This document shows positions 1 through 64,000 of a stretch of DNA of 64,000 bases, piece after piece. Within the stretch, counting starts at the first letter, position 1, and each line of letters starts with the position of its first letter. This DNA is from Candidatus Spyradenecus sp. (lineage in GTDB: Bacteria; Verrucomicrobiota; Kiritimatiellia; RFP12; DVOR01), in NCBI GenBank assembly GCA_045613865.1, contig JAZLBT010000026.1, positions 5,001 through 69,000 of the forward strand, written 5' to 3'. The notes below the pieces were generated by a model, which searched no databases, was not told the origin of the DNA, and saw nothing but the letters and a program-made list of their open reading frames with translations. The translations under genes and the position numbers were made by a program.

Positions 1-30
1 CGCCTCATTACTTGGATTTTAGGATTCTAA
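1..30 (+). CDS. 3' end of a small hydrophobic peptide (..RLITWILGF*), paralog of 316-426; truncated by window edge
   Basis: cgcctcattacttgg at 1-15 recurs exactly at 382-396 inside the 316-426 ORF, in the same reading (RLITW). Confidence 0.55.
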   Translation, partial: RLITWILGF

Positions 31-65
31 AAAATGAATGGCTAAAAAGATTCGCGATTACAATT

Positions 66-185
66 AAAAAAAACGCCCTCGGCTTCAGGGCGAGGGCGTT
101 CTAAAAGGCAGGTGATACCACTGTTATCTCGTGGCTCTACTGACCGAGGCGTTCATGAGGTTAGTCCCCAGTAGTTACCGCCAGT
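66..185 (-). ncRNA. candidate small structured RNA 'A'
   Basis: Directly downstream of the 187-221 promoter cassette. Internal stems TGGC/GCCA and CTACTG/CAGTAG. Ends in hairpin aacgccctcg..cgagggcgtt plus T8 on the minus strand. Confidence 0.55.
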
Positions 186-186
186 A

Positions 187-221
187 AGAATACTAAATCA
201 CAAACGATGAATGTTTGTCAA
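187..221 (-). promoter_or_regulatory. repeated sigma70-like promoter cassette, copy 1 (TTGACA-N15-TGn-TTTAGT)
   Basis: 187-228 is 40/42 identical to 5318-5359; its reverse complement matches 2204-2238. Confidence 0.7.
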
Positions 222-315
222 TGAAAAAGAGTCAAAAAAGCACGAAAAATGAAACTTGTGACGGTTTTTAGTCCTTGTCGACCTTTTATCTCGCAGCCTA
301 AGAGGAATAAATCCA

Positions 316-426
316 ATGAATAATCTGACGAAACAATGTTTGCGTGATATGGCCTCGGCCCTTGCAGGAATTTTCTTTTATCGCCTCATTACTTGGTTAT
401 TGGGTGCTAACGGCATTTGGACCTAA
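316..426 (+). CDS. 36-aa hydrophobic peptide, Ldr/Fst type I toxin-like (MNNLTKQCLRDMASALAGIFFYRLITWLLGANGIWT)
   Basis: AGAGGA RBS at 301-306; one hydrophobic segment; D-x-A..LAGI..W pattern resembles Ldr; a second copy ends at 30. Confidence 0.55.
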   Translation: MNNLTKQCLRDMASALAGIFFYRLITWLLGANGIWT

Positions 427-429
427 TAA

Positions 430-540
430 CAAAAAATAAGGAGTTTGTGATGTTCGTTATGCAGACCTACCTGGACATAACGCCTACTGCTTCATGCTTA
501 CTGTTCATGCGGCAATGAAGAGTTTCACAAACTCTGTACT
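430..540 (-). ncRNA. candidate small structured RNA 'B' (multi-stem junction)
   Basis: Closing stem gagtttgtga/tcacaaactc encloses cgttatg/cataacg and cttcat/atgaag stems. TTGACA on minus at 567-572; T-run on minus at 431-436. Confidence 0.5.
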
Positions 541-624
541 CATAACATCTCACATCTCACGCTTATTGTCAAGGAGAAAAGGCTAAAATGTTTAAAATAC
601 GAATAAAAGAGTGCGATTGTTTGC

Positions 625-700
625 TTGGCACACTTTTTGACCTGCCTAAATGATTTTAAAGAATTTCAGAAATAGACTACGATTGATTGAAAAAGTGAAA
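625..700 (+). repeat. degenerate partial copy of the outer end of the 39.5/41.6-kb inverted-repeat element
   Basis: ttggc..actttttgacctgcctaaa..gaaatag..tacga..gaaaaagtgaaa aligns with 5502-5570 and 41791-41858. Confidence 0.55.
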
Positions 701-894
701 CCAATAAGAAGCCCTTTACATCGAGGTGCCTTAGTTTCGTACTTTTCCAGAGGAACTTCTACCTTACAAACACAATTATTAAACCATAACAATAAAAGAA
801 ATATCGAAGAGGTGAATTGAATCATTGACATGAGATTGAAGAAGTGTTACTGTTAGAGGGAGTTTTCTCGGTGGATGTTATAGGACGTGGATTA

Positions 895-1761
895 ATGAAA
901 AAAACAACAAAAACCTCTCAGAAAGTTGCCAAACTGATTCAACATGCGCGTACCGGAAATGTTGAGGCACAGTATAACGTGGCATTAAAATATGTTTATG
1001 GTGATGGTGTACCAAAAAATCTACGCTTGGCAAGAAAGTATTATCGTCTGGCTGCATGTCAGGGACACATGTATGCGCAAAATAATCTAGGCGCGATGTA
1101 TCGTATGGGGGAAGGTGGAAAAATTGATTATCTAGAGGCGTTACGATGGTTTAAATTGGCTGCTGCACAAGGTGATGAATACGCCTATTCTTCGTTGGGG
1201 TGCATGTATGAAGAAGGATTAGGCGTTCGTAAAAATTATCGTAAGGCGGCTGAGTATTATCACTTTGCAGCGAACCGAGGGGATACTAGCGCTCAAAATG
1301 CATTGGGGTTAATGTATGAATCTGGAAAAGGTGTCCCGAAAGATTACCGAGAAGCCGCACGCCTGTATGAACTCGCGGCAGAGCAAGGCTCTGTCTACGC
1401 CAAAAACAACCTCGCAATTTTGTATAACCATGGACGAGGGGTTGAAAAAGATGTAGAAAAAGCAATTGCGCTCTACTATGCTTGCGCGAGTGAGGGACTT
1501 GCCGAAGCGGAATGTAACTTGGCGATATTGTACCTAAAGGGGAAATGTGTCCCTCGCGACGTAATGATAGCCGTTGATTTCTTTACGCGGGCAGCGAAAA
1601 GAGGACTGGCCGAGGCGCAATTTAGATTAGCTAAAATGTATACCCAAGGTCGCGGTGTTTCGCGTGACTTACGAAAGGCAATCCCACTCTATCGTCGTGC
1701 TGCAAGAAGTGGTCGAAAGGCTGCGCAAAATTGGCTTACAAAACATGGTTATACGTGGTAA
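895..1761 (+). CDS. Sel1-like repeat (TPR) protein
   Basis: About 7 repeats of AQxNLGxMYxxGxGVxxDyxxAxxxYxxAAxQG; ATG 895 preferred to GTG 844. Confidence 0.9.
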   Translation: MKKTTKTSQKVAKLIQHARTGNVEAQYNVALKYVYGDGVPKNLRLARKYYRLAACQGHMYAQNNLGAMYRMGEGGKIDYLEALRWFKLAAAQGDEYAYSSLGCMYEEGLGVRKNYRKAAEYYHFAANRGDTSAQNALGLMYESGKGVPKDYREAARLYELAAEQGSVYAKNNLAILYNHGRGVEKDVEKAIALYYACASEGLAEAECNLAILYLKGKCVPRDVMIAVDFFTRAAKRGLAEAQFRLAKMYTQGRGVSRDLRKAIPLYRRAARSGRKAAQNWLTKHGYTW

Positions 1762-1771
1762 AGTCCAATGA

Positions 1772-1905
1772 AATTAAAATGAGCCTACCCTTTCGGATGA
1801 GCTCGGGGGCGTAAAACACTCTTCAGTAAACTTGGCGTTGGAACCGAAGCAGACACCCTCCATATCTGAACATCTAGACTTGCATAAATGGAGAACTGAT
1901 TACCG
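1772..1905 (-). ncRNA. candidate small structured RNA 'C'
   Basis: Minus promoter TTGCTT(1931-1936)-17-GATACT(1908-1913). Stems ctccat/atggag and cttcgg/ctgaag; terminal hairpin gagctcatccgaaagggtaggctc plus T-run. Confidence 0.5.
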
Positions 1906-1945
1906 TCAGTATCGCATAACCTGCTTTTAGAAGCAATCTTTTTCA

Positions 1946-1980
1946 TTGACATATCATCTGATTTTGTGCTCTAATGTTCT
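1946..1980 (+). promoter_or_regulatory. promoter cassette, diverged copy (TTGACA-N15-TGc-TCTAAT)
   Basis: Same 35-nt length, same upstream tttttca, and TTGTG..TAATGTTCT end as the other copies. Confidence 0.6.
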
Positions 1981-2188
1981 TGTTTTCAAAGCGAAGGCTC
2001 CTCCAAGGAAGTAAGTTTGAGGCACTTGGAAGTAGACGGTGGCCGGAAATAACAGGTGCAGGTTCGCCTGCAAGTGCGAAAGATCCGAAAGGTGAAGCCC
2101 GGCGGTCGACATTAGTAAGTCGCGCCAATGTCATCCTCCGTTTTGTTCTCTATTTGGCCACCACGCGAACGATAGCGGGTGGCCTTTT
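1981..2188 (+). ncRNA. candidate structured RNA 'D' (paralog of F)
   Basis: 22-nt exact match aaagatccgaaaggtgaagccc (2079-2100) to the reverse complement of 4746-4767; terminator ggccacc..ggtggcc-tttt at 2156-2188. Confidence 0.65.
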
Positions 2189-2203
2189 CCAAAGCGATAA
2201 TAC

Positions 2204-2238
2204 TTGATAAACATTCATCGTTTGTGGTTTACTGTTCT
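2204..2238 (+). promoter_or_regulatory. promoter cassette copy (TTGATA-N15-TGg-TTTACT)
   Basis: 32/35 identical to the reverse complement of 5318-5352. Confidence 0.7.
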
Positions 2239-2239
2239 T

Positions 2240-2407
2240 CGCAAAACGGAGATAGAGACCATCCTCTGAGCCGTGAGTTGCCCGATGCCAGATGGTGAGG
2301 CATTTTGGTAGGCTTCTTTTGAAGCCGAGGCGCTTCCAAAAGTTTGCGGGTGAACGTGTGCGCTTTTGGATTAAACCTGGGGATGTTCACCAGCCCCGCG
2401 GTTTTTT
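2240..2407 (+). ncRNA. candidate structured RNA 'E' (paralog of G)
   Basis: AAACGGAGAT..CCGTGAGTT..TGCGGG shared with G; stems ccaaaag/cttttgg and ggcttc/gaagcc; terminator hairpin plus T6 at 2373-2407. Confidence 0.6.
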
Positions 2408-2428
2408 ACACTCGCCGGTTTTTCGTCA

Positions 2429-2457
2429 TTGACATTTTTCGCACATTGGGGTATTTT
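2429..2457 (+). promoter_or_regulatory. sigma70-like promoter of the ankyrin gene
   Basis: TTGACA-17-TATTTT, about 55 nt upstream of ATG 2511. Confidence 0.55.
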
Positions 2458-2510
2458 ATAAATATCAATTCTTTTAACCCCGTGATACGTCTCCGTGTCG
2501 AGACGTTTTT

Positions 2511-4394
2511 ATGACTCAAAAAACAATTCGTTTCGTTGGTGTCTCGCGCCTCAATCAGGCTGTTTTACCCTTTTTCTTTAACCGAGCCATTTCGCTAACG
2601 CCTTCCGTGCGTCGGCGATTGTTCAAATATGCCGATGAGGCCACAGCGGTGGTGCGCGCCTACTACCGCCGGTCTATCTTTCCGCATCACTACGGACGAG
2701 ATCCCGAGAATTGGGAGGTCTCTCCTAGTGCACTAGCGGCCTACGCCTTCTTTCTACGTGGCCTCGCGCGCGGACGCATCTTTCGTTATGGTGCCATTTT
2801 CCACTCGGTCGGTATTGCGGCAGCAAGTTTAAATCACGTTGAGATTTTACAACTCCTCATTCACGAGGGAATTCCCTTGGATTTACTCCATGAAGGGGGT
2901 GACACTGTGCTTGCCACCGCGATTCGCTACCATCACGAACCTTTGGCCCACGCCCTCATGGATGCATTCCCACGTTTTATAAGCCACAAATATGCCCCGA
3001 GTGCGATGTATGCCTGTATCTTTTCAGGCACTATTCCACTCTTTTTTGACATGGTTGAGCGCGGTTTCTCTATTACCTTTTTCATGGGTTTCAAAGATTG
3101 GATTGGCACCCCCTTGAGCGCCGCTGTGCGTCGCGGACGTCATACCATCACACGCTACCTGCTTAAACACGCCTTCACTGAGGCCAATATTCTCATGCCC
3201 AAGACCTTTGAGTATGACCCGTTGCACGCTTACTTCAAATGGACTCTCTTTAAAGAAGCCATCTGTCACCAAAACCGAGAAGTCCTTGACCATCTCAAAG
3301 CGCACGGTTGGAACCCGCCAGCAAAAATAATTGGGGCCTTCTGCAGAGAAACAGGCGTCCTCGACTCCCTTACGCGCCTCAAATTCACCGAAACCGTCTA
3401 TCCCGACTTACCCTTCCGCAAACACATCCAAGCGATGTGCATGGATGAAGATAACTGTTGGTTCATTGACGATGACATTCTGCGGTATTACAACCTTCCA
3501 CTCAATGAAGATGAGGAGGACTTAACGCGTGTAAAGGCCGAGCCACACGATTGGCGCACAGATATCCCCTCTACCATGGAGGAAATTGGGGAATGTCTTG
3601 GCGAACGCCCCGAAAACATCCTGCGCCTCATCCCACGCATTCGTGAACAACTGCGCACCTATTATCAAAAAGCAGAGTTTTCCCATCACGCAGCACGTGC
3701 CTCGGTCTATGCCCTCTGCCTCGCACAACACTCTGCCGCACCCCTCTTTACTCACGAAGAATTACAAGACGCCGTGCGTCAAAACTCGGAGTTTAAGTAC
3801 TACGCTACGTCTTATCACGAACGTATCCTCGGCGTTAAGATTTTCAAAAAAAATTATGAGCGCGTCAGAAAAATTGATCATATCGTAGCACTACAAGGGA
3901 AAGACTTGCAATCCTTTCTTGATCAAAGCGATGAAGCCCTTGAAAAATATCAGACATGTTATGGCATTCCCATCATTCGTTACATCGCAGAAAAATCCAC
4001 CGTAGAAGCCCTTGAAATGTGGATGGAACGTGGTTTCTCAATTTGCGCCTGCGAAGAAATTGAATCCTGGCATCCCACACACTATGCTAACCCAGAAATT
4101 CTTGACTACTACTTCACCCACGTCGGCATGCACTACCGCACTAGATGCAATGAATACGCAGACACCCTCGCCTTCTCCATCCGTGGCGATGACGCAAGAT
4201 GCGTCAAAATCTTTGTCAAACATGGCTACCCCCTCAATCGTCGCCTCTGCGATCACGACTACCCGCTCGCCTATGCCTTCTATGAAGGCGCCGAAAAAAT
4301 GACGCATGCCCTCTACGATGTTGGCGCCAAAATGTTGGACCGAAAAGGTCGAAAAATGAACCTACCCCCATGGTTTAAACCGCTTCGCGGTTGA
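2511..4394 (+). CDS. ankyrin-repeat protein
   Basis: GDTVLATAIRYHHEPL, GTPLSAAVRRGR, DYPLAYAFYEGA-type ankyrin motifs. Confidence 0.75.
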   Translation: MTQKTIRFVGVSRLNQAVLPFFFNRAISLTPSVRRRLFKYADEATAVVRAYYRRSIFPHHYGRDPENWEVSPSALAAYAFFLRGLARGRIFRYGAIFHSVGIAAASLNHVEILQLLIHEGIPLDLLHEGGDTVLATAIRYHHEPLAHALMDAFPRFISHKYAPSAMYACIFSGTIPLFFDMVERGFSITFFMGFKDWIGTPLSAAVRRGRHTITRYLLKHAFTEANILMPKTFEYDPLHAYFKWTLFKEAICHQNREVLDHLKAHGWNPPAKIIGAFCRETGVLDSLTRLKFTETVYPDLPFRKHIQAMCMDEDNCWFIDDDILRYYNLPLNEDEEDLTRVKAEPHDWRTDIPSTMEEIGECLGERPENILRLIPRIREQLRTYYQKAEFSHHAARASVYALCLAQHSAAPLFTHEELQDAVRQNSEFKYYATSYHERILGVKIFKKNYERVRKIDHIVALQGKDLQSFLDQSDEALEKYQTCYGIPIIRYIAEKSTVEALEMWMERGFSICACEEIESWHPTHYANPEILDYYFTHVGMHYRTRCNEYADTLAFSIRGDDARCVKIFVKHGYPLNRRLCDHDYPLAYAFYEGAEKMTHALYDVGAKMLDRKGRKMNLPPWFKPLRG

Positions 4395-4731
4395 TAACTC
4401 GCTCGGCCCCATCGATATTGTTTGGGGTATTCCAGGAGACGCCAAGAATGATTACGCAGGCGGTTACGGCATTTCTCATACACTGGCTAAGCACGGAAAG
4501 GAAGCATTAGAACAAGCTCCTCTTCTTCTAGCTTATGGAAAATATTATAAGGATGTTTGGAGAAAAAACGGCTGGCTGGTTATCAAAGGTCACTGGGTCG
4601 CCGCACTTAACGAAGATAAAAACAGTAATATTTATCTTTCTACGATTTACAAATCAATAGAAAAGGCGGCTCGCTACTCGCGAAGCCGCCAAATCGAAAA
4701 CAAAGTAGGAGATGATGGCGCGACTCTCTAG
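4390..4731 (+). pseudogene. start-less PBECR (Barnase/EndoU/ColicinE5-D/RelE-like) nuclease fragment
   Basis: Frame open 4360-4731 with no ATG; reads LGPIDIVWG..GGYGISHTLAKH..IYLSTIYK, matching my recollection of the PBECR3 DIDLVWG..GYGLxHIxxKH motif; absent from the ORF track. Confidence 0.6.
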
Positions 4732-4734
4732 TGG

Positions 4735-4866
4735 ACGACTTTCCAGGGCTTCACCTTTCGGATCTTTTGTACCCACGCCGTAGCTAATGGTATACTACTT
4801 CCTGGCACCGCTACGCATTATAGCCCTCACAGCTGTAGTCTATAATGGGAGCTCCTCTTTGAACAT
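4735..4866 (-). ncRNA. candidate structured RNA 'F', convergent with the nuclease fragment (paralog of D)
   Basis: TTGACT at 4894-4899 on minus. Shares TTCAAAG, GCTCC, GTAG(A)CGGTG, GGAARTA and the 22-nt block with D. Confidence 0.65.
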
Positions 4867-5008
4867 TTATAGTGTTCCAAATCTTAAACCAAAAGTCAAG
4901 CATTTTTATCGTTTTGGAAAGAGCCATTTAAAGGCAATGTAAAGCAAGCCAACAATATTGATTGTGGTTGTGCTAAGGAGTGTAATTTGCACAGGTTCTA
5001 CTAAATGA

Positions 5009-5167
5009 CTAACTCCCCACGCACAAAGTAGTAATGTTGTCATTAAATCAACCAGTGAAAAGAATAGCGTAATGGTCTTTGTGGATAATAATGGCGAAGT
5101 ACAAGAAGCCTTTGACGTCTTCACAAAAACGACAAAAGACATTCGTAGAAGTTTAAAGGAAAAATGA
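5009..5167 (+). pseudogene. possible second C-terminal nuclease-like fragment (..NSVMVFVDNNGEVQEAFDVFTKTTKDIRRSLKEK*)
   Basis: 52 open codons, beta-hairpin-like pattern, stop abuts RNA G as the PBECR fragment abuts F; no diagnostic motif. Confidence 0.3.
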
Positions 5168-5316
5168 GTCGGTGCTGGCGGCAAGACCCACACACCGCAA
5201 TGTTCTCGTTATGCGCGTGCCCGCACAAGAACAAGGCAAAACCCTCTAGTTCATAGGGTGGCGTAGCCCAGGGAGGAACTCACGGAGCAAATGTACGCCC
5301 ACATCTCCGTTTCGTT
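5160..5316 (-). ncRNA. candidate structured RNA 'G' (paralog of E)
   Basis: Directly downstream of promoter cassette 5318-5352; atctccgttt (5303-5312) and aactcacgg (5277-5285) match E; terminal hairpin cggtg..caccg at 5170-5197. Confidence 0.6.
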
Positions 5317-5317
5317 G

Positions 5318-5352
5318 AGAATATTAAACCACAAACGATGAATGTTTGTCAA
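5318..5352 (-). promoter_or_regulatory. promoter cassette copy (TTGACA-N15-TGg-TTTAAT)
   Basis: Near-identical to 187-221 and 2204-2238. Confidence 0.7.
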
Positions 5353-5390
5353 TGAAAAAAGGTAAAAAATAGAAGGGGAAAACCGAATGA

Positions 5391-5501
5391 GTGTTTTTTA
5401 TCTTTGTCTACTATTTTTTGTGCGCCTTCCGCATGGGCTTCGGCTTTATGCTGGGCGGTATCTTAACAGTCAAATGTCTTGAGTTATTTTACGAATCTTA
5501 A
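5391..5501 (+). CDS. 36-aa hydrophobic peptide (MFFIFVYYFLCAFRMGFGFMLGGILTVKCLELFYES)
   Basis: GTG start, GAAGGGG at 5372-5378; same length and same side of the promoter cassette as 316-426. Confidence 0.35.
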   Translation: MFFIFVYYFLCAFRMGFGFMLGGILTVKCLELFYES

Positions 5502-5570
5502 TTGGCCGGGGACTTTTTTGACCTGCTTAAATTGTTTTAGGAAATAGTACGAAGGGCCGAAAAAGTGAAA
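5502..5570 (+). repeat. partial copy of the inverted-repeat element outer end
   Basis: ttggccggggactttt..gacct..aaatagtacgaagggccgaa.aagtgaa matches 41791-41858 and the reverse complement of 39459-39526. Confidence 0.8.
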
Positions 5571-5740
5571 TAGAAAGGATATTTTATCAAAATCTTAACA
5601 TTTTCGTTCGCCTATTTCACCCCATCATTGAGCGGTTTATTTTCTTGGTTTTAAGGTGTCAAATGATAACAATAAAAAGTAGATGCAATACGCCTCATAA
5701 CTGAAGGTTGCATCTACTTTACGGACATGTAATTTTAGGA

Positions 5741-6118
5741 TTAAAGTGCGTACGTTGAGATCAATTGGCAAATTTCGATCACATTTGTACGCCCAGTGAA
5801 TTGAAACTTCACTTTACCGACCGCAGAGACGTAAACTTCCAACTCGGAATCCATATCAAATGTGCCTGCCGTTTCAACGGAAAAGGTTGTGATTTTGCTA
5901 TAGGGAATTGACGTATAATCTGTCTTCTTTCCCGTAATGCCTTGTACATTGATTGCAATAATTCGCTTGTTGGTGAAGACTACACCATCACGAATGGTTT
6001 TATAGGTTCCAACAATCTCTTCACCAGCAACTAAGAATGGCGCAACCTTCTTCGCGAAAACATCGTTCTCGACTTGTTTCATTCGAGAGAAAAATCCCTT
6101 GCTATTAAAGTCTATCAT
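5741..6118 (-). CDS. bacterial PH-domain protein (bPH_1/YjqA-like)
   Basis: RDGVVFTNKRII..QGITGKK..SIPYSKI..FSVETAGTFDMDSEL. Confidence 0.9.
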   Translation of the reverse strand: MIDFNSKGFFSRMKQVENDVFAKKVAPFLVAGEEIVGTYKTIRDGVVFTNKRIIAINVQGITGKKTDYTSIPYSKITTFSVETAGTFDMDSELEVYVSAVGKVKFQFTGRTNVIEICQLISTYAL

Positions 6119-6543
6119 TTAAACATCCTCTAGCCTGTTTATTTAAACACCAAACGTAGCAGACAGGCAATAGACAACCACTTTTGGTGCTAACGAAGAC
6201 AATGGGAATCGTTGACAATTGCAAAAGGATTTAAACACGCAATGTGTATGCCCTCAAAGGTGACGTTTGTCGCTAATTTCCTAGATTTCCGCTAGCAGTT
6301 TATACGCATCACTGCAAAGAGAGAAATGTCATAACGCTCTCACAGCTTAGTTTTAGTGTAGCACATTCAAGCGTTTGCAGCAAACAAAAAAATCTTCTTC
6401 CACGTTTCTACAATTGCATTGTCGATTGTATCATGAAAATGGAGTTTTATTGGCACTTTTATATTTATATGTTAATATCAAGTAGCGAGGTGTATCGGTT
6501 TGTGCTATAATGGTCGTGTTTCTTCACGAAAGGTTTTTAGGTT

Positions 6544-7461
6544 ATGGTTTATGATATTGTGATTTTAGGCAGTGGTCCTGCAGGGTGCACAGCGGCGATT
6601 TATGCAGCGCGTGCAGGGTTTAAGCCATTGGTTCTCGAGGGGATGCAACCTGGCGGACAGTTGACGCAGACAACGGATATTGAGAATTTCCCTGGCTTTG
6701 AAAAGGGTATTAATGGCTATGATTTGGTTGTGACGATGCGTCAGCAGGCGGAACGTTTTGGCGCAGTTTTTGAAATGGATGAGTGTATCGGGGCAGATTT
6801 TTCTGGTGAGGTTAAACGCCTCGAGACGATGGTGAATGGAACGATTGAAGCGCGTGTTGTGATTTTGGCAACGGGGGCTTCGGCGCGTTGGTTGGGGCTT
6901 GAGAGTGAGAAGCGGTTGATGGGGCATGGCGTTTCGGCATGCGCGACGTGTGATGGTGCCTTTTTTAAGGGAATGGATGTCGCTGTCAATGGCGGTGGTG
7001 ATACGGCGTGTGAAGACGCGTTGTATTTATCGAAGTTGTGTAATAAGGTGACGTTGATTCATCGCCGTGATACGTTGCGCGCGAGCAAGGTGATGGCTGA
7101 TCGCGTTCTTTCTACACCGAATATTGAGATGGCGTGGAATTCAACGGTGGTTGAGGTGCTTGATCCTGCTCAGGGTGAAGTTTCGGCCGTGCGTTTGCGG
7201 AGTACTGTGGATGGTTCTGAGCGTCTTTTGCCCGTGCGTGCATTGTTTGTCGCCATTGGTCATACGCCGAATACGAAGTTTTTAGAAGGCGCACTTGATT
7301 TGGATGAACATGGGTATATTGTGACGGATGGTGTACATACGAGTGCAAAGGGTGTTTTTGCAGCGGGTGATGCACAGGATCCGTATTACAAGCAGGCAAT
7401 TATTGCGGCGGGTTCGGGTGCCGTTGCAGCACTCGAGGCTGAACGTTATTTGTTGCATTGA
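6544..7461 (+). CDS. trxB: thioredoxin-disulfide reductase
   Basis: GSGPAG, GGQL, CATCDG, GGGDTA, HRR. Confidence 0.97.
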   Translation: MVYDIVILGSGPAGCTAAIYAARAGFKPLVLEGMQPGGQLTQTTDIENFPGFEKGINGYDLVVTMRQQAERFGAVFEMDECIGADFSGEVKRLETMVNGTIEARVVILATGASARWLGLESEKRLMGHGVSACATCDGAFFKGMDVAVNGGGDTACEDALYLSKLCNKVTLIHRRDTLRASKVMADRVLSTPNIEMAWNSTVVEVLDPAQGEVSAVRLRSTVDGSERLLPVRALFVAIGHTPNTKFLEGALDLDEHGYIVTDGVHTSAKGVFAAGDAQDPYYKQAIIAAGSGAVAALEAERYLLH

Positions 7462-7541
7462 TTGAGGGCGCTCGTTGTTGAATGAGCGTTTGGATATCAC
7501 AGGGCGATAGGCTTTCAATACGTTGAAGTGAGGGTCATGGG

Positions 7542-8930
7542 ATGATCGGTCTTGCGGATAGTGTTGTTTTTACAGGGGTGAGCGGTTGCTTTGGTCATGC
7601 CGCTTCACCGCGTGCGTTTTGGAAGGCGTTGTTACGTAAGCAGTCGGCGTTTGTTCCTTTGCCCGTAGCGGGTGATGGACATACGGCCGATGAGTTGTTT
7701 CAGGGGCATCCTTTGCCGGAGATGATTGCGGCGCTCGGGGAGAATTTCGCCTGCCAGTCGGATTGGTTATCGTTGCCACCGGACTTGGGGATTGGGGATA
7801 ATCCTGATTTTTGGTTTTCCGCGCAGTTGTTGTTTGACGCGTTGGAAGATGCGTGTCTCTCACCGAATTCCCCCTCAACCGATCGTATTGCGCTTTTTAT
7901 GGGGTATGATGCGACCTTTAATCCCGCTTCGGTGAATTGGTTGTGGCATGCAAATGTGATTGCCCAGGTGGTGAGTACGTTGCAACGATTCTTCCCGAAT
8001 GCAACGCATGCTCAGATGGGAGCGATTCGTGAAAATTTGATTGAGACGTTGCCTCTGTTGAAGCCTCGTCACCTTCACCATGCACGCGGGGATGGTATTG
8101 TACGTGCGTTGGCGCAGACCTTCCGGATGTGTGATTCGGTTTATCAGTGTACGGCAGGTGAAGCTTCCGTTTTTGCAGGGTTGGATGCAGCAAGTAATGC
8201 CTTGCGTTTAGGCCAGTGTGATGTTGCCGTCGTATTGGTCTTGCAGCCACCGATTTCTCAGACGCAATTAGTGGGCGAATCATGTTTGTTGCCATTCTCG
8301 CATCATCGCACATTGCAACCTTTCACAAAAGCAGCAGATGGTACGTTGCCGGGTGAAGGCGGCGCGGCATTTGTTTTGCGGCGTTTGTCGGATGCGCGAA
8401 AGGGTGCTCAGCGAATTTATGCGAAGTTGCACTGCAGTGCTTTGCTCGCAGGTATGACGCCCGAAGAAGGCGGTTTAGAGCAAGCGCTCGAACGGTGTTT
8501 GCATCGCGCATTACGTCGTTTACCCAATGGTTTCCGTGATATTGATTATTGGGAAATGAATGCTTCTGGCGTGCCAGAAGAAGATGCGGCAGAAGAGGCA
8601 TTATTGAATCGTGTGACAGCAAATCGTGGTGCCAATATTCCACTTTTGGCGTTGGGTTCTGCGAAGACGTCGTTTGGCCATGCCTTGACAGCGGCGGGTG
8701 CTTTGGGGCTCTTAAAGGGTTTGCTGGCGATGAGTCATCGTATTTTGCCCCCATCGATTACGCCGATGGATGAGTCATTCCGTTTATGTAAGCCGGAGCA
8801 CTCGTATTATTGGGTGCAGGAGGCGCGTCCGTGGATTGCATCGTCGATGCGCCCACGACGTCTTGCGGTGTCGACGTTGTCGCGTGCTGGTCGCGCGGGT
8901 GCGGCGATTCTTGAGGAGGTGTCTGAATGA
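7542..8930 (+). CDS. PKS ketosynthase-like protein with degenerate active site (KS0/CLF-like)
   Basis: ADGTLPGEGG, LGSAKTSFGH, PRRLAVS; catalytic Cys region reads AGEAS and HGTGT reads NASGV. Confidence 0.8.
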   Translation: MIGLADSVVFTGVSGCFGHAASPRAFWKALLRKQSAFVPLPVAGDGHTADELFQGHPLPEMIAALGENFACQSDWLSLPPDLGIGDNPDFWFSAQLLFDALEDACLSPNSPSTDRIALFMGYDATFNPASVNWLWHANVIAQVVSTLQRFFPNATHAQMGAIRENLIETLPLLKPRHLHHARGDGIVRALAQTFRMCDSVYQCTAGEASVFAGLDAASNALRLGQCDVAVVLVLQPPISQTQLVGESCLLPFSHHRTLQPFTKAADGTLPGEGGAAFVLRRLSDARKGAQRIYAKLHCSALLAGMTPEEGGLEQALERCLHRALRRLPNGFRDIDYWEMNASGVPEEDAAEEALLNRVTANRGANIPLLALGSAKTSFGHALTAAGALGLLKGLLAMSHRILPPSITPMDESFRLCKPEHSYYWVQEARPWIASSMRPRRLAVSTLSRAGRAGAAILEEVSE

Positions 8931-11900
8931 GCTTAGAACGATCGGAAGGTGTGCTTTGTTTGATCGGTGCTGATTCGCGTGAGGCACTTGAATTAGCGAT
9001 TTTGCGTTTGCAACATTTTTTGAATCATTCAACTGGGATTCGTTTTATTGATGTGGTTTACACGGCGACGTGTGAAGCGCGGAATAAGCGGTGTATCGCA
9101 GGTTTATGGGTCACATCACTCGATGAGATGGGACGAAAGTTGAAGTTCGCCCTCAACGCGCTCAAGAGTGGTCGCACACGCATGCGCGATAAGTCAGGGG
9201 TCTTTTTCACAATTGATCCATTGGCGCTTAAAGGTGGTAAGGTGGCGTTTATTTTCCCGGGGACGGGAAGTTTCCATTTGGAAATGATGCGCGACTTAGC
9301 GTTGACCTTTGATGGGGTGCGTGAGCGTTTTGATGATATGGAAGAGGCGTTTACAGGCTTTTGTGATGTGGCGTCTCCCTCGGAATGGCTCTTCTCAACC
9401 GCTCCTGAACATACCTTGCCCTTAACAGCATCCCGTGATTTCTTGCCCCTATTGGCATCGGCATCCACGTATTTGGCGAGTAAGGTTTTTGCCGATTATT
9501 TACGCTCGATTGGCGTGAAGCCTGCGGCGGTGGGTGGTATTGGTCTTGGGGCCTTTTCTGCGTATCATGCAACGCACCATGACCCGAAGATGCGTCTTGT
9601 GCAGATTCTTCGTGATGCAGGACGTATGTTGGTGCGATTAGGACAGGAGAAATCGGTTGTTCAACCATGGGTGCAGTTGACCGTCACGAATGTTGATGCG
9701 CGTGCATTGCAGGAATTTGTTGCCGATTATGATGACCAAGTGGTGCTCACGCAGCAGATTTCGGAACGGAATGCGATTGTTGCTGTTCACCCTGATTCGC
9801 TTACAGCGATGGAATCTTTTGTTCGCACACAGGGTGGAACGTCGATTGCCGAACCTTTGTCGGTGCCGTTTAACACGGGTACGGGCAGTGCGGCGATGGG
9901 AGAGATTTTCCATCAGTTCTTTAGCAAGTATGTGACGATTGAGCCGCAAGTTCCCTTTTATTCAAGTGTGACAGGCCAACCAGTGGATACCTCACTGGCA
10001 TCGATTTCGCAGTGCTTGGTTGAACAGATGATGCAGCCGCTCAATTTTGAAAAGATGATTCACTCGATGTATGACAACGGGTGTCGTATCTTCATTGAAG
10101 TGGGTGCACGCGGCGTGATGTCACCGATTATTCAGCAGATTTTGGCTAACCGCGAAGAGCCGATTGTCACCATTCCGATGCATATCCTTCACCGTTCGGG
10201 CGGAATTCAAGTTGGTCAGGCAACAGGTTTGTTAGCGGCGCATGGGGTGCCGATTGATTACTCGGGATTGCGTTTCTTTGCACATGCGAAGCGGTTGAAT
10301 TTTGATATGCCGATTGCAGAGACGGGCACCACGTCAATGTCGTTGCGCTTGACGCGTGATTTACCAGCCTTACGCCCCGCGTTGATTGACACACAGCGAA
10401 TTCTCGGTATGGAGACGACAAATGAAGAGGATGAACAACCTTCACATGCCCACGCCTTGCCGTTGTCAATGCCGAAACATGGCGTCCCCTACCCGCTCTT
10501 GCGAAATTCAAAGGTCTTGGAACAATCGCCCACGCATTTGACGTTGCGTGTGGTGTTGAAGCCGAAAGATGTGCCTTTCCTCAACGACTATGCGATTGGT
10601 ACGTCGGTTTCGATTAGCAACCCGCAGTTGCGTGGGTTGACCCTCTTCTCAATGGCTTCGGGGCTTGAGGTAATGGCGGAGAGCGCAAAACAGCTCGTGC
10701 CAGACTATTCGCTCGCAAGTGTGAAGCAAATGCGTGCACCGCGTTGGCTTTCCTTCTCCTTTGGCAAGTTGGCGTTGATTATCTCTGCCGATATCACCAA
10801 GGTCAATGACGATGATTCCAAGCAGGTACGTGTACGCATTTACACAGACACTGACACCGTTGAAGAAGGTGATCATATTGCGATGGAAGCAACGATGACC
10901 TTCGCCCGCGTCGTGCCAGAACCTGAAGCCGTGCCTGAGCTTGACCCCTTGGCGGGCTTGAAGAATGTGAATTGGCGTTTGTCGGATATCTATCCGAGTC
11001 GTCTTTTCCATGGGCCACTTTTGCGTAATATTCGGTCGGTTTCGGGTTGGGGCTATAATGGGATTGACTACGAAATTGTCTTGCCCTCTCGTGCGAACAC
11101 CGTGCGTGGAACACGTCGCCCCATCTTTTCAGCGATGCCGCTCTTCCTTGATGCCGTCTTTGCAGGGTTCCCGTTATGGCGTTCACATGAACGTTTCCAC
11201 GGTGCAATTTCGTTGCCTTTCCGCTGTCAGAGTATCAGCTATCACGCGGTTTGGATTCCTGAAGGAACACGGTTAAATTGTGCGTTGCGTCTTGTGAACG
11301 TGACAACGCGTACATTCCAGGTTGATATTCGTGTAACCGATGCCTCTGGACATGTGATTCTTGAAGTGAAGGGTTGGGAAGAAGTCAGTGGTCGCGCAAC
11401 GAATGAGTTGCATCACTTTATCATGAATCCCGCGAAGTCCTTCATTACACAGCCCTTGCCCGCAGCCATCCTTCCCGAGACGGATGTTGAGATTATCGGT
11501 GCACTCTATGTGAATGATAATGAAGAGTTCTTCATCTCAAATAACGAACTTTGGTTGAGTGCTTTAGCCAATGCGGTGTTAACGCCAAATGAACGCGTTG
11601 ACTACGCGCAGATGACGGGCACCGCCTCTCGTCGTTTAGAGTGGCTCTTAGGGCGTACCTCTGCGAAGGAAGCCGTACGTCGCTTGTTGTTGCAGAATTA
11701 TAATCTCTACGAACCGGCGGCAGATATTTCGATTTGGAAGGATAAACTCGGGAAGCCTCATCCCATTGGTGATTGGGATAATCATGTCTCGAGCCAGATT
11801 GACCTCTCGATTGCACACACCGCAGGGTTAATCCTCGGTGCAGCGACCGCACAGGGGCATATTGGTCTCGATGTAGAGTCGGTGAATCGTGACTTGACGG

Positions 11901-12211
11901 AAGACTTCTTACGCGGAGTCTTCACACTTGAAGAACAAGAACTCGCAAGCCGTAGTGGTGATGGCCCCACCGCAGTATTACGTTTTTGGTGTGCGAAGGA
12001 AGCCATTTCCAAGGCGTTGGGAACAGGTATTCGTTTCGCACCGACAGATTTACGGATTCGTACATCGGATCCAGCAACAGGACTTTTGGAGATGGAACTC
12101 TTTGGTGCATGGGCGGAAAATTTCCCGATGTTCCGCGAGAAGTTGATCCCCATCAAGACGTGTGTGCTTTATGGGCACGCAATCGCGTGTTGCATTCTCC
12201 CCAACTTTTAA
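8927..12211 (+). CDS. PKS-like AT-DH-PPTase fusion protein
   Basis: AFIFPGTGS and FIEVGARG (AT); LFHGP and LDA (DH); GRxxAKEA, GKP, SIAH, GLDVE, WCAKEAISKALGTG (Sfp-type PPTase). Confidence 0.8.
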   Translation: MSLERSEGVLCLIGADSREALELAILRLQHFLNHSTGIRFIDVVYTATCEARNKRCIAGLWVTSLDEMGRKLKFALNALKSGRTRMRDKSGVFFTIDPLALKGGKVAFIFPGTGSFHLEMMRDLALTFDGVRERFDDMEEAFTGFCDVASPSEWLFSTAPEHTLPLTASRDFLPLLASASTYLASKVFADYLRSIGVKPAAVGGIGLGAFSAYHATHHDPKMRLVQILRDAGRMLVRLGQEKSVVQPWVQLTVTNVDARALQEFVADYDDQVVLTQQISERNAIVAVHPDSLTAMESFVRTQGGTSIAEPLSVPFNTGTGSAAMGEIFHQFFSKYVTIEPQVPFYSSVTGQPVDTSLASISQCLVEQMMQPLNFEKMIHSMYDNGCRIFIEVGARGVMSPIIQQILANREEPIVTIPMHILHRSGGIQVGQATGLLAAHGVPIDYSGLRFFAHAKRLNFDMPIAETGTTSMSLRLTRDLPALRPALIDTQRILGMETTNEEDEQPSHAHALPLSMPKHGVPYPLLRNSKVLEQSPTHLTLRVVLKPKDVPFLNDYAIGTSVSISNPQLRGLTLFSMASGLEVMAESAKQLVPDYSLASVKQMRAPRWLSFSFGKLALIISADITKVNDDDSKQVRVRIYTDTDTVEEGDHIAMEATMTFARVVPEPEAVPELDPLAGLKNVNWRLSDIYPSRLFHGPLLRNIRSVSGWGYNGIDYEIVLPSRANTVRGTRRPIFSAMPLFLDAVFAGFPLWRSHERFHGAISLPFRCQSISYHAVWIPEGTRLNCALRLVNVTTRTFQVDIRVTDASGHVILEVKGWEEVSGRATNELHHFIMNPAKSFITQPLPAAILPETDVEIIGALYVNDNEEFFISNNELWLSALANAVLTPNERVDYAQMTGTASRRLEWLLGRTSAKEAVRRLLLQNYNLYEPAADISIWKDKLGKPHPIGDWDNHVSSQIDLSIAHTAGLILGAATAQGHIGLDVESVNRDLTEDFLRGVFTLEEQELASRSGDGPTAVLRFWCAKEAISKALGTGIRFAPTDLRIRTSDPATGLLEMELFGAWAENFPMFREKLIPIKTCVLYGHAIACCILPNF

Positions 12212-12226
12212 TTCAAAGGAGTGATT

Positions 12227-12922
12227 ATGGCGCTTCGTACAACAGAAATTATTCGTCATTTTACTAAGCATGCAGCGGGATCTGTATTGATTAAGCAGGG
12301 TGATACATGGGTGCTTTGCACAGCGTGTGTTGAGGAGAAAGTTCCACCCTTCTTGCGCGATACAGGTCGCGGTTGGGTGACCGCAGAGTATTCAATGTTG
12401 CCCTCGTCAACCGTTGGACGTAAGGATCGTGATATCAAGAAGTTAAAGCAGGATGGTCGCAGTGTTGAAATTGGTCGTCTCATCGGTCGCGCATTACGTG
12501 CTGCTGTGGATATGGAACTTTTGGGTGAACGCACGATTACAATTGACTGCGATGTTTTGCAAGCTGATGGTGGAACGCGTTGTGCCTCGATTACAGGGGG
12601 CATGGTTGCACTCGAGGATGCTGTTCGCAAGTTAATGGCAGAGGGTAAGATTGCAACTTCGCCGATTCTCCGTCGTGTGGCGGCAATTAGTGTTGGGATT
12701 TGTAAGGGCGAGCCAACGCTCGATCTCGATTATGCCCATGACTCAACCGCAGACACGGATATGAATGTTATTATGACCTCAGAAGGTCGTTATGTGGAAA
12801 TTCAGGGAACGGCAGAGCATGAACCTTTTGGCGATGAGGAATTTGATACCCTTCGTCAGCTCGCTAAGGAAGGGTGCATGCATCTCTTCGCCGCACAAGA
12901 AGCCGCGCTCAATGCAGAATAA
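12227..12922 (+). CDS. rph: ribonuclease PH
   Basis: [38 protein letters not shown]. Confidence 0.97.
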
Positions 12923-12928
12923 CACCCC

Positions 12929-14113
12929 ATGAAAACAGTACAGCTTAAGATTAAACGAGACTTCCCTACCCGCCATGGCCATCCGTGGATTTTCTCTGGT
13001 GCAATTGATAAGGTCACTGGCAATCCTCAGCGCGGGGATACCGTTTGCGTGCTCAATGCCAAGGGTGAAGTGCTCGGTATGGGTGCATGGTCGCCTGATT
13101 CGCAAATTCGTGTGCGCATGTGGACGTTTGGCAGTGAGCAGGCCATTGATAACGACTTCTTTGAGGCTCGTGTTCAGCAAGCCCTCGCGGTAAGAGAAGG
13201 TATGGCCGAACGCTTTAACACCAATGCCCTTCGCCTCATTAATGCCGAGGCGGATGGTTTGCCTGGGGTAACGGTTGATTGTTATGACAAGACACTCGTT
13301 GGGCAATTCACAACCGCAGGAGCAGAGGCTCACAAGCAAGCAATTGTTCAGGCGTTGATGAAGGCCACAGGCGCAACGTCGTTTTATGAGCGGAGTGATG
13401 TTGATGGACGTTTGCACGAAGGGCTTGAACAAGTCACCGGTTGTCTCGCTGGCGATGAGCCCCCTGAAAAGATTCGCATTCATGAAGGTGATGTGAATTT
13501 TGAAGTTGATGTGCGTTTGGGACATAAGACGGGTTTTTACCTTGATCAGCGTGAGAATCGTCGCATTTTGGCGAGCTATGCTCAAGGTAAGAGCGTGCTC
13601 AATACGTTTGCCTTCACCGGTGGGTTTGGTATCGCAGCACAGGTGGCAGGCGCGGCGTCGGTCACGCATATTGACATTTCTGAAACCGCTCTCACACAAG
13701 CCCAACGAAATGCACAGATTAATGTAAATACCGATTGTGCGACCTTCCAAAAGGCAAATGTTTTTGAAGCCTTGCGCACCTATCGTGATAAGGCGATGTC
13801 GTTTGATATGGTTGTGCTTGATCCGCCCAAGTTTGCCGAGACGCGAAGCCAGACCAATAAGGCTTTACGTGGATACAAGGATATCAATATTCTTGGAATG
13901 AAGTTAGTAAAACGTGGTGGACTGTTAGCAACGTTTTCATGTTCTGGAGCGATTGACCCGCAATGCTTCCGGATGATGTTGACCGAAGCAGCGTATGATG
14001 CCCATCGCGAAATCCGCATTTTGGATGAACTTCGTCAGGCGCCGGATCACGTTGAAGCGCTCACCTTCCCAGAAGGACTCTACCTTAAAGGTCTCCTCTG
14101 TCGCGTACTCTAA
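12929..14113 (+). CDS. rlmI: 23S rRNA m5C1962 methyltransferase family
   Basis: PUA HPWIFSG, GHKTGFYLDQR, LDPPKF, FPEGLYLK. Confidence 0.9.
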   Translation: MKTVQLKIKRDFPTRHGHPWIFSGAIDKVTGNPQRGDTVCVLNAKGEVLGMGAWSPDSQIRVRMWTFGSEQAIDNDFFEARVQQALAVREGMAERFNTNALRLINAEADGLPGVTVDCYDKTLVGQFTTAGAEAHKQAIVQALMKATGATSFYERSDVDGRLHEGLEQVTGCLAGDEPPEKIRIHEGDVNFEVDVRLGHKTGFYLDQRENRRILASYAQGKSVLNTFAFTGGFGIAAQVAGAASVTHIDISETALTQAQRNAQINVNTDCATFQKANVFEALRTYRDKAMSFDMVVLDPPKFAETRSQTNKALRGYKDINILGMKLVKRGGLLATFSCSGAIDPQCFRMMLTEAAYDAHREIRILDELRQAPDHVEALTFPEGLYLKGLLCRVL

Positions 14114-14127
14114 GAAAGGAGTTGTTT

Positions 14128-15480
14128 ATGAAAGCTTTTAAAGCCTATGACATTCGTGGTGTTTATGGTGTTGATTTAACCGATGACTTAGCCTATCAAG
14201 TGGGACGATGCCTGCCCACTTTGTTATCCGCAAAGTGCGTTTTGATTGGGCGTGATGCACGTCACTCCTCACCCGCATTACGCGAAGCATTAATTCGCGG
14301 GATTACAGATGCTGGTGCAGATGTTGATGACCTCGGTCTCTCGACAACACCCATGGTTTATTTCTTCACCGCAGAGAAGCACTATGCCGCCTCGGTGATG
14401 ATTACCGCATCGCATAACCCTGGTAAATATAATGGGTTAAAGGTTTCCAAGACCGATGCACGTCCTGTTAGTTATGAGCTTGGACTCAATCAAGTTGAAG
14501 CAATGATTGAAGCCGGTCAGTTGCCCCCCAAGGCGGATGTGCCAGGCAAGGTTACCCAAGTTAATTATCATGCGGAATATGTCGCATGGATGCGTCAGCG
14601 TTTACCTGATATGAGCGGGTTAAAGATTGCGATTGACTGCTCAGATGGCGCAGCGGGCATTCTTGCACGTGATATTTTTGGAGAAGCACCGATTTATCTT
14701 AATGCCACCCCCGATGGTGATTTTCCGCATCATGGTCCAAATCCATTAGAAGTTGAGAATTGCGAACAGTTAATGGCGTGCGTAAAGGCAAATCAGCTTG
14801 ACCTTGGAATTATCTTTGATGGTGATGCTGATCGCGTGATGTGTATTGACAATACAGGTGCATTTGTGCAACCTGATGTCTTTATCCCGCTCTTTGCTGA
14901 ATGCCTCTATGCCCCCGAAGATCCAACCGACATCGCAGTTGTGCATGACATTCGCACCTCTCGCGGTGTGATTGAAGCCATTCGTGAACGTGGTTTCTCC
15001 GCCGTTATGGTAAAGGTTGGTGCGGCTTATGCCAAGACGGAACTTCGTGCGCGGAATGGACTCTGTGGTGGAGAAGTAGCAGGTCACTATTACGCACGTG
15101 CGTTCCATTGGTGCGATAGTGGTATTTTGGCGGCCTTGCTCATCCTTCAAATTGCAGTTAAAGCCAAGGCAAAGGGACAAACACTCGCCGATGTTCTTGC
15201 GCCCATTGCTAATCGCTATGAACGTTCGGGCGAAGTGAATGTTGAAGGCATCGAAGATCGTCAAGGCGCAATTCATCGTGTTGAGGAAGCCGTTGTTCAA
15301 CTGCTCGGTGCACCCGTCAATCGCGTTGATTTTGATGGCGTTCGTCTCGATTGGGAAGATGCTTGGTTTGGTGTTCGCCCCTCAAATACGGAACCCATCC
15401 TTCGTCTTGCAGCAGAAGCAAAGACGATTGAAAAGCTCAAGGCAATCATTGATGTTGCTCGCGCGGCTGCGCTTGCATAA
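14128..15480 (+). CDS. phosphomannomutase/phosphoglucomutase
   Basis: FKAYDIRG, TASHNP, DGDADR, RPSNTEP. Confidence 0.95.
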   Translation: MKAFKAYDIRGVYGVDLTDDLAYQVGRCLPTLLSAKCVLIGRDARHSSPALREALIRGITDAGADVDDLGLSTTPMVYFFTAEKHYAASVMITASHNPGKYNGLKVSKTDARPVSYELGLNQVEAMIEAGQLPPKADVPGKVTQVNYHAEYVAWMRQRLPDMSGLKIAIDCSDGAAGILARDIFGEAPIYLNATPDGDFPHHGPNPLEVENCEQLMACVKANQLDLGIIFDGDADRVMCIDNTGAFVQPDVFIPLFAECLYAPEDPTDIAVVHDIRTSRGVIEAIRERGFSAVMVKVGAAYAKTELRARNGLCGGEVAGHYYARAFHWCDSGILAALLILQIAVKAKAKGQTLADVLAPIANRYERSGEVNVEGIEDRQGAIHRVEEAVVQLLGAPVNRVDFDGVRLDWEDAWFGVRPSNTEPILRLAAEAKTIEKLKAIIDVARAAALA

Positions 15481-15565
15481 TCATCCATTACAATTATGCA
15501 TAATAAGTCGTGTGATGAACCTCCACGACTTATTTTTTTGTCTTTTAATTTCAAGGTGATAAAAC

Positions 15566-15590
15566 AAAAAAAACGGAGCTCACCGCCCCG
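15566..15590 (-). terminator. terminator of the tRNA operon
   Basis: cggggc-ggtga-gctccg followed by T8 on minus. Confidence 0.7.
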
Positions 15591-15609
15591 CAACTTAAGC
15601 CTTCTTAAA

Positions 15610-15684
15610 TGGCACCCCCAAGGAGAGTCGAACTCCTCTTACAGGCATGAAAAGCCCGTGTCCTAACCGATAGACGATGGGGGC
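15610..15684 (-). tRNA. tRNA-Glu(TTC)
   Basis: Cloverleaf, anticodon TTC, GTTCGA, encoded CCA. Confidence 0.97.
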
Positions 15685-15690
15685 ACATAC

Positions 15691-15766
<76 letters not shown>

Positions 15767-15785
15767 TTACGACCGCTTGCGGTTA

Positions 15786-15860
15786 TGGCACCCCCAAGGA
15801 GAGTCGAACTCCTCTTACAGGCATGAAAAGCCCGTGTCCTAACCGATAGACGATGGGGGC
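15786..15860 (-). tRNA. tRNA-Glu(TTC), identical second copy
   Basis: Same sequence as 15610-15684. Confidence 0.97.
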
Positions 15861-15863
15861 AAC

Positions 15864-15939
15864 TGGTGGCAAGGGTCGGGATCGAACCGACGACACGCGA
15901 ATTTTCAGTCCGCTGCTCTACCAACTGAGCTACCTCGCC
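15864..15939 (-). tRNA. tRNA-Phe(GAA), one-base variant
   Basis: As 15691-15766 but with a G-U pair in the anticodon stem. Confidence 0.97.
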
Positions 15940-15972
15940 AGAAGTACGCTTACGTATCGTAAAACGGCGCAC

Positions 15973-16001
15973 ATTATAGCAAATGAAAAAAAGTAATGCA
16001 A
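15973..16001 (-). promoter_or_regulatory. tRNA operon promoter
   Basis: TTGCAT-17-TATAAT with upstream A-tracts. Confidence 0.85.
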
Positions 16002-16206
16002 GCCCTTTTTTCACTTTTTTTAATTTTTTCTATTTTTCTTTTGTAATGGTGATTTTTGAAGGCGGTTCTCTTTTTTTATTTTAATTATTTCCCTTTTTAT
16101 TAAATATATGGTAATATATGAAACGTTGATGACGTTTTATTTTGTTCGGCACATCGTGTCTACAAAGAGCGTTAGCAAAAAGCCTTGAATGAAAAAGGAA
16201 ATTAAG

Positions 16207-19200
16207 ATGAATAAAGTTTTTTCTACGGTTCTCACCTCGCTTTTGCCTGCGGCAAGCTTGCTTGCTACAGCAACGGCACGCTATGTCACCGTTGACATTC
16301 CAAAAGAAGCTGCAACCCTCTCCTTATCTGAAGTTGAAGTTTTTGTCAATGGAAAAAACATTGCCCCTACCGGCAAGGCAACCCAATCCAATACCGCGCA
16401 CAATGCCAAGGCTGAACGCGCAATTGATGGAAATTGTTCACCTTTTTGGAACCATGACACAATTACCCATACACCCGAGAATAGTAACCACCCCGCATGG
16501 GAACTTGACCTCGGAAGCGAATACCCCATCGATAAGATTACCCTTTGGAATCGTTCTGAAGGCATGTTAGGCGATCGCTTAAATGGCGTTCGTGTGACGC
16601 TCTCAAATGCGAATCGTGAAATTGTTTGGGATGACAGTCGCGCTTGGGATGCGAAGGATGGTATTCCACAGACGCTTTTCTTTATTCCTGAATATGGCAA
16701 GACAAATCGTTTTCAACAACACGCAGAAACGATGGCAGAACGCCAGGCACGTTTAACCCTTGCAGCCCTTTTGCAGCGCATCAACACCCCTGCCCTCTTA
16801 ACTGCACTTGATGCCTATGCCGAAAAGTATCCTGAAGCTTATCCAGAAGACACCTACGAAGCATTACGTCAGGCGATTCTCGATTTGGAAGCAGAAGTTA
16901 AGACTGGGAGCAAGGATCCATCGTTGGTTACGCGTTTCCGTGATTTGCAGAAGCAAGTTTTGCTCAAGCACCCCGCGATTGACTTTGATGAAATTCTCTT
17001 CATTAACCGTCCAAAGGGTTCAAAGCAAGGGCTCTTCCAAAACTATCAAGGCAACACCGCTTGGCTCGGAAAGAACGATGACCACCTTCGCGGTTATCAA
17101 AACACACTCTTGAAGGGTCCACTCTGTCAGGATGATGGTCCCGCGCAAGTGATTCGTTCCTCCTCTGCTTATATGGGTGAACTTTGTTTGGATTGGGATG
17201 CCAACAAGCTCCTTCTCTCCTCTGGTGATGAAAAGAGTGGTCCTTGGGGCATTTATGAACTCAATCTCGATGGAACGGGTTGGACCACCGCATTTGAGAA
17301 TAGCGATCCTCTCGTTGACTATTATGATGCATGCTACTTGCCAGATGGTCGCATTATCACCACGGCAACAGTTGGCTTTAATGGTGTGCCGTGCGTAACG
17401 GGCGGTGACTATGTGGCGAATGTCATTCTCATCGATAAGGATCGTAAGAATGCACGTCGTCTCACCTTTGACCAAGACATTAACTGGAACCCCGAAGTTT
17501 ATCCCAATGGTCGTGTTGTTTATTTGCGCTGGGAGTATACCGACTCGGCGCACTACTTCTCTCGCGTTTTAATGACGATGAACCCCGATGGCTCCGATCA
17601 GCAGGAATTCTATGGTTCGAATAGCTATTGGCCGAATGCTGTCTTCTATCACCAGCACATTCCTGGAAGTTCAACTAAGTTTGTCGGTATTGTCACAGGT
17701 CACCATGGCGTTGCTCGTAAAGGCGAGCTCGTGATGTTTGACGTCTCCAAGGGTCGTATTGAAACGCAAGGTGCGGTTCACAAGTTCCCCTTCCGCGGGA
17801 AGCCAATTGAGAATATCACCAAAGACCAGCTTGTTGACAATATTAAACCCTTCTTCCTTCACCCACGTCCGCTCAATGACGAACTCATTCTCGCCGCTAT
17901 GCAGGATGATGGTGGTTCGCCCTGGCGCATCGTTCTCGTTGATATTTATGACAACGTGCTCACCCTTTGGGAGGCCCCCGATGCCAACTACTATGAACCT
18001 ATTCCGGTTAAGAAAAAGGCTCGCCCCTATGCACGCGAAGATATTGTTAACTTGGAAAAGGATACGTGTAATGTTTATATGACCAACGTCTATCGTGGTC
18101 AGAAGACGCTTGAAGGTGTTCCTCACGGCAAGGTGAAGAAGCTTCGTGTGTTCAACTATGAATATGCCCCGCGTCACAGTGGTGGTCACTATGCCTTGGG
18201 CATGGAAGGTCCATGGGACGTACGCGTTCTCCACGGTACAGTTGATGTGGAAGAAGATGGTTCTTGTATGTTTGAGTTCCCCGCGAACACGCCGCTTTCC
18301 GTTCAGCCCATTGACGAAAATGGTCAAGCGCTTCAGTTGATGCGTTCTTGGTTGGTGGGTATGCCCGGTGAGACCATCTCTTGCGTGGGTTGCCATGAAA
18401 GTCAGAATGCCGCAGCCCCCTCGGGTCAGACCTCTATTGCTTCGCGCAAGCCTCCGCAACAGATTCAGCCTTGGTATGGACCTAAACGCGGTTGGTCGTT
18501 TGAACGCGAACTCCAGCCCGTGCTTGATCGTCGTTGCGTCGGTTGCCACAATGCAAACACCACATACACCAACGAACAAGGCATCAAGATTCCAGACTTC
18601 TCCTATCAAAAGGCGCCTGTTTGGAATGGTTTTAGCAAGTCGTACATTGCCTTGCACCCCTATGTTCGTCGTAATGGTCCCGAAGGCGACTATCACGTTT
18701 TGACGCCGTTGGAATTCAATGTGAACACCTCTGATCTTTGGCAGCGTTTGAAGAAGGGTCACCATGGCGTTACCTTAACAGCAGAAGAGTGGGATCGTCT
18801 TGCAACATGGATTGATCTTAACGTCCCCTACTTTGGCACTTGGACGGAACATGGTTCGCGCGTTGATATTATTCAAAAGCGTCGTGAATACGAAAAGCGC
18901 ATGACGAATAATCTCTCTGCTGAACCTAATGCATTTGACCCAGAAAAGATTGTCAATCCCTATACCCCTGGTGCGATCGCATTTGAAGCCCCGACAGGCC
19001 AACGTCTTCAGAAGGTTGCAGCCCCCACACTTGCACAACAATCTCCTACCCAAAATCAGGGAACGATTGAACTTAAAGTTGGCGGCGACCAAGTTTTGCG
19101 TCTTGCCAAGATTCCTGCTGGTTCCTTTGTCATGGGTTCGAATGACGAAACCCTCGCCGAAGCACCTGCACATGTTGTCACAATTGACAAGCCCTTCTAC

Positions 19201-19884
19201 ATTGGTACAACCGAAGTCACCATGGGCATGATGCAACAGTTTGACCCGACGTTCGAAAATGGTGTCTATGATATGCACTATAAAGATCAAGTACGCCGCG
19301 GTTACTTTGTCAACAATGCCAACTTCCCAGCTGTTCGCGTTAGCTATGAAAGGGCAGAAGCCTTCTGTCAATGGCTCTCCGAAAAGACTGGCAAGAAGGT
19401 TCGTCTCCCCACTGAAGCGGAATGGGAATATGCTTGCCGTGCAGGTACAACAACGCCGATGAACTATGGCGACTTCAACACCAACTTCTCGCAACGTGAA
19501 AACCTTGCAGATGTGACGATGAAGCGTCTTGCTGTTGTCGGTATTGATCCGCAGCCGATTCGCAACCCCGATTCCTTCTGGGATTTCGAAAAAAAGGACC
19601 CGCGTTCAAATGATGGCGTGCTCCATCTTGCACTCGTCGGTTCTTATCAGCCAAACAACTTCGGTCTCTATGACATGCATGGTAATGCGGCAGAATGGAC
19701 CTCCTCGCCCTTCGTTGCTTATCCGAATGGACAAGCATGTGAAGCCTTTGACGCCACCAAGCGTGTTGTCCGTGGCGGTTCTTGGTATCAACGTCAGATG
19801 CGAGCAACCTCTGCTTGGCGTTGGGCCTATCCCACATGGCAGCGACCCTTTGATGTGGGCTTCCGTGTGGTCATTGAAGACTAA
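16207..19884 (+). CDS. secreted discoidin + beta-propeller/HzsA-like + c-heme + FGE-sulfatase (SUMF1) domain protein
   Basis: Signal peptide; LSLSEVEVF discoidin; YLRWEYTD; two CVGCH; RLPTEAEWEYACR, FGLYDMHGNAAEW. Confidence 0.85.
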   Translation: MNKVFSTVLTSLLPAASLLATATARYVTVDIPKEAATLSLSEVEVFVNGKNIAPTGKATQSNTAHNAKAERAIDGNCSPFWNHDTITHTPENSNHPAWELDLGSEYPIDKITLWNRSEGMLGDRLNGVRVTLSNANREIVWDDSRAWDAKDGIPQTLFFIPEYGKTNRFQQHAETMAERQARLTLAALLQRINTPALLTALDAYAEKYPEAYPEDTYEALRQAILDLEAEVKTGSKDPSLVTRFRDLQKQVLLKHPAIDFDEILFINRPKGSKQGLFQNYQGNTAWLGKNDDHLRGYQNTLLKGPLCQDDGPAQVIRSSSAYMGELCLDWDANKLLLSSGDEKSGPWGIYELNLDGTGWTTAFENSDPLVDYYDACYLPDGRIITTATVGFNGVPCVTGGDYVANVILIDKDRKNARRLTFDQDINWNPEVYPNGRVVYLRWEYTDSAHYFSRVLMTMNPDGSDQQEFYGSNSYWPNAVFYHQHIPGSSTKFVGIVTGHHGVARKGELVMFDVSKGRIETQGAVHKFPFRGKPIENITKDQLVDNIKPFFLHPRPLNDELILAAMQDDGGSPWRIVLVDIYDNVLTLWEAPDANYYEPIPVKKKARPYAREDIVNLEKDTCNVYMTNVYRGQKTLEGVPHGKVKKLRVFNYEYAPRHSGGHYALGMEGPWDVRVLHGTVDVEEDGSCMFEFPANTPLSVQPIDENGQALQLMRSWLVGMPGETISCVGCHESQNAAAPSGQTSIASRKPPQQIQPWYGPKRGWSFERELQPVLDRRCVGCHNANTTYTNEQGIKIPDFSYQKAPVWNGFSKSYIALHPYVRRNGPEGDYHVLTPLEFNVNTSDLWQRLKKGHHGVTLTAEEWDRLATWIDLNVPYFGTWTEHGSRVDIIQKRREYEKRMTNNLSAEPNAFDPEKIVNPYTPGAIAFEAPTGQRLQKVAAPTLAQQSPTQNQGTIELKVGGDQVLRLAKIPAGSFVMGSNDETLAEAPAHVVTIDKPFYIGTTEVTMGMMQQFDPTFENGVYDMHYKDQVRRGYFVNNANFPAVRVSYERAEAFCQWLSEKTGKKVRLPTEAEWEYACRAGTTTPMNYGDFNTNFSQRENLADVTMKRLAVVGIDPQPIRNPDSFWDFEKKDPRSNDGVLHLALVGSYQPNNFGLYDMHGNAAEWTSSPFVAYPNGQACEAFDATKRVVRGGSWYQRQMRATSAWRWAYPTWQRPFDVGFRVVIED

Positions 19885-19894
19885 ATCAAGTGAC

Positions 19895-19930
19895 AAGGAT
19901 GCAGGGTTCAGCCCTGCATCTTTTGTTTTT
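19895..19930 (+). terminator. intrinsic terminator
   Basis: gatgcaggg-ttcag-ccctgcatc-ttttgttttt. Confidence 0.85.
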
Positions 19931-20010
19931 ATAGAACGCCCTTCACATGGCTTATTAATTTGTCTTCTCGTTGCTTGCAAGCGCACTTTATTTCTAGTAT
20001 AATAGGTCTC

Positions 20011-22299
20011 ATGAAGCAGCCCCTACCCCTTTCAATTTCTCTCGCTGGTCCATGGCATTTAGAAAGTTCTTCACGTTCGCTTGAAGCTACGTTGCCTGGC
20101 GATGTTTTGCATGCCCTTTTACAAGCAGAGATGATTGACGATCCATTTCTCCGTGAAAATGAGCGTGACGTTCAATGGATTTTTCAAACATCATGGACTT
20201 ATACCCGCGACTTTGAAGTTTCTGAAGCATTTCTCCAATCTGAACAGCAAACGCTTTTCATTGAGTCACTCGATACCTTTGCAACGCTTTCGCTTAATGG
20301 TCATGTACTCGGTGAACGCAATGAGACCATGATGCAAGCGACTCTTCGTGATGTCACAGGCCTCTTGCGCGTGGGAAAGAATACATTAAAGATTGTCTTT
20401 GATCCTCCTGCTCCCGAAGCGCTTCAACGTGCACGTCTTAATCCGCTCCCAATCGCAGCCCCCATCTCAGACAATAATCGCATCCCTGCAATGAATTTTG
20501 TTCGGAAAGTGGCTTGTCACTCTGGTTGGGATTGGGCGCCATGTTTGCCAACAATGGGTGTTTATGGTCAAATTCAGCTCTTAACCGGCACGTGGAAACC
20601 GCTTCATTTGCTTATCCGTTTACAGGGAGACCATTGGGAGATTTCCTCTCAAGCGGGTTACCTTTTGCAAGGGTTTGGACAACAAGGGAAGACGCTCGTC
20701 GTTGCGGATAAAGACATTCAACGTTGGTGGCCTGCGGGTCGAGGCGAACAAGTGCTTTACCCCATTGCGATTGAAACCCCTTATGGGATTGAACATCGTA
20801 AGATTGGTTTTCGTGAAGTTGAATGGCGTCGTCTCCCTGATGCAAATGGTGAAAGTTTTGCACTCCATGTGAATGGCGAACCGATCTTTTGTAAGGGAGC
20901 GAATTGGGTCCCACCAGATGCGCTTCCATCACGTGGTGATCAAGAAGATGCATGGCGACCGCTCTTGCAAGCCGCTGTTGATGCTCACATGAATATGCTT
21001 CGTATGTGGGGCGGTGGTCGATGGGAAAGTGAAGCCTTCTATACGGCATGTGATGAGATCGGCATTCTCCTTTGGCACGACTGCATGTTTGCCTGCATGC
21101 ATTATCCCTCTGACCCAGCATTTCTCAAAGTTATTGAAGATGAGCTAAAGGAACAAATTGCACGTCTATCGCATCACCCCTCTATTGTCTTGTGGTGTGG
21201 TGACAATGAGATTTTAGGGCTCTGTGCAGGGGGCGATGCAGAAGCAGATCCTGTTTTAGCAGCGAATTATTTCCGTTTTGCTAAAGCTGTTAATGACGCC
21301 GTCACGGCAACAGACTCCACACGCCTTTTTTGGCCAAGTTCACCGAGCAATGGACCTTACCAAGATCCTAGTGAATGTACCCCAGGCTCATGGCATGATG
21401 ACACCCGAGGCGATATGCATTTTTGGAAAGTTTGGCACGGAAATGAAGGCATGGAAGCATATGCTTCTGTTAAGCCTCGTTTTTGTTCTGAATTTGGCTT
21501 CCAAAGTCTTCCCTCAAATGCGACCTTGTGGGGGGACAATCTTACGCATCCCACAGTCGAATTTCACCAGAAAGCGTGCGCAACGGGCAACAAGAATATC
21601 CTTACAATGATGGCACGTTATTTCCGAATGCCAAAGGATTTCTATCACACAATTTATCTCTCGCAAGTCCAACAAGCCATTGCGATTGAGTATGCCGTGC
21701 GTCGTTGGCGTGCGGAAGCTCCACGTTGTATGGGTACACTCTATTGGCAGCTCAATGACACATGGCCCGCGATTTCTTGGTCTTCACTTGAATATCAAGG
21801 ACGTTGGAAACTCTTACATCATTTTGCACGTCGATTCTATGCGCCACAAACCCTCAATGCCATCCTCGATGATGCACATCATGTTCGACTCATCCTTTCA
21901 AGCGATACGCCGCTTCAGCACCCGCTTGAACTCTATGCCGACATTTGTTCGATTGATGGTTCCGTTTTGGAGACGTGGCGTAACACAACACCAACGACGC
22001 TTGAAGTTTATCATCCCGATGCCGCCTATCTCCGTTATGGAATCCAAGGCGAGACAGAGGAAATCCTCTTCTTGCGCCCGCCGAAGCACTTTGACTTGCC
22101 CAAGGCTCACCTTCGCGCAGAATGGTCTGATGGCGAACTCACTCTTACAACGACCCAACCTGCATTTTATGTTTGGTTAGATACCGATGTACCTGTACCA
22201 GACAATGGTTTTTATCTTGATCCCAAACGTCCTCGTGTCTTCAAACTTGAGGAATGTCCTTTACATCTTCGTGTTACGTCTCTTCGTGACACCTATTAA
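20011..22299 (+). CDS. GH2 beta-mannosidase
   Basis: SGWDWAP, KGANWVP, NMLRMWGGG, WCGDNE, RFCSEFGFQS, YWQLND. Confidence 0.93.
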   Translation: MKQPLPLSISLAGPWHLESSSRSLEATLPGDVLHALLQAEMIDDPFLRENERDVQWIFQTSWTYTRDFEVSEAFLQSEQQTLFIESLDTFATLSLNGHVLGERNETMMQATLRDVTGLLRVGKNTLKIVFDPPAPEALQRARLNPLPIAAPISDNNRIPAMNFVRKVACHSGWDWAPCLPTMGVYGQIQLLTGTWKPLHLLIRLQGDHWEISSQAGYLLQGFGQQGKTLVVADKDIQRWWPAGRGEQVLYPIAIETPYGIEHRKIGFREVEWRRLPDANGESFALHVNGEPIFCKGANWVPPDALPSRGDQEDAWRPLLQAAVDAHMNMLRMWGGGRWESEAFYTACDEIGILLWHDCMFACMHYPSDPAFLKVIEDELKEQIARLSHHPSIVLWCGDNEILGLCAGGDAEADPVLAANYFRFAKAVNDAVTATDSTRLFWPSSPSNGPYQDPSECTPGSWHDDTRGDMHFWKVWHGNEGMEAYASVKPRFCSEFGFQSLPSNATLWGDNLTHPTVEFHQKACATGNKNILTMMARYFRMPKDFYHTIYLSQVQQAIAIEYAVRRWRAEAPRCMGTLYWQLNDTWPAISWSSLEYQGRWKLLHHFARRFYAPQTLNAILDDAHHVRLILSSDTPLQHPLELYADICSIDGSVLETWRNTTPTTLEVYHPDAAYLRYGIQGETEEILFLRPPKHFDLPKAHLRAEWSDGELTLTTTQPAFYVWLDTDVPVPDNGFYLDPKRPRVFKLEECPLHLRVTSLRDTY

Positions 22300-22312
22300 T
22301 GGAGAATAACCT

Positions 22313-23350
22313 ATGCCAACACTTGCCCTACCCCTTTGTCTTTGCCATGCCACTCAGCCGGCCTTACGATTAGATAAGGCAATCAAATATCTTGCGGACA
22401 AAGCATTACCCATTGACCAAGTTCTCTTGCCTCATGCGTTGGCAACAGAAATTGAGACCTCTTATCGCTTAACCTCTGAAGCCGCTCGTAATGGCTTGTG
22501 CGCCACATTCGGTGAAGTTCCTGAAGCAAACGATCCTTTGACATTTTTCTATGATGGCGAAGCATGTGATCTTCGTATTCCAAATGATCTTTGCGATTGG
22601 CATGCGCATACGCAATTTGCCTATTGTGGACGTGGTATTGATATTAAAGATGCCGCAGACTTTGCACTTGAACTCGGTATTAAAACGCAAGGGTTTGCAG
22701 AACATGCCTTTGCGCTTTACTTTGCTTCAAATGCCCTCAAATTTTATTGGCAGAGTGATCGTGCTTATGTTGAATCGATTTGGGCGACAGAACAGCGTGC
22801 ACGCATGAAAAGTTATAAAATGCTTGTACAGCAGCTTCGAACGCATTATCAAGGTAAAGTTAAATTTGGTCTTGAAGTTGATCTCTTTGGTGGTGGTGAT
22901 TTTTGTTTAGCCCCTCAAGACTACGAAGGTTGGGATTACTTTATTGGTGCTATTCACGAGATTGAAGGCATTACTGCCAAAAGTACACAACAAGAGATTG
23001 AAAAACGTTGGATGGAAGACTTAGAACGTTTACTTGATATGCCAATCAAGATTCTCGCCCATCCCTTCCGCTACTTCCCTTGGTATAAGCATGATATTCC
23101 TCGTCACTTCTATCGTCCTGTAGCCAAGATGCTTGCGGAGAAGAAGATTGCTGCGGAAATAAACCATCACGCCAATCCGTTTGAGCTCGACTTCTTCAAT
23201 ATTTGTCTTGAAGAAGGCGTTAAACTCTCACTCGGCACCGATGCACACATCACACGTAACATCGCAGATGTTCGTCCGCATCTTAAGACCTTTGAGGCAT
23301 TAGGTATCCGCACAGCGGCGGATCGTGCTGCAGCATTTATCGAGCTATAA
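22313..23350 (+). CDS. PHP-domain phosphoesterase (HisK-like)
   Basis: DWHAHT, AEH, GLEVD, AHP, GTDAH. Confidence 0.8.
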   Translation: MPTLALPLCLCHATQPALRLDKAIKYLADKALPIDQVLLPHALATEIETSYRLTSEAARNGLCATFGEVPEANDPLTFFYDGEACDLRIPNDLCDWHAHTQFAYCGRGIDIKDAADFALELGIKTQGFAEHAFALYFASNALKFYWQSDRAYVESIWATEQRARMKSYKMLVQQLRTHYQGKVKFGLEVDLFGGGDFCLAPQDYEGWDYFIGAIHEIEGITAKSTQQEIEKRWMEDLERLLDMPIKILAHPFRYFPWYKHDIPRHFYRPVAKMLAEKKIAAEINHHANPFELDFFNICLEEGVKLSLGTDAHITRNIADVRPHLKTFEALGIRTAADRAAAFIEL

Positions 23351-23433
23351 GCAAATTCACCTATACGATCACCAAATCCTCCTTTTGTTAACGCGGGTCT
23401 TACGTTCTCAAAAGGGTGATTTGTTTTATTCTA

Positions 23434-24132
23434 TTAACGCATAGTAAGATAATGAACAAGTGAACGTTGAAGCCAATCCGGAAGAAGTGTTGTTAAATAT
23501 CGCCAAAAGCGTACACTATGATTAAACTCAACAAGGTGTGCGAGTTCATGTGCGAGGGTTTCTTCAAGAATTTCCCGTGGCCATTGAAGCAATGAGAGGT
23601 TCAATCGTATCTCTCCCTCACGGGTGCACTGTCCAAGAATACGTGGCCGTAAGGGCGCAATCACAATTCGTTGTGGCATGCGTAGAAGACGCGGCTGATA
23701 GGTTTGAAGAATACGTTCAGCAGCTTCTAAAAGTTGCCTACGTTTGAATTGTGTAAGCAATTCTTCTATTCGGTTGCGTTTAGGCATTCGACGTTGAGAG
23801 ATGTAAACCGTTTGATTTTCAAACCAAAGATCATCACATCCCGTAAAGGGAACAACTTCAATCGGATAAGGTTGACCAAATAAAATACACTCAGGTCCCG
23901 TAGAAACATAGGGGCGTGGAGAACCTTTTGCGTGCCATGCTGCTAAGAGAAGTTGCTCTTCTACCGCCCATGGACCATTAGGTAAAAAGATGCCAACCTT
24001 GTGAAGAAGTGGCGCAAAGACAACAACAGGGCGTTGAAGCACTCGTTCTTGTTGATTTGAACGCCCCTGACGAAAGGCTTCAACTTGAAAGCCTTGAAAT
24101 GTTTTTAATGTTGTAGGCTCTGCGCGAAACAT
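23434..24132 (-). CDS. YgjP/DUF45 (M48-like) metal-dependent hydrolase
   Basis: HELAHLVEFNHSxxFW. Confidence 0.8.
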   Translation of the reverse strand: MFRAEPTTLKTFQGFQVEAFRQGRSNQQERVLQRPVVVFAPLLHKVGIFLPNGPWAVEEQLLLAAWHAKGSPRPYVSTGPECILFGQPYPIEVVPFTGCDDLWFENQTVYISQRRMPKRNRIEELLTQFKRRQLLEAAERILQTYQPRLLRMPQRIVIAPLRPRILGQCTREGEIRLNLSLLQWPREILEETLAHELAHLVEFNHSVRFWRYLTTLLPDWLQRSLVHYLTMR

Positions 24133-24195
24133 AAGATGACAATAAACGCCTTAGGCATCCTAGACACCCAAGGCGTTCAGATTTAAGCCTTAGAC

Positions 24196-26289
24196 TTACA
24201 GCAAGCCCTCTTGACGAAGGATTGCCTTTGCATCAGGGTCACGTCCCATCAACTCACGGAAGACCTCTGCTGCAGGCGCAGAGCCGCCCTTTGCCAAAAT
24301 AGTATTACGATAGCGTTTTGCAAAGGTTTTACGCTTTGCTGCTGGCAAGTCCGTATAAGCGCCATAGATGTCTGCAGACAATGTTTCGCTCCACTTATAC
24401 GAATAGTAACCCGCGCTATAACCACCTGCAAAGATATGTGTGAAGGCATTCAAGAAACGATCATCCTCATGCATTGCAGTTGGCAAAAGTTTCTTCGAGA
24501 ATGCATGTTTGACGTCATTTGCCTTCTTATAACGACCGGGATAAGCCGTTGAGTGTAAGTAAAGGTCAACCTGGGCAAACAACAACTGACGCACTAATGC
24601 AGATCCTGCACGATATGTACGCTTCTGTGCAATCTTCTTTGCCAATGCCTGCGGCAATGCGTCCCCAGTCTTAATGTGCTTCGAAAGATTACGCAAAATC
24701 ACAGGATCATAAGGGAATTGCTCAAAGAACTGCGAGGCAATCTCAACAGCATCCCACTCGATATTTTCAATGCACGAACACGTCGGCGAATCAACCGTTG
24801 TAAGCATGGCTTGCAATGCATGTCCCATTTCATGGAAGAGGGTTGAAACCTCATAGAAGCTCATCGTTGCAGGAGCCTTACCGATAGGTGCCTTCTGATT
24901 GCAACACACCGTCACAATCGGATTTTGTTGACGTGTTTCGAAATCACGCGTACGAAGTACATTCACCCAAGCGCCACCGCTCTTCATCCCCGGACGGGCA
25001 TAGGGGTCAAAGTACATACCAGCAAAAATCTTACCATCTTTGTCCTTGACGTTATAGAAGCGCACATCCTTGTGCCAACCCTTTACATTGCCCGTAGCAC
25101 GTTCAAGTGTGACATCAAAGAGTTTCGTGATAAGCGCAAACATTCCATCGAGAACACATTCCATTGGGAAGTATTCGCGTAAGGCTTCTTCATCGTATCC
25201 AAAGCGTTCCTTCGACTGCTTCTCAATCCAATAGCCGCCATCCCATGGTTGCATTTTACCCTTAAAGCCATGCGCTTTTGCAAAAGCCTTCAAATCTGCA
25301 GTGTCTGCCTTTGCAGCAGGACGGCCGATTTCAGCCATCGGTGCTAAAAGCGCATTCACTGCTTCTGGCGTACCCGCCATCTTACTCTGAGTGGAAAGAT
25401 GTGCATAGTCCTTATAGCCCAAAAGTGTCGATAACTGTTGGCGCAAGGTTAAAATACGTTCAATCAAAGGCGCATTATTGCTCTTGCCCGAAGAAGCGCG
25501 AGTCGAACGTGCACGCCAGAACTTTTCACGAAGTGCCGAGGATTCCGCATAACGCATCACCGCATCATAAGTTGCGAAATCAATACCCAATGTCCAAGGG
25601 CCCTTACCATTGAGCAAGTCCGCGGGGATACCTGCACTTTCCTCAGGCGTGATTTCAATCTTTGCTTCCTTCTCAGCATCAAGCACATTGTTATGGAACT
25701 TCATGGAGAGCGAAGCAAGGTCTGCTTGAATCTTGTTAAAACGCTTCTTCTGAGCCCCAACAAGACCAACACCTGCATTGCGCATTCCATCAACCATACG
25801 ATTGACAACATGCTTTTGCCAAGGCGCAAGTGTATCCATTTCCAACAACGACAAAAGACCTTCATAAAGGGGCTTGCTTTGAGAGCACTTCTGCGCAAAG
25901 ATAACAATCTTTGTCTGCCATGCTTCTTGCACTTCGCGCCATTCATCATTGTTAATGACCGAGGTTAAATGCGCTAAATGCCCCCAAACATCAAACAATT
26001 GACGAACTGCCAACATCGGCTTAATCACAAGACCGTTCCAAGAGATGTCGAGTTGCTTTTCAACCATTTCAAGGGCACGTTCTGCTTCAGGCAAGGAGGC
26101 TTCTAATGCTTCTCGGCACAATGCTGGTGTCATCTCGGCATAGCGCGGCATCCATGTCGTGTCCAAGAATGGATTGACCTTTGGCTGCTTTTCAACAGTT
26201 TTCTTTACCGGGGACTTTTTGCATGTTTTCGTCGGCTTAGCAGGAGCCTTCTTCGTCGGACTTTTTTTCTTCGTCGTAGATGTCTTCAT
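24196..26289 (-). CDS. prlC: oligopeptidase A (M3)
   Basis: KSGGAW, FHEMGH, EWDAVE, HIFAGGYSAGYYSYKW. Confidence 0.93.
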   Translation of the reverse strand: MKTSTTKKKSPTKKAPAKPTKTCKKSPVKKTVEKQPKVNPFLDTTWMPRYAEMTPALCREALEASLPEAERALEMVEKQLDISWNGLVIKPMLAVRQLFDVWGHLAHLTSVINNDEWREVQEAWQTKIVIFAQKCSQSKPLYEGLLSLLEMDTLAPWQKHVVNRMVDGMRNAGVGLVGAQKKRFNKIQADLASLSMKFHNNVLDAEKEAKIEITPEESAGIPADLLNGKGPWTLGIDFATYDAVMRYAESSALREKFWRARSTRASSGKSNNAPLIERILTLRQQLSTLLGYKDYAHLSTQSKMAGTPEAVNALLAPMAEIGRPAAKADTADLKAFAKAHGFKGKMQPWDGGYWIEKQSKERFGYDEEALREYFPMECVLDGMFALITKLFDVTLERATGNVKGWHKDVRFYNVKDKDGKIFAGMYFDPYARPGMKSGGAWVNVLRTRDFETRQQNPIVTVCCNQKAPIGKAPATMSFYEVSTLFHEMGHALQAMLTTVDSPTCSCIENIEWDAVEIASQFFEQFPYDPVILRNLSKHIKTGDALPQALAKKIAQKRTYRAGSALVRQLLFAQVDLYLHSTAYPGRYKKANDVKHAFSKKLLPTAMHEDDRFLNAFTHIFAGGYSAGYYSYKWSETLSADIYGAYTDLPAAKRKTFAKRYRNTILAKGGSAPAAEVFRELMGRDPDAKAILRQEGLL

Positions 26290-26390
26290 AACAATCTCCT
26301 TAATGATGTTAGTGTAGCATATTTTAAGTAAAAAATAAAGATTTGCTTTTAAGAATATCTTTTGTTAATATTTGACTTGAAGGAGAGTTT

Positions 26391-26636
26391 ATGAAACAGA
26401 TTACAATTTGCATGGGGAGTTCTTGTTTTTCGCGTGGCAATAACAAAAACCTCGACATCATTCGCACATGGTTAAACGACCACGGCATCACTGCAGATGT
26501 TGAACTCAAGGGGTGTCGTTGTGGTAACAATTGCGGAGAAGGGCCCAACATTTGGATTGATGGTGTTCGCCATCAAGAAGTCCTTCCAGAAAAGATTCCC
26601 GCGCTTCTTGAAGCCTCGTTTGCAAAGGAGATATAA
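26391..26636 (+). CDS. thioredoxin-like [2Fe-2S] ferredoxin (HfsA-like)
   Basis: ICMGSSC..CRCGNNCGEGP. Confidence 0.85.
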   Translation: MKQITICMGSSCFSRGNNKNLDIIRTWLNDHGITADVELKGCRCGNNCGEGPNIWIDGVRHQEVLPEKIPALLEASFAKEI

Positions 26637-28351
26637 TGAACGCGCTCTCTCCAATTTACTCTGTTAACGCACAATGCCGCGATTGCTACAAATGTGTTCG
26701 CCGTTGTCCTGTTAAAGCAATTCATGTTGAAAATGACCACGCAGTGGTGGCGCCAGATGACTGTATTTTTTGTGGTACCTGCGTCTCAACTTGCCCCAAT
26801 AACGCAAAGGTCGTTCGCGATGATTTGAAGGCTGTTCGCAATCTTGTTTCCGCTCGTAAGGATGTAATCCTCTCCATCGCCCCCAGCTTTGCCTCTGAAT
26901 TTCCTGGCGTTGATCCTGCGAAATTCTCCACAGCAATGAAGAAGCTTGGCTTTGCACGCATGGAAGAAACCGCCATCGGCGCGAATATCGTCTCACGTCG
27001 TGTTGCAGAGCTTATGGCTCAAACCTCCTCGCACCGCCTTCAAATCTCCTCCGCATGTCCTGTTGTAGTTGAGTTAATTCAACGTTATTATCCACGTTTT
27101 TCTGCTTATCTTACGCCCGTTGACTCCCCACTGATTGCACATACCAAAGCCATTCGCCATGCATCACCAGATGCGCCCATCGTCTTCGTTGGTCCTTGCA
27201 TTGCGAAGAAACACGAACAAGACCTTAATCCTCAACTTCTCAACGCCGTACTTACATTTGAAGAACTTCGTCGTTGGATGATGATGGCTGGCGTGGAGGA
27301 TGTTAACCGCCTTGAAGCCGATCCAAACTATAAATTGCCGGGTGATGGTGCCTACTATCCCATTGAAGGGGGAATGATTCGTAGCGTAACACGTAATCTC
27401 TTGCATCTTGCTCCCGAGCACGAATATCTGCCTATGGTCATTACAGGTATTCAATCCATTAAAGCGATGCTAGAATCATTGGACCCGAAGACACTTGAGC
27501 AGCCCGTCTTTGTTGAAGCACTCGCATGTCCTGGTGGGTGTGTTTGCGGACCAAAGAGTAAGGTGCGTTGTTCGGCAACTGGCCTTCTTGACGTCCTTCG
27601 CCATGCGAAAAAAACACAACCCGATGATCCTGAAGATAAACCCGATATCGGCCATCATTATCGACCAACGCCCAACAATCAAAAGAATTTTAGCGAAGAA
27701 GAAATCACAGCAACACTTCATGCGCTTGGTAAATTCCGTCCAGAGGATGAACTCGACTGCGCAGGATGCGGTTATGACAGCTGTCGCGATTTAGCCCGCG
27801 CCATTCTTGCTGGTCACGCAGAACCTCAAATGTGCGTCAGTCGCATGCGCCAAATTGCTTCAAAGCAAAGTCTTGCCATTGATCGCGCACTTCCCTATGG
27901 GCTTGTTGTCGCCGACAGCAACTTACACATCATTGAATGCAATGAACGCTTTGCAAGTCTACTAGGAGAAATGACCAAACTTGCCTATGACGCAAAGCCT
28001 GGATTACGTGATGTTGAGCTTGATGCGCTTATTCCTTATCCTCAACTCTTCCAAAATGTCCTTCGTACAGGTGAAGAACTCATTCGCCAAACCATTGAAA
28101 TTGGTGGGCGTCTCTTCTCCTTAACCATCTTCAACGTTGATGTACACGAAGTAGTCGGCGCCTTAATTCTTGACATTACAGAATCCGAACAAAAACGTCA
28201 AGCGCTCATTGAAAAAGCTCGAACAGTTGTAACCAATACGGCAAAAACAGTTCAAGAAATTGCCTTTATGCTTGGTCGAAATGCTGCAGAGAGCGAGCTT
28301 ATTCTTGACTCTGCCGTGCAAATGTTTGCTCCCCTTGACAAGGATGAATAA
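26636..28351 (+). CDS. sensory group C [FeFe]-hydrogenase with PAS domain (HydS/HfsB-like)
   Basis: 2x[4Fe-4S]; ISSACP, GPCIAKK, LACPGGC; CAGCGY FeS domain; C-terminal PAS. Confidence 0.9.
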   Translation: MNALSPIYSVNAQCRDCYKCVRRCPVKAIHVENDHAVVAPDDCIFCGTCVSTCPNNAKVVRDDLKAVRNLVSARKDVILSIAPSFASEFPGVDPAKFSTAMKKLGFARMEETAIGANIVSRRVAELMAQTSSHRLQISSACPVVVELIQRYYPRFSAYLTPVDSPLIAHTKAIRHASPDAPIVFVGPCIAKKHEQDLNPQLLNAVLTFEELRRWMMMAGVEDVNRLEADPNYKLPGDGAYYPIEGGMIRSVTRNLLHLAPEHEYLPMVITGIQSIKAMLESLDPKTLEQPVFVEALACPGGCVCGPKSKVRCSATGLLDVLRHAKKTQPDDPEDKPDIGHHYRPTPNNQKNFSEEEITATLHALGKFRPEDELDCAGCGYDSCRDLARAILAGHAEPQMCVSRMRQIASKQSLAIDRALPYGLVVADSNLHIIECNERFASLLGEMTKLAYDAKPGLRDVELDALIPYPQLFQNVLRTGEELIRQTIEIGGRLFSLTIFNVDVHEVVGALILDITESEQKRQALIEKARTVVTNTAKTVQEIAFMLGRNAAESELILDSAVQMFAPLDKDE

Positions 28352-28353
28352 CC

Positions 28354-29547
28354 ATGGATAAGGTTGATCTTGAAAAAGATGAACCCGCACCTTTTATTGA
28401 GGTGGATTGGTTCAATCGCCATAAATTTCGCAAAGTTTGCAGTGGTGACATCTTCTTGAGTGAACGTCAAAAGGATGGCTCTGTCGTTGCGGTATTAACC
28501 GACGGCCTTGGGAGTGGTCAGCAAGCCAATGTCTGCGCATCACTAACAGCGACAATGGCAATGGAATACATGCGTGCAAACATTGGCCTTCGACGCGCAG
28601 CAACGTTGATTATGGATGCACTTCCCATCTGTCCTCAACGTCACATCACCTACTCCACATTTACAATGGTACACGCTTTCCCTGAAGGTGAAGTACGTCT
28701 TATTGAATACGAAAATCCACCTGCCGTCCTCCTCCGAGACACGGAACACGTTGACATCCCTCGAACAACCTATGCCCTTCCCCGTTGGGATGGACGCCAC
28801 CTTTCCTACGCGACCTTCCAAATGAAGCGCGGCGATCGCCTCTTCTTCTGTTCTGATGGTATTACACAGGCAGGTCTTGGAGAAGAAGGTACACCCTTTG
28901 GTCAAGGACTTGAACGTGTTATTCCTTGGTTACAAGAAGCAATTGAAATTGCAGACGATGTTGATGCACATATTCTTTGCAAAGGCGCGGCAGATCGTGC
29001 AACCCGCCTTGATGGTGGGCGTGCCGGTGATGACACAACGGCAGCTATGCTCCATTATAGAACGCCACGTCTTACACAAATGCTCACGGGCTGTCCTTTT
29101 GATAAGAATTATGATGCAACCTTTGCTGCACTTGCAACACGCCCTGGAATTAAGACGATTATCTCTGGAGGCTCTACGTCGGATTTAGTTGCGCGTGAAC
29201 TCAATCGTCCCATTGAAACTCCCCTCACGGGTCTCGACCCAGAAGTCCCCGCAGGCTCTGAAATTCCAGGTATTGAACTCGTTACAGAAGGGTGTGTGAC
29301 CCTTTCAAAGGTGATTGACCTTTTGCGGAATCCAGGTCCCGATGCACGTGTAAATCCTGCAACAAAAATGCGAGACTTACTCCTCAAATCAGATCGCATC
29401 TTTATTGATGTTGGTACAGCAATTAATCCTGCGCACCAAGATCCGAACCTACCGGTCTCATTGGATATCCGTCGAAACATTGTTCGACAATTAGCCGATG
29501 TTCTTATTACACAATATGTAAAAGACGTGGAAGTCAACTTCCATTAA
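28354..29547 (+). CDS. SpoIIE-family Ser/Thr phosphatase (HfsC-like)
   Basis: CSGD, DGLGSG, SDGITQ, DDTT, VTEG, AINPAHQ. Confidence 0.9.
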   Translation: MDKVDLEKDEPAPFIEVDWFNRHKFRKVCSGDIFLSERQKDGSVVAVLTDGLGSGQQANVCASLTATMAMEYMRANIGLRRAATLIMDALPICPQRHITYSTFTMVHAFPEGEVRLIEYENPPAVLLRDTEHVDIPRTTYALPRWDGRHLSYATFQMKRGDRLFFCSDGITQAGLGEEGTPFGQGLERVIPWLQEAIEIADDVDAHILCKGAADRATRLDGGRAGDDTTAAMLHYRTPRLTQMLTGCPFDKNYDATFAALATRPGIKTIISGGSTSDLVARELNRPIETPLTGLDPEVPAGSEIPGIELVTEGCVTLSKVIDLLRNPGPDARVNPATKMRDLLLKSDRIFIDVGTAINPAHQDPNLPVSLDIRRNIVRQLADVLITQYVKDVEVNFH

Positions 29548-29569
29548 TGAAAATGAAAGTCTCTCAAAC

Positions 29570-29597
29570 AAAAACCGCGTGTGATGCACGCGGTTTT
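29570..29597. terminator. bidirectional terminator
   Basis: aaaaccgcgtg..cacgcggtttt between convergent genes. Confidence 0.85.
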
Positions 29598-29610
29598 ATT
29601 CTAAAATGAA

Positions 29611-31152
29611 TTAACGTTCACGCTGATAAGGTCGCTTTGAGTTGTACCGACGCATGGGATAACGGACTTCATGGCGACGCGCTGAAGGCCCTACCGTTGC
29701 AGGCTTCTCAATAATACGTGGAAGCGCTTCAAGTCGTGTAAGGAACTCCCTTGCTTTTGCACCTTCATAATGCGTTAATTCAAGGGCAATCTTCTCACGC
29801 AAATAGTCCTTCTCCGCCTGTTCACCCCAGTGTGACAACATTTCATAACGATAGAGCTGCAACTCAATTAGACGCTCCTTCACGGAATCCGAGATGTTGG
29901 GATTCCAAAAGAGCACTTCAAACTTCGAGACAATCCGTTCCATTTCACGAAATGCAGGACCATTTCGTCTATGTTGGGTTTGTAAACGCATATACTCATC
30001 ATAGAATTCAAGCGCCTTCTCAACAATCGGTCCATCATCTGGATAACGGCCTAATGTTCGCTCCGCAAGATCAAGCACACGTGCAAACTGAATCTGTTCT
30101 TCACGCGTTGTATGCGGTTGTGAAGGCAAGGTACACGCTTCTAAAAGGTGACGCGCATGTAATCGTTGCGCTGTGGCAATTGATGAGGAAACTCCAACCA
30201 TCGCCAATCCCATCAAGGCAAGAATAATGAGTACGCCATAAATAGGATTACGACGTATCCACAATCCCATACGTGTAACAATCGTTGGGCGAGCAGCCAT
30301 CACCGGTCGGCAGCGAATCCAACGCATAAGATCATCTGCCACATCACTAATCTGAGCATAACGCTGCTTTGGCTCTTTCTCAATGCAATGTTGAAGAATC
30401 GCATTCAACGCCTTAGGCGCTTTAAAACCTGACGTGCGAATAAGCTCACGCAAAAGAATTCCGAACGAGTAGATATCCGATTGCACTGTATTCTCACCAC
30501 GTTCTCGCCGTTCAGGGGCAAGATAAGCTGGCGTTCCCGAAACATTTTCCTTAGCTTCAATCATTTGCTGACCGCCACCGAGAGCATAGGCAATCCCAAA
30601 GTCCCCCACATGGACGTCTCCCGATTGATCAACAAAGACATTAGCAGGTTTAATATCACGGTGTAAAACGCCACACTGATGGGCATAAGCAAGAGCATTC
30701 GCCACCTTTACACAAGTCATAGCAAGATGTCGTAAGTCTTTGAATGCAACCTTGTCAAGCGTTGTACCATCAACAAGTTCCATCGCATAGAAGTAACGTC
30801 CGTTACATTCACCTGCACTTAATACCTTCACGATACCAGGATGGTGAAGCATTGCGATAAGCTTTGATTCTCGTTCAAATTGAAGACGATCTTGATCATT
30901 CTTCACCAATTCACGTGCGAGAACTTTAACCGCGACCTGACGTTCAAGTGAAAGCTGCTCAGCGACATACACCGTTCCCATGCCGCCTCGCCCTAATACT
31001 CGCAAAAGACGAAAATCCTTCGGCTCAAGAGAGGGGAAATCGACCTCAGGCCATTCTGTCAAACGCTGCGATTGTGTTCGTGCATACTGATTAAGATGCG
31101 TCACAAGATCTTGAAGACCTTCAGGGATCTCTTCCACAAATTCATCACTCAT
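29611..31152 (-). CDS. membrane Ser/Thr protein kinase
   Basis: GRGGMG, VAVK, HRDIKPAN, DFG, GTPAYLAPE, TM segment. Confidence 0.93.
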   Translation of the reverse strand: MSDEFVEEIPEGLQDLVTHLNQYARTQSQRLTEWPEVDFPSLEPKDFRLLRVLGRGGMGTVYVAEQLSLERQVAVKVLARELVKNDQDRLQFERESKLIAMLHHPGIVKVLSAGECNGRYFYAMELVDGTTLDKVAFKDLRHLAMTCVKVANALAYAHQCGVLHRDIKPANVFVDQSGDVHVGDFGIAYALGGGQQMIEAKENVSGTPAYLAPERRERGENTVQSDIYSFGILLRELIRTSGFKAPKALNAILQHCIEKEPKQRYAQISDVADDLMRWIRCRPVMAARPTIVTRMGLWIRRNPIYGVLIILALMGLAMVGVSSSIATAQRLHARHLLEACTLPSQPHTTREEQIQFARVLDLAERTLGRYPDDGPIVEKALEFYDEYMRLQTQHRRNGPAFREMERIVSKFEVLFWNPNISDSVKERLIELQLYRYEMLSHWGEQAEKDYLREKIALELTHYEGAKAREFLTRLEALPRIIEKPATVGPSARRHEVRYPMRRYNSKRPYQRER

Positions 31153-31739
31153 GACTTAAACTCCGTGAACTCTCGCAACGCACCTTGAAGGCGTTCCAAC
31201 GCACGCACATAACGAATACTTGCTGCCTTTGGTGAAAGATTAAGAACACGTGCACAAGCCTCGTTAGACATATCATCAAAATGACGCATTTCAATAATTT
31301 GACGATCATTCTCAGAGAGCGTCTTTAACGCCTGCCGAAGAAGTGCATATTGATCCTTACGTGCAACAAATGTAAGTGGCCCCGTAACCTCCCCTTCAAT
31401 CTCGCTCAAACATGCACCTGCAGACGAAACATCCGTTCGCGTATCCTGAAATCGTTCCTCTCGATAAACATCGCGCCGCTCTGAACGCAAATGAAAACGT
31501 TGGATGTCGGTCAATGTTTGAAAGAACAACACACGTAATCGAAAATAAAGGGGCACCTCATGATTTGTTGTGAAAAAGTCCTCACGTTTACACGCACGAG
31601 CAAAAACATCCTGTACAAGATCTTCGGGAGAAAGACGTTGAAGAAGAATGGGATTCAGATACCGCCGTGCAAGCAAAAGCAATTGGTCTTTATATTCAAC
31701 CAATGCCTCCATATGTGATGTTTGATGCGCTTCTTCCAT
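31149..31739 (-). CDS. ECF sigma factor (kinase-associated type)
   Basis: EDLVQD region 2; region 4 with RYVRALERL; overlaps the kinase by 4 nt. Confidence 0.9.
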   Translation of the reverse strand: MEEAHQTSHMEALVEYKDQLLLLARRYLNPILLQRLSPEDLVQDVFARACKREDFFTTNHEVPLYFRLRVLFFQTLTDIQRFHLRSERRDVYREERFQDTRTDVSSAGACLSEIEGEVTGPLTFVARKDQYALLRQALKTLSENDRQIIEMRHFDDMSNEACARVLNLSPKAASIRYVRALERLQGALREFTEFKS

Positions 31740-31797
31740 AATGTACTCCCAACTTTCTTATAGAACGTCACGCGAGGTCACCAACCTACATCTTATT

Positions 31798-33153
31798 TTA
31801 ATTAACCGTCACATCAATCGCGCCATCCGCAAAGCGAACATTTAACGTCTCACCCTGTTGAACCTTCTGAGTTGAGGCAATAACCTCACCCTTGGCATTC
31901 GTCGTTAACGTATACCCTCGCTTCAACACCTCAAAGGGATTATAGGCATTTAACTTTGTCTGCAAAGACCCCAAGTGATGCGTTGCACGCTCAATTGATC
32001 GCTCCATCAAATGCGACAAATGCGTTAACCGCAATTCCATTTGTTGCTGCGCCCGCGCCAACATACGCGTACCAATTTGCTCAAAGAAAAAATGCGTTGT
32101 CGTAAAACGCTTCTGAAGCTGAGTCAACTGCTGTTGAAAGAGTGCATCCAAACGATGCTCTGCGATATCCACACGTTGCGAGCGCATCTCAAGATACTGT
32201 CGTGGATCACGGAAAAGTGGCGAACGTTCACAAGCCTGCAAGCGATTGCGCGCATCACGATAACTCACACGCATTGCCTGAAGTAAACGCGTCTTAATAT
32301 CCTCAACCCGCTTTTCAATATCCTCCTTACGACCACATATTAACTCTGCAGCAGCAGAAGGCGTTGGCGCACGTAAATCCGCAACAAAGTCTGTAATCGC
32401 AATATCAGGCTCATGCCCAACAGCAGAAATCACAGGAATTTTCGAAGCAGCCACTGCACGCGCAACGCGCTCTTCATTAAAACACCACAAGTCTTCTAAC
32501 GAACCGCCCCCACGCCCAACAATCATGGCATCCATCGGTTCATCACTCTCAGGACCAAAATGACGATTCAACAACTCAATCGCTTGGGCAATTTCCTCAA
32601 TTGCCTCCGTTCCCTGCACACGACAAGGTGAGAGAATAATATGCAAATGAGGATAACGACGATTAAGCACATTCAGAATATCACGAATCGCTGCGCCAAC
32701 AGGCGAAGTCACAATTCCAATACGCTTAGGCAATAATGGAATCGGACGCTTCCGTTCCTGTGCACACAAGCCCTCGGCATAAAGTTGACGCTTTAGGAGC
32801 TCGAAACGCTTAAGCAAATCACCCATACCATCTGCACGTTCAAGCTTCTCCACACGTATATGGTAACTTCCATGAGGCGGATAAACGCTAATACGTCCCG
32901 TTACCCGAACCTTATCCCCGTTCTTGAACTCAGGGATCTCACCACCATTCTTGCACTGCGCCTTCTGTTGATAAGAAAAGAACGCCGCGGAAAGTTTCGC
33001 CGATTCATCTCCAAGCGTGAAATACAAATGTCCCGATGCATTTTTAGGAAAGAGGTTTGAAACCTCTCCCTCCACCACCATACGCGGAATATCCTCAAGG
33101 CGAACCTTGATGAAATAGGTTGCTTGACTTACAGAGAGGACCTGCTCACTCAT
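31798..33153 (-). CDS. xseA: exodeoxyribonuclease VII large subunit
   Basis: SGHLYF, GRGGGSLEDLW, SAVGHE, PTPSAAAE. Confidence 0.97.
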   Translation of the reverse strand: MSEQVLSVSQATYFIKVRLEDIPRMVVEGEVSNLFPKNASGHLYFTLGDESAKLSAAFFSYQQKAQCKNGGEIPEFKNGDKVRVTGRISVYPPHGSYHIRVEKLERADGMGDLLKRFELLKRQLYAEGLCAQERKRPIPLLPKRIGIVTSPVGAAIRDILNVLNRRYPHLHIILSPCRVQGTEAIEEIAQAIELLNRHFGPESDEPMDAMIVGRGGGSLEDLWCFNEERVARAVAASKIPVISAVGHEPDIAITDFVADLRAPTPSAAAELICGRKEDIEKRVEDIKTRLLQAMRVSYRDARNRLQACERSPLFRDPRQYLEMRSQRVDIAEHRLDALFQQQLTQLQKRFTTTHFFFEQIGTRMLARAQQQMELRLTHLSHLMERSIERATHHLGSLQTKLNAYNPFEVLKRGYTLTTNAKGEVIASTQKVQQGETLNVRFADGAIDVTVN

Positions 33154-34136
33154 TTTTCCGCCACCTTATGCTCCATTGCTTTACGGCGTTGCACATCATC
33201 ATCAATAATTTGATGCGCATCAACAGTTGCCGATTCCGCCACCGGCACGGGTATTTGTTGACCCGCAAACTTCACATAGTCTGCAGCCTTCAGAAAATCC
33301 TGCATTGCCGACCACGCTTGAACATCAACCGGCAACAATGCATGCAATTGATGCAAAAACTCTTCACTCGTCTGTCGCGTCGCACGCAAATGATAAACAC
33401 GCTCAAAGTAACGACGAATAACTGCCGTAAGTTCATAAAAATAACGCCGAACCTCACCCTGTTCAAGCAAATGTTGCGCCATCAACCGCTCAAACTCAAG
33501 CTGTGCACGACGTTCTGGCGGCAACGTCCGTTCCTTCAAATAACGCTGCAACGGCTTCCACCACCAACGCGTACTCACAGCAATTGCGACAAGCAACAAT
33601 GCGATAAGCAACCAACACACATGATCCTTCATCCACTCCCACACATCAACTAAACGCAAAGGCACACGCGCTGCATCACCATTAAAGACCGGCTCCCCCT
33701 CAATCACCGGCAATGGTTGCGGTGTTGGAAAGGTCACACCCGCGACAAGCACTTCTCGAAGGGCCTTCGTCTGTTGGTTTTCCAATAGCAGAACAAAGGG
33801 ATCCAAACGCCAAGGCCCCATTCCATCAAGCGACATACGATAACGCCAAATCGTCTTCCGTTGGGCACCAACAACAAGACTCGACATCTCAAACGATTCA
33901 ACATTATGAAACCCACGCAATTGCTCCACAAGCGCAGTTGGTCGAGGGCGTTCATTCACAGGCGTCAAAAACGTAATCGTCCCTTCAAGGGGTTGCTCAT
34001 AAACTAACGCCTCTGATTTTGTATCAAAAGTGATTGAGATATCCGTGTCACCTTTAACAGGGATGTGCAACGAAAGCCCTGCATGCGCAATCGCCACCCA
34101 CCCCGTTAAACAACACCAAAGAAAGAGCTTTCTCAT
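33150..34136 (-). CDS. BatD/DUF4381-like membrane protein
   Basis: Signal peptide, one TM, RRYFER..QTSEEFL..ADYVKFA. Confidence 0.6.
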   Translation of the reverse strand: MRKLFLWCCLTGWVAIAHAGLSLHIPVKGDTDISITFDTKSEALVYEQPLEGTITFLTPVNERPRPTALVEQLRGFHNVESFEMSSLVVGAQRKTIWRYRMSLDGMGPWRLDPFVLLLENQQTKALREVLVAGVTFPTPQPLPVIEGEPVFNGDAARVPLRLVDVWEWMKDHVCWLLIALLLVAIAVSTRWWWKPLQRYLKERTLPPERRAQLEFERLMAQHLLEQGEVRRYFYELTAVIRRYFERVYHLRATRQTSEEFLHQLHALLPVDVQAWSAMQDFLKAADYVKFAGQQIPVPVAESATVDAHQIIDDDVQRRKAMEHKVAEK

Positions 34137-34155
34137 AAAAGATGCTCCACTCCAT

Positions 34156-34602
34156 TTAATTCAGTTCAAGCATAAACGTGCAAGGGCCATCATTCAAAAG
34201 ACGCACCTTCATATCCGCACCAAAACGACCTGTCCCCAAACGCACCCCAAGTGTCTCACGCAAACGCTGACAACAATAATCATAGAGTGGCTCAGCATGT
34301 TCAGGACGTGCCGCCGTTGAAAACCCAGGTCGATTACCCGACGCTGTATCGGCATAAAGCGTAAACTGCGAAATAAAGAGCACCTTACCCTGCACATCTT
34401 GCACCGAACGATTCATCGCATGCTGCTCATCTTCAAAAATCCGCAACTTCAACAACTTCGCGCACAACTTATCCGCAAGAGCCTTTGTGTCACTCGGTGC
34501 AATTCCACAAAGCACCACCATCCCCTCGCCCTCAAAACCAGCAAGGCATTCACCCTCTACCGTTACTGACGCCTCTGTGACACGCTGAATTAAAAACCGC
34601 AT
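34156..34602 (-). CDS. dtd: D-aminoacyl-tRNA deacylase
   Basis: QRV, SQFTL, GNRPGF, NDGP. Confidence 0.97.
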   Translation of the reverse strand: MRFLIQRVTEASVTVEGECLAGFEGEGMVVLCGIAPSDTKALADKLCAKLLKLRIFEDEQHAMNRSVQDVQGKVLFISQFTLYADTASGNRPGFSTAARPEHAEPLYDYCCQRLRETLGVRLGTGRFGADMKVRLLNDGPCTFMLELN

Positions 34603-34614
34603 ACGTCCTCCACC

Positions 34615-35766
34615 TTAACGCGAGAGTCGAATGCCGCGTCGAATATACGTCGGCACATCAAGATCTTGGCCATTATAAAGCGTACGTTCCGAATTTGCAA
34701 AATAATCCGATGATGTTGACAAACGTGCCTTATTTCCACCCTTACGCGAACGCTTCGTCGTTCCTGCAATCGGCGTTGTCATCACCGGTTTACCCCCCAC
34801 CTCTGCAGAGGGCAACGTAAAGGCAAAAAGAACAATGCTCAATGTCTCCTGCGTCTGCGGCAAACAGGCCGTACCGAGGAAACTTTCCTTCATCGCACTA
34901 CAATGCCCCTTCACCGCATCCATGATCGTCGTCAACTCACACAACCGCAAATCATCGCCCGCCAAAACACCCACGAGCACCTGCGCAGCATGCGTTAAAC
35001 GTTCACTGCCATCACGTTGAAAACGATTCGACGCTAAAATCTTTTGAATCGCAATTGCTGCACGATCGGGACCCGTCGCCGATGCCTCTGCAAAATAAAA
35101 CGGCAACCCTGCATTTCCTTCTTCTGTTAAGAAACGACGCAAACGCTCAATATCAAAAGCAAAGAAACTCGGTTGCAAAAGCAACGTCCAAAGCAACGTC
35201 AACCCAACACTCAAGCGTTCTGAAGCAATCTTAAAAAGCTGCTCCATCGGTGTTGATGTTGGCAAATCCTCAATCAACAACTCCAGAGGAACCCGCGTCA
35301 TCGCATCAGAATACTGCTCAAGCGAAGGCAAAAGATACGCTGCATTCTGACGCACATCATCACTTTCAAAAGAAAACGGCGACGTTGCAAAACACAATGT
35401 TGCAATCCCCTGCTCACGAAGACGCTCAAGCAACAAACGCGTCGCAGCCGATGTTCCACCGCCCGTACACGTTAAAACAATCGCAAGACGTGGAGAACCA
35501 ATCTGCGCTAAAATCTCCGAAAAATCATCTCGCAAAGCACTCTCACCGAGACGGCGATCGCCCCCCGTACCACGGCCCTGCAAACGCTTTGTACCAAAAA
35601 TGGTTGTCTTTATCCCTGTCGTCGGTGGAATGCACTCTAACGTTGCATCCTCAGTATCAAGCACAAGCGTCTGCATCGGCAACTTCGCACGCGACACAGC
35701 ATGCAATGCAACCTTCGCCGCCGCACTACCAATCGAAATAAAAATCAAATCATCTGCCGTCATCAT
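34615..35766 (-). CDS. ftsZ: divergent FtsZ
   Basis: Follows ftsA; GRGTGGD, GGGTS, PFSFE, C-terminal DLDVPTYIR. Confidence 0.8.
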   Translation of the reverse strand: MMTADDLIFISIGSAAAKVALHAVSRAKLPMQTLVLDTEDATLECIPPTTGIKTTIFGTKRLQGRGTGGDRRLGESALRDDFSEILAQIGSPRLAIVLTCTGGGTSAATRLLLERLREQGIATLCFATSPFSFESDDVRQNAAYLLPSLEQYSDAMTRVPLELLIEDLPTSTPMEQLFKIASERLSVGLTLLWTLLLQPSFFAFDIERLRRFLTEEGNAGLPFYFAEASATGPDRAAIAIQKILASNRFQRDGSERLTHAAQVLVGVLAGDDLRLCELTTIMDAVKGHCSAMKESFLGTACLPQTQETLSIVLFAFTLPSAEVGGKPVMTTPIAGTTKRSRKGGNKARLSTSSDYFANSERTLYNGQDLDVPTYIRRGIRLSR

Positions 35767-35774
35767 GCACCTCT

Positions 35775-36971
35775 TTAATGCCTAAAATAATTCGCAATAC
35801 GATGAAGTAGCGAAGAACGAGGCGCCATTTGTGCAAGCATACTTGCGCGGAACTTTAAAAGCCCCACACCCGTTGCATGAAGATAAGGTTCATCACGAAT
35901 CTCATCCGTCAAATCCACATCCGTCGGCACACCCAAACGACACGGACATTGGAAAATCTGCGAAGCACGCTCGGCAATACCTGGCAATGCCGCAGTTCCA
36001 CCCGTTAAGAAAATCCCTCCGTGAATGTGATGAAGAATATTTCGCTCCGCAAGTGCATCATGTACAATTCGCAACAACTCATCAACACGTTCCGTTGTCA
36101 CCGTCTGAATTGCATGCACCGAAACCGAACGTTGCGAAGAGCCCAACACCTGATCGAGCGGGTAACGATCACGCGCAAGATCCGGTTGCAACATTGCCGC
36201 ACCATGCGCCAACTTCATCTCCTCAGCCTTCTTTTGTGGCACCTGAAAAGCCGTTGCGAGATCCGTTGTCAAATGCGCGCCACCCACACCAAGCGTCCCC
36301 GTCGTTGCAATAATGCCATTATTCACGACCACATAATCCGTGATACCTGCGCCAATATCAATCACAATTGCGCCCTCATCACGCATCTTCGCATCAACCA
36401 CAGCCTCCATCGCAGCAACACCCGAAAAGTAAATATCGACCATTCGAAGTCCCGCACGATGCACCGCAGTCTTAATCGCCTCATAAGAAGAACGTGGCGC
36501 CATCAAATCAAGCACATTTGCCACCAAATTCGTTCCCATCATACCAAGTGGCGTACTCACAGGTTGGCCATTCACCGTATACTTCTGGCGAAAACGTTGA
36601 ATCGAGACCTCCGTTGCATCTGGTTCTTCCTGTGCAGTAGCATTTGCTTCAGCATCTGCAACATCCTGCTCATCAATCTCATGGCCCGAGAGAATCATTT
36701 TATGCCCCTCGCGCATCTGAACCAACAACGACGGCGATGTGAAACTAATCACCACATCATACAAATCAATCTTATGCTCCGTCGCCATCTTCTTCTGGAC
36801 CGACATAATATTTTTGACAATATCATCAATACTACGAATCGTTCCCTTACGCATATTCACCGTGGCGATTGAACTACACGCAAAAATCTTCAACTTCTGA
36901 TTCACCACCTCGCCCGCGTACAACCGCGTCATCGAAGTGCCAATATCAAGTGCACCAATTACATAACCCAT
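35775..36971 (-). CDS. ftsA: cell division protein FtsA
   Basis: LDIGTS, DIGAGITD, VGGAHLTTD, LTGG. Confidence 0.93.
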   Translation of the reverse strand: MGYVIGALDIGTSMTRLYAGEVVNQKLKIFACSSIATVNMRKGTIRSIDDIVKNIMSVQKKMATEHKIDLYDVVISFTSPSLLVQMREGHKMILSGHEIDEQDVADAEANATAQEEPDATEVSIQRFRQKYTVNGQPVSTPLGMMGTNLVANVLDLMAPRSSYEAIKTAVHRAGLRMVDIYFSGVAAMEAVVDAKMRDEGAIVIDIGAGITDYVVVNNGIIATTGTLGVGGAHLTTDLATAFQVPQKKAEEMKLAHGAAMLQPDLARDRYPLDQVLGSSQRSVSVHAIQTVTTERVDELLRIVHDALAERNILHHIHGGIFLTGGTAALPGIAERASQIFQCPCRLGVPTDVDLTDEIRDEPYLHATGVGLLKFRASMLAQMAPRSSLLHRIANYFRH

Positions 36972-36980
36972 AAAAACCTC

Positions 36981-37925
36981 TTACTCAGGAATCTTTGCTG
37001 AAACCTGCTTCTTCTCGCCATAAACCGCAGAGAATTCCATAAAATCACGTCCATCTGGGCTTGCCAGCACGCCATTCAAATCCGCCAACAACTCCAACAT
37101 CTTTGGAGACGCTGCCGTTTCATACTCCATGCCTGCCCACTGCATCATAATCCGACGCCCATTATAAAGATAAACATAAATGCCATCCTCAGGTGCTAAC
37201 CCTCTAAAACGCACCTGCTTAATTCCACCGGGCAAACGCGAACGCTCCACCGCGCGACGATCCGCATCCAACAAATGCAAAATACAATTATATGCCTTTG
37301 GCAACTGCGCCCCAGGCTCAAGATTCAAATGATCCCCCAAAAGCACCATCGTCGACCATCCTCGCGAACCATGCGACACCGGCCGAAAGACAACCCCATC
37401 CAAATCCGCTACCATCCGCGAATGATTCGCCGTCTCAAACGAAACAATCGGTTGACGCTCCGTAATCATCAACTCCACCTTATGATCAATCGAATTATAC
37501 CGCATCCGAACATCCTTGATACTCGGCATATCCCGCTTCAAACGCGCCACCAAATCCGACGTCACCAAATCAAAACCACAAATCTTCTTACTTCCATCCG
37601 GCTGCACAATTACCGCATCCATCCGATGAATCGTTGCCTGCACATACTCCTCCAAAATCTCTCGGCGAAGCATCGAATTCCCTTGAATCGAAACATCCTT
37701 AGGCGAAATATAAAAGGTCGGATTATGACGATAATACGCCGTCTTAAACCCCGAAAAGATTGCCGTCGGCAACCCAATCAAAATCGTTAAAAACAAAAAC
37801 ACAAGCACCTTCCGATGATGACGCTCCCAAAAAAGCCCCAACATCGCCAAAAAACGCTCCCTCGCCGTCTTCGGCACACGCTTAACAACCGTTCGTTTAG
37901 AAGAAATAGGTGTAAAACGATCCAT
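36981..37925 (-). CDS. ftsQ: FtsQ/DivIB-like protein
   Basis: Single TM, POTRA-like region, ITERQP; lies between ddl and ftsA. Confidence 0.7.
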   Translation of the reverse strand: MDRFTPISSKRTVVKRVPKTARERFLAMLGLFWERHHRKVLVFLFLTILIGLPTAIFSGFKTAYYRHNPTFYISPKDVSIQGNSMLRREILEEYVQATIHRMDAVIVQPDGSKKICGFDLVTSDLVARLKRDMPSIKDVRMRYNSIDHKVELMITERQPIVSFETANHSRMVADLDGVVFRPVSHGSRGWSTMVLLGDHLNLEPGAQLPKAYNCILHLLDADRRAVERSRLPGGIKQVRFRGLAPEDGIYVYLYNGRRIMMQWAGMEYETAASPKMLELLADLNGVLASPDGRDFMEFSAVYGEKKQVSAKIPE

Positions 37926-37936
37926 CCCAAACTCCC

Positions 37937-38845
37937 TTAAACATCCACCTCTGCACGCTCAATCAACGATGCGCACAACTGCGGGAACGCAATCCCCGCC
38001 CGTGCGGCTGCATCCGGCATTAAACTCGTAGCCGTACACCCTGGCGCAGTATTAATCTCCAAAATAAAAGGCTCGCCCGACGCCGTTAAACGAAAATCCA
38101 CTCGCACAGCGCCACGACATCCCGTCGCAAAACACGCACGCTCCGCCAAACGTTGCAAACGCTCCATCATCGCATCCTGCTCGGGATAAACATGCGCCGA
38201 CACCCCAGGCGTATACTTCGCATGAAAATCATACCATCCCCCTGGTGCAAGAATCTCCACCACGGGCAACGCCTGCCCATGCACCACACTCACCGCCAAC
38301 TCACGCCCCTCAATATAACGTTCACACAACGCCTCACCATGCGCATCCTGCGCACATGCCAACGTTACCGCCTCAGCCCATTGAGCAGGCTCCGTCACCT
38401 TCGAAAGTCCAACACTCGAACCATCCCGCGGTGGCTTCACCACCACAGGCAATGGGAAAGGCGCCCCCTTTGCGCAATCCGCCACCGTCACCAGCTGCCC
38501 CATCGGCACAGGAAGCCCCGCAGCAGCCAACACCTGCTTCGTTGCCTCCTTATCCATACACAATGCACTTGCCCTAGCACCTGGACCTGTATACGGCAAC
38601 CGAAGCGCATTCAAATCCGCTTGAATACCACCCCCTTCACCATATCCACCGTGAAGCGCAATATAAACAGCCTCCACATCACGCGGCAACGCTGCCAACG
38701 AATCCTCGTGCAACACCACCTCAACAACCTCATAACCAGCCGTCCGTAACGCCTCGGCCACTGCTGCACCAGAACGCAATGAAACCTCCGCCTCATTCGA
38801 CGTACCACCCATAACAACAGCAACGCGTTTCAACATCTCGCCCAT
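37937..38845 (-). CDS. ddl: D-alanine--D-alanine ligase
   Basis: GGTSNEAEVSL, LHGGYGE, GSSVG, EINTAPG. Confidence 0.96.
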   Translation of the reverse strand: MGEMLKRVAVVMGGTSNEAEVSLRSGAAVAEALRTAGYEVVEVVLHEDSLAALPRDVEAVYIALHGGYGEGGGIQADLNALRLPYTGPGARASALCMDKEATKQVLAAAGLPVPMGQLVTVADCAKGAPFPLPVVVKPPRDGSSVGLSKVTEPAQWAEAVTLACAQDAHGEALCERYIEGRELAVSVVHGQALPVVEILAPGGWYDFHAKYTPGVSAHVYPEQDAMMERLQRLAERACFATGCRGAVRVDFRLTASGEPFILEINTAPGCTATSLMPDAAARAGIAFPQLCASLIERAEVDV

Positions 38846-39309
38846 AACCTCTTCAATCCTTGCGCAAGCAAAAGTACATTCATTATTTATGATAGCAAAA
38901 AAAAGAGAAAAAAGATAGCAAACATTTCAAAAATCCCCACCTTTGAATATTGCACAATAGTGCCGCGGTGGTAAGAAAAAGCCTTCACAGAAGAAATACT
39001 GGAATTACAAGAAATTCTTGTTAATTACCCTAGCCCCTCACAATACAACAAGGAACTCGTAACATGAAAATATTCAACCTTTTTCCCCGTACCCCCCGCG
39101 ATTTAACTTGCAATTCACAAAAAAATCCCCCCACCCCGCGACCAAAACAGCTAAAAGTTAAAATTAACGATTAACAAACAACTCACTTACACCCACGCAA
39201 GCACATGTTAATAAAACAATTCCGTTAAATACCACCCATCCACAAAGACTTGAAAGTCTTTGTTTAAGCGTTGAGAGTGCATTCAAAATCAGTCGCTATC
39301 ACTTTGAAA

Positions 39310-39353
39310 TTCAAACAGGTGCGGTTTGACGTTCAAACAGGTGCGGTTTGAAA
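39310..39353. repeat. 22-bp tandem repeat x2 (ttcaaacaggtgcggtttga)
   Basis: tcaaacagg at 39311 and 39333. Confidence 0.85.
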
Positions 39354-39458
39354 TAGGGGTTTATAAACAAGTTATAACACCCCACCCTACGAGCCACTCA
39401 TGCTACGCTATAAGCAGGGTAACGCGCTGAATGGCAGGTTATTTGTATTGTATATAAT

Positions 39459-39739
39459 TTCACTTCTTCGGCCCTTCGTACTATTTTCTAAAGTTTTCTA
39501 AACAGGTCTAAAAAGTCCCCGCCCAAAATTGTACTATTTAAGATTTCTTCCCGAGAGGAAATTTTCCCTTTAAATGATTGGCCTGTAAAGATTTTGCACT
39601 GTTTAAATTTTGCGTGAATAGTACAAATTGTACTGATTTTAAACCTAAAATTACCCGCCATAAAATATTCAAGATAAGTTATTGTAAATTAATAAGTTAT
39701 GACACGGCAAATATGGTACAAAGTATTGAAGAAATGAAA
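39459..39739 (-). repeat. left arm of ~281-bp imperfect inverted repeat
   Basis: Reverse complement aligns collinearly with 41577-41858. Confidence 0.92.
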
Positions 39740-39797
39740 CATTGGTTTTAACTTTTAAAACCATTGGTTTTGAGATTCAATTCCATTGGTTTTGAAA
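39740..39797. repeat. 22-bp period repeat x3 (cattggtttt)
   Basis: Cores at 39740, 39762, 39784. Confidence 0.85.
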
Positions 39798-40085
39798 AAT
39801 GATTTCGGCTGACTTGAAAAATGGAGTGAACTGAACGCTATTCTTGATACATCGTAAAGGAATTTTGATGTTAGAGAAGAGAGTGTCTAGCTGGGATCTT
39901 TGTGTATTAAAGAGGAATGTCTTGAGCGCATGAGGAGGGCGCTTTGTGGAGGAGATGTCTTGAGTGCGTGAGGTGGAGCAAGAGAAATCAAAGCAAGGGC
40001 TCTCTTGTTATTAGAACAGCGAATTTTTTAGGAAGGGGCAGGATATTGGAGTGGTGAATGTGCTTAGAGAGAAAGGGCTAGGGAA

Positions 40086-40118
40086 AAATAAAAGGCGCAT
40101 CGTTGCCGATACGCCTTC
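40086..40118 (-). terminator. terminator of the PEP-CTERM gene
   Basis: aaggcgcatcg..cgatacgcctt with an A-run on its left. Confidence 0.75.
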
Positions 40119-40141
40119 GAAGCAAATAGTTTGCTTAAACC

Positions 40142-40837
40142 TTACGCAACCTTGCGCTTGAGGGCCAAGCCAGCCACGCCGAGCGCCAAGAGCGCCAATG
40201 CGGTCGGCTCAGGAACGGTGGTGTAGGTTCCTTCAAGTTGGACATATGCAGAAAAGCCATTCTGCACAGCAAACGAACCTTCTCCATTGCCCATTACAGC
40301 AAGACGATTATTGGAACCTTCGCCCGTCGTAACACCCTCAATATTGGAAGGGGGCATAAAGGCCGTCCATGTGTTTGCTGCGAGGTCGTACTGATTGGAA
40401 AAGATGAGGGAATATGTGGAGCTTGCGTCAATAGCAACATCGTCAAAAGCATAAGTCCATAACCCTGCGCCACCAGTAGAACCATTAGTGTTTGTCTTCA
40501 CAGAAGCACTACCAGTTGAAAAATCTGAAGACGCTGCTACAATTTTTCCGTCTTTCACTAAAAGCAAATCGGCTAATTTCGTTTGACTCATACCGGTAGG
40601 GGAAATCATTGCGATGCTAACGGTTGTTAAAGCGACACTTGTTGCGTCAGAAGCAATCGCAGAGGTGTAAATTAATTGACTACTTGCGAGGCTCACGTTG
40701 GACACATTGCTATAAACACCCTTGTTCAAGGATGTAAAGCCAGAATAATTGAAGTTATTTGCGGTCCACGATAGGGTCACGGCCTGGGCGGCGGAGACGC
40801 AAAGGGCTGCGAGGGCGAAAAGAAATGCTTTCTTCAT
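40142..40837 (-). CDS. PEP-CTERM sorting-domain surface protein
   Basis: Signal peptide; C-terminal VPEPTALALLALGVAGLALKRK; promoter TTGCAC-17-TATTTT at about 40876-40904. Confidence 0.93.
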   Translation of the reverse strand: MKKAFLFALAALCVSAAQAVTLSWTANNFNYSGFTSLNKGVYSNVSNVSLASSQLIYTSAIASDATSVALTTVSIAMISPTGMSQTKLADLLLVKDGKIVAASSDFSTGSASVKTNTNGSTGGAGLWTYAFDDVAIDASSTYSLIFSNQYDLAANTWTAFMPPSNIEGVTTGEGSNNRLAVMGNGEGSFAVQNGFSAYVQLEGTYTTVPEPTALALLALGVAGLALKRKVA

Positions 40838-41520
40838 GTTTTGTTACCTTTTCCTAAAAGATGAAAATCACATATAAAATAACACAGCGAAGGGAGGGGT
40901 GCAAGCATTATTTGCATGATTCGTGAAATAAAAGGAGGTAACCCTCGCTTAAATGCTGTGATGACGCACTTTGGGCCTATTGGTAAAAAAGTGTATCATT
41001 TCATGTGTAATCCTATTTTCTTCTCCAAATTTGCATTTCTGCGTAGGTTGGGTCTGCCGACTTAAGGCCGGTTACGTGCGTAAATTCGATTTGTTCACCT
41101 ACCTATTTTATAAATAATGGCGCTGTGCACAAACAAAATCGCGCCACATCTTCTCGACCAAAGAAAAACGAAAACCGCAAACGAAAAACCGCAGCATAAC
41201 CGCCAGCCCCAAAGGTGCGACTGGCCGTTCTGTGTAGACGCACACTTGTGTTGGATAAATGCAGTCCAGCGATGTAGCCGCTTAGCCCCGACGGGGTGAC
41301 TGGCCGGCACTTGATGCCATTGGGCTTTATCATTTTTTCAGATGATTGTACTATTTTTGGGAAGCCGTTTTGCATTCATATGTAATTGATTTCCAATAAC
41401 TTATTTCGGGGCTAAAATGTATTCCAAAAAATTAGTATGGGGTTATGCATTTTGTACTATTGCATTTCTCCAAAATTAGTACAAAAGTGGGATAAATTCA
41501 TATGGGTTTATATCAAATCT

Positions 41521-41576
41521 CAATATGAATCAAACTTGAATTCAATATGAATCAAACTGAAGTTGAATATGATTCA
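41521..41576. repeat. 22-bp period repeat x3 (aatatgaatca)
   Basis: aatatga at 41522, 41544, 41566. Confidence 0.8.
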
Positions 41577-41858
41577 TTTCATTTCTTCAATACTTTATAC
41601 TCTATTTGCCGTGCCGTAACTTATTCATTTACAATAACTTATCTTGAATATTTTATGGCTGGCAATTTTAGGTTTAAAATCAGTACAATCTGTACTATTC
41701 ATGCAAAATTTAAACAGTACAAAATCTTTCCGTGCAAATTAATTTAAGGGGAAATTTCCGCTCGGGAAGAAATCTTAAATAGTACAATTTTTGGCCGGGG
41801 ACTTTTTAGACCTATCTAGAAAATTCTAGAAAATAGTACGAAGAGCTGAAGAAGTGAA
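41577..41858 (+). repeat. right arm of ~281-bp inverted repeat
   Basis: See 39459-39739. Confidence 0.92.
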
Positions 41859-41896
41859 TCAATAGGGTTTGGACTTCAAATCAATAGGGTTTGAAA
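41857..41896. repeat. 22-bp period repeat x2 (aatcaatagggtttg)
   Basis: caatagggttt at 41860 and 41882. Confidence 0.8.
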
Positions 41897-41972
41897 AAGG
41901 GGGTAAAAGGGATGTTTTTTACGGGTCGTATTTTTCGTAAAATCTTACTTTTTTATCTCAATTTCCTTCAAA

Positions 41973-42062
41973 TTCAAAAACACAAGCATTTGAGCTTCAA
42001 ATCACAAGCATTTGATGATTAAAACACAAGCATTTGAAGGTCAAATCACAAGCATTTGAAAA
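41973..42062. repeat. 22-bp period repeat x4 (cacaagcatttga)
   Basis: Cores at 41981, 42003, 42025, 42047. Confidence 0.9.
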
Positions 42063-42102
42063 CGCGTCCGCAACGTTCTCCCAAAACAAGACGACTACTC
42101 TC

Positions 42103-42180
42103 CTTTTTCGCCTTTGAAATGACTCTTTTTCGCCTTCGAAATGGGTCTTTTCACCTTTGAAATGAGTCTTTTTGAAATAG
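42103..42180. repeat. 21-22-bp period repeat x3 (ttttcgcctttgaaatgactc)
   Basis: gaaatg at 42116, 42138, 42159. Confidence 0.8.
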
Positions 42181-42518
42181 AAAGATGTTTTTTTCAAAAA
42201 TAGAGCAATTTTAATGCTATTACTCTCTCTTTATAGCGATTAAAACATATTTTGAACGGCTTCAAATTCAACTGCTTGCGATTTGAGATTCAAAGAGCAA
42301 ATATTTAACGACCAAAGTGCAATTTTTGCACTTTGAAGTTGCACTTTGAACCTCTGGTGTTGCTTCCCATTGGATATGGCAGGTGGGATTTATGCCTATG
42401 GTGTAGACATGTCCCGCTTTTCCGTTAGTTTATTTGGCGATGTGCGCACAGAAAGTTCGTGGTTTTTCAAGGTGATTTTGTCCTTGCATTTTCTCTTTTG
42501 ATGTGACATAATGAAGTC

Positions 42519-43649
42519 ATGATTGAGTCGTTCGTGATTGAGAATTTTCGCTCGATACCTCACGCAAGGTTGGACTTTATGTTTCCACGTCAACGTGCGC
42601 GACGTGGGGGATTTTGTGATGAGTATCATTCCTTTTTCAAGGTTAAAACGTCTCAGGGCACGTCGAAGGTTGTGCCGCTTCTTGGGGTGTGGGGACCAAA
42701 TGGCGCGGGAAAGAGTAATCTCTTTCGCGCGTTGAAAACGTTGTATGCATTGATGCAATCTTCTCATGTATCATTAGCGGCCTATTATGAGCCTCATCGT
42801 TTCGCATCGACTTTAGCGCCAACGCGTTTTACGCTTTCATTAATTGTGCCTCATCAACGTCGTTTTTGTCGCCTTGTCTATACGTTATCTTATGATGCTA
42901 GTTGCATTTATGAGGAGTCTCTCACGTGTGATGGCAAGGTGGTTTTTGATCGTCAGGAGATTGCGTTATCACCACAGCAGCTTGCTTTGTCGCAGTCGTC
43001 ATCACCATGGGGGCAACGGTTGCGTGAGACGGTTCATTTTATCGATGTGTGGGCGTGTCATGATTCGGCATATGGCAAGCATATCCTCATGCTTGCTCAA
43101 CAGTTTGTGGATGGGCCTCAGGTGTTTATTGATCGTCTTTCTGAGATTGCTAAACGTTTGGATGTTGGCATTCAGGCGCTTTCATTTGAGGCAACACCAG
43201 ATTCGCCACCCCTACTCATTTCGCATCATCGTGACGCGAAGAATCAGGCGGTTTTATTTGATTTTAATGAGGAGTCTGATGGCACGCAACGTCTTCTTTT
43301 TCTCGTTGCGGAGCTTATTGCTCATATGACATTGGGGCAAACGATTGTTGCAGATGAGATGGATCGTTCGATTCATCCGGTCCTCTTCCGAGCGCTTCTT
43401 CGCATGTGTCGCTCAAAGGTGTATAATCCGCATTATGGGCAGCTCTGTTTTTCGACGCATGATGTTTCGCTTCTTGACGCATCGGTGATTTTGCCGGAGG
43501 AGGTTGTGCTTGTTGGAAAGGTTGGAAATGAAACGCGTCTCGAGACGACAAGTACGCTCCATGCTCAGCAGACCCCTCTCTCGTTAAAACGTTTTCGTGA
43601 ACGTTATATTGAAGGTTGGTATCAAAATATCCCTTATCCAAGTTTATAG
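42519..43649 (+). CDS. AAA_21 ATPase, RloA/AbiLi-like
   Basis: VIENFRS, GPNGAGKSN, ESDGT, DEMDRSIHP, FSTHD. Confidence 0.88.
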   Translation: MIESFVIENFRSIPHARLDFMFPRQRARRGGFCDEYHSFFKVKTSQGTSKVVPLLGVWGPNGAGKSNLFRALKTLYALMQSSHVSLAAYYEPHRFASTLAPTRFTLSLIVPHQRRFCRLVYTLSYDASCIYEESLTCDGKVVFDRQEIALSPQQLALSQSSSPWGQRLRETVHFIDVWACHDSAYGKHILMLAQQFVDGPQVFIDRLSEIAKRLDVGIQALSFEATPDSPPLLISHHRDAKNQAVLFDFNEESDGTQRLLFLVAELIAHMTLGQTIVADEMDRSIHPVLFRALLRMCRSKVYNPHYGQLCFSTHDVSLLDASVILPEEVVLVGKVGNETRLETTSTLHAQQTPLSLKRFRERYIEGWYQNIPYPSL

Positions 43650-43655
43650 GTTGTT

Positions 43656-44282
43656 ATGCCAGCGCCACTCTGCATTTTCTGCGAAGGACCCTCTGAAGCG
43701 CGTTATCTCAACGCGTGGAATGTTCGTTTGCGTGATGCCAATATTCCACTCATTTTCGTTGCAAAACCGATGAATGGAGGAATTTTGAGCCATGTTAAGC
43801 AGGTAACGGCACAGTTTCAACGCGCAAATCGCCGTTCAAAAGCGATTGTTTGGGCAGATAGCGACCTCTATCATCGCAATGATAATGGATGTACGGATGA
43901 GTTAAAACGAATTTGGCCTCAACTCCCACCCTTTGAATTCTCTGTTCACAATTTTGAGGATTTTGTTGCCGCACATTTACCGGATGAGGCGTTTGAGCGT
44001 TGGCAGGAGGAGTTTAAGGATCACCTCGCAAATCCACTTCATTCAAGACAGTATAACCCACGTTTTCAAAAGGTGCTTCGAGGATATTCTAAGGGGATTC
44101 TTCCTGCGCCAGAGAAGGTGATTACCTTTGATGCATTGCGGCGCCTCAAACGACGGCTACCCTACTTACAACCGCCAAATTTACCTGCGCATGTTGCAGG
44201 TTATCCACTTTTTGCATCTTGCTTAATTCGTGAAATTGAGACCGCTGCGTCTCTATTGATAGATGATATTCAGGCGTATTAA
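43656..44282 (+). CDS. RloB-like TOPRIM-fold partner protein
   Basis: IFCEGPSEARY, WADSD, NFEDFVAAH; directly follows the ATPase. Confidence 0.7.
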   Translation: MPAPLCIFCEGPSEARYLNAWNVRLRDANIPLIFVAKPMNGGILSHVKQVTAQFQRANRRSKAIVWADSDLYHRNDNGCTDELKRIWPQLPPFEFSVHNFEDFVAAHLPDEAFERWQEEFKDHLANPLHSRQYNPRFQKVLRGYSKGILPAPEKVITFDALRRLKRRLPYLQPPNLPAHVAGYPLFASCLIREIETAASLLIDDIQAY

Positions 44283-44291
44283 GGCTCGAGA

Positions 44292-44726
44292 TTAATTTTC
44301 AGAGCCAGTGATTGCAGAGACACGTCCTTTTTTGAATTCAACACGTAGGGATTCTTTCCAAACATATTGAGGGGTATCATCGATATAGTAGGAGGTTTGG
44401 ATGCGACCATTGATGTCGCGATAAATGGGGCGTACCGCGGGGTAGAGTTCGTCCGATGAGGCGAGGTATTTATAGACCCAGATATCTGTTCGTCCAGCAT
44501 CGGTGATAGAATATTTTCGTTCTGAAGGTTCACCAAAAGCGATCCACACCGCATTCATATCATCACCAATGTGAATTTGACGTCGTTGTAAACGTGCTTG
44601 AACGTCCGCAGGATAGGCATCAAAGATTTCCTGACGCGCTTGAATACGCGATTCAACCGTTGATGAGCATCCTGCGATAAGCATTGCTACAAGGGTGAAG
44701 AGAATGGGTGTAAATACGTTTTTCAT
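44292..44726 (-). CDS. lipoprotein
   Basis: Lipobox LIAGC after MKNVF start. Confidence 0.8.
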   Translation of the reverse strand: MKNVFTPILFTLVAMLIAGCSSTVESRIQARQEIFDAYPADVQARLQRRQIHIGDDMNAVWIAFGEPSERKYSITDAGRTDIWVYKYLASSDELYPAVRPIYRDINGRIQTSYYIDDTPQYVWKESLRVEFKKGRVSAITGSEN

Positions 44727-44734
44727 AATGTTTT

Positions 44735-45910
44735 TTATTCTGCACGATAGGCCCAATCAAGGAGCGCCTTGCAGAATTCATCACGATTCTTGGATTTATC
44801 AAAACCTGTAACGCAACCAATCAAACGGCGGCCATTACGAATGCAGGTAAATGTCACGCAGTAGCCAGCTTCATCTGTAAAGCCAGTTTTCATACCATCG
44901 ACACCAGGGATGCGATTGAAGACAAGATTGTTGCTATTGCGCAATTCTGTCTTGCCATTACGGAAGGTATCAAGACGCGTGGAGACGAGTTTCATAACTT
45001 CGGGATAGTTCAAGAGTTTCTCTGCCAAGAGAATCATATCATAGGCACTCGAAGTATTATGTTTCTTCGCCTTCTTATCCCCTAACCCATGGGCATCAAA
45101 GAAGTGGGTATTTGCCATGCCAAGTTCTTTCGCACGTCCATTCATTAAACGGATGAAGGAGGTGATGTCACCACTCGAAAGGTATTCACCCACGAGGAAA
45201 GCGGCATCATTTGCCGATCGAATAGCGATGGCTTTCATTAATTCTCGCAAGGGGAAGGATTCGCGCGGATCAAGCCACACTTGCGTGCCACCAATACGAT
45301 AGGCTTTTTCAGTCACGGGAATAACGGTATCACGTTTAATCGATCCATTGGTGATGGCTTCTTCAATGAGGAGCAAGGTCATCATCTTGGTCATTGAAGC
45401 AATCGGGACAACCTTTTCCGCATTCTTTGCCCACAACACTTTGTGTGTCACAGGATCGACAATAATCCCCGACTTGCAGAGATTTTCTTTCGGGAGATTA
45501 AGATTAGAGCGTGCACCCGAGAAGTCATAGATTGATGAGATTCCAGGAAGTTGCGCCACTGCATTAACAGGTGTTGTCGGCGCAGGTGCTGGTGCGTTGG
45601 TCGACTCAACAGGTTGAGGCGCTGCTGGCATCGACGGCTGAAGCGGTTGCTCAGGTTGCGGCGCAACAGGGGTCTCGGGAGCCTTCGGAGATTCTTGAGA
45701 AACGGGTTCTGTTGCCGTTTCTGTGGGTGCGGGAGCAACTTGTGATGTTGCTTCGGGTTTCTTTTCCGAGGGTTCTTCTTCACCAGAATAAAGCCACCAA
45801 GCAATAATCAAGCCCAACCAACAAATAACAGGTAAACCCCATATCAAAAAGGTTTGAACAAAGGAGCCTTTGCTATTCGATGTTTTCGGTAAATCATAAC
45901 GTATGGACAT
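44735..45910 (-). CDS. D-Ala-D-Ala carboxypeptidase (S11)
   Basis: SMTK, SAN, KTG; TM plus Pro-rich linker. Confidence 0.93.
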   Translation of the reverse strand: MSIRYDLPKTSNSKGSFVQTFLIWGLPVICWLGLIIAWWLYSGEEEPSEKKPEATSQVAPAPTETATEPVSQESPKAPETPVAPQPEQPLQPSMPAAPQPVESTNAPAPAPTTPVNAVAQLPGISSIYDFSGARSNLNLPKENLCKSGIIVDPVTHKVLWAKNAEKVVPIASMTKMMTLLLIEEAITNGSIKRDTVIPVTEKAYRIGGTQVWLDPRESFPLRELMKAIAIRSANDAAFLVGEYLSSGDITSFIRLMNGRAKELGMANTHFFDAHGLGDKKAKKHNTSSAYDMILLAEKLLNYPEVMKLVSTRLDTFRNGKTELRNSNNLVFNRIPGVDGMKTGFTDEAGYCVTFTCIRNGRRLIGCVTGFDKSKNRDEFCKALLDWAYRAE

Positions 45911-45921
45911 AAATCTATCCC

Positions 45922-47025
45922 TTAAACATTAAACAAGAAGTGAACGACATCGCCTTCACGCATGACATATTCTTTACCTTCTACACGAAGAAGGCCTTTT
46001 TCACGCGCATGCGATTCGCCACCGAGAGCAATAAAATCATCATAAGAAACGACTTCCGCACGAATGAAGCCACGTTCAAAATCGGTATGGATAACACCCG
46101 CTGCCGTTGGTGCGGTCCACCCCTGACGAATGGTCCAAGCACGTGCTTCCATTGGACCTGCCGTGAAGAAGCTCTGCAAACCAAGGGTGTGATAGGCTTT
46201 TTTAACGGTGACATCAAGTCCCGATTCTTCAAGGCCGTAAGAGGAGAGGAAGTCTTGCTGTTCTGCTTCCGAGAGGCCAATCAAGTCGGCTTCCATTGCA
46301 GCACAAATGGTGACGGTGTCACACTGATTTGCCGCAGCGTGTGCCTTCAACGCCTGTACGTGAACATTATCCGGTTGTCCCAAATCACCTTCGCCAACAT
46401 TGGCAACATAAATTACAGGCTTATCGGTAAGGAAGTGCAATTCCTTGCGGCAGGGTGCAATTGCATCAGCATCGTCATAAACGAAGGTACGTACAGGGCA
46501 ACCTGCATCGAGGTGTTGTTGCAATGCTTTCATTGCTTCAACTTCCTTCGCCAAACTCTTATCTGCGCGGGCTTGACGGCTAATGCGATCAAGACGTTTT
46601 TCAAGACTTTGCATATCTGCGAGAACGAGTTCAGTCTCAATGATACCAATGTCACGAATGGGGTCAACCGAACCCTCAACGTGCACCACATCATCATTAT
46701 CAAAGCAACGAACAACTTCGAGAATTGCGTCACACTCACGGATATTACCAAGAAATTGGTTGCCCAAACCTTCGCCTTTAGAGGCACCACGAACGAGACC
46801 CGCAATATCGGTGAAGTCTACTGTCGCATGGATAATACGGCCGCTCTTGCAAAGTTCGGCAAGACGTTCAACGCGTTCATCGGCAACGGGCACCGTTGCT
46901 TTGTTCGGTTCGATTGTACAAAAAGGATAATTTGCCGCTTCTGCATTTTGTGCACGGGTCAACGCATTAAAAAGGGTGGACTTGCCAACATTCGGCAAAC
47001 CAACAATACCAACAGCAAGACTCAT
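45922..47025 (-). CDS. ychF: ribosome-binding ATPase YchF
   Basis: GLPNVGKST, NYPFCTIEPN, DIAGLV, IHTDF. Confidence 0.98.
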   Translation of the reverse strand: MSLAVGIVGLPNVGKSTLFNALTRAQNAEAANYPFCTIEPNKATVPVADERVERLAELCKSGRIIHATVDFTDIAGLVRGASKGEGLGNQFLGNIRECDAILEVVRCFDNDDVVHVEGSVDPIRDIGIIETELVLADMQSLEKRLDRISRQARADKSLAKEVEAMKALQQHLDAGCPVRTFVYDDADAIAPCRKELHFLTDKPVIYVANVGEGDLGQPDNVHVQALKAHAAANQCDTVTICAAMEADLIGLSEAEQQDFLSSYGLEESGLDVTVKKAYHTLGLQSFFTAGPMEARAWTIRQGWTAPTAAGVIHTDFERGFIRAEVVSYDDFIALGGESHAREKGLLRVEGKEYVMREGDVVHFLFNV

Positions 47026-47831
47026 ATTCTGTCTCCATGTTCATAGGCTTCCATATAGCGCACATAGGCTAACTCGCGCAATCCTGAAACCCAAACCATA
47101 TAAGCGATCAATGGCAAAAGCCAACCGCGAACATTAAAAAAGATCTCTAAAATCGATCGTAACCAAACCGAAGAGACTTGGTTAAAGTCGAAACTTACCG
47201 CAAAGAAAAGATCCAACACCCACAACACAATCCAAATTGCCGCAATCGTACAACCCAAATAAACCGAAATCGCCGTCGCCTTTACGAGAGGGATTCTAAA
47301 ACAACGCAAAAGACTGCAGAAAACACGTCCTCCATCCAATGGATAAGCGGGCACACAGTTAAAAATTGCCAAAATAATATTCACCCACGACGAAATCAAA
47401 AAGACGGTTGTTAGATAAGCCGCACCTTCCCGTGCCACTGGCGATAAGAGAATCATTGACAAATTTGCAAGAAAGGCAAAAAGAAACGATAACCCAAAGG
47501 ATGAAAGAGGCCCCACAATCGCAATCAAAAATGACTGCCATGCTTTCTTTGGCATATGTTCGAGCATTGCCATACCGCCAAAAACGTGGAGGGTAATACT
47601 TCGTATGCGACTGCCAAAACAACGTGCCGTCAAACTATGTGCTAGTTCATGGATAAGAATCGACAAGAGAAACAAGAGCACAACGCCCACAACCGACAAC
47701 ATCCCATAGACAGCATTTCCACGCATCATCCCGCCCGAAAAGACGAAGAAGAGGTAAGCCACCAAAATGGCTGACGAAACATCAACCATGATTGGAATAC
47801 CAAAAAGTGAAAAGAGCTGTATTTTTTTCAT
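47022..47831 (-). CDS. site-2 protease (M50)
   Basis: HELAH, FNCVPAYPLDGG. Confidence 0.9.
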   Translation of the reverse strand: MKKIQLFSLFGIPIMVDVSSAILVAYLFFVFSGGMMRGNAVYGMLSVVGVVLLFLLSILIHELAHSLTARCFGSRIRSITLHVFGGMAMLEHMPKKAWQSFLIAIVGPLSSFGLSFLFAFLANLSMILLSPVAREGAAYLTTVFLISSWVNIILAIFNCVPAYPLDGGRVFCSLLRCFRIPLVKATAISVYLGCTIAAIWIVLWVLDLFFAVSFDFNQVSSVWLRSILEIFFNVRGWLLPLIAYMVWVSGLRELAYVRYMEAYEHGDRI

Positions 47832-48050
47832 ATCCCTTTATTATAGCATAATTTCAAGCGATACAATACCTTTAAGACAAAAAAATCATCCCCAAATTAC
47901 TAAATGCACACCTCAAAAGATAAAAATAGCATTTTTTAGGACCTTTTACGGAGGCTTGCAAAGGGTTTCATCAAACAAAACAAAAATTCCCTTCATATGT
48001 AAATACACGAAGGGAACGTTAATAAATGAATAATCGAAAATGTAAATGGG

Positions 48051-48758
48051 TTAATGCTTTTCGTTTTGTTCGTTATCTTCTGGCACAAGAAGACCTTCGT
48101 GTAAGGTCAATACCCGTTGGCAACGATGCGCCGTATCGAGATTGTGCGTCACCATAACAAGCGCGGCTTGACGTTCATTCACGAGTTCAAAGAGCAAATC
48201 TAAAACACCCTGCCCTGTTGTTGGGTCGAGATTACCCGTCGGTTCATCCGCCAAAATCAATTGCGGATCATTGATGAGCGCACGTGCGATGGCTGCTCGT
48301 TGTTGTTCTCCGCCAGAGAGTTCTTGGGGACGATGTTTAAGACGATCTGCAAGGCCAACCTTTGTCAATAGTGCAATTGCCTTTTCACGCATCGCTTTGC
48401 GAGAAAGCTTGCCCGATGCCATCGCAGGAAGCATCACATTCTCAACAATATCCATTTCAGGCAAAAGATGATAAGCTTGGAAAACAAATCCCAAAGATTC
48501 CGCACGCAAACGATTTTTTGTTCGTGCAGAGGAACGATAAAGATTAATCCCTTTTAGGGTAATCGTTCCTTCTTTTGGTCGATCCAAACCACCAAGCACG
48601 TGTAAGAGCGTTGATTTTCCCGCTCCACTACGACCAACAATCGCCACGGTTTCACCCGGTTGAACAACAAGGTCTGCACCTTTTAAGATTTCAAGCTTCG
48701 ACCCTTGCAAGACATATGCCTTGTGAAGATTTACGGCGTTCAATAAGCTCGTATCCAT
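48051..48758 (-). CDS. lolD: lipoprotein-releasing ABC ATPase
   Basis: [26 protein letters not shown]; adjacent to the permease. Confidence 0.85.
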
Positions 48759-48761
48759 CTC

Positions 48762-50039
48762 TTATTCCTTCCGTAATGCATCCACAGGATTCATCTTTGC
48801 AGCACGCCAAGCAGGTAACATTGAAGCCAACGCGCACAAGATCACAACCATAAAACAAACCTGGATTACCTCATACGGCACAACGCGCCACGGCAGAGCA
48901 TCAAGTCCATAAACTTCTTTAGGGAAAACGTTCAAGCCAAACGTTGCTAAGAAATCGACGAGGTTCTGTAAATTTGAAAGGACAAGGAAGGCGAGTCCAA
49001 GACCAAGGAGCGTGCCAATCATGCACTGTATCCACCCATAGAAGACAAAGGTCATCATCAATTGGCGAGATGAAAAACCTAAAGCCTTCAACAATCCAAC
49101 TTCATGGGTCTTTTGCACGGTAATAACAATAATCGTATTCACCACACAGAAGATGGCCACCACGCAGATAAACATGAGGAGCAACATCATCATGTTCTTT
49201 TCCGTTGCCACTGCATTAAAAATCATTTGGTCCATTTCTTGCCATGTACTCACTCGTACAAGCGAACGTCCTAAATGGTCACGCCCATAAAGTTCTGATG
49301 CGACACGAGTGATATCTTCCACGGTGCCTTCAGCGGCTTGATTCCATGTCACTGGACGTAATGCTTGAGGATCATTAACTTTAATATTAATACCATTTGC
49401 AGCCGACTTCGAGAGTCCCGCTAAATCGCGCGCAACTTCAAGTGAAACAAGGATATACCCACTATCAAACTCGGCTTGTCCCGTTGTGAAAATACCCGTT
49501 ACAGGCAATCGTTCAGGGAGGTAGGCCTCATCTTCCTTCACAAGGTTCATGGGAGAGTAAACTTCAAGTTCATCCCCGACTTGCACACAAAGTGTTGTGG
49601 CCATATCCTCACCAATAACCACACCGTCATAGGAAAGGTCAAATTCCCCCTCCTTCATCTTCATGGGGAACATCTTTTGAATGCGTTTAGCATCTGTTCC
49701 AAGAAGAACGGGGGCCAAGATGCGACGGTCATGTTCAACCATAACACGTGTCTCAATGCTTGGCGCACAGGCTTTAACCTCAGGGAGTTTTTCAAGTTTC
49801 ATGCAGAGCAAATCCACGCCCTGCAAAGCGCCACCAGCAGCCGAACGTACCACAACATGCGGTTTAAAATCTAAGATCTTCGATTGCCATGTATCACCAA
49901 AACCCGTAAAGACGGCGCGTACAATAATCACAATAGCAACACCAATCGTCACCCCAAGAATGGACAAAATGGTGACAACCGATGCTACACCTCGTTTCGG
50001 TTTCAAATATTTTAATGCTAAAAATAGCGGAAATTTCAT
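48762..50039 (-). CDS. LolC/E-family permease
   Basis: 4-TM FtsX-type topology, EVGLLKALG, PAWRAAKMNP. Confidence 0.88.
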   Translation of the reverse strand: MKFPLFLALKYLKPKRGVASVVTILSILGVTIGVAIVIIVRAVFTGFGDTWQSKILDFKPHVVVRSAAGGALQGVDLLCMKLEKLPEVKACAPSIETRVMVEHDRRILAPVLLGTDAKRIQKMFPMKMKEGEFDLSYDGVVIGEDMATTLCVQVGDELEVYSPMNLVKEDEAYLPERLPVTGIFTTGQAEFDSGYILVSLEVARDLAGLSKSAANGINIKVNDPQALRPVTWNQAAEGTVEDITRVASELYGRDHLGRSLVRVSTWQEMDQMIFNAVATEKNMMMLLLMFICVVAIFCVVNTIIVITVQKTHEVGLLKALGFSSRQLMMTFVFYGWIQCMIGTLLGLGLAFLVLSNLQNLVDFLATFGLNVFPKEVYGLDALPWRVVPYEVIQVCFMVVILCALASMLPAWRAAKMNPVDALRKE

Positions 50040-50063
50040 ATCTCTATCAACTCATTTCTGCAT

Positions 50064-50522
50064 TTAAACAGATTCAACATCTTTTGCTTGCGAGGCAAGA
50101 CGCGCACACAAGGCAACAAACTTTGCACACGGACGTTTTGCATAATAGGCTTCGGTTCGCTCTTCTGGTGCTACGCCAGCAGACTTTTCAATTGAAGCTT
50201 GTTGCAAAAGTGCTTTACATTGATGCGTGCCGAAGGTTTCATCAAATCTCTTAACTAGAGCCTGCGCATCACTATAGAGTCCAGCCTTTGTCTTGGCATC
50301 CATCGGTTCGGTCGGTGCACGCGATGCACCACAAACCGCAACCATTCCTAACACCGCGCCACAGGTTTCACGTAAACCACACAATCCTGCACCCAATGCA
50401 CTTCCCATTCGCAGTGCAGTCTCTTTTGTAACACCCATCTCTTGTGCACAGGCCGCTAAAACAGCTTGTGCACAAGAATAACCTTGATTAAATAAGGCTA
50501 CAGCCTCTTCTTCAACTGTCAT
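50064..50522 (-). CDS. C-GCAxxG-C-C family redox protein
   Basis: GYSCAQAV, ETCGAVLG, two later Cys. Confidence 0.85.
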   Translation of the reverse strand: MTVEEEAVALFNQGYSCAQAVLAACAQEMGVTKETALRMGSALGAGLCGLRETCGAVLGMVAVCGASRAPTEPMDAKTKAGLYSDAQALVKRFDETFGTHQCKALLQQASIEKSAGVAPEERTEAYYAKRPCAKFVALCARLASQAKDVESV

Positions 50523-50576
50523 ACAAGAACCATTACATTTGAGCACCTCGCGGGGGAGGTGCTCAATGTTGTTTCA

Positions 50577-52031
50577 TCACTTCACGATGACATTAAAATC
50601 ATCGGGTCGGCGATTTTGAATAATCTTTGTTGCATCTTCTGGAGTATTAATTGCAGCAGGACCTGCCACGCATCCACCAGGGCAAACCATGATTTCAATA
50701 ATATCTGCGGGCGCCTTCTTCGTCTTCGCAAAGACGCGCAACAACGCAATATTCTTTTTATTCAAGCCATTAATCTTAAAGACCGTCGGCATGGGTGCAC
50801 CTTCAGGGAGATAATGTGCAACAGCATTTGCCACACCACCACTCACTGCAAATTCTGCACCATACTGCGTACCCACACATGCCGGAGCTTCGGGTTCAAG
50901 ATCATCCAACTGAATATTATCCGCCATCAACCATGCGCCAACTTCTTCAGCCGTAATCACATAGTCAGGCGACTTCAAGCGATTTGCTTCCGCGCGCTTC
51001 GCCATGCAAGGTCCGATAAAGACGGTAATCGCATCCGGATGATCCTTCTTTGCACGACGATCCGAATAGACCATCGGTGACGGCGTGTGCGAAACATAAG
51101 GCAAGATTTCGGGAATATGACGTTGAACGGTCTCCACCCAAGCCGGGCAGCAACTCGTAGTCATAAAGGGTGCACCCTGAGCTTTACGTTCGACCCATTC
51201 CTTTGCCTCGTCAATAGCGACTTCATCACCCGCGAGTGCAACTTCATAAACATCCGCAAAGCCCATCTTACGCAACGCTGCATAAAGCTTACCCGGTTCC
51301 GTCGGGAAGTAACCAAGAATTGCGGGAGCAACAAGGGCAATCACCTTCTTACCTTGTGCAATTGCACGTACAACGTGAGCAACTTGGTTCGCTTGCATAA
51401 TTGCAGCAAAGGGACATGCCTTGATACACTTACCACAACGGATACACTTTTCCTGATCAACAGTTACGCGGCCATCATCGGTCTTACCGATTGCACCAAC
51501 CGGACAAGCATCCGCACAAGCAAGCGGCACCTGAATAATTGCGTGGTAACGGCAAACTTCTGCACACTTACCGCAGTTAATGCAAAGTTCACTCGAAATC
51601 TGCGCACGACCATTACGCACTTGAATCGCCTTGCGCGGGCAGATATTTGTACACGGACGCGCCAAGCAACCACGGCACATATTCGTGACCATAATCTGCG
51701 ATTCCATACATGCCGAACATGCATCTGGGAAGATGGTTAAGAAGGGGTTTGCAGCAGGAGGCGTATGATCGATATCCGTTGCGTAACTTGCGAGGGTCTT
51801 CAATTCATCCGTTTCATCTTCAACGCGATAACCCATCGCCGACATGCAACGATAACGCAATGCTGCACGATCCTTGTAAACGCAGCAACGCGACGAAGGC
51901 TGCCCTTTCGGACGCATCTTAAGCGGGATACGATCAAGTTCCTCGTAAGCACCTTCACGAATCGTCTTAATCACGTGAGCCAACACCTCACGACGTAGAC
52001 GATCGGCTTCACTAATCATTGGAATCGCCAT
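50577..52031 (-). CDS. monomeric [FeFe]-hydrogenase (group B-like)
   Basis: Several [4Fe-4S] motifs; TTSCCPAW, GPCMAKRAE, EIMVCPGGCVAG. Confidence 0.92.
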   Translation of the reverse strand: MAIPMISEADRLRREVLAHVIKTIREGAYEELDRIPLKMRPKGQPSSRCCVYKDRAALRYRCMSAMGYRVEDETDELKTLASYATDIDHTPPAANPFLTIFPDACSACMESQIMVTNMCRGCLARPCTNICPRKAIQVRNGRAQISSELCINCGKCAEVCRYHAIIQVPLACADACPVGAIGKTDDGRVTVDQEKCIRCGKCIKACPFAAIMQANQVAHVVRAIAQGKKVIALVAPAILGYFPTEPGKLYAALRKMGFADVYEVALAGDEVAIDEAKEWVERKAQGAPFMTTSCCPAWVETVQRHIPEILPYVSHTPSPMVYSDRRAKKDHPDAITVFIGPCMAKRAEANRLKSPDYVITAEEVGAWLMADNIQLDDLEPEAPACVGTQYGAEFAVSGGVANAVAHYLPEGAPMPTVFKINGLNKKNIALLRVFAKTKKAPADIIEIMVCPGGCVAGPAAINTPEDATKIIQNRRPDDFNVIVK

Positions 52032-52058
52032 AACGTTTCTCCTCTCAAATAAACAAAA

Positions 52059-52328
52059 TTAAGCTTCAAGAAGCTTGCGGATGGCCATAACGACCTTACC
52101 TTCATCAGCTTCTGCGATCAATTCTCCATTCACGCGTACAAAGGGTGCACGGCCATAATCATCGGTCTGCTGACAAGCACCAATACAACGCATGCCCTTC
52201 ACCTCTACAAGCTCCTTCCACTCCTCTGGAAGACGTTCTGCCATGCTTGCCAACTGTGCGCTACCCATAACGTAGCAAGTTGTTCCCATACAAATCTCAA
52301 CGGTCACTTTTTTCATATGTACGCTCAC
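52059..52328 (-). CDS. NuoE-like [2Fe-2S] small protein
   Basis: ICMGTTCYVMG, CIGAC, APFVRVNG. Confidence 0.85.
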   Translation of the reverse strand: MSVHMKKVTVEICMGTTCYVMGSAQLASMAERLPEEWKELVEVKGMRCIGACQQTDDYGRAPFVRVNGELIAEADEGKVVMAIRKLLEA

Positions 52329-52546
52329 CTCTAAATAACGACATTCTATACGTGGACAACAAATATAGTATAATAAAATTTATCACAAAAAGCAAATCCG
52401 AAATTCAACATTCCTTCATCACATCTATTTCTCATCCAAAGGCCTTCGTTTGCCCTTCCAACCATACAAAGCGACAGCTGCACGACAAAAGGTTTGAATC
52501 AGGGGTTATTTTTTGCTACAATATATAATATATAAAGGATTTCCAT

Positions 52547-53257
52547 ATGAATGCTATGACACCCGCTTCTCGTCGCGTCGCCAAACCTCGTGCAAAGTCC
52601 AACGAGGTCACTAAAAATGATAAGGTGCAAATGGAGCAAACACCGCGTTCGCCTCAATCGACCAAGTCGCATCGCCGCTATGGCAAACATCCGCGCATGC
52701 ATGATCAAGTTCAAACGCCTGCTGCAGAACATGCACCTGTCGTTGAAAAGACGCCACCAGTAAACCAAGAAGCTTCTTCGCAAACACAGGGTTTAACCTT
52801 ACTCGGCGCCAAGGCAACCGTTTATAGCGATAAATATACGCCAGCAATTCTTGAAACCTTTGAAAATCGCCATCAAGAATACGACTACTTCGTCAAATTC
52901 AACTGTCCCGAATTTACCTCGCTCTGTCCGATTACAGGTCAGCCCGATTTCGCGACCATTTATATCAGCTATATCCCTGATAAAAAGATGGTGGAGAGCA
53001 AGAGCTTAAAACTTTATCTCTTTGGCTTCCGCAACCATGGTGCATTTCACGAAGATTGCATCAACATCATCATGAAGGATCTCATCAAGTTAATGGCTCC
53101 GCGTTACATTGAAGTGTGGGGCAAATTCTTACCGCGTGGCGGTCTGTCGATTGATCCGTATGTCAACTATGGCCGCCCCTCTACACAGTGGGAAGAGTTC
53201 GCACGTCAACGTTTATTGATGCATGATTTGAACCCTGAAACAGTTAACAATCGTTAA
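52547..53257 (+). CDS. queF: preQ0 reductase (unimodular) with N-terminal extension
   Basis: [27 protein letters not shown]; start uncertain. Confidence 0.95.
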
Positions 53258-53275
53258 TCTTGAAAGAGGTAAAGG

Positions 53276-53935
53276 ATGAAACCAATCCTCGTTATCTTTT
53301 CTGGTGGCCAAGATAGCACAACATGTTTGATGAAGGCTATTGCCGAACGTGGCGCAGAGAATGTACACACCTTAACCTTTGACTACAATCAACGTCACGC
53401 ACGAGAAGTCCAACTCGCAACAGAGATTGCCAAAGAGCAAGGCGTTGCCTCGCATAAGGTCATTACGGTTGACTGGTATCGCGACATCACATTAAATGCG
53501 CTTATGAACACGGATATGCCAATTGAACGTGAAGCCGATGCCCCCTTCCCCAACACTTTTGTGGATGGCCGAAATGCACTCTTCTTGTTAACGGCAGCCA
53601 TTTACGCAAAGAGCAAATCCATCTTTGACCTTATGATTGGTGTCAGTGATGCTGATTACAGCGGATATCCCGACTGTCGTGAGGTCTTTGTTAAATCAAT
53701 GAATGAAACGCTCAACCTCGCAATGGGATGTGAATTCAACATTTACGCGCCATTGCAACACCTCACGAAGGCTCAAGAATGGGCGCTCGCTGATAAATTA
53801 GGTTGCCTTGATTATATTCGCACACGCACCTTAACATGTTATGAGGGCATCCCTGGCGATGGCTGTGGCAAGTGTCCTGCATGTGTGCTCCGTGCGGCTG
53901 GTCTTAACACTTATTTGGCGTCTCGTAATGGTTAA
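53276..53935 (+). CDS. queC: 7-cyano-7-deazaguanine synthase
   Basis: FSGGQDSTT, GYPDCR, TCY..CGKCPAC. Confidence 0.97.
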   Translation: MKPILVIFSGGQDSTTCLMKAIAERGAENVHTLTFDYNQRHAREVQLATEIAKEQGVASHKVITVDWYRDITLNALMNTDMPIEREADAPFPNTFVDGRNALFLLTAAIYAKSKSIFDLMIGVSDADYSGYPDCREVFVKSMNETLNLAMGCEFNIYAPLQHLTKAQEWALADKLGCLDYIRTRTLTCYEGIPGDGCGKCPACVLRAAGLNTYLASRNG

Positions 53936-55706
53936 AAAATACATTCTTATTGCAGCATGCCTTCTCGTTGTCATTGGCATCGGGGGAATTTGTTGTTTAC
54001 GCACAACAAAAACAACCGCAACCCCTGAGGTTGATCTCACATTCCGTCGCGCGCATATTTCAATCAATACATTAGACCCTGCTCATGGCTCTGATACAAG
54101 TGTAAATAGTGCGATGTCCCTTGTGTTGCAACCGCTCCTCGACTATGCCTATGCTGATCGTCCCTACCGCCTTATCCCAGGCGCAGCCGCAGAAATGCCC
54201 ACGTGTAGTGAAGATGGCACGACCTACACCATCCGTTTGCGTGAGGCCTATTATGTAGACGACCCATGCTTTAGTGGACAACGTCGACGCGTTTGCGCAA
54301 AAGACTTTGTCTATGGCTGGAAACGTCTTGCCGACCGTACAATTGGAGGATCGGGAGAATGGCTCGTCACCAACATCAAAGGCATGACAGACTTCGCCAC
54401 CAAAACGTCTGACCTCCTCGCCTCCCTTAATGGGTATACAGAAAAGAAAAAAGCCGAATTACTCAAAGCGAGTCGTCAAAAACTCTACGCCGAACCCCTC
54501 GAAGGTCTCATCGCACGCGATGATGAAACTCTCGAAATTCGCCTCAATAAGCCTAACAACCAATTCCTTTGGTTCCTCACCATGTGCTATATGGCACCTG
54601 TTCCCCAAGAGGCAGAAGAATACTATGGCGAAACACTCGCCCAACATCCCGTTGGCTCAGGTCCCTATAAGTTACGTTCGCTCCATCGTGGATATGAATA
54701 CATCTTTGATCGCAATCCCGAATGGCATGGTTGGCGAGAGGTAGACTTTACCGCTGACGAAGTTCCCTTTGAGACGATCCGCTATCGTATTGTGAAGGAA
54801 CCACTCTCACAATGGTTGATGTTGCTCACAGGGCAGCTTGACTTCCTTGAACAAATGGATCGTAACAGCATGGATATGGCAATCGATCCAAACAAAGGAC
54901 TTACCGACGAAATTAAAGCACGCGGTGTTCAACTCTTCAAGGCTCCTACCCTGAAGATTTACTACCTTGGTATTAACATGGAAGATCCTGTGCTCGGCAA
55001 AAACAAAGCCTTGCGTCAAGCACTCAATGCAGCCTTTGATACCGCCCAATGGGAAATCCACTACCGTGGTCGTGTTAAAGCCTTAAACACCGTTGCACCG
55101 CGACATATCGCTGATGCCTTGCAAGAACCCTTTGAGTTTTCCTACAACCTCGACAAGGCTCGTGCACTTCTCGCTGAAGCAGGCTACCCCAATGGATGCG
55201 ATGCAACAACGGGTAAACCGCTCCGAATTACTGTCGAGGTGGGAAATGCCTCTCAAGATACAATGGAGTCGATGGAATTACTCGCATCCTTCTTCGCAAA
55301 AATTGGCGTTAAACTCGAAATCTCAGTGAATACATGGCAAGCATTGCTCGACAAGGTGAGCCAACGTAAAGCCCAAATCTTTATGATGGGATGGGTGGGA
55401 GATTATCCGGATGTGGAGACCTTCTTACAGCTCTTTGTAAGTAAAAATCAATCTCCAGGTCCCAACCGTGCCAATTACATCAATGCCGAAGTTGATGCAT
55501 GTTATGAACGCGCGATTGCCTCACGCGATCCAGAGGAAATCTCCGCATGTTGGAAACGCATCCAAACCATCATCCTTGATGAATGCCCCTGGATTCTCTT
55601 GCACTACGCCATGGACTATACCTTAACGCGAACACGTGTCAAGAACTACATTCCTCACAACTTCCCCTACGGAATGGAAAAACACTATCGCGTCCGCGTG
55701 CGTTAA
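53928..55706 (+). CDS. ABC substrate-binding protein, family 5
   Basis: TLDPA, PVGSGPY, RQALN, GWVGDYPD; ATG 53928 overlaps the queC end. Confidence 0.9.
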   Translation: MVKKYILIAACLLVVIGIGGICCLRTTKTTATPEVDLTFRRAHISINTLDPAHGSDTSVNSAMSLVLQPLLDYAYADRPYRLIPGAAAEMPTCSEDGTTYTIRLREAYYVDDPCFSGQRRRVCAKDFVYGWKRLADRTIGGSGEWLVTNIKGMTDFATKTSDLLASLNGYTEKKKAELLKASRQKLYAEPLEGLIARDDETLEIRLNKPNNQFLWFLTMCYMAPVPQEAEEYYGETLAQHPVGSGPYKLRSLHRGYEYIFDRNPEWHGWREVDFTADEVPFETIRYRIVKEPLSQWLMLLTGQLDFLEQMDRNSMDMAIDPNKGLTDEIKARGVQLFKAPTLKIYYLGINMEDPVLGKNKALRQALNAAFDTAQWEIHYRGRVKALNTVAPRHIADALQEPFEFSYNLDKARALLAEAGYPNGCDATTGKPLRITVEVGNASQDTMESMELLASFFAKIGVKLEISVNTWQALLDKVSQRKAQIFMMGWVGDYPDVETFLQLFVSKNQSPGPNRANYINAEVDACYERAIASRDPEEISACWKRIQTIILDECPWILLHYAMDYTLTRTRVKNYIPHNFPYGMEKHYRVRVR

Positions 55707-55726
55707 ACAAACTAAACAAAAACACA

Positions 55727-55762
55727 AAAACAACCTTACACGCAAAATGTAAGGTTGTTTTC
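55727..55762. terminator. bidirectional terminator
   Basis: aaaacaaccttaca..tgtaaggttgtttt. Confidence 0.85.
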
Positions 55763-55777
55763 GTTTTAAAGCCAATG

Positions 55778-56821
55778 TTAAAGAATGTAACCCTTTAACT
55801 CATCCCAAAGTTCCGTCCACAGTGTCGGTGTCAATGTCACGGATAATCGAAGTGTATGCTCTTCGCAAACAACCTGTAGCGTACTTAAAAGCGCAGCAGT
55901 TTTCGGCAAGGTGAGCCGTTGAAGCAAGGTCTCCTTGTAGTGAACAACCTCCGCTGCTAACGTTTCAAGTGTGATCCCCTCGCACGGAGAACAAACAAGA
56001 TTCAAATAACAAGAGTTCAATTCAAGCGTTGCATCAAAGGTTAACTGTTCAACATTCGCCAAGAAGGGAAAGGTCGTCTGCCAGGGTGTATAAGCAGAAA
56101 CATCGGTCATCGCTAAAATCAAATTCTTCGTTGGTGGAAGGGTCGCGTCAGGATAGAGAATCTGATGAAAGAGGGGCATTGCCTCAAGTTGAAGCATCGG
56201 AACCTCACCGCGATAATAGGCCTCTGCAGCAGGGTTTTTCTGACAAAAAGCAACAACCGCACCATTGGGCGCCGATCGACAACCCGCAAGCGTTGTATCA
56301 TTCTCTGCAACCGTCCATGCGCCAATATATCCACGTGGTTGATGATGTGTACCAATCGTTGCGAACCACTCCGAGAATGCAGACGCATCAACAAATTGCC
56401 CCTCCGCAAAGAGAAAAACGCCACCCCACGTATCCGTTGTAGACAATCGAATTCCACAACGAAGTGTCGTCCCCCCAACAATACTAGAAACGCCACCAAA
56501 TCCATCGAGAAGCGAATCCTTCTCTTCGTCATCAAACCCGCCAAACTTCTTCTTCAATGCCTTCCGAGCGGGCTTAATCGCCTTTCGCCAAAGCATTGCA
56601 GAGAAAACATCCATTGTTTGCGGGGGATGAAGTATCCCGACAATCTGCGTCCCTTCCGGCAAGGAAAAAGGTTTCCCGCCGAGTTGCTCAGGTTTCGGTA
56701 ATAAGAATAAGAGAAGCGGCTTCAGAAAGAGTAAAAGAATCACCACAACACCAACAACAAACACCCACCGCTTCCATCGATAGTGTTTGGGCGATATGGG
56801 TGTCTGTTTGTCTTGTTGCAT
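55778..56821 (-). CDS. hypothetical membrane-anchored protein
   Basis: 347-aa ORF, N-terminal TM, no recognised motif. Confidence 0.6.
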   Translation of the reverse strand: MQQDKQTPISPKHYRWKRWVFVVGVVVILLLFLKPLLLFLLPKPEQLGGKPFSLPEGTQIVGILHPPQTMDVFSAMLWRKAIKPARKALKKKFGGFDDEEKDSLLDGFGGVSSIVGGTTLRCGIRLSTTDTWGGVFLFAEGQFVDASAFSEWFATIGTHHQPRGYIGAWTVAENDTTLAGCRSAPNGAVVAFCQKNPAAEAYYRGEVPMLQLEAMPLFHQILYPDATLPPTKNLILAMTDVSAYTPWQTTFPFLANVEQLTFDATLELNSCYLNLVCSPCEGITLETLAAEVVHYKETLLQRLTLPKTAALLSTLQVVCEEHTLRLSVTLTPTLWTELWDELKGYIL

Positions 56822-56846
56822 TCGTTGAGAGGATAATACAAAGAGA

Positions 56847-58013
56847 TTAAAGGCTTGCCGTCAAGATATCAAGCACATCATCCTTTGTCAACTTCTTATA
56901 GCCGCCGTCGAGGATAATGGTAGAATCCACAATCGCAGGGAGCATCGCTTCTGTTACGCCGAGTGAACGTAAATCGAGCACAAGTCCAAGCTCACGCATC
57001 CATGATTGCATGGCCTGCAAGCCCGCCATCGCGACATCGCTATCGGATTGTCCTGCAGGTTGAATTCCCCACACGTTGATAGCAAGACGTTTAAAACGGT
57101 GTAATCCTGCGGAAAGAATCTTCTTATAATAAGCCATACTCACAGCAGAAAGGGTCATGCCATGTGTTGCATCGGTATGTGCACCCACCGCTTGACCAAG
57201 CATGTGAACCATCCAATCGGTTGTCTTACCCTGGCAAATCAACGTGTTCAATGCCCATGTCGCCGTCCACATAATATTGGAGCGTGCTTCATAATGGGTG
57301 GGTTGCTTCACAGCAATACGACTGCTGTGGATCAATGAACGCATCAATCCTTCTGCAAGATAATCACTCGTATTATCATCACTGTCCGAGAGATACTGCT
57401 CCAAGATGTGACACATAATATCATAACACCCTGCCACCATCTGATACGTGGGCAAGCTGTAGGTCAAAAGAGGATTCAAAATTGCAAAACGCGGATAAAG
57501 CGCAGGTTCAAAGACGTGACCAATCTTCATCTTTGAAGCGGTATGCGTAATCACAGAACCGCCATTCATTTCACTCCCCGTGCCGACCATTGTTAAGATC
57601 GACCCCAAAGGAATAATGGGGCACGTTACGGCCTCGCCGCGCAAAAAGTAGGTTTCCCAAGGATCCGTTGTACAATAGGTTGAAGCCGCAACAGCCTTCG
57701 CATAGTCACAGACAGATCCGCCACCAACCGCAAGCAGAAAGTCAACCTTATTGTCACGCGCAATGCGACAACCATCAAGCAACTTCTCATACGTTGGATT
57801 CGGCATTACGCCAGCATCTTCAACGATGGTCTTCCCTGCCGATTTCAAAATGGCAACCACTTGATCATAAAGCCCCGAAGCTTTAATCGACTGCTTCCCA
57901 TAAATCAACTGAACGACAGGTCCTACCTTTTGCAATTCCGGCAAGAGCTGGTCCAACGCGTGCTCACCAAAGTGCAAACGCGTTGGATTCTCAAATGTAA
58001 ACGTGCCTAACAT
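56847..58013 (-). CDS. iron-containing alcohol (butanol) dehydrogenase
   Basis: PNP, GGGSVCD, GTGSE, H..HG metal ligands. Confidence 0.92.
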   Translation of the reverse strand: MLGTFTFENPTRLHFGEHALDQLLPELQKVGPVVQLIYGKQSIKASGLYDQVVAILKSAGKTIVEDAGVMPNPTYEKLLDGCRIARDNKVDFLLAVGGGSVCDYAKAVAASTYCTTDPWETYFLRGEAVTCPIIPLGSILTMVGTGSEMNGGSVITHTASKMKIGHVFEPALYPRFAILNPLLTYSLPTYQMVAGCYDIMCHILEQYLSDSDDNTSDYLAEGLMRSLIHSSRIAVKQPTHYEARSNIMWTATWALNTLICQGKTTDWMVHMLGQAVGAHTDATHGMTLSAVSMAYYKKILSAGLHRFKRLAINVWGIQPAGQSDSDVAMAGLQAMQSWMRELGLVLDLRSLGVTEAMLPAIVDSTIILDGGYKKLTKDDVLDILTASL

Positions 58014-58022
58014 AACGTCCCT

Positions 58023-61000
58023 TTACTCTTCGCAAACAAGACGAATAGCCACATTCGCAACACGCTGCCACTGAGGATAGTGTACGCGGAGGCTCACGCG
58101 CGAGAAACGCGGGAGTAAATCCCATGCACCGCCACGTGCAACAACGTCTTGATTTGCAGCAGGGGTATTACGACCGTCATCTGCATAAGGATACGGCATA
58201 TAAGCCGATTGCGTCCATTCTGCAGCATTACCGATCATATCCTTGAGACCAAAGGCATTGGCCTTGCGCTTACCAACAATACCGAGCACCTTATCACCAT
58301 CGTTATAACGCATATCGCGGTGATAATAGTTCAACGTCTGACGCTGGAAGTCCAACTTATCCAATGCTGCATCAGCGAGGTTGGCATAAGGTGCAAAGTT
58401 GTCATTCTCACCACCCCAATAGAACGGTGTATTCGTGCCACCACGTGCAGCCCATTCCCATTCAGCTTCTGTCGGCAAACGGAACTTCTTGCCCGTCTTC
58501 TCAGAGAGCCACTTGCAGTAATCCTGAGCTTCCTGCCAAGAAACACGAACCGCCGGGAACCAAACATTGTTCATCACATCAACGCCAGGGCGCGTATGGT
58601 CCTTACCGAGTTCATCGATATAACCATTGTAGTGGTCTGGCTTGTAAGCCTTCCAGTTACGGAGAGGCACTTCAATGTCAGCCATGAGGAACGGCTTCTT
58701 AATTTCAACAACATGTGGTGCTTCATCACCATAGCCAGCCTTATCACCCATGATGAACTTACCTGCAGGAATACGCAAGAAGGTCAACGAACCACCCGGC
58801 ATATCCACCTGAACAGGCTGAGCCTTCACATCCTTCAACGGCCAACCTTCGAGCGTTGGCACCTTCGGGCGAGGCTTGCGCTTCTCAACGGGAGCATATG
58901 CAATCTTTGCCAAATCCTTCTTGGCCTGCTCAAACCCATATGCATCGGCCTCGAGAATTGGATCGTGATTCGAAACCTGATAGAGCTTGGCCCACTTCTC
59001 ACGACGAGCGCGCGATTCGTTCATACGATCATACTGCATCTGCGGGCCACGAATACCAATCCAGTTACGATGGAATTCATTTGCCCAGTTAAAGGCAAAG
59101 TCGGTCCACGTTCCCCAGAAGGGTGCATTGAGGTCAATCCACGTATAGAGACGTTCCCACTCATCATCCGTCAACGTCACCCCATGGTGACCGCGCTTCA
59201 AGAGCTGAATCAACGGCGAGGTATTTGCAGAGTACTCACCAGGATTGAACAAATGGTTGTCACTTTCAGGACCCGGACGACGCACATAAGGATTCAAATC
59301 GTGATAAGAACGCGAGAATGCACCCGCGCCACCCGGCTTCAAACCGTCACGATAAGGCAACACCACAGGATCAACATTCGCCAAGTTCGGACGGCGACCA
59401 ATCAACGACTGCTGACCATAAATGCCATCCATCTTCATATCGGTATCCGTCGTCTCATCATTATGACAACGTGCACACTTATGCGTCAAGATCGGCTGAA
59501 TGTCACGCAAGAAGTTCCATGTCGGGCCCTTCTTATCCTTCTTTGGCCATGCGTCAAGCGGACGCGCCTGCGTCAACAACGAGGGCACGTTATAAATCGA
59601 GTTCGCCGACTCATGGCAACCGGTACAAGACACACGTTCACCCGGCTGACCAACAAGCCAAGAACGCATAATCTGCAAAGCCTTCCCCTCTTCATCCAAG
59701 GGCTGAATAGCAATCGGGGTATGTGCCGGTGCAGTGAAATAAACCGAACCATCTTCATTCACAGGGGCTGTACCGAGGACATACTTCATATCCCAAGAGG
59801 ATTCTGTACCCACACCTTCGTGCGAGCCCGCCTTCACATAAGCATAGTGATAAGCAAAGACGCGAACATTCTTCACGGTACCACGCGGCACGCCACGCAA
59901 ACCAGGTCCATTGTAAATATCAGCGATATGAATCGAACATTCCTTCTCACCAGGAATAATGCTGTCGGGATAAACCGGTGGCACCTTGCGCTTGGTGAAG
60001 TGAATCGGATCGGTGTAAGAGAAACCTTCCGTCTCGCAAAGCAACGTAATATTATCGTAAATATCGATAAGATAAATACCCCAAAGACCATTTGCAGATC
60101 CACGCATTGCCGTGATAAAGAAACGACCTGCGCCATCATCACGCGGATTCGTTCCCAACGGATACGGCGTCAAGAAACGTGGCCAATCACCAGCATAGAG
60201 ATAGTCTTCGATACGTTCCGGAATCGGCTTGCCATAACCCGGCAACATCTGCTCACACCCTGCCGCTTCAGCACGTGCCTTCGACACATCAAAGAGCGCC
60301 AAACGCCCCGTCTTCGGTGCATGGTGACCCGTCACAACGCAAATAAACTTACCATTCGCCCCAGGAATCGGCAAGGGATCACCATAATGGTTCGGCCAGA
60401 AGCTATTCGAACCGAAATAAGCCAACTGACGCGTACCATCAGGGCGCATCGTCATCACAATACGCGAGAAGAAGTGCGTCAAATCGCAATATTCCCAACG
60501 CACATACATCACACGACCATCATCCGTCACACACGGCGACCAGTTCGAGTCCTGGTCAAACGTCAAACGCTCCATGGTGTTCGTCTCAGGCGAATAACGA
60601 TAGGTATTCGTCATAGCCATACGACCCGATTCACACGGAAGGCCCTGCTCAGCAGCGGTAGCCGTGATGATGAACTTACCATCGGGCAAGAAGCAACCAT
60701 CACCCACATCATAATCAACACCCGATGGCGTCACCGTTGTCGGTGCGCTACCATCCAACGCCATCTGCCACAACTTCAAACGATTCTGATCCTGCGGATC
60801 CTTACGCAAGAAGCAAACCTTATCCGCGTTCCAATGCAAATCCACACACGAAATCGTATTCGCGGGCGAATCCAAAAGGCTCTCCACCTTAGGCTGCCCC
60901 GAGGCAATATTCGAAATCTTAACAATCTTCGAGTTCAAGCCACGATTCGCTTCGAGCATATTGTAACATGCCATATAAGCCTGACCAGGGGCATCCTGAC

Positions 61001-61367
61001 GACGTGCATTAATGCCATGCTCATACTGCGTTGCGAGAATCTCCATGCCATCGAGCATCGGATACTTCAAAATTGCCGCACGCACAGCCTGCTCCAAATC
61101 CAACGCTGCCGTTGTTACACCCGACTGACGCAACGTTGCAATCGCTGCAGCCTTGCGCTCCTGAATCGTTGGGATCAACGCACGAAATGCCGCCAAATCC
61201 GCGGACTCCCCATACGTTGCTTCCCAGTCATCAGCCATACGTGTCAATGCTTCCGGCTGAATACGCTCAACACGGCGAAGAACCGCCTGCTCTGCAGGAC
61301 CCAAATCCACCGCCATCGCCGTAGCACTAAAACACAACATCATTAAAACGCTTAAGGTCGCTTTCAT
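58023..61367 (-). CDS. secreted HzsA-like + c-heme + FGE-sulfatase protein, paralog of 16207-19884
   Basis: YVRWEYCD, CTGCH, CARCH, RLPTEAEWEWAAR. Confidence 0.85.
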   Translation of the reverse strand: MKATLSVLMMLCFSATAMAVDLGPAEQAVLRRVERIQPEALTRMADDWEATYGESADLAAFRALIPTIQERKAAAIATLRQSGVTTAALDLEQAVRAAILKYPMLDGMEILATQYEHGINARRQDAPGQAYMACYNMLEANRGLNSKIVKISNIASGQPKVESLLDSPANTISCVDLHWNADKVCFLRKDPQDQNRLKLWQMALDGSAPTTVTPSGVDYDVGDGCFLPDGKFIITATAAEQGLPCESGRMAMTNTYRYSPETNTMERLTFDQDSNWSPCVTDDGRVMYVRWEYCDLTHFFSRIVMTMRPDGTRQLAYFGSNSFWPNHYGDPLPIPGANGKFICVVTGHHAPKTGRLALFDVSKARAEAAGCEQMLPGYGKPIPERIEDYLYAGDWPRFLTPYPLGTNPRDDGAGRFFITAMRGSANGLWGIYLIDIYDNITLLCETEGFSYTDPIHFTKRKVPPVYPDSIIPGEKECSIHIADIYNGPGLRGVPRGTVKNVRVFAYHYAYVKAGSHEGVGTESSWDMKYVLGTAPVNEDGSVYFTAPAHTPIAIQPLDEEGKALQIMRSWLVGQPGERVSCTGCHESANSIYNVPSLLTQARPLDAWPKKDKKGPTWNFLRDIQPILTHKCARCHNDETTDTDMKMDGIYGQQSLIGRRPNLANVDPVVLPYRDGLKPGGAGAFSRSYHDLNPYVRRPGPESDNHLFNPGEYSANTSPLIQLLKRGHHGVTLTDDEWERLYTWIDLNAPFWGTWTDFAFNWANEFHRNWIGIRGPQMQYDRMNESRARREKWAKLYQVSNHDPILEADAYGFEQAKKDLAKIAYAPVEKRKPRPKVPTLEGWPLKDVKAQPVQVDMPGGSLTFLRIPAGKFIMGDKAGYGDEAPHVVEIKKPFLMADIEVPLRNWKAYKPDHYNGYIDELGKDHTRPGVDVMNNVWFPAVRVSWQEAQDYCKWLSEKTGKKFRLPTEAEWEWAARGGTNTPFYWGGENDNFAPYANLADAALDKLDFQRQTLNYYHRDMRYNDGDKVLGIVGKRKANAFGLKDMIGNAAEWTQSAYMPYPYADDGRNTPAANQDVVARGGAWDLLPRFSRVSLRVHYPQWQRVANVAIRLVCEE

Positions 61368-61586
61368 AAAAATCCTCTTTCTTCGTCAGTTCTAGAACGA
61401 ACCTATACTAATAATACCAAAAAACGCATCTCCCGTCCACAAAAATAAATACACCCCACCTTAAAATCACCCCTCCCCCAACCAAATGAAAAACCCAAGA
61501 TTCTCAAAAAACTCATTTGGCCTTTCATCCTAAAATATGATAAAATAACGTTGAATTAATTTCCACTTTATGTAAGGACGAAAACA

Positions 61587-62384
61587 ATGAAAGTCGTACC
61601 AACCGAATTTAATGCCCCCATTGATCGCCTTCGCTGGGTACTTAAAGCTCTCCGTGCCCCTGACGGTTGCCCCTGGGATCGCGAACAAACCCTCAAATCC
61701 ATCCAGCCCTGCCTCCAAGAAGAGTGCTACGAACTCCTCTCGGCAATGGTTGACGACAACGACCTCGACAACCACCGCGAAGAACTCGGCGACGTCCTCC
61801 TCCAAGTTCTCTTCCAATGCGACATCCGCGAAGACCAAGGCAAATTCACCTTTGACGACGTCGTCAACACCCTTGCTGACAAACTCATCCGTCGTCACCC
61901 CCACGTCTTCAGCACCGTCGATGCAAAAGACACCGAAACCGTCTTGAAAAACTGGGAAACCATCAAACAAACCGAACACAAAACCCCAAAAGCCTCCGCA
62001 CTCGATGGCGTCCCCACGGCACTCCCTGCCCTTCTTAAAGCACAACGCACCCAACACAAAGCCGCAAAAGTCGGCTTCGACTGGAAAGACGCCCAAGGCC
62101 CTGAAGCAAAAATCATTGAAGAACTCGCCGAACTCCGCCAAGCCATCGAAGCTGGCAACCCTGCCGCCATTGCGGACGAATATGGCGACGTCCTCTTCTC
62201 CCTTGTCAATCTTGCCCGCCACATCAATGTCGATGCAGAGAGCGCCCTCCGCGCCTCAACAGAAAAATTCGCTCGTCGCTTCCGTGCCGTTGAAGCACGC
62301 GTTAAAGCAAGCGGACAAGAAATGAAAAAACTCTCCCTCGAAGCCCTCGATGCCATCTGGGACCAAGTCAAAGCGGAGCAATAA
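61587..62384 (+). CDS. mazG: nucleoside triphosphate pyrophosphohydrolase
   Basis: GCPWDREQT, EELGD, RRHPHVF, GFDW. Confidence 0.96.
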   Translation: MKVVPTEFNAPIDRLRWVLKALRAPDGCPWDREQTLKSIQPCLQEECYELLSAMVDDNDLDNHREELGDVLLQVLFQCDIREDQGKFTFDDVVNTLADKLIRRHPHVFSTVDAKDTETVLKNWETIKQTEHKTPKASALDGVPTALPALLKAQRTQHKAAKVGFDWKDAQGPEAKIIEELAELRQAIEAGNPAAIADEYGDVLFSLVNLARHINVDAESALRASTEKFARRFRAVEARVKASGQEMKKLSLEALDAIWDQVKAEQ

Positions 62385-62385
62385 A

Positions 62386-63246
62386 ATGACCCCTCTCTAC
62401 GAAACCTTTATCGCGCTCGACTCCGATGGTTGCATCGTCGACACCATGGCTGCAAAACAACACCAATTCTTGCAACCCCTCATGATCGAACACCTCGGCC
62501 TCACAGACGAACAGGCCGACGTCTACCGTGCATGCGCTGACTACGTCAACCTCTACTCCGTCACCCGTGGCATCTCCCGCTACAAAGCCATCCTTCTCAA
62601 CCTTGAAGCCTACAACACCCACCCCACGACCCTCGCAAAAGGCTGGACTCCCTTCCCACTCGACGACCTTCGAGCCTTCGTAGAGAGCGGCCTCCCCCTT
62701 GGCAACCCAGGCGCAGAAACCTTCCTCAAAGATCACCCCTCTGACTTCCTTCAGACAATCCTTGACTGGAGCCGCCACGTAAACGAAGCCATCATCACCT
62801 CTGGCGCAACCTTCCCCGCCTACAACGGTGCCCGCACCGCACTCATGCGCATGAAAGGCAAATCCCACAACGGCATCGTCTCCCAATCCCCCGAAGCCGT
62901 CCTCCGCGAAGACTGGGGCAGCCAAGGCCTCCTCGACTATGTGGAACAAATCGCAGGTCAAGAAAAAGGCCTCAAAGTGGCCCAACTCACCCTCCTTACC
63001 CAAGGCATTGACCCACAACGCGTGATGATGATCGGCGATGCCCCCGGCGACCTCGAAGCCGCCCGCGCCTTTGGCTGCCGCTTCTTCCCCATCATCCCTG
63101 GCGAAGAAGAAACCTCCTGGCAAGACTTCAACACCACCGTCTACGATGCCTTCCTCAACAACACCTACACCCAAGAAGAAGAAGCCAAACGCATCGCGGC
63201 CTTTGAACATCGCCTTCCCAACCATCCCCCTTGGACAACGCACTAA
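62386..63246 (+). CDS. HAD-family hydrolase
   Basis: DSDGCIVDTM, IGDAPGD. Confidence 0.88.
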   Translation: MTPLYETFIALDSDGCIVDTMAAKQHQFLQPLMIEHLGLTDEQADVYRACADYVNLYSVTRGISRYKAILLNLEAYNTHPTTLAKGWTPFPLDDLRAFVESGLPLGNPGAETFLKDHPSDFLQTILDWSRHVNEAIITSGATFPAYNGARTALMRMKGKSHNGIVSQSPEAVLREDWGSQGLLDYVEQIAGQEKGLKVAQLTLLTQGIDPQRVMMIGDAPGDLEAARAFGCRFFPIIPGEEETSWQDFNTTVYDAFLNNTYTQEEEAKRIAAFEHRLPNHPPWTTH

Positions 63247-63258
63247 AAGGAGCCCACC

Positions 63259-64000
63259 ATGTCAACGCCGACCCTTTACAACTTCTCTGCGGGCCCAGCC
63301 GTCCTCCCCCTTGCCGTCCGCGAACAACTCAAAGACGACCTCACAAACTACAACAACACCGGCCGCTCCATCATTGAAATCTCCCACCGCTCCGCGACCT
63401 ATCAAGAAATGATGGACCAAGTCATCGCCAACCTCCACCAACTCCTTAACATTGGTGAAGACCGCACCCTCCTCCTCCTCCAAGGCGGCGCCTCTGGACA
63501 ATTCGCAATGCTCCCCTACAACTTCCTCCGTGAAGGTGCTGCCGCCGACTACCTCGTCCGCGGCTACTGGGGCGAAAAAGCCGCCCAACAAGCCGCCCGC
63601 ATCGGACGCATCACCCGCCGAGAAAACCTTGACCAGTGGAACGACCAAGCCGTCTATGCCCACGTCACAACCAACGAAACCATCGCTGGCACCGCACTCC
63701 CCGAAAACTTCAACCTCCCCCCAATCCCCCTCTGCGCCGACATGAGCAGCGACATCCTCGCCGCCCCGCGCAACTACAACAACTACCACCTCCTCTATGC
63801 CGGCACTCAGAAAAATCTCGGTGTCGCAGGCCTTGCCCTCGTCGTTGCAGAAAAAGAATTCCTCTCCAAAGCACGCCGCAACCTCCCCGCGGCCTTCTGC
63901 TACCTTGAACATGCAAAAGCCAAAGGCCTCTACCACACCCCCAACGCCTTTGCCGTCTGCGCCCTCTACCGCGTCACACAATGGCTCCAAAAAGAAACCC
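63259..64000 (+). CDS. serC: phosphoserine aminotransferase (3' truncated; absent from ORF track)
   Basis: NFSAGPA, EISHRS, LQGGA, ADMSSD, YAGTQKNLG. Confidence 0.93.
   Translation, partial: MSTPTLYNFSAGPAVLPLAVREQLKDDLTNYNNTGRSIIEISHRSATYQEMMDQVIANLHQLLNIGEDRTLLLLQGGASGQFAMLPYNFLREGAAADYLVRGYWGEKAAQQAARIGRITRRENLDQWNDQAVYAHVTTNETIAGTALPENFNLPPIPLCADMSSDILAAPRNYNNYHLLYAGTQKNLGVAGLALVVAEKEFLSKARRNLPAAFCYLEHAKAKGLYHTPNAFAVCALYRVTQWLQKET

Follow-up and report, generated by a model that had tools for sequence, protein, structure and literature searches.

Position-driven saw-tooth strand asymmetry in a Candidatus Spyradenecus chromosome, with upward flips at 22-bp palindromic arrays that may be dispersed origin-like sites

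A single origin and a skew with two arms are considered the rule for bacterial chromosomes, and a saw-tooth skew is otherwise known from eukaryotic chromosomes with many origins. Why, then, does the strand composition of a 64,000-nt stretch of DNA from the gut bacterium Candidatus Spyradenecus (the window) flip twice, beside repeats? A preliminary description of this stretch had proposed that the skew flips near 5.5 kb and at 39-42 kb, where a dispersed repeat would serve as a directional initiation or helicase-loading site; its hand counts of G and C in five 60-nt lines were all exact. We addressed this question with the top-strand GC3 skew of each gene (S3) in the window and across the 1.9-Mb assembly (94.5% complete; estimated contamination 0.21%).

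S3 described a clean saw-tooth along the window (Table 1). In 1-kb windows, GC skew was between +0.20 and +0.26 at 6-9 kb and approximately 0 at 14-24 kb; it sank to between -0.19 and -0.37 at 32-39 kb, returned to between -0.01 and +0.10 at 39-46 kb, and at 61-64 kb was again low, between -0.30 and -0.37. AT skew was its mirror image. Both flips were where they had been placed: one between 4.4 and 6.5 kb, and another at 39-42 kb, where S3 jumped up before falling again to 64 kb and where the cumulative-skew minimum (39551) lay inside full copy A of a 283-nt repeat. The declines were linear rather than step-like, with slopes of -0.040 per kb in domain 1 (R2 0.94) and -0.049 per kb in domain 2 (18 genes, R2 0.79).

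Gene direction changes seven times in the window, and S3 stayed smooth through all seven changes. With gene strands backed by Pfam matches, the orientation coefficients were -0.015 (t = -0.38) in domain 1 and +0.024 (t = 0.52) in domain 2, in agreement with the earlier claim that the pattern does not stem from gene orientation. The genes on the plus strand at 61.6-64.3 kb were C-rich, as had been described, and their strand was supported by Pfam matches to MazG (E-value 2e-36), HAD (5e-9) and Aminotran_5 (3e-16), with no Pfam matches for the ORFs antisense to them; codon-usage gene calling chose the wrong strand at 62.4-64 kb. The genes of strongest skew at 34-39 kb were ddl, ftsA and ftsZ, which are not known to be especially highly expressed. 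Beyond 64 kb, the predicted further copy of the repeat did not appear; we found instead 26-nt tandem repeats followed, on the minus strand, by a 5S rRNA and the 3' end of a 23S rRNA, where the contig ended before any next flip was reached. The upstream flank of an rRNA operon, present on one contig only, also had negative skew, and skew was at its most extreme, in the window as in contig C21, just downstream of leftward rRNA operons.

Table 1. Skew domains, genes and repeat elements of the window
Feature	Position	Strand	Remarks
Flip zone 1	4395..6543		S3 -0.44 in gene 2511-4394, +0.58 in gene 6544-7461; gap J = 0.56
Partial copy (70 nt, head end) of the ~283-nt dispersed repeat	5502..5571	-	Beside flip zone 1
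Skew domain 1	6544..38845		22 genes, 11 per strand; S3 from +0.58 to -0.83, linear
22-bp palindromic unit array, two units (TCAAA-N9-TTTGA)	39310..39352		
~283-nt repeat, full copy A	39457..39740	+	Contains the cumulative-skew minimum
22-bp unit array	39740..39795		Adjoins the tail of copy A
PEP-CTERM protein gene	40142..40837	-	Between inverted copies A and B
22-nt tandem repeat	41520..41576		Adjoins copy B
~283-nt repeat, full copy B	41577..41858	-	Opposite orientation to copy A; identity 89-90%
Two 22-bp palindromic unit arrays	41856..42060		2 units at 41856-41894, 4 units at 41977-42060; single-strand DNA fold z = -2.4
21-22-nt tandem repeat	42103..42173		Same gap as the copy B arrays
Skew domain 2	42519..64000		S3 from +0.51 to -0.79; last gene extends to 64302, past the window
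MazG, HAD hydrolase and class-V aminotransferase genes	61587..64000	+	S3 -0.73 to -0.82; GC3 0.58-0.71

The saw-tooth extended genome-wide. The S3 values of adjacent genes were correlated (r = 0.68, against a maximum of 0.084 in 500 gene shuffles), and the skewness of gene-to-gene steps was 0.99 (shuffle maximum 0.13). Sharp jumps were upward in 23 cases and downward in 5 (53 and 12, respectively, in three-gene windows), and the stretches between up-jumps had a median length of 27 kb (about 10-130 kb). The flips are of the origin type suggested beforehand, C-rich to G-rich, with a sharp rise and a gradual fall. Pooled over bins of 0-3, 3-6, 6-9 and 9-12 kb, S3 on the right-hand side of up-jumps was +0.42, +0.17, +0.07 and +0.01, and on the left-hand side -0.46, -0.27, -0.15 and -0.10, the 0-3 kb bin being set in part by the jump selection itself; the impression that skew is strongest next to the flips and fades with distance was correct. 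The pooled profile of 20 domains had steep edges and a flat middle, was not strictly linear, and decayed within about 6-9 kb. GC3 was 0.49 at domain edges and fell to 0.39 in the middle, third-position GC skew reached 0.85, and local amplitudes were larger than the contig-scale skew of approximately 0.1-0.15.

Skew is explained by position and not by gene strand. Among 1334 genes, S3 was modelled as 0.019 x orientation + 0.895 x neighbour field (R2 0.44), and orientation alone gave an R2 of 0.043; the sign of the skew did not follow gene direction, as it would under a coding-strand skew driven by transcription. Genes opposed to a strong field took the sign of the field in 56 of 67 cases. At C9:15.6-16.0 kb, for example, four plus-strand housekeeping genes (S3 -0.55 to -0.73) are followed by a 473-nt spacer with a 5-unit array and then by plus-strand genes with S3 of +0.54, +0.60 and +0.42; at three other sites, Pfam agreed with the gene strand in all 10 cases tested. 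Co-orientation of genes with the field rose from 47% to 85% as the field strengthened, and tRNA genes were not co-oriented with it (23 of all 49, and 11 of the 25 at |F| >= 0.2). Intergenic skew tracked the flanking field (r = 0.70, n = 188), and 4-fold sites had G.32 / C.14 as against G.13 / C.40. Because the asymmetry is present at third codon positions, 4-fold sites and non-coding DNA and is indifferent to gene direction, it is a mutational signature. The chromosome is split into dozens of strand-asymmetry domains whose borders are sharp, origin-like and recognisable in sequence.

These borders are marked better by tandem arrays of the 22-bp palindromic unit, which flank the 283-nt repeat and are also found alone, than by the 283-nt repeat. 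We counted 74 arrays at 67 sites, with 2-10 units per site, and the exact two-unit pattern matched 41 times versus 0 for a reversed control. An array lay within 3 kb of 16 of the 23 up-jumps (4.4 expected) and within 1.5 kb of 12 of them (2.3 expected) and of none of the 5 down-jumps, and the switch point was within 300 nt of an array at 12 of the 23 sites. The 283-nt repeat was near only 6 of the 23, and at 6 strong up-jumps neither element occurred within 3 kb; the proposed genome-wide co-location of flips with the repeat sites held up against the refuting condition set beforehand, with the array as the better marker. Array-bearing gaps had a mean J of +0.40, a value reached by 0 of 20000 permutations in each of three pools; J was positive in 25 of 31 such gaps, the rise being missing in 6, and increased with unit number (rho 0.56). 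Contig ends with an array or repeat had the predicted sign in 12 of 14 cases. DNA downstream of the 283-nt copies in their own orientation was G-rich, as claimed, but so was the outward strand on the other side (head +0.105, tail +0.071; first 2 kb, n = 38 copies), and the supposed directionality was lost. Many contigs terminate in the 283-nt repeat, and contigs from other samples (depth about 2-5) break at the borders of its copies; joins across these copies are those of this assembly alone.

Array gaps had a GC content of 0.31-0.45, compared with 0.46 for the genome, long gaps being AT-rich in general, and arrays folded as single strands better than shuffles did (z -1.8 to -4.9). Of the 31 array gaps, 18 were between same-direction genes; at two sites that were read, the arrays were approximately 120-220 nt upstream of outward-pointing genes. 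Divergent gaps without arrays had no up-jump, whether 300 nt or shorter (J -0.19, n = 36) or longer (J -0.03, n = 18). The skew field is anchored at arrays and independent of promoter arrangement; a divergent promoter gap that lacks an array does not flip, which makes transcription an unlikely cause.

We tentatively favour, as quite possible, a model in which the array-marked sites are dispersed, bidirectional, origin-like starts of DNA unwinding or synthesis, secondary to oriC. Strand polarity switches, just as at a replication origin, at each of dozens of fixed cis-sites, most of them marked by arrays of the 22-bp unit in AT-rich spacers. On both sides, the strand running 5' to 3' away from the site is rich in G and poor in C and A, with a bias that peaks beside the site and fades over approximately 5-30 kb. 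Unwinding or synthesis would begin at the sites and travel outward both ways, the moving machine presumably being a replisome or helicase, and the sites would be secondary, DnaA-box-poor initiation sites besides the canonical oriC at dnaA. Near a site the outward-running strand would more often be single-stranded, like a lagging-strand template, and fork polarity would drop with distance and reverse toward the next site. The higher GC3 at domain edges fits a polarity model that spares one strand near the site, and the jump asymmetry and linear declines in the window have an origin-type geometry; local amplitudes above the contig-scale skew are not predicted by a pure polarity model, and the pooled profile is flat in mid-domain. 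[quoted passage not shown] If true, replicons would have a median of approximately 27 kb (range about 10-130 kb) in a eukaryote-like layout, with fork-polarity gradients written in the sequence.

The canonical oriC, a DnaA-box cluster at C9:157957-158101 beside dnaA, has a C-rich to G-rich switch (C9:~158 kb) like that of array sites in sign and size. DnaA boxes, searched with at most one mismatch to the consensus, were not enriched within 1 kb of arrays (45 versus 42.9 expected), no dnaA or dnaN neighbours occurred at array sites, and no recurrent gene family was found beside arrays. The genome gave no match to Rep3_N (PF01051), the sole Rep family searched, to PF03432, the sole relaxase family searched, or to the Y1 (HUH) transposase/RAYT family PF01797. 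The arrays compare with known classes as follows: a DnaA-dependent oriC fits the switch and not the box content; an iteron plasmid origin fits the tandem direct repeats, with Rep3_N and a recurrent neighbour gene absent; an oriT or conjugative nick site, expected to act in one direction, lacks PF03432 and is at odds with an effect that is two-sided whatever the repeat orientation; and REP/BIME elements with a RAYT lack PF01797. The lack of DnaA-box enrichment at arrays, of Rep3_N, PF03432 and PF01797 matches, of a conserved neighbour gene family and of tRNA co-orientation, together with the 6 of 23 up-jumps with neither array nor repeat and the 6 of 31 array gaps with no rise, speak against an origin reading.

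The pattern is also found in a relative. In G002, a low-GC, array-bearing species, the same position-driven field was seen (S3 = -0.027 x orientation + 0.862 x field, n = 59), whereas three high-GC relatives without arrays had orientation-driven skew (coefficients -0.18 to -0.28). Synteny with G002 breaks at array sites, which would suit a history of inversions or rearrangements at repeats, foreign DNA or chimeric assembly, as would the many contigs ending in the repeat and the 283-nt copies that form contig borders in other samples. Such events should leave steps, yet the gradient in domain 1 is linear; array-only flips sit in unique sequence, the excess of up- over down-jumps is unlike random rearrangement, the coding-strand skew of orthologues is kept between the species (r = 0.64, n = 55), one site is common to both genomes, and estimated contamination is low. 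We consider an origin in history or artefact very improbable. Transcription could act if arrays were strong two-way promoters or activator sites whose outward transcripts, antisense read-through included, expose the non-template strand; that strand would turn G/T-rich, which is the correct sign, and the rising co-orientation of genes with the field, the arrays upstream of outward genes at two sites and the extremes downstream of leftward rRNA operons agree with it. Its chances are nevertheless slim, given the smooth S3 across seven direction changes, the near-zero orientation coefficients in the window and genome-wide, the 54 divergent gaps with neither array nor up-jump, the array gaps between same-direction genes, housekeeping genes that face a site with fully reversed skew, the negative upstream flank of an rRNA operon, the presence of Rho, and the strongest skew at 34-39 kb in ddl, ftsA and ftsZ, where high expression is not expected.

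A non-replicative process is somewhat less improbable than transcription, although still unlikely: a nickase or helicase would load at arrays and displace the outward strand over a few kb to either side, in the manner of nick-primed strand-displacement or repair synthesis, or of rolling-circle or transfer-like processing, and the displaced strand would deaminate while single-stranded. It predicts the same sign and geometry as the origin reading, the pooled decay length of about 3-9 kb would suit a machine of limited processivity, added local exposure would fit the excess of local amplitude over contig-scale skew, and both the single-strand folding of arrays and the lack of tRNA co-orientation are compatible with it. 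However, relaxase (PF03432), Y1 HUH transposase and Rep3_N, the only families searched, were all absent; two opposed nicks per site would be required, because the effect is two-sided whatever the repeat orientation; and the declines in the window are linear over 22-32 kb, crossing zero and ending at the opposite extreme, which polarity between two sites fits better than a short-range process does.

Should the borders fire as origins, this would be the first bacterium whose multiple origins are mapped and defined by sequence, and a simple system in which to study how origins interfere, how replication terminates and how replicon size evolves. Should they not, a new process that starts at these sites exposes one strand over kilobases, shapes a third of codon positions, and probably helped to push genome GC from approximately 65-70% to 46% inside a single group of genus rank. 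Origin finders that rely on cumulative skew will fail on genomes of this kind, and codon-usage gene callers will choose the wrong strand in them.

Among known systems, REP/BIME elements are likewise short palindromes that cluster between genes at many sites; the arrays differ in their strict 22-bp phasing and in the lack of a RAYT/Y1 transposase match, and REP elements are not known to be linked to skew switches. Iteron-type plasmid origins carry, for example, 22-bp head-to-tail iterons, and the arrays resemble them in being 22-bp head-to-tail repeats (two helical turns) of 2-10 units in AT-rich spacers; unlike iterons, the units are palindromic with variable cores, chromosomal and dispersed, and are accompanied by neither Rep3_N nor a conserved neighbour. 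Array sites share the C-rich to G-rich switch of a canonical oriC, but they number dozens rather than one and lack DnaA-box enrichment and a dnaA or dnaN neighbour. Vertebrate mitochondrial DNA has a very large third-position skew, linear with position, that is ascribed to time spent single-stranded, with C->T as well as A->G changes. The outward strand of the present genome similarly gains G and loses C and A, in a two-sided pattern repeated on a 1.9-Mb chromosome, whereas the mitochondrial DNA is a single replicon with two origins. Human genomic skew is of far lower amplitude than the GC3 skew of this genome, which reaches 0.85. Some polyploid cyanobacteria offer a precedent among bacteria for chromosomes with several initiation sites, with DnaA-independent, multi-origin replication and a non-V-shaped GC skew described as irregular or collapsed, with no defined saw-tooth or marker sequence (PMC7198777). 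The present genome, in contrast, has dnaA, a DnaA-box cluster and an extreme, site-anchored skew. A further likeness is in human skew N-domains, described as megabase-sized segments bordered by abrupt upward jumps, with skew that falls linearly through zero both in intergenic DNA and in genes of either orientation, a signature of fork polarity between origins (PMC3320577). Up-jumps, falling skew and its presence in both gene orientations and intergenic DNA all recur here, in domains with a median of 27 kb and sharp borders bearing a 22-bp repeat, in a bacterium with dnaA and an ordinary oriC.

The saw-tooth in GC skew was confirmed and was stronger than the preliminary description had stated, and the five 60-nt lines whose G and C had been counted by hand were all exact on recount. 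In 1-kb windows, GC skew was +0.20 to +0.26 at 6-9 kb, crossed zero at 14-24 kb and reached -0.37 at 37-39 kb, and after the second flip (a switch from C-rich to G-rich) it recovered to between about +0.05 and +0.10 at 40-45 kb before reaching -0.37 again at 63-64 kb; AT skew mirrored GC skew throughout. The top-strand GC skew at third codon positions of individual genes (S3) ran from +0.58, +0.50 and +0.22 to -0.84 and -0.83 between 6.5 and 38.8 kb, smoothly across three changes of gene direction, and after the jump it fell from +0.51 to -0.82 across four more. Linear fits to these two domains (6544-38845 and 42519-64000) gave R2 values of 0.94 and 0.79, with orientation coefficients of -0.015 (t = -0.38) and +0.024 (t = 0.52), respectively. 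These near-zero coefficients, together with a genome-wide R2 of only 0.043 for orientation, bore out the earlier claim that gene orientation is not the cause. At the right-hand end, the coding strand of the MazG, HAD and class-V aminotransferase genes was C-rich (S3 of -0.73 to -0.82), and the antisense ORFs opposite these genes, equal to them in length, had no Pfam match.

Skew of this strength misled a codon-usage gene caller, which picked antisense ORFs at 62.4-64 kb and was dropped, as was a gene model based on codon positions 1 and 2 that did likewise. We therefore made our own genome-wide gene calls using a criterion of amino-acid composition (KL divergence), which separated 12/12 ORF/shadow pairs, with Pfam support for 10 of those 12 'true' ORFs, and gave the right strand in 10/10 cases at three other loci. 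Strands of genes in the window had Pfam backing in 10/10, 8/10 and 8/10 cases, according to the protein set submitted. Very long antisense ORFs remain open because of the skew (see the table), and one such ORF, of 1065 aa, had no Pfam match. As the codon-usage caller chose the antisense strand at 62.4-64 kb, it is possible that automatic annotation of this genome contains wrong-strand genes.

Features of the window and its right-hand flank (window positions unless stated)
Feature	Position	Strand	Remarks
Small repeat family (~45-76 nt)	186-238, 1937-1981, 2204-2279, 5277-5369		Around Sel1-repeat and ankyrin-repeat genes (0.8-4.4 kb)
~283-nt repeat, partial copy	5502-5571
tRNA-Glu/tRNA-Phe pair, tandemly duplicated	15610-15939	-	Glu copies identical; Phe copies 92% alike over the repeat
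Giant paralogue	16189-19884	+	Hydrazine-synthase-alpha-like middle domain and FGE-sulfatase domain; shares a 130-nt stretch (73% identity, inverted orientation) with the other
Cell-division cluster	34615-38845	-	ddl, unassigned gene in ftsQ position, ftsA, ftsZ; begins directly at the flip
~283-nt repeat, copy A	39457-39740	+	Paired with copy B; cargo between them a PEP-CTERM protein gene
~283-nt repeat, copy B	41577-41858	-
Giant paralogue	58023-61367	-	Same two domains
Antisense ORF	58149-61346	+	Opposite the second giant paralogue
MazG gene	61587-62384	+	Pfam 2e-36
HAD gene	62350-63246	+	Pfam
Antisense ORF	62368-63243	-
Class-V aminotransferase gene	63259 onward	+	Pfam 3e-16
Antisense ORF	63262-64038	-
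26-27-nt repeat family	65186-65324 (beyond the window; C26:70186-70324)		Also near contig ends of C21, C31, C18, C10, C4, C5

The window spans positions 5001-69000 of contig C26 in a draft assembly (1.91 Mb in 34 contigs, 94.5% complete, 0.21% contamination). At the protein level, its relatives are MAGs from uncultured Lentisphaeraceae and Kiritimatiellaeota. Across 1334 genes, S3 was described by 0.019 x orientation + 0.895 x field, where the field is the S3 of neighbouring genes, often of the same operon, and the R2 of this fit was 0.44, relative to 0.043 for orientation alone. Genes oriented against a strong field carried the field's sign in 56 of 67 cases. The S3 values of adjacent genes were correlated at r = 0.68 (the highest of 500 shuffles gave 0.084), and the steps between them were asymmetric, with a skewness of 0.99, where shuffles gave at most 0.13. 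Jumps over three-gene windows numbered 53 up and 12 down, and in a scan of all sites with 4-kb arms, up-jumps above 0.3 numbered 23 and down-jumps 5. Forty up-jump sites delimited 22 within-contig domains with a median length of 26.6 kb (range 9.6-132 kb). Intergenic DNA tracked the field (r = 0.70, n = 188), and base frequencies at 4-fold sites were G.32, C.14, A.18 and T.36 on the outward-running strand and G.13, C.40, A.20 and T.27 in the opposite configuration. Because intergenic DNA and 4-fold sites follow the field, the field is mutational, with the strand running away from a flip gaining G and losing C and A.

Tandem arrays of a 22-bp unit (TCAAA-N9-TTTGA and a further 3 nt) flank the ~283-nt repeat and also stand alone. 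We found 74 arrays, distributed over 67 sites; exact matches to the two-unit pattern numbered 41, relative to 0 for a reversed control, and the unit cores fell into a few families, of which CCCTATTGA was the most frequent core. The mean S3 jump across intergenic gaps with an array was +0.40 (n = 31; positive in 25 and above 0.3 in 19), a value reached in 0/20000 permutations (Mann-Whitney p = 6e-6), and the jump rose with unit count (rho 0.56). The 758 gaps without array or repeat had a mean jump of -0.10, and the jump across long array-free gaps stayed close to zero in all three gene arrangements: divergent, -0.03 (n = 18); tandem, +0.04 (n = 65); convergent, +0.10 (n = 14). Arrays lay within 1.5 kb of 12/23 up-jumps (2.3 expected) and within 3 kb of 16/23 (4.4 expected), and near 0/5 down-jumps. 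Of the 23 array sites where the rise was clear, 12 had their cumulative-skew minimum no more than 300 nt from the array, and in the window this minimum fell at 39551; contig ends with an array or repeat had the predicted skew sign in 12/14 cases. The cleanest case was at 15.6-16.0 kb of contig C9, where four plus-strand genes (GH38 mannosidase, AsnC regulator, aminotransferase and pseudouridine synthase; S3 of -0.55 to -0.73) precede a 473-nt spacer containing a terminator, a 48-nt duplication and five units, and the plus-strand genes after it, including isoleucyl-tRNA synthetase, have S3 values of +0.54, +0.60 and +0.42.

The preliminary description, which had read the flips as origin-like and co-located with the repeat element, was partly right in that the flips are origin-like and are tied to repeat sites, but these are chiefly the 22-bp arrays, as the ~283-nt repeat lies within 3 kb of only 6/23 up-jumps. 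The effect is also two-sided rather than directional, since the outward strand was G-rich on both sides of the ~283-nt repeat irrespective of copy orientation. Nor was the further copy expected just beyond 64 kb found; the skew extreme at this end adjoins 26-nt repeats followed, on the minus strand, by 5S rRNA and the 3' end of 23S rRNA. Contig C21 has the same arrangement, and the skew was also negative in C33, the only contig to contain the flank upstream of an rRNA operon. As both flanks are negative, the rRNA operons are ruled out as flips. The 26-27-nt tandem units form a second repeat family, which lies 3' of rRNA operons and at the ends of several contigs; one up-jump gap that lacks an array (C9:199.8 kb) contains a related motif.

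The ~283-nt repeat had 49 blastn matches in the genome, many at contig ends, with full copies 82-93% identical. Copies were often paired, 0.4-4 kb apart, inverted or direct, around short cargo, and their depth in other metagenomes was 10-100x that of their flanks; the repeat may be a miniature transposon (MITE) or a regulatory module. Rfam gave no match at 38.8-42.6 kb with E <= 0.1, and its matches across the full window were limited to four tRNAs. Near-identical window fragments were present in assembled contigs of five gut and bovine-gut metagenome runs, four of which we placed on the window as 200-500-nt fragments; at their depth of ~2-5, unpolarised change classes were roughly symmetric. 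These contigs break at repeat borders, so that the continuity seen across the ~283-nt copies is that of the draft assembly only. As no mur genes lie upstream of the ddl-ftsA-ftsZ cluster within the window, it is possible that the usual dcw (division and cell-wall) cluster was divided by the flip site.

The array pattern was found in 3/28 genomes of the genus, with 41 matches in the studied genome, 5 in G002 and 2 in G027. In G002 (46-49% GC) the field was likewise driven by position (S3 = -0.027 x orientation + 0.862 x field, n = 59), with a rise at 2 of 4 judgeable arrays. The coding-strand skew of orthologues was conserved between the two species (r = 0.64, n = 55); one array site was common to both on one flank, and synteny broke at arrays. 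Gene order between them (G002 loci L026-L030) is kept in blocks of 3-10 kb, several with borders at arrays or the ~283-nt repeat. Three 'same-genus' genomes, sampled at 120 kb each, had 64-70% GC and no arrays, and their S3 followed gene direction, with orientation coefficients of -0.18 to -0.28, while no saw-tooth was consistently present. The genus spans ~46% to ~70% GC (G001, G004 and G006, with loci L008-L025, versus the studied genome and G002), with arrays or the repeat in the low-GC members. UDG was present in 21/21 genomes searched, MutS in the studied genome and in 18/21, and RNase HI (PF00075) was found neither in the studied genome nor in any of 12 same-genus genomes searched, so that its absence is not specific to the saw-tooth lineage. 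Loss of these genes therefore does not explain the skew amplitude of the lineage.

Inversions or chimeric joins would yield steps, which the preliminary description had named as evidence against its reading; gradients were seen instead (R2 of 0.94). Sense transcription is excluded by the orientation independence of the skew and by 54 divergent array-free gaps that lack an up-jump, and a model in which skew falls 5' to 3' along each transcription unit predicts up-jumps at convergent and divergent boundaries, whereas array-free boundaries had none. On reasoning alone, we rejected double-strand-break end resection, natural transformation (entry of transforming strands) and stalling of forks at bound arrays, as the sign expected from each is opposite to that observed. 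The observed sign would be produced by a machine that starts at the sites, travels away from them in both directions and leaves the outward-running strand exposed. This machine may be a replisome, making the array sites putative origins (including initiation primed by recombination or R-loops), or it may be a displacement process started there by a nick or helicase; two-way non-coding transcription from the sites, in a genome where Rho is present, is less likely. The higher GC3 at domain edges (0.49, relative to 0.39 mid-domain) fits replication from origins with one strand spared. However, tRNA genes were not co-oriented with the field (23/49), pooled skew decay extended only ~6-9 kb, local amplitude exceeded contig-scale skew, and 6/23 strong up-jumps had no array or ~283-nt repeat within 3 kb, with no repeat common to the array-free up-jump gaps compared. 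Rep3_N (PF01051), relaxase (PF03432) and Y1 transposase domains, searched for in the studied genome, and a recurrent gene family beside the arrays were also not found, which counts against origins as well.

The literature searched contained no description of saw-tooth or N-domain skew in any bacterium, or of anything for this clade. Origins are favoured by the sharp rise and linear fall observed in the two domains of the window, which match fork-polarity N-domains already described (PMC3320577), and by some cyanobacteria, which provide a precedent for multi-origin, DnaA-independent replication with irregular skew (PMC7198777). The array sites differ from a DnaA-type oriC in that DnaA boxes were not enriched at arrays, which counts against origins, but, as a point for origins, they resemble the oriC of this genome, where a cluster of DnaA boxes adjoins dnaA (C9:157957-158101) and the same kind of skew switch occurs.
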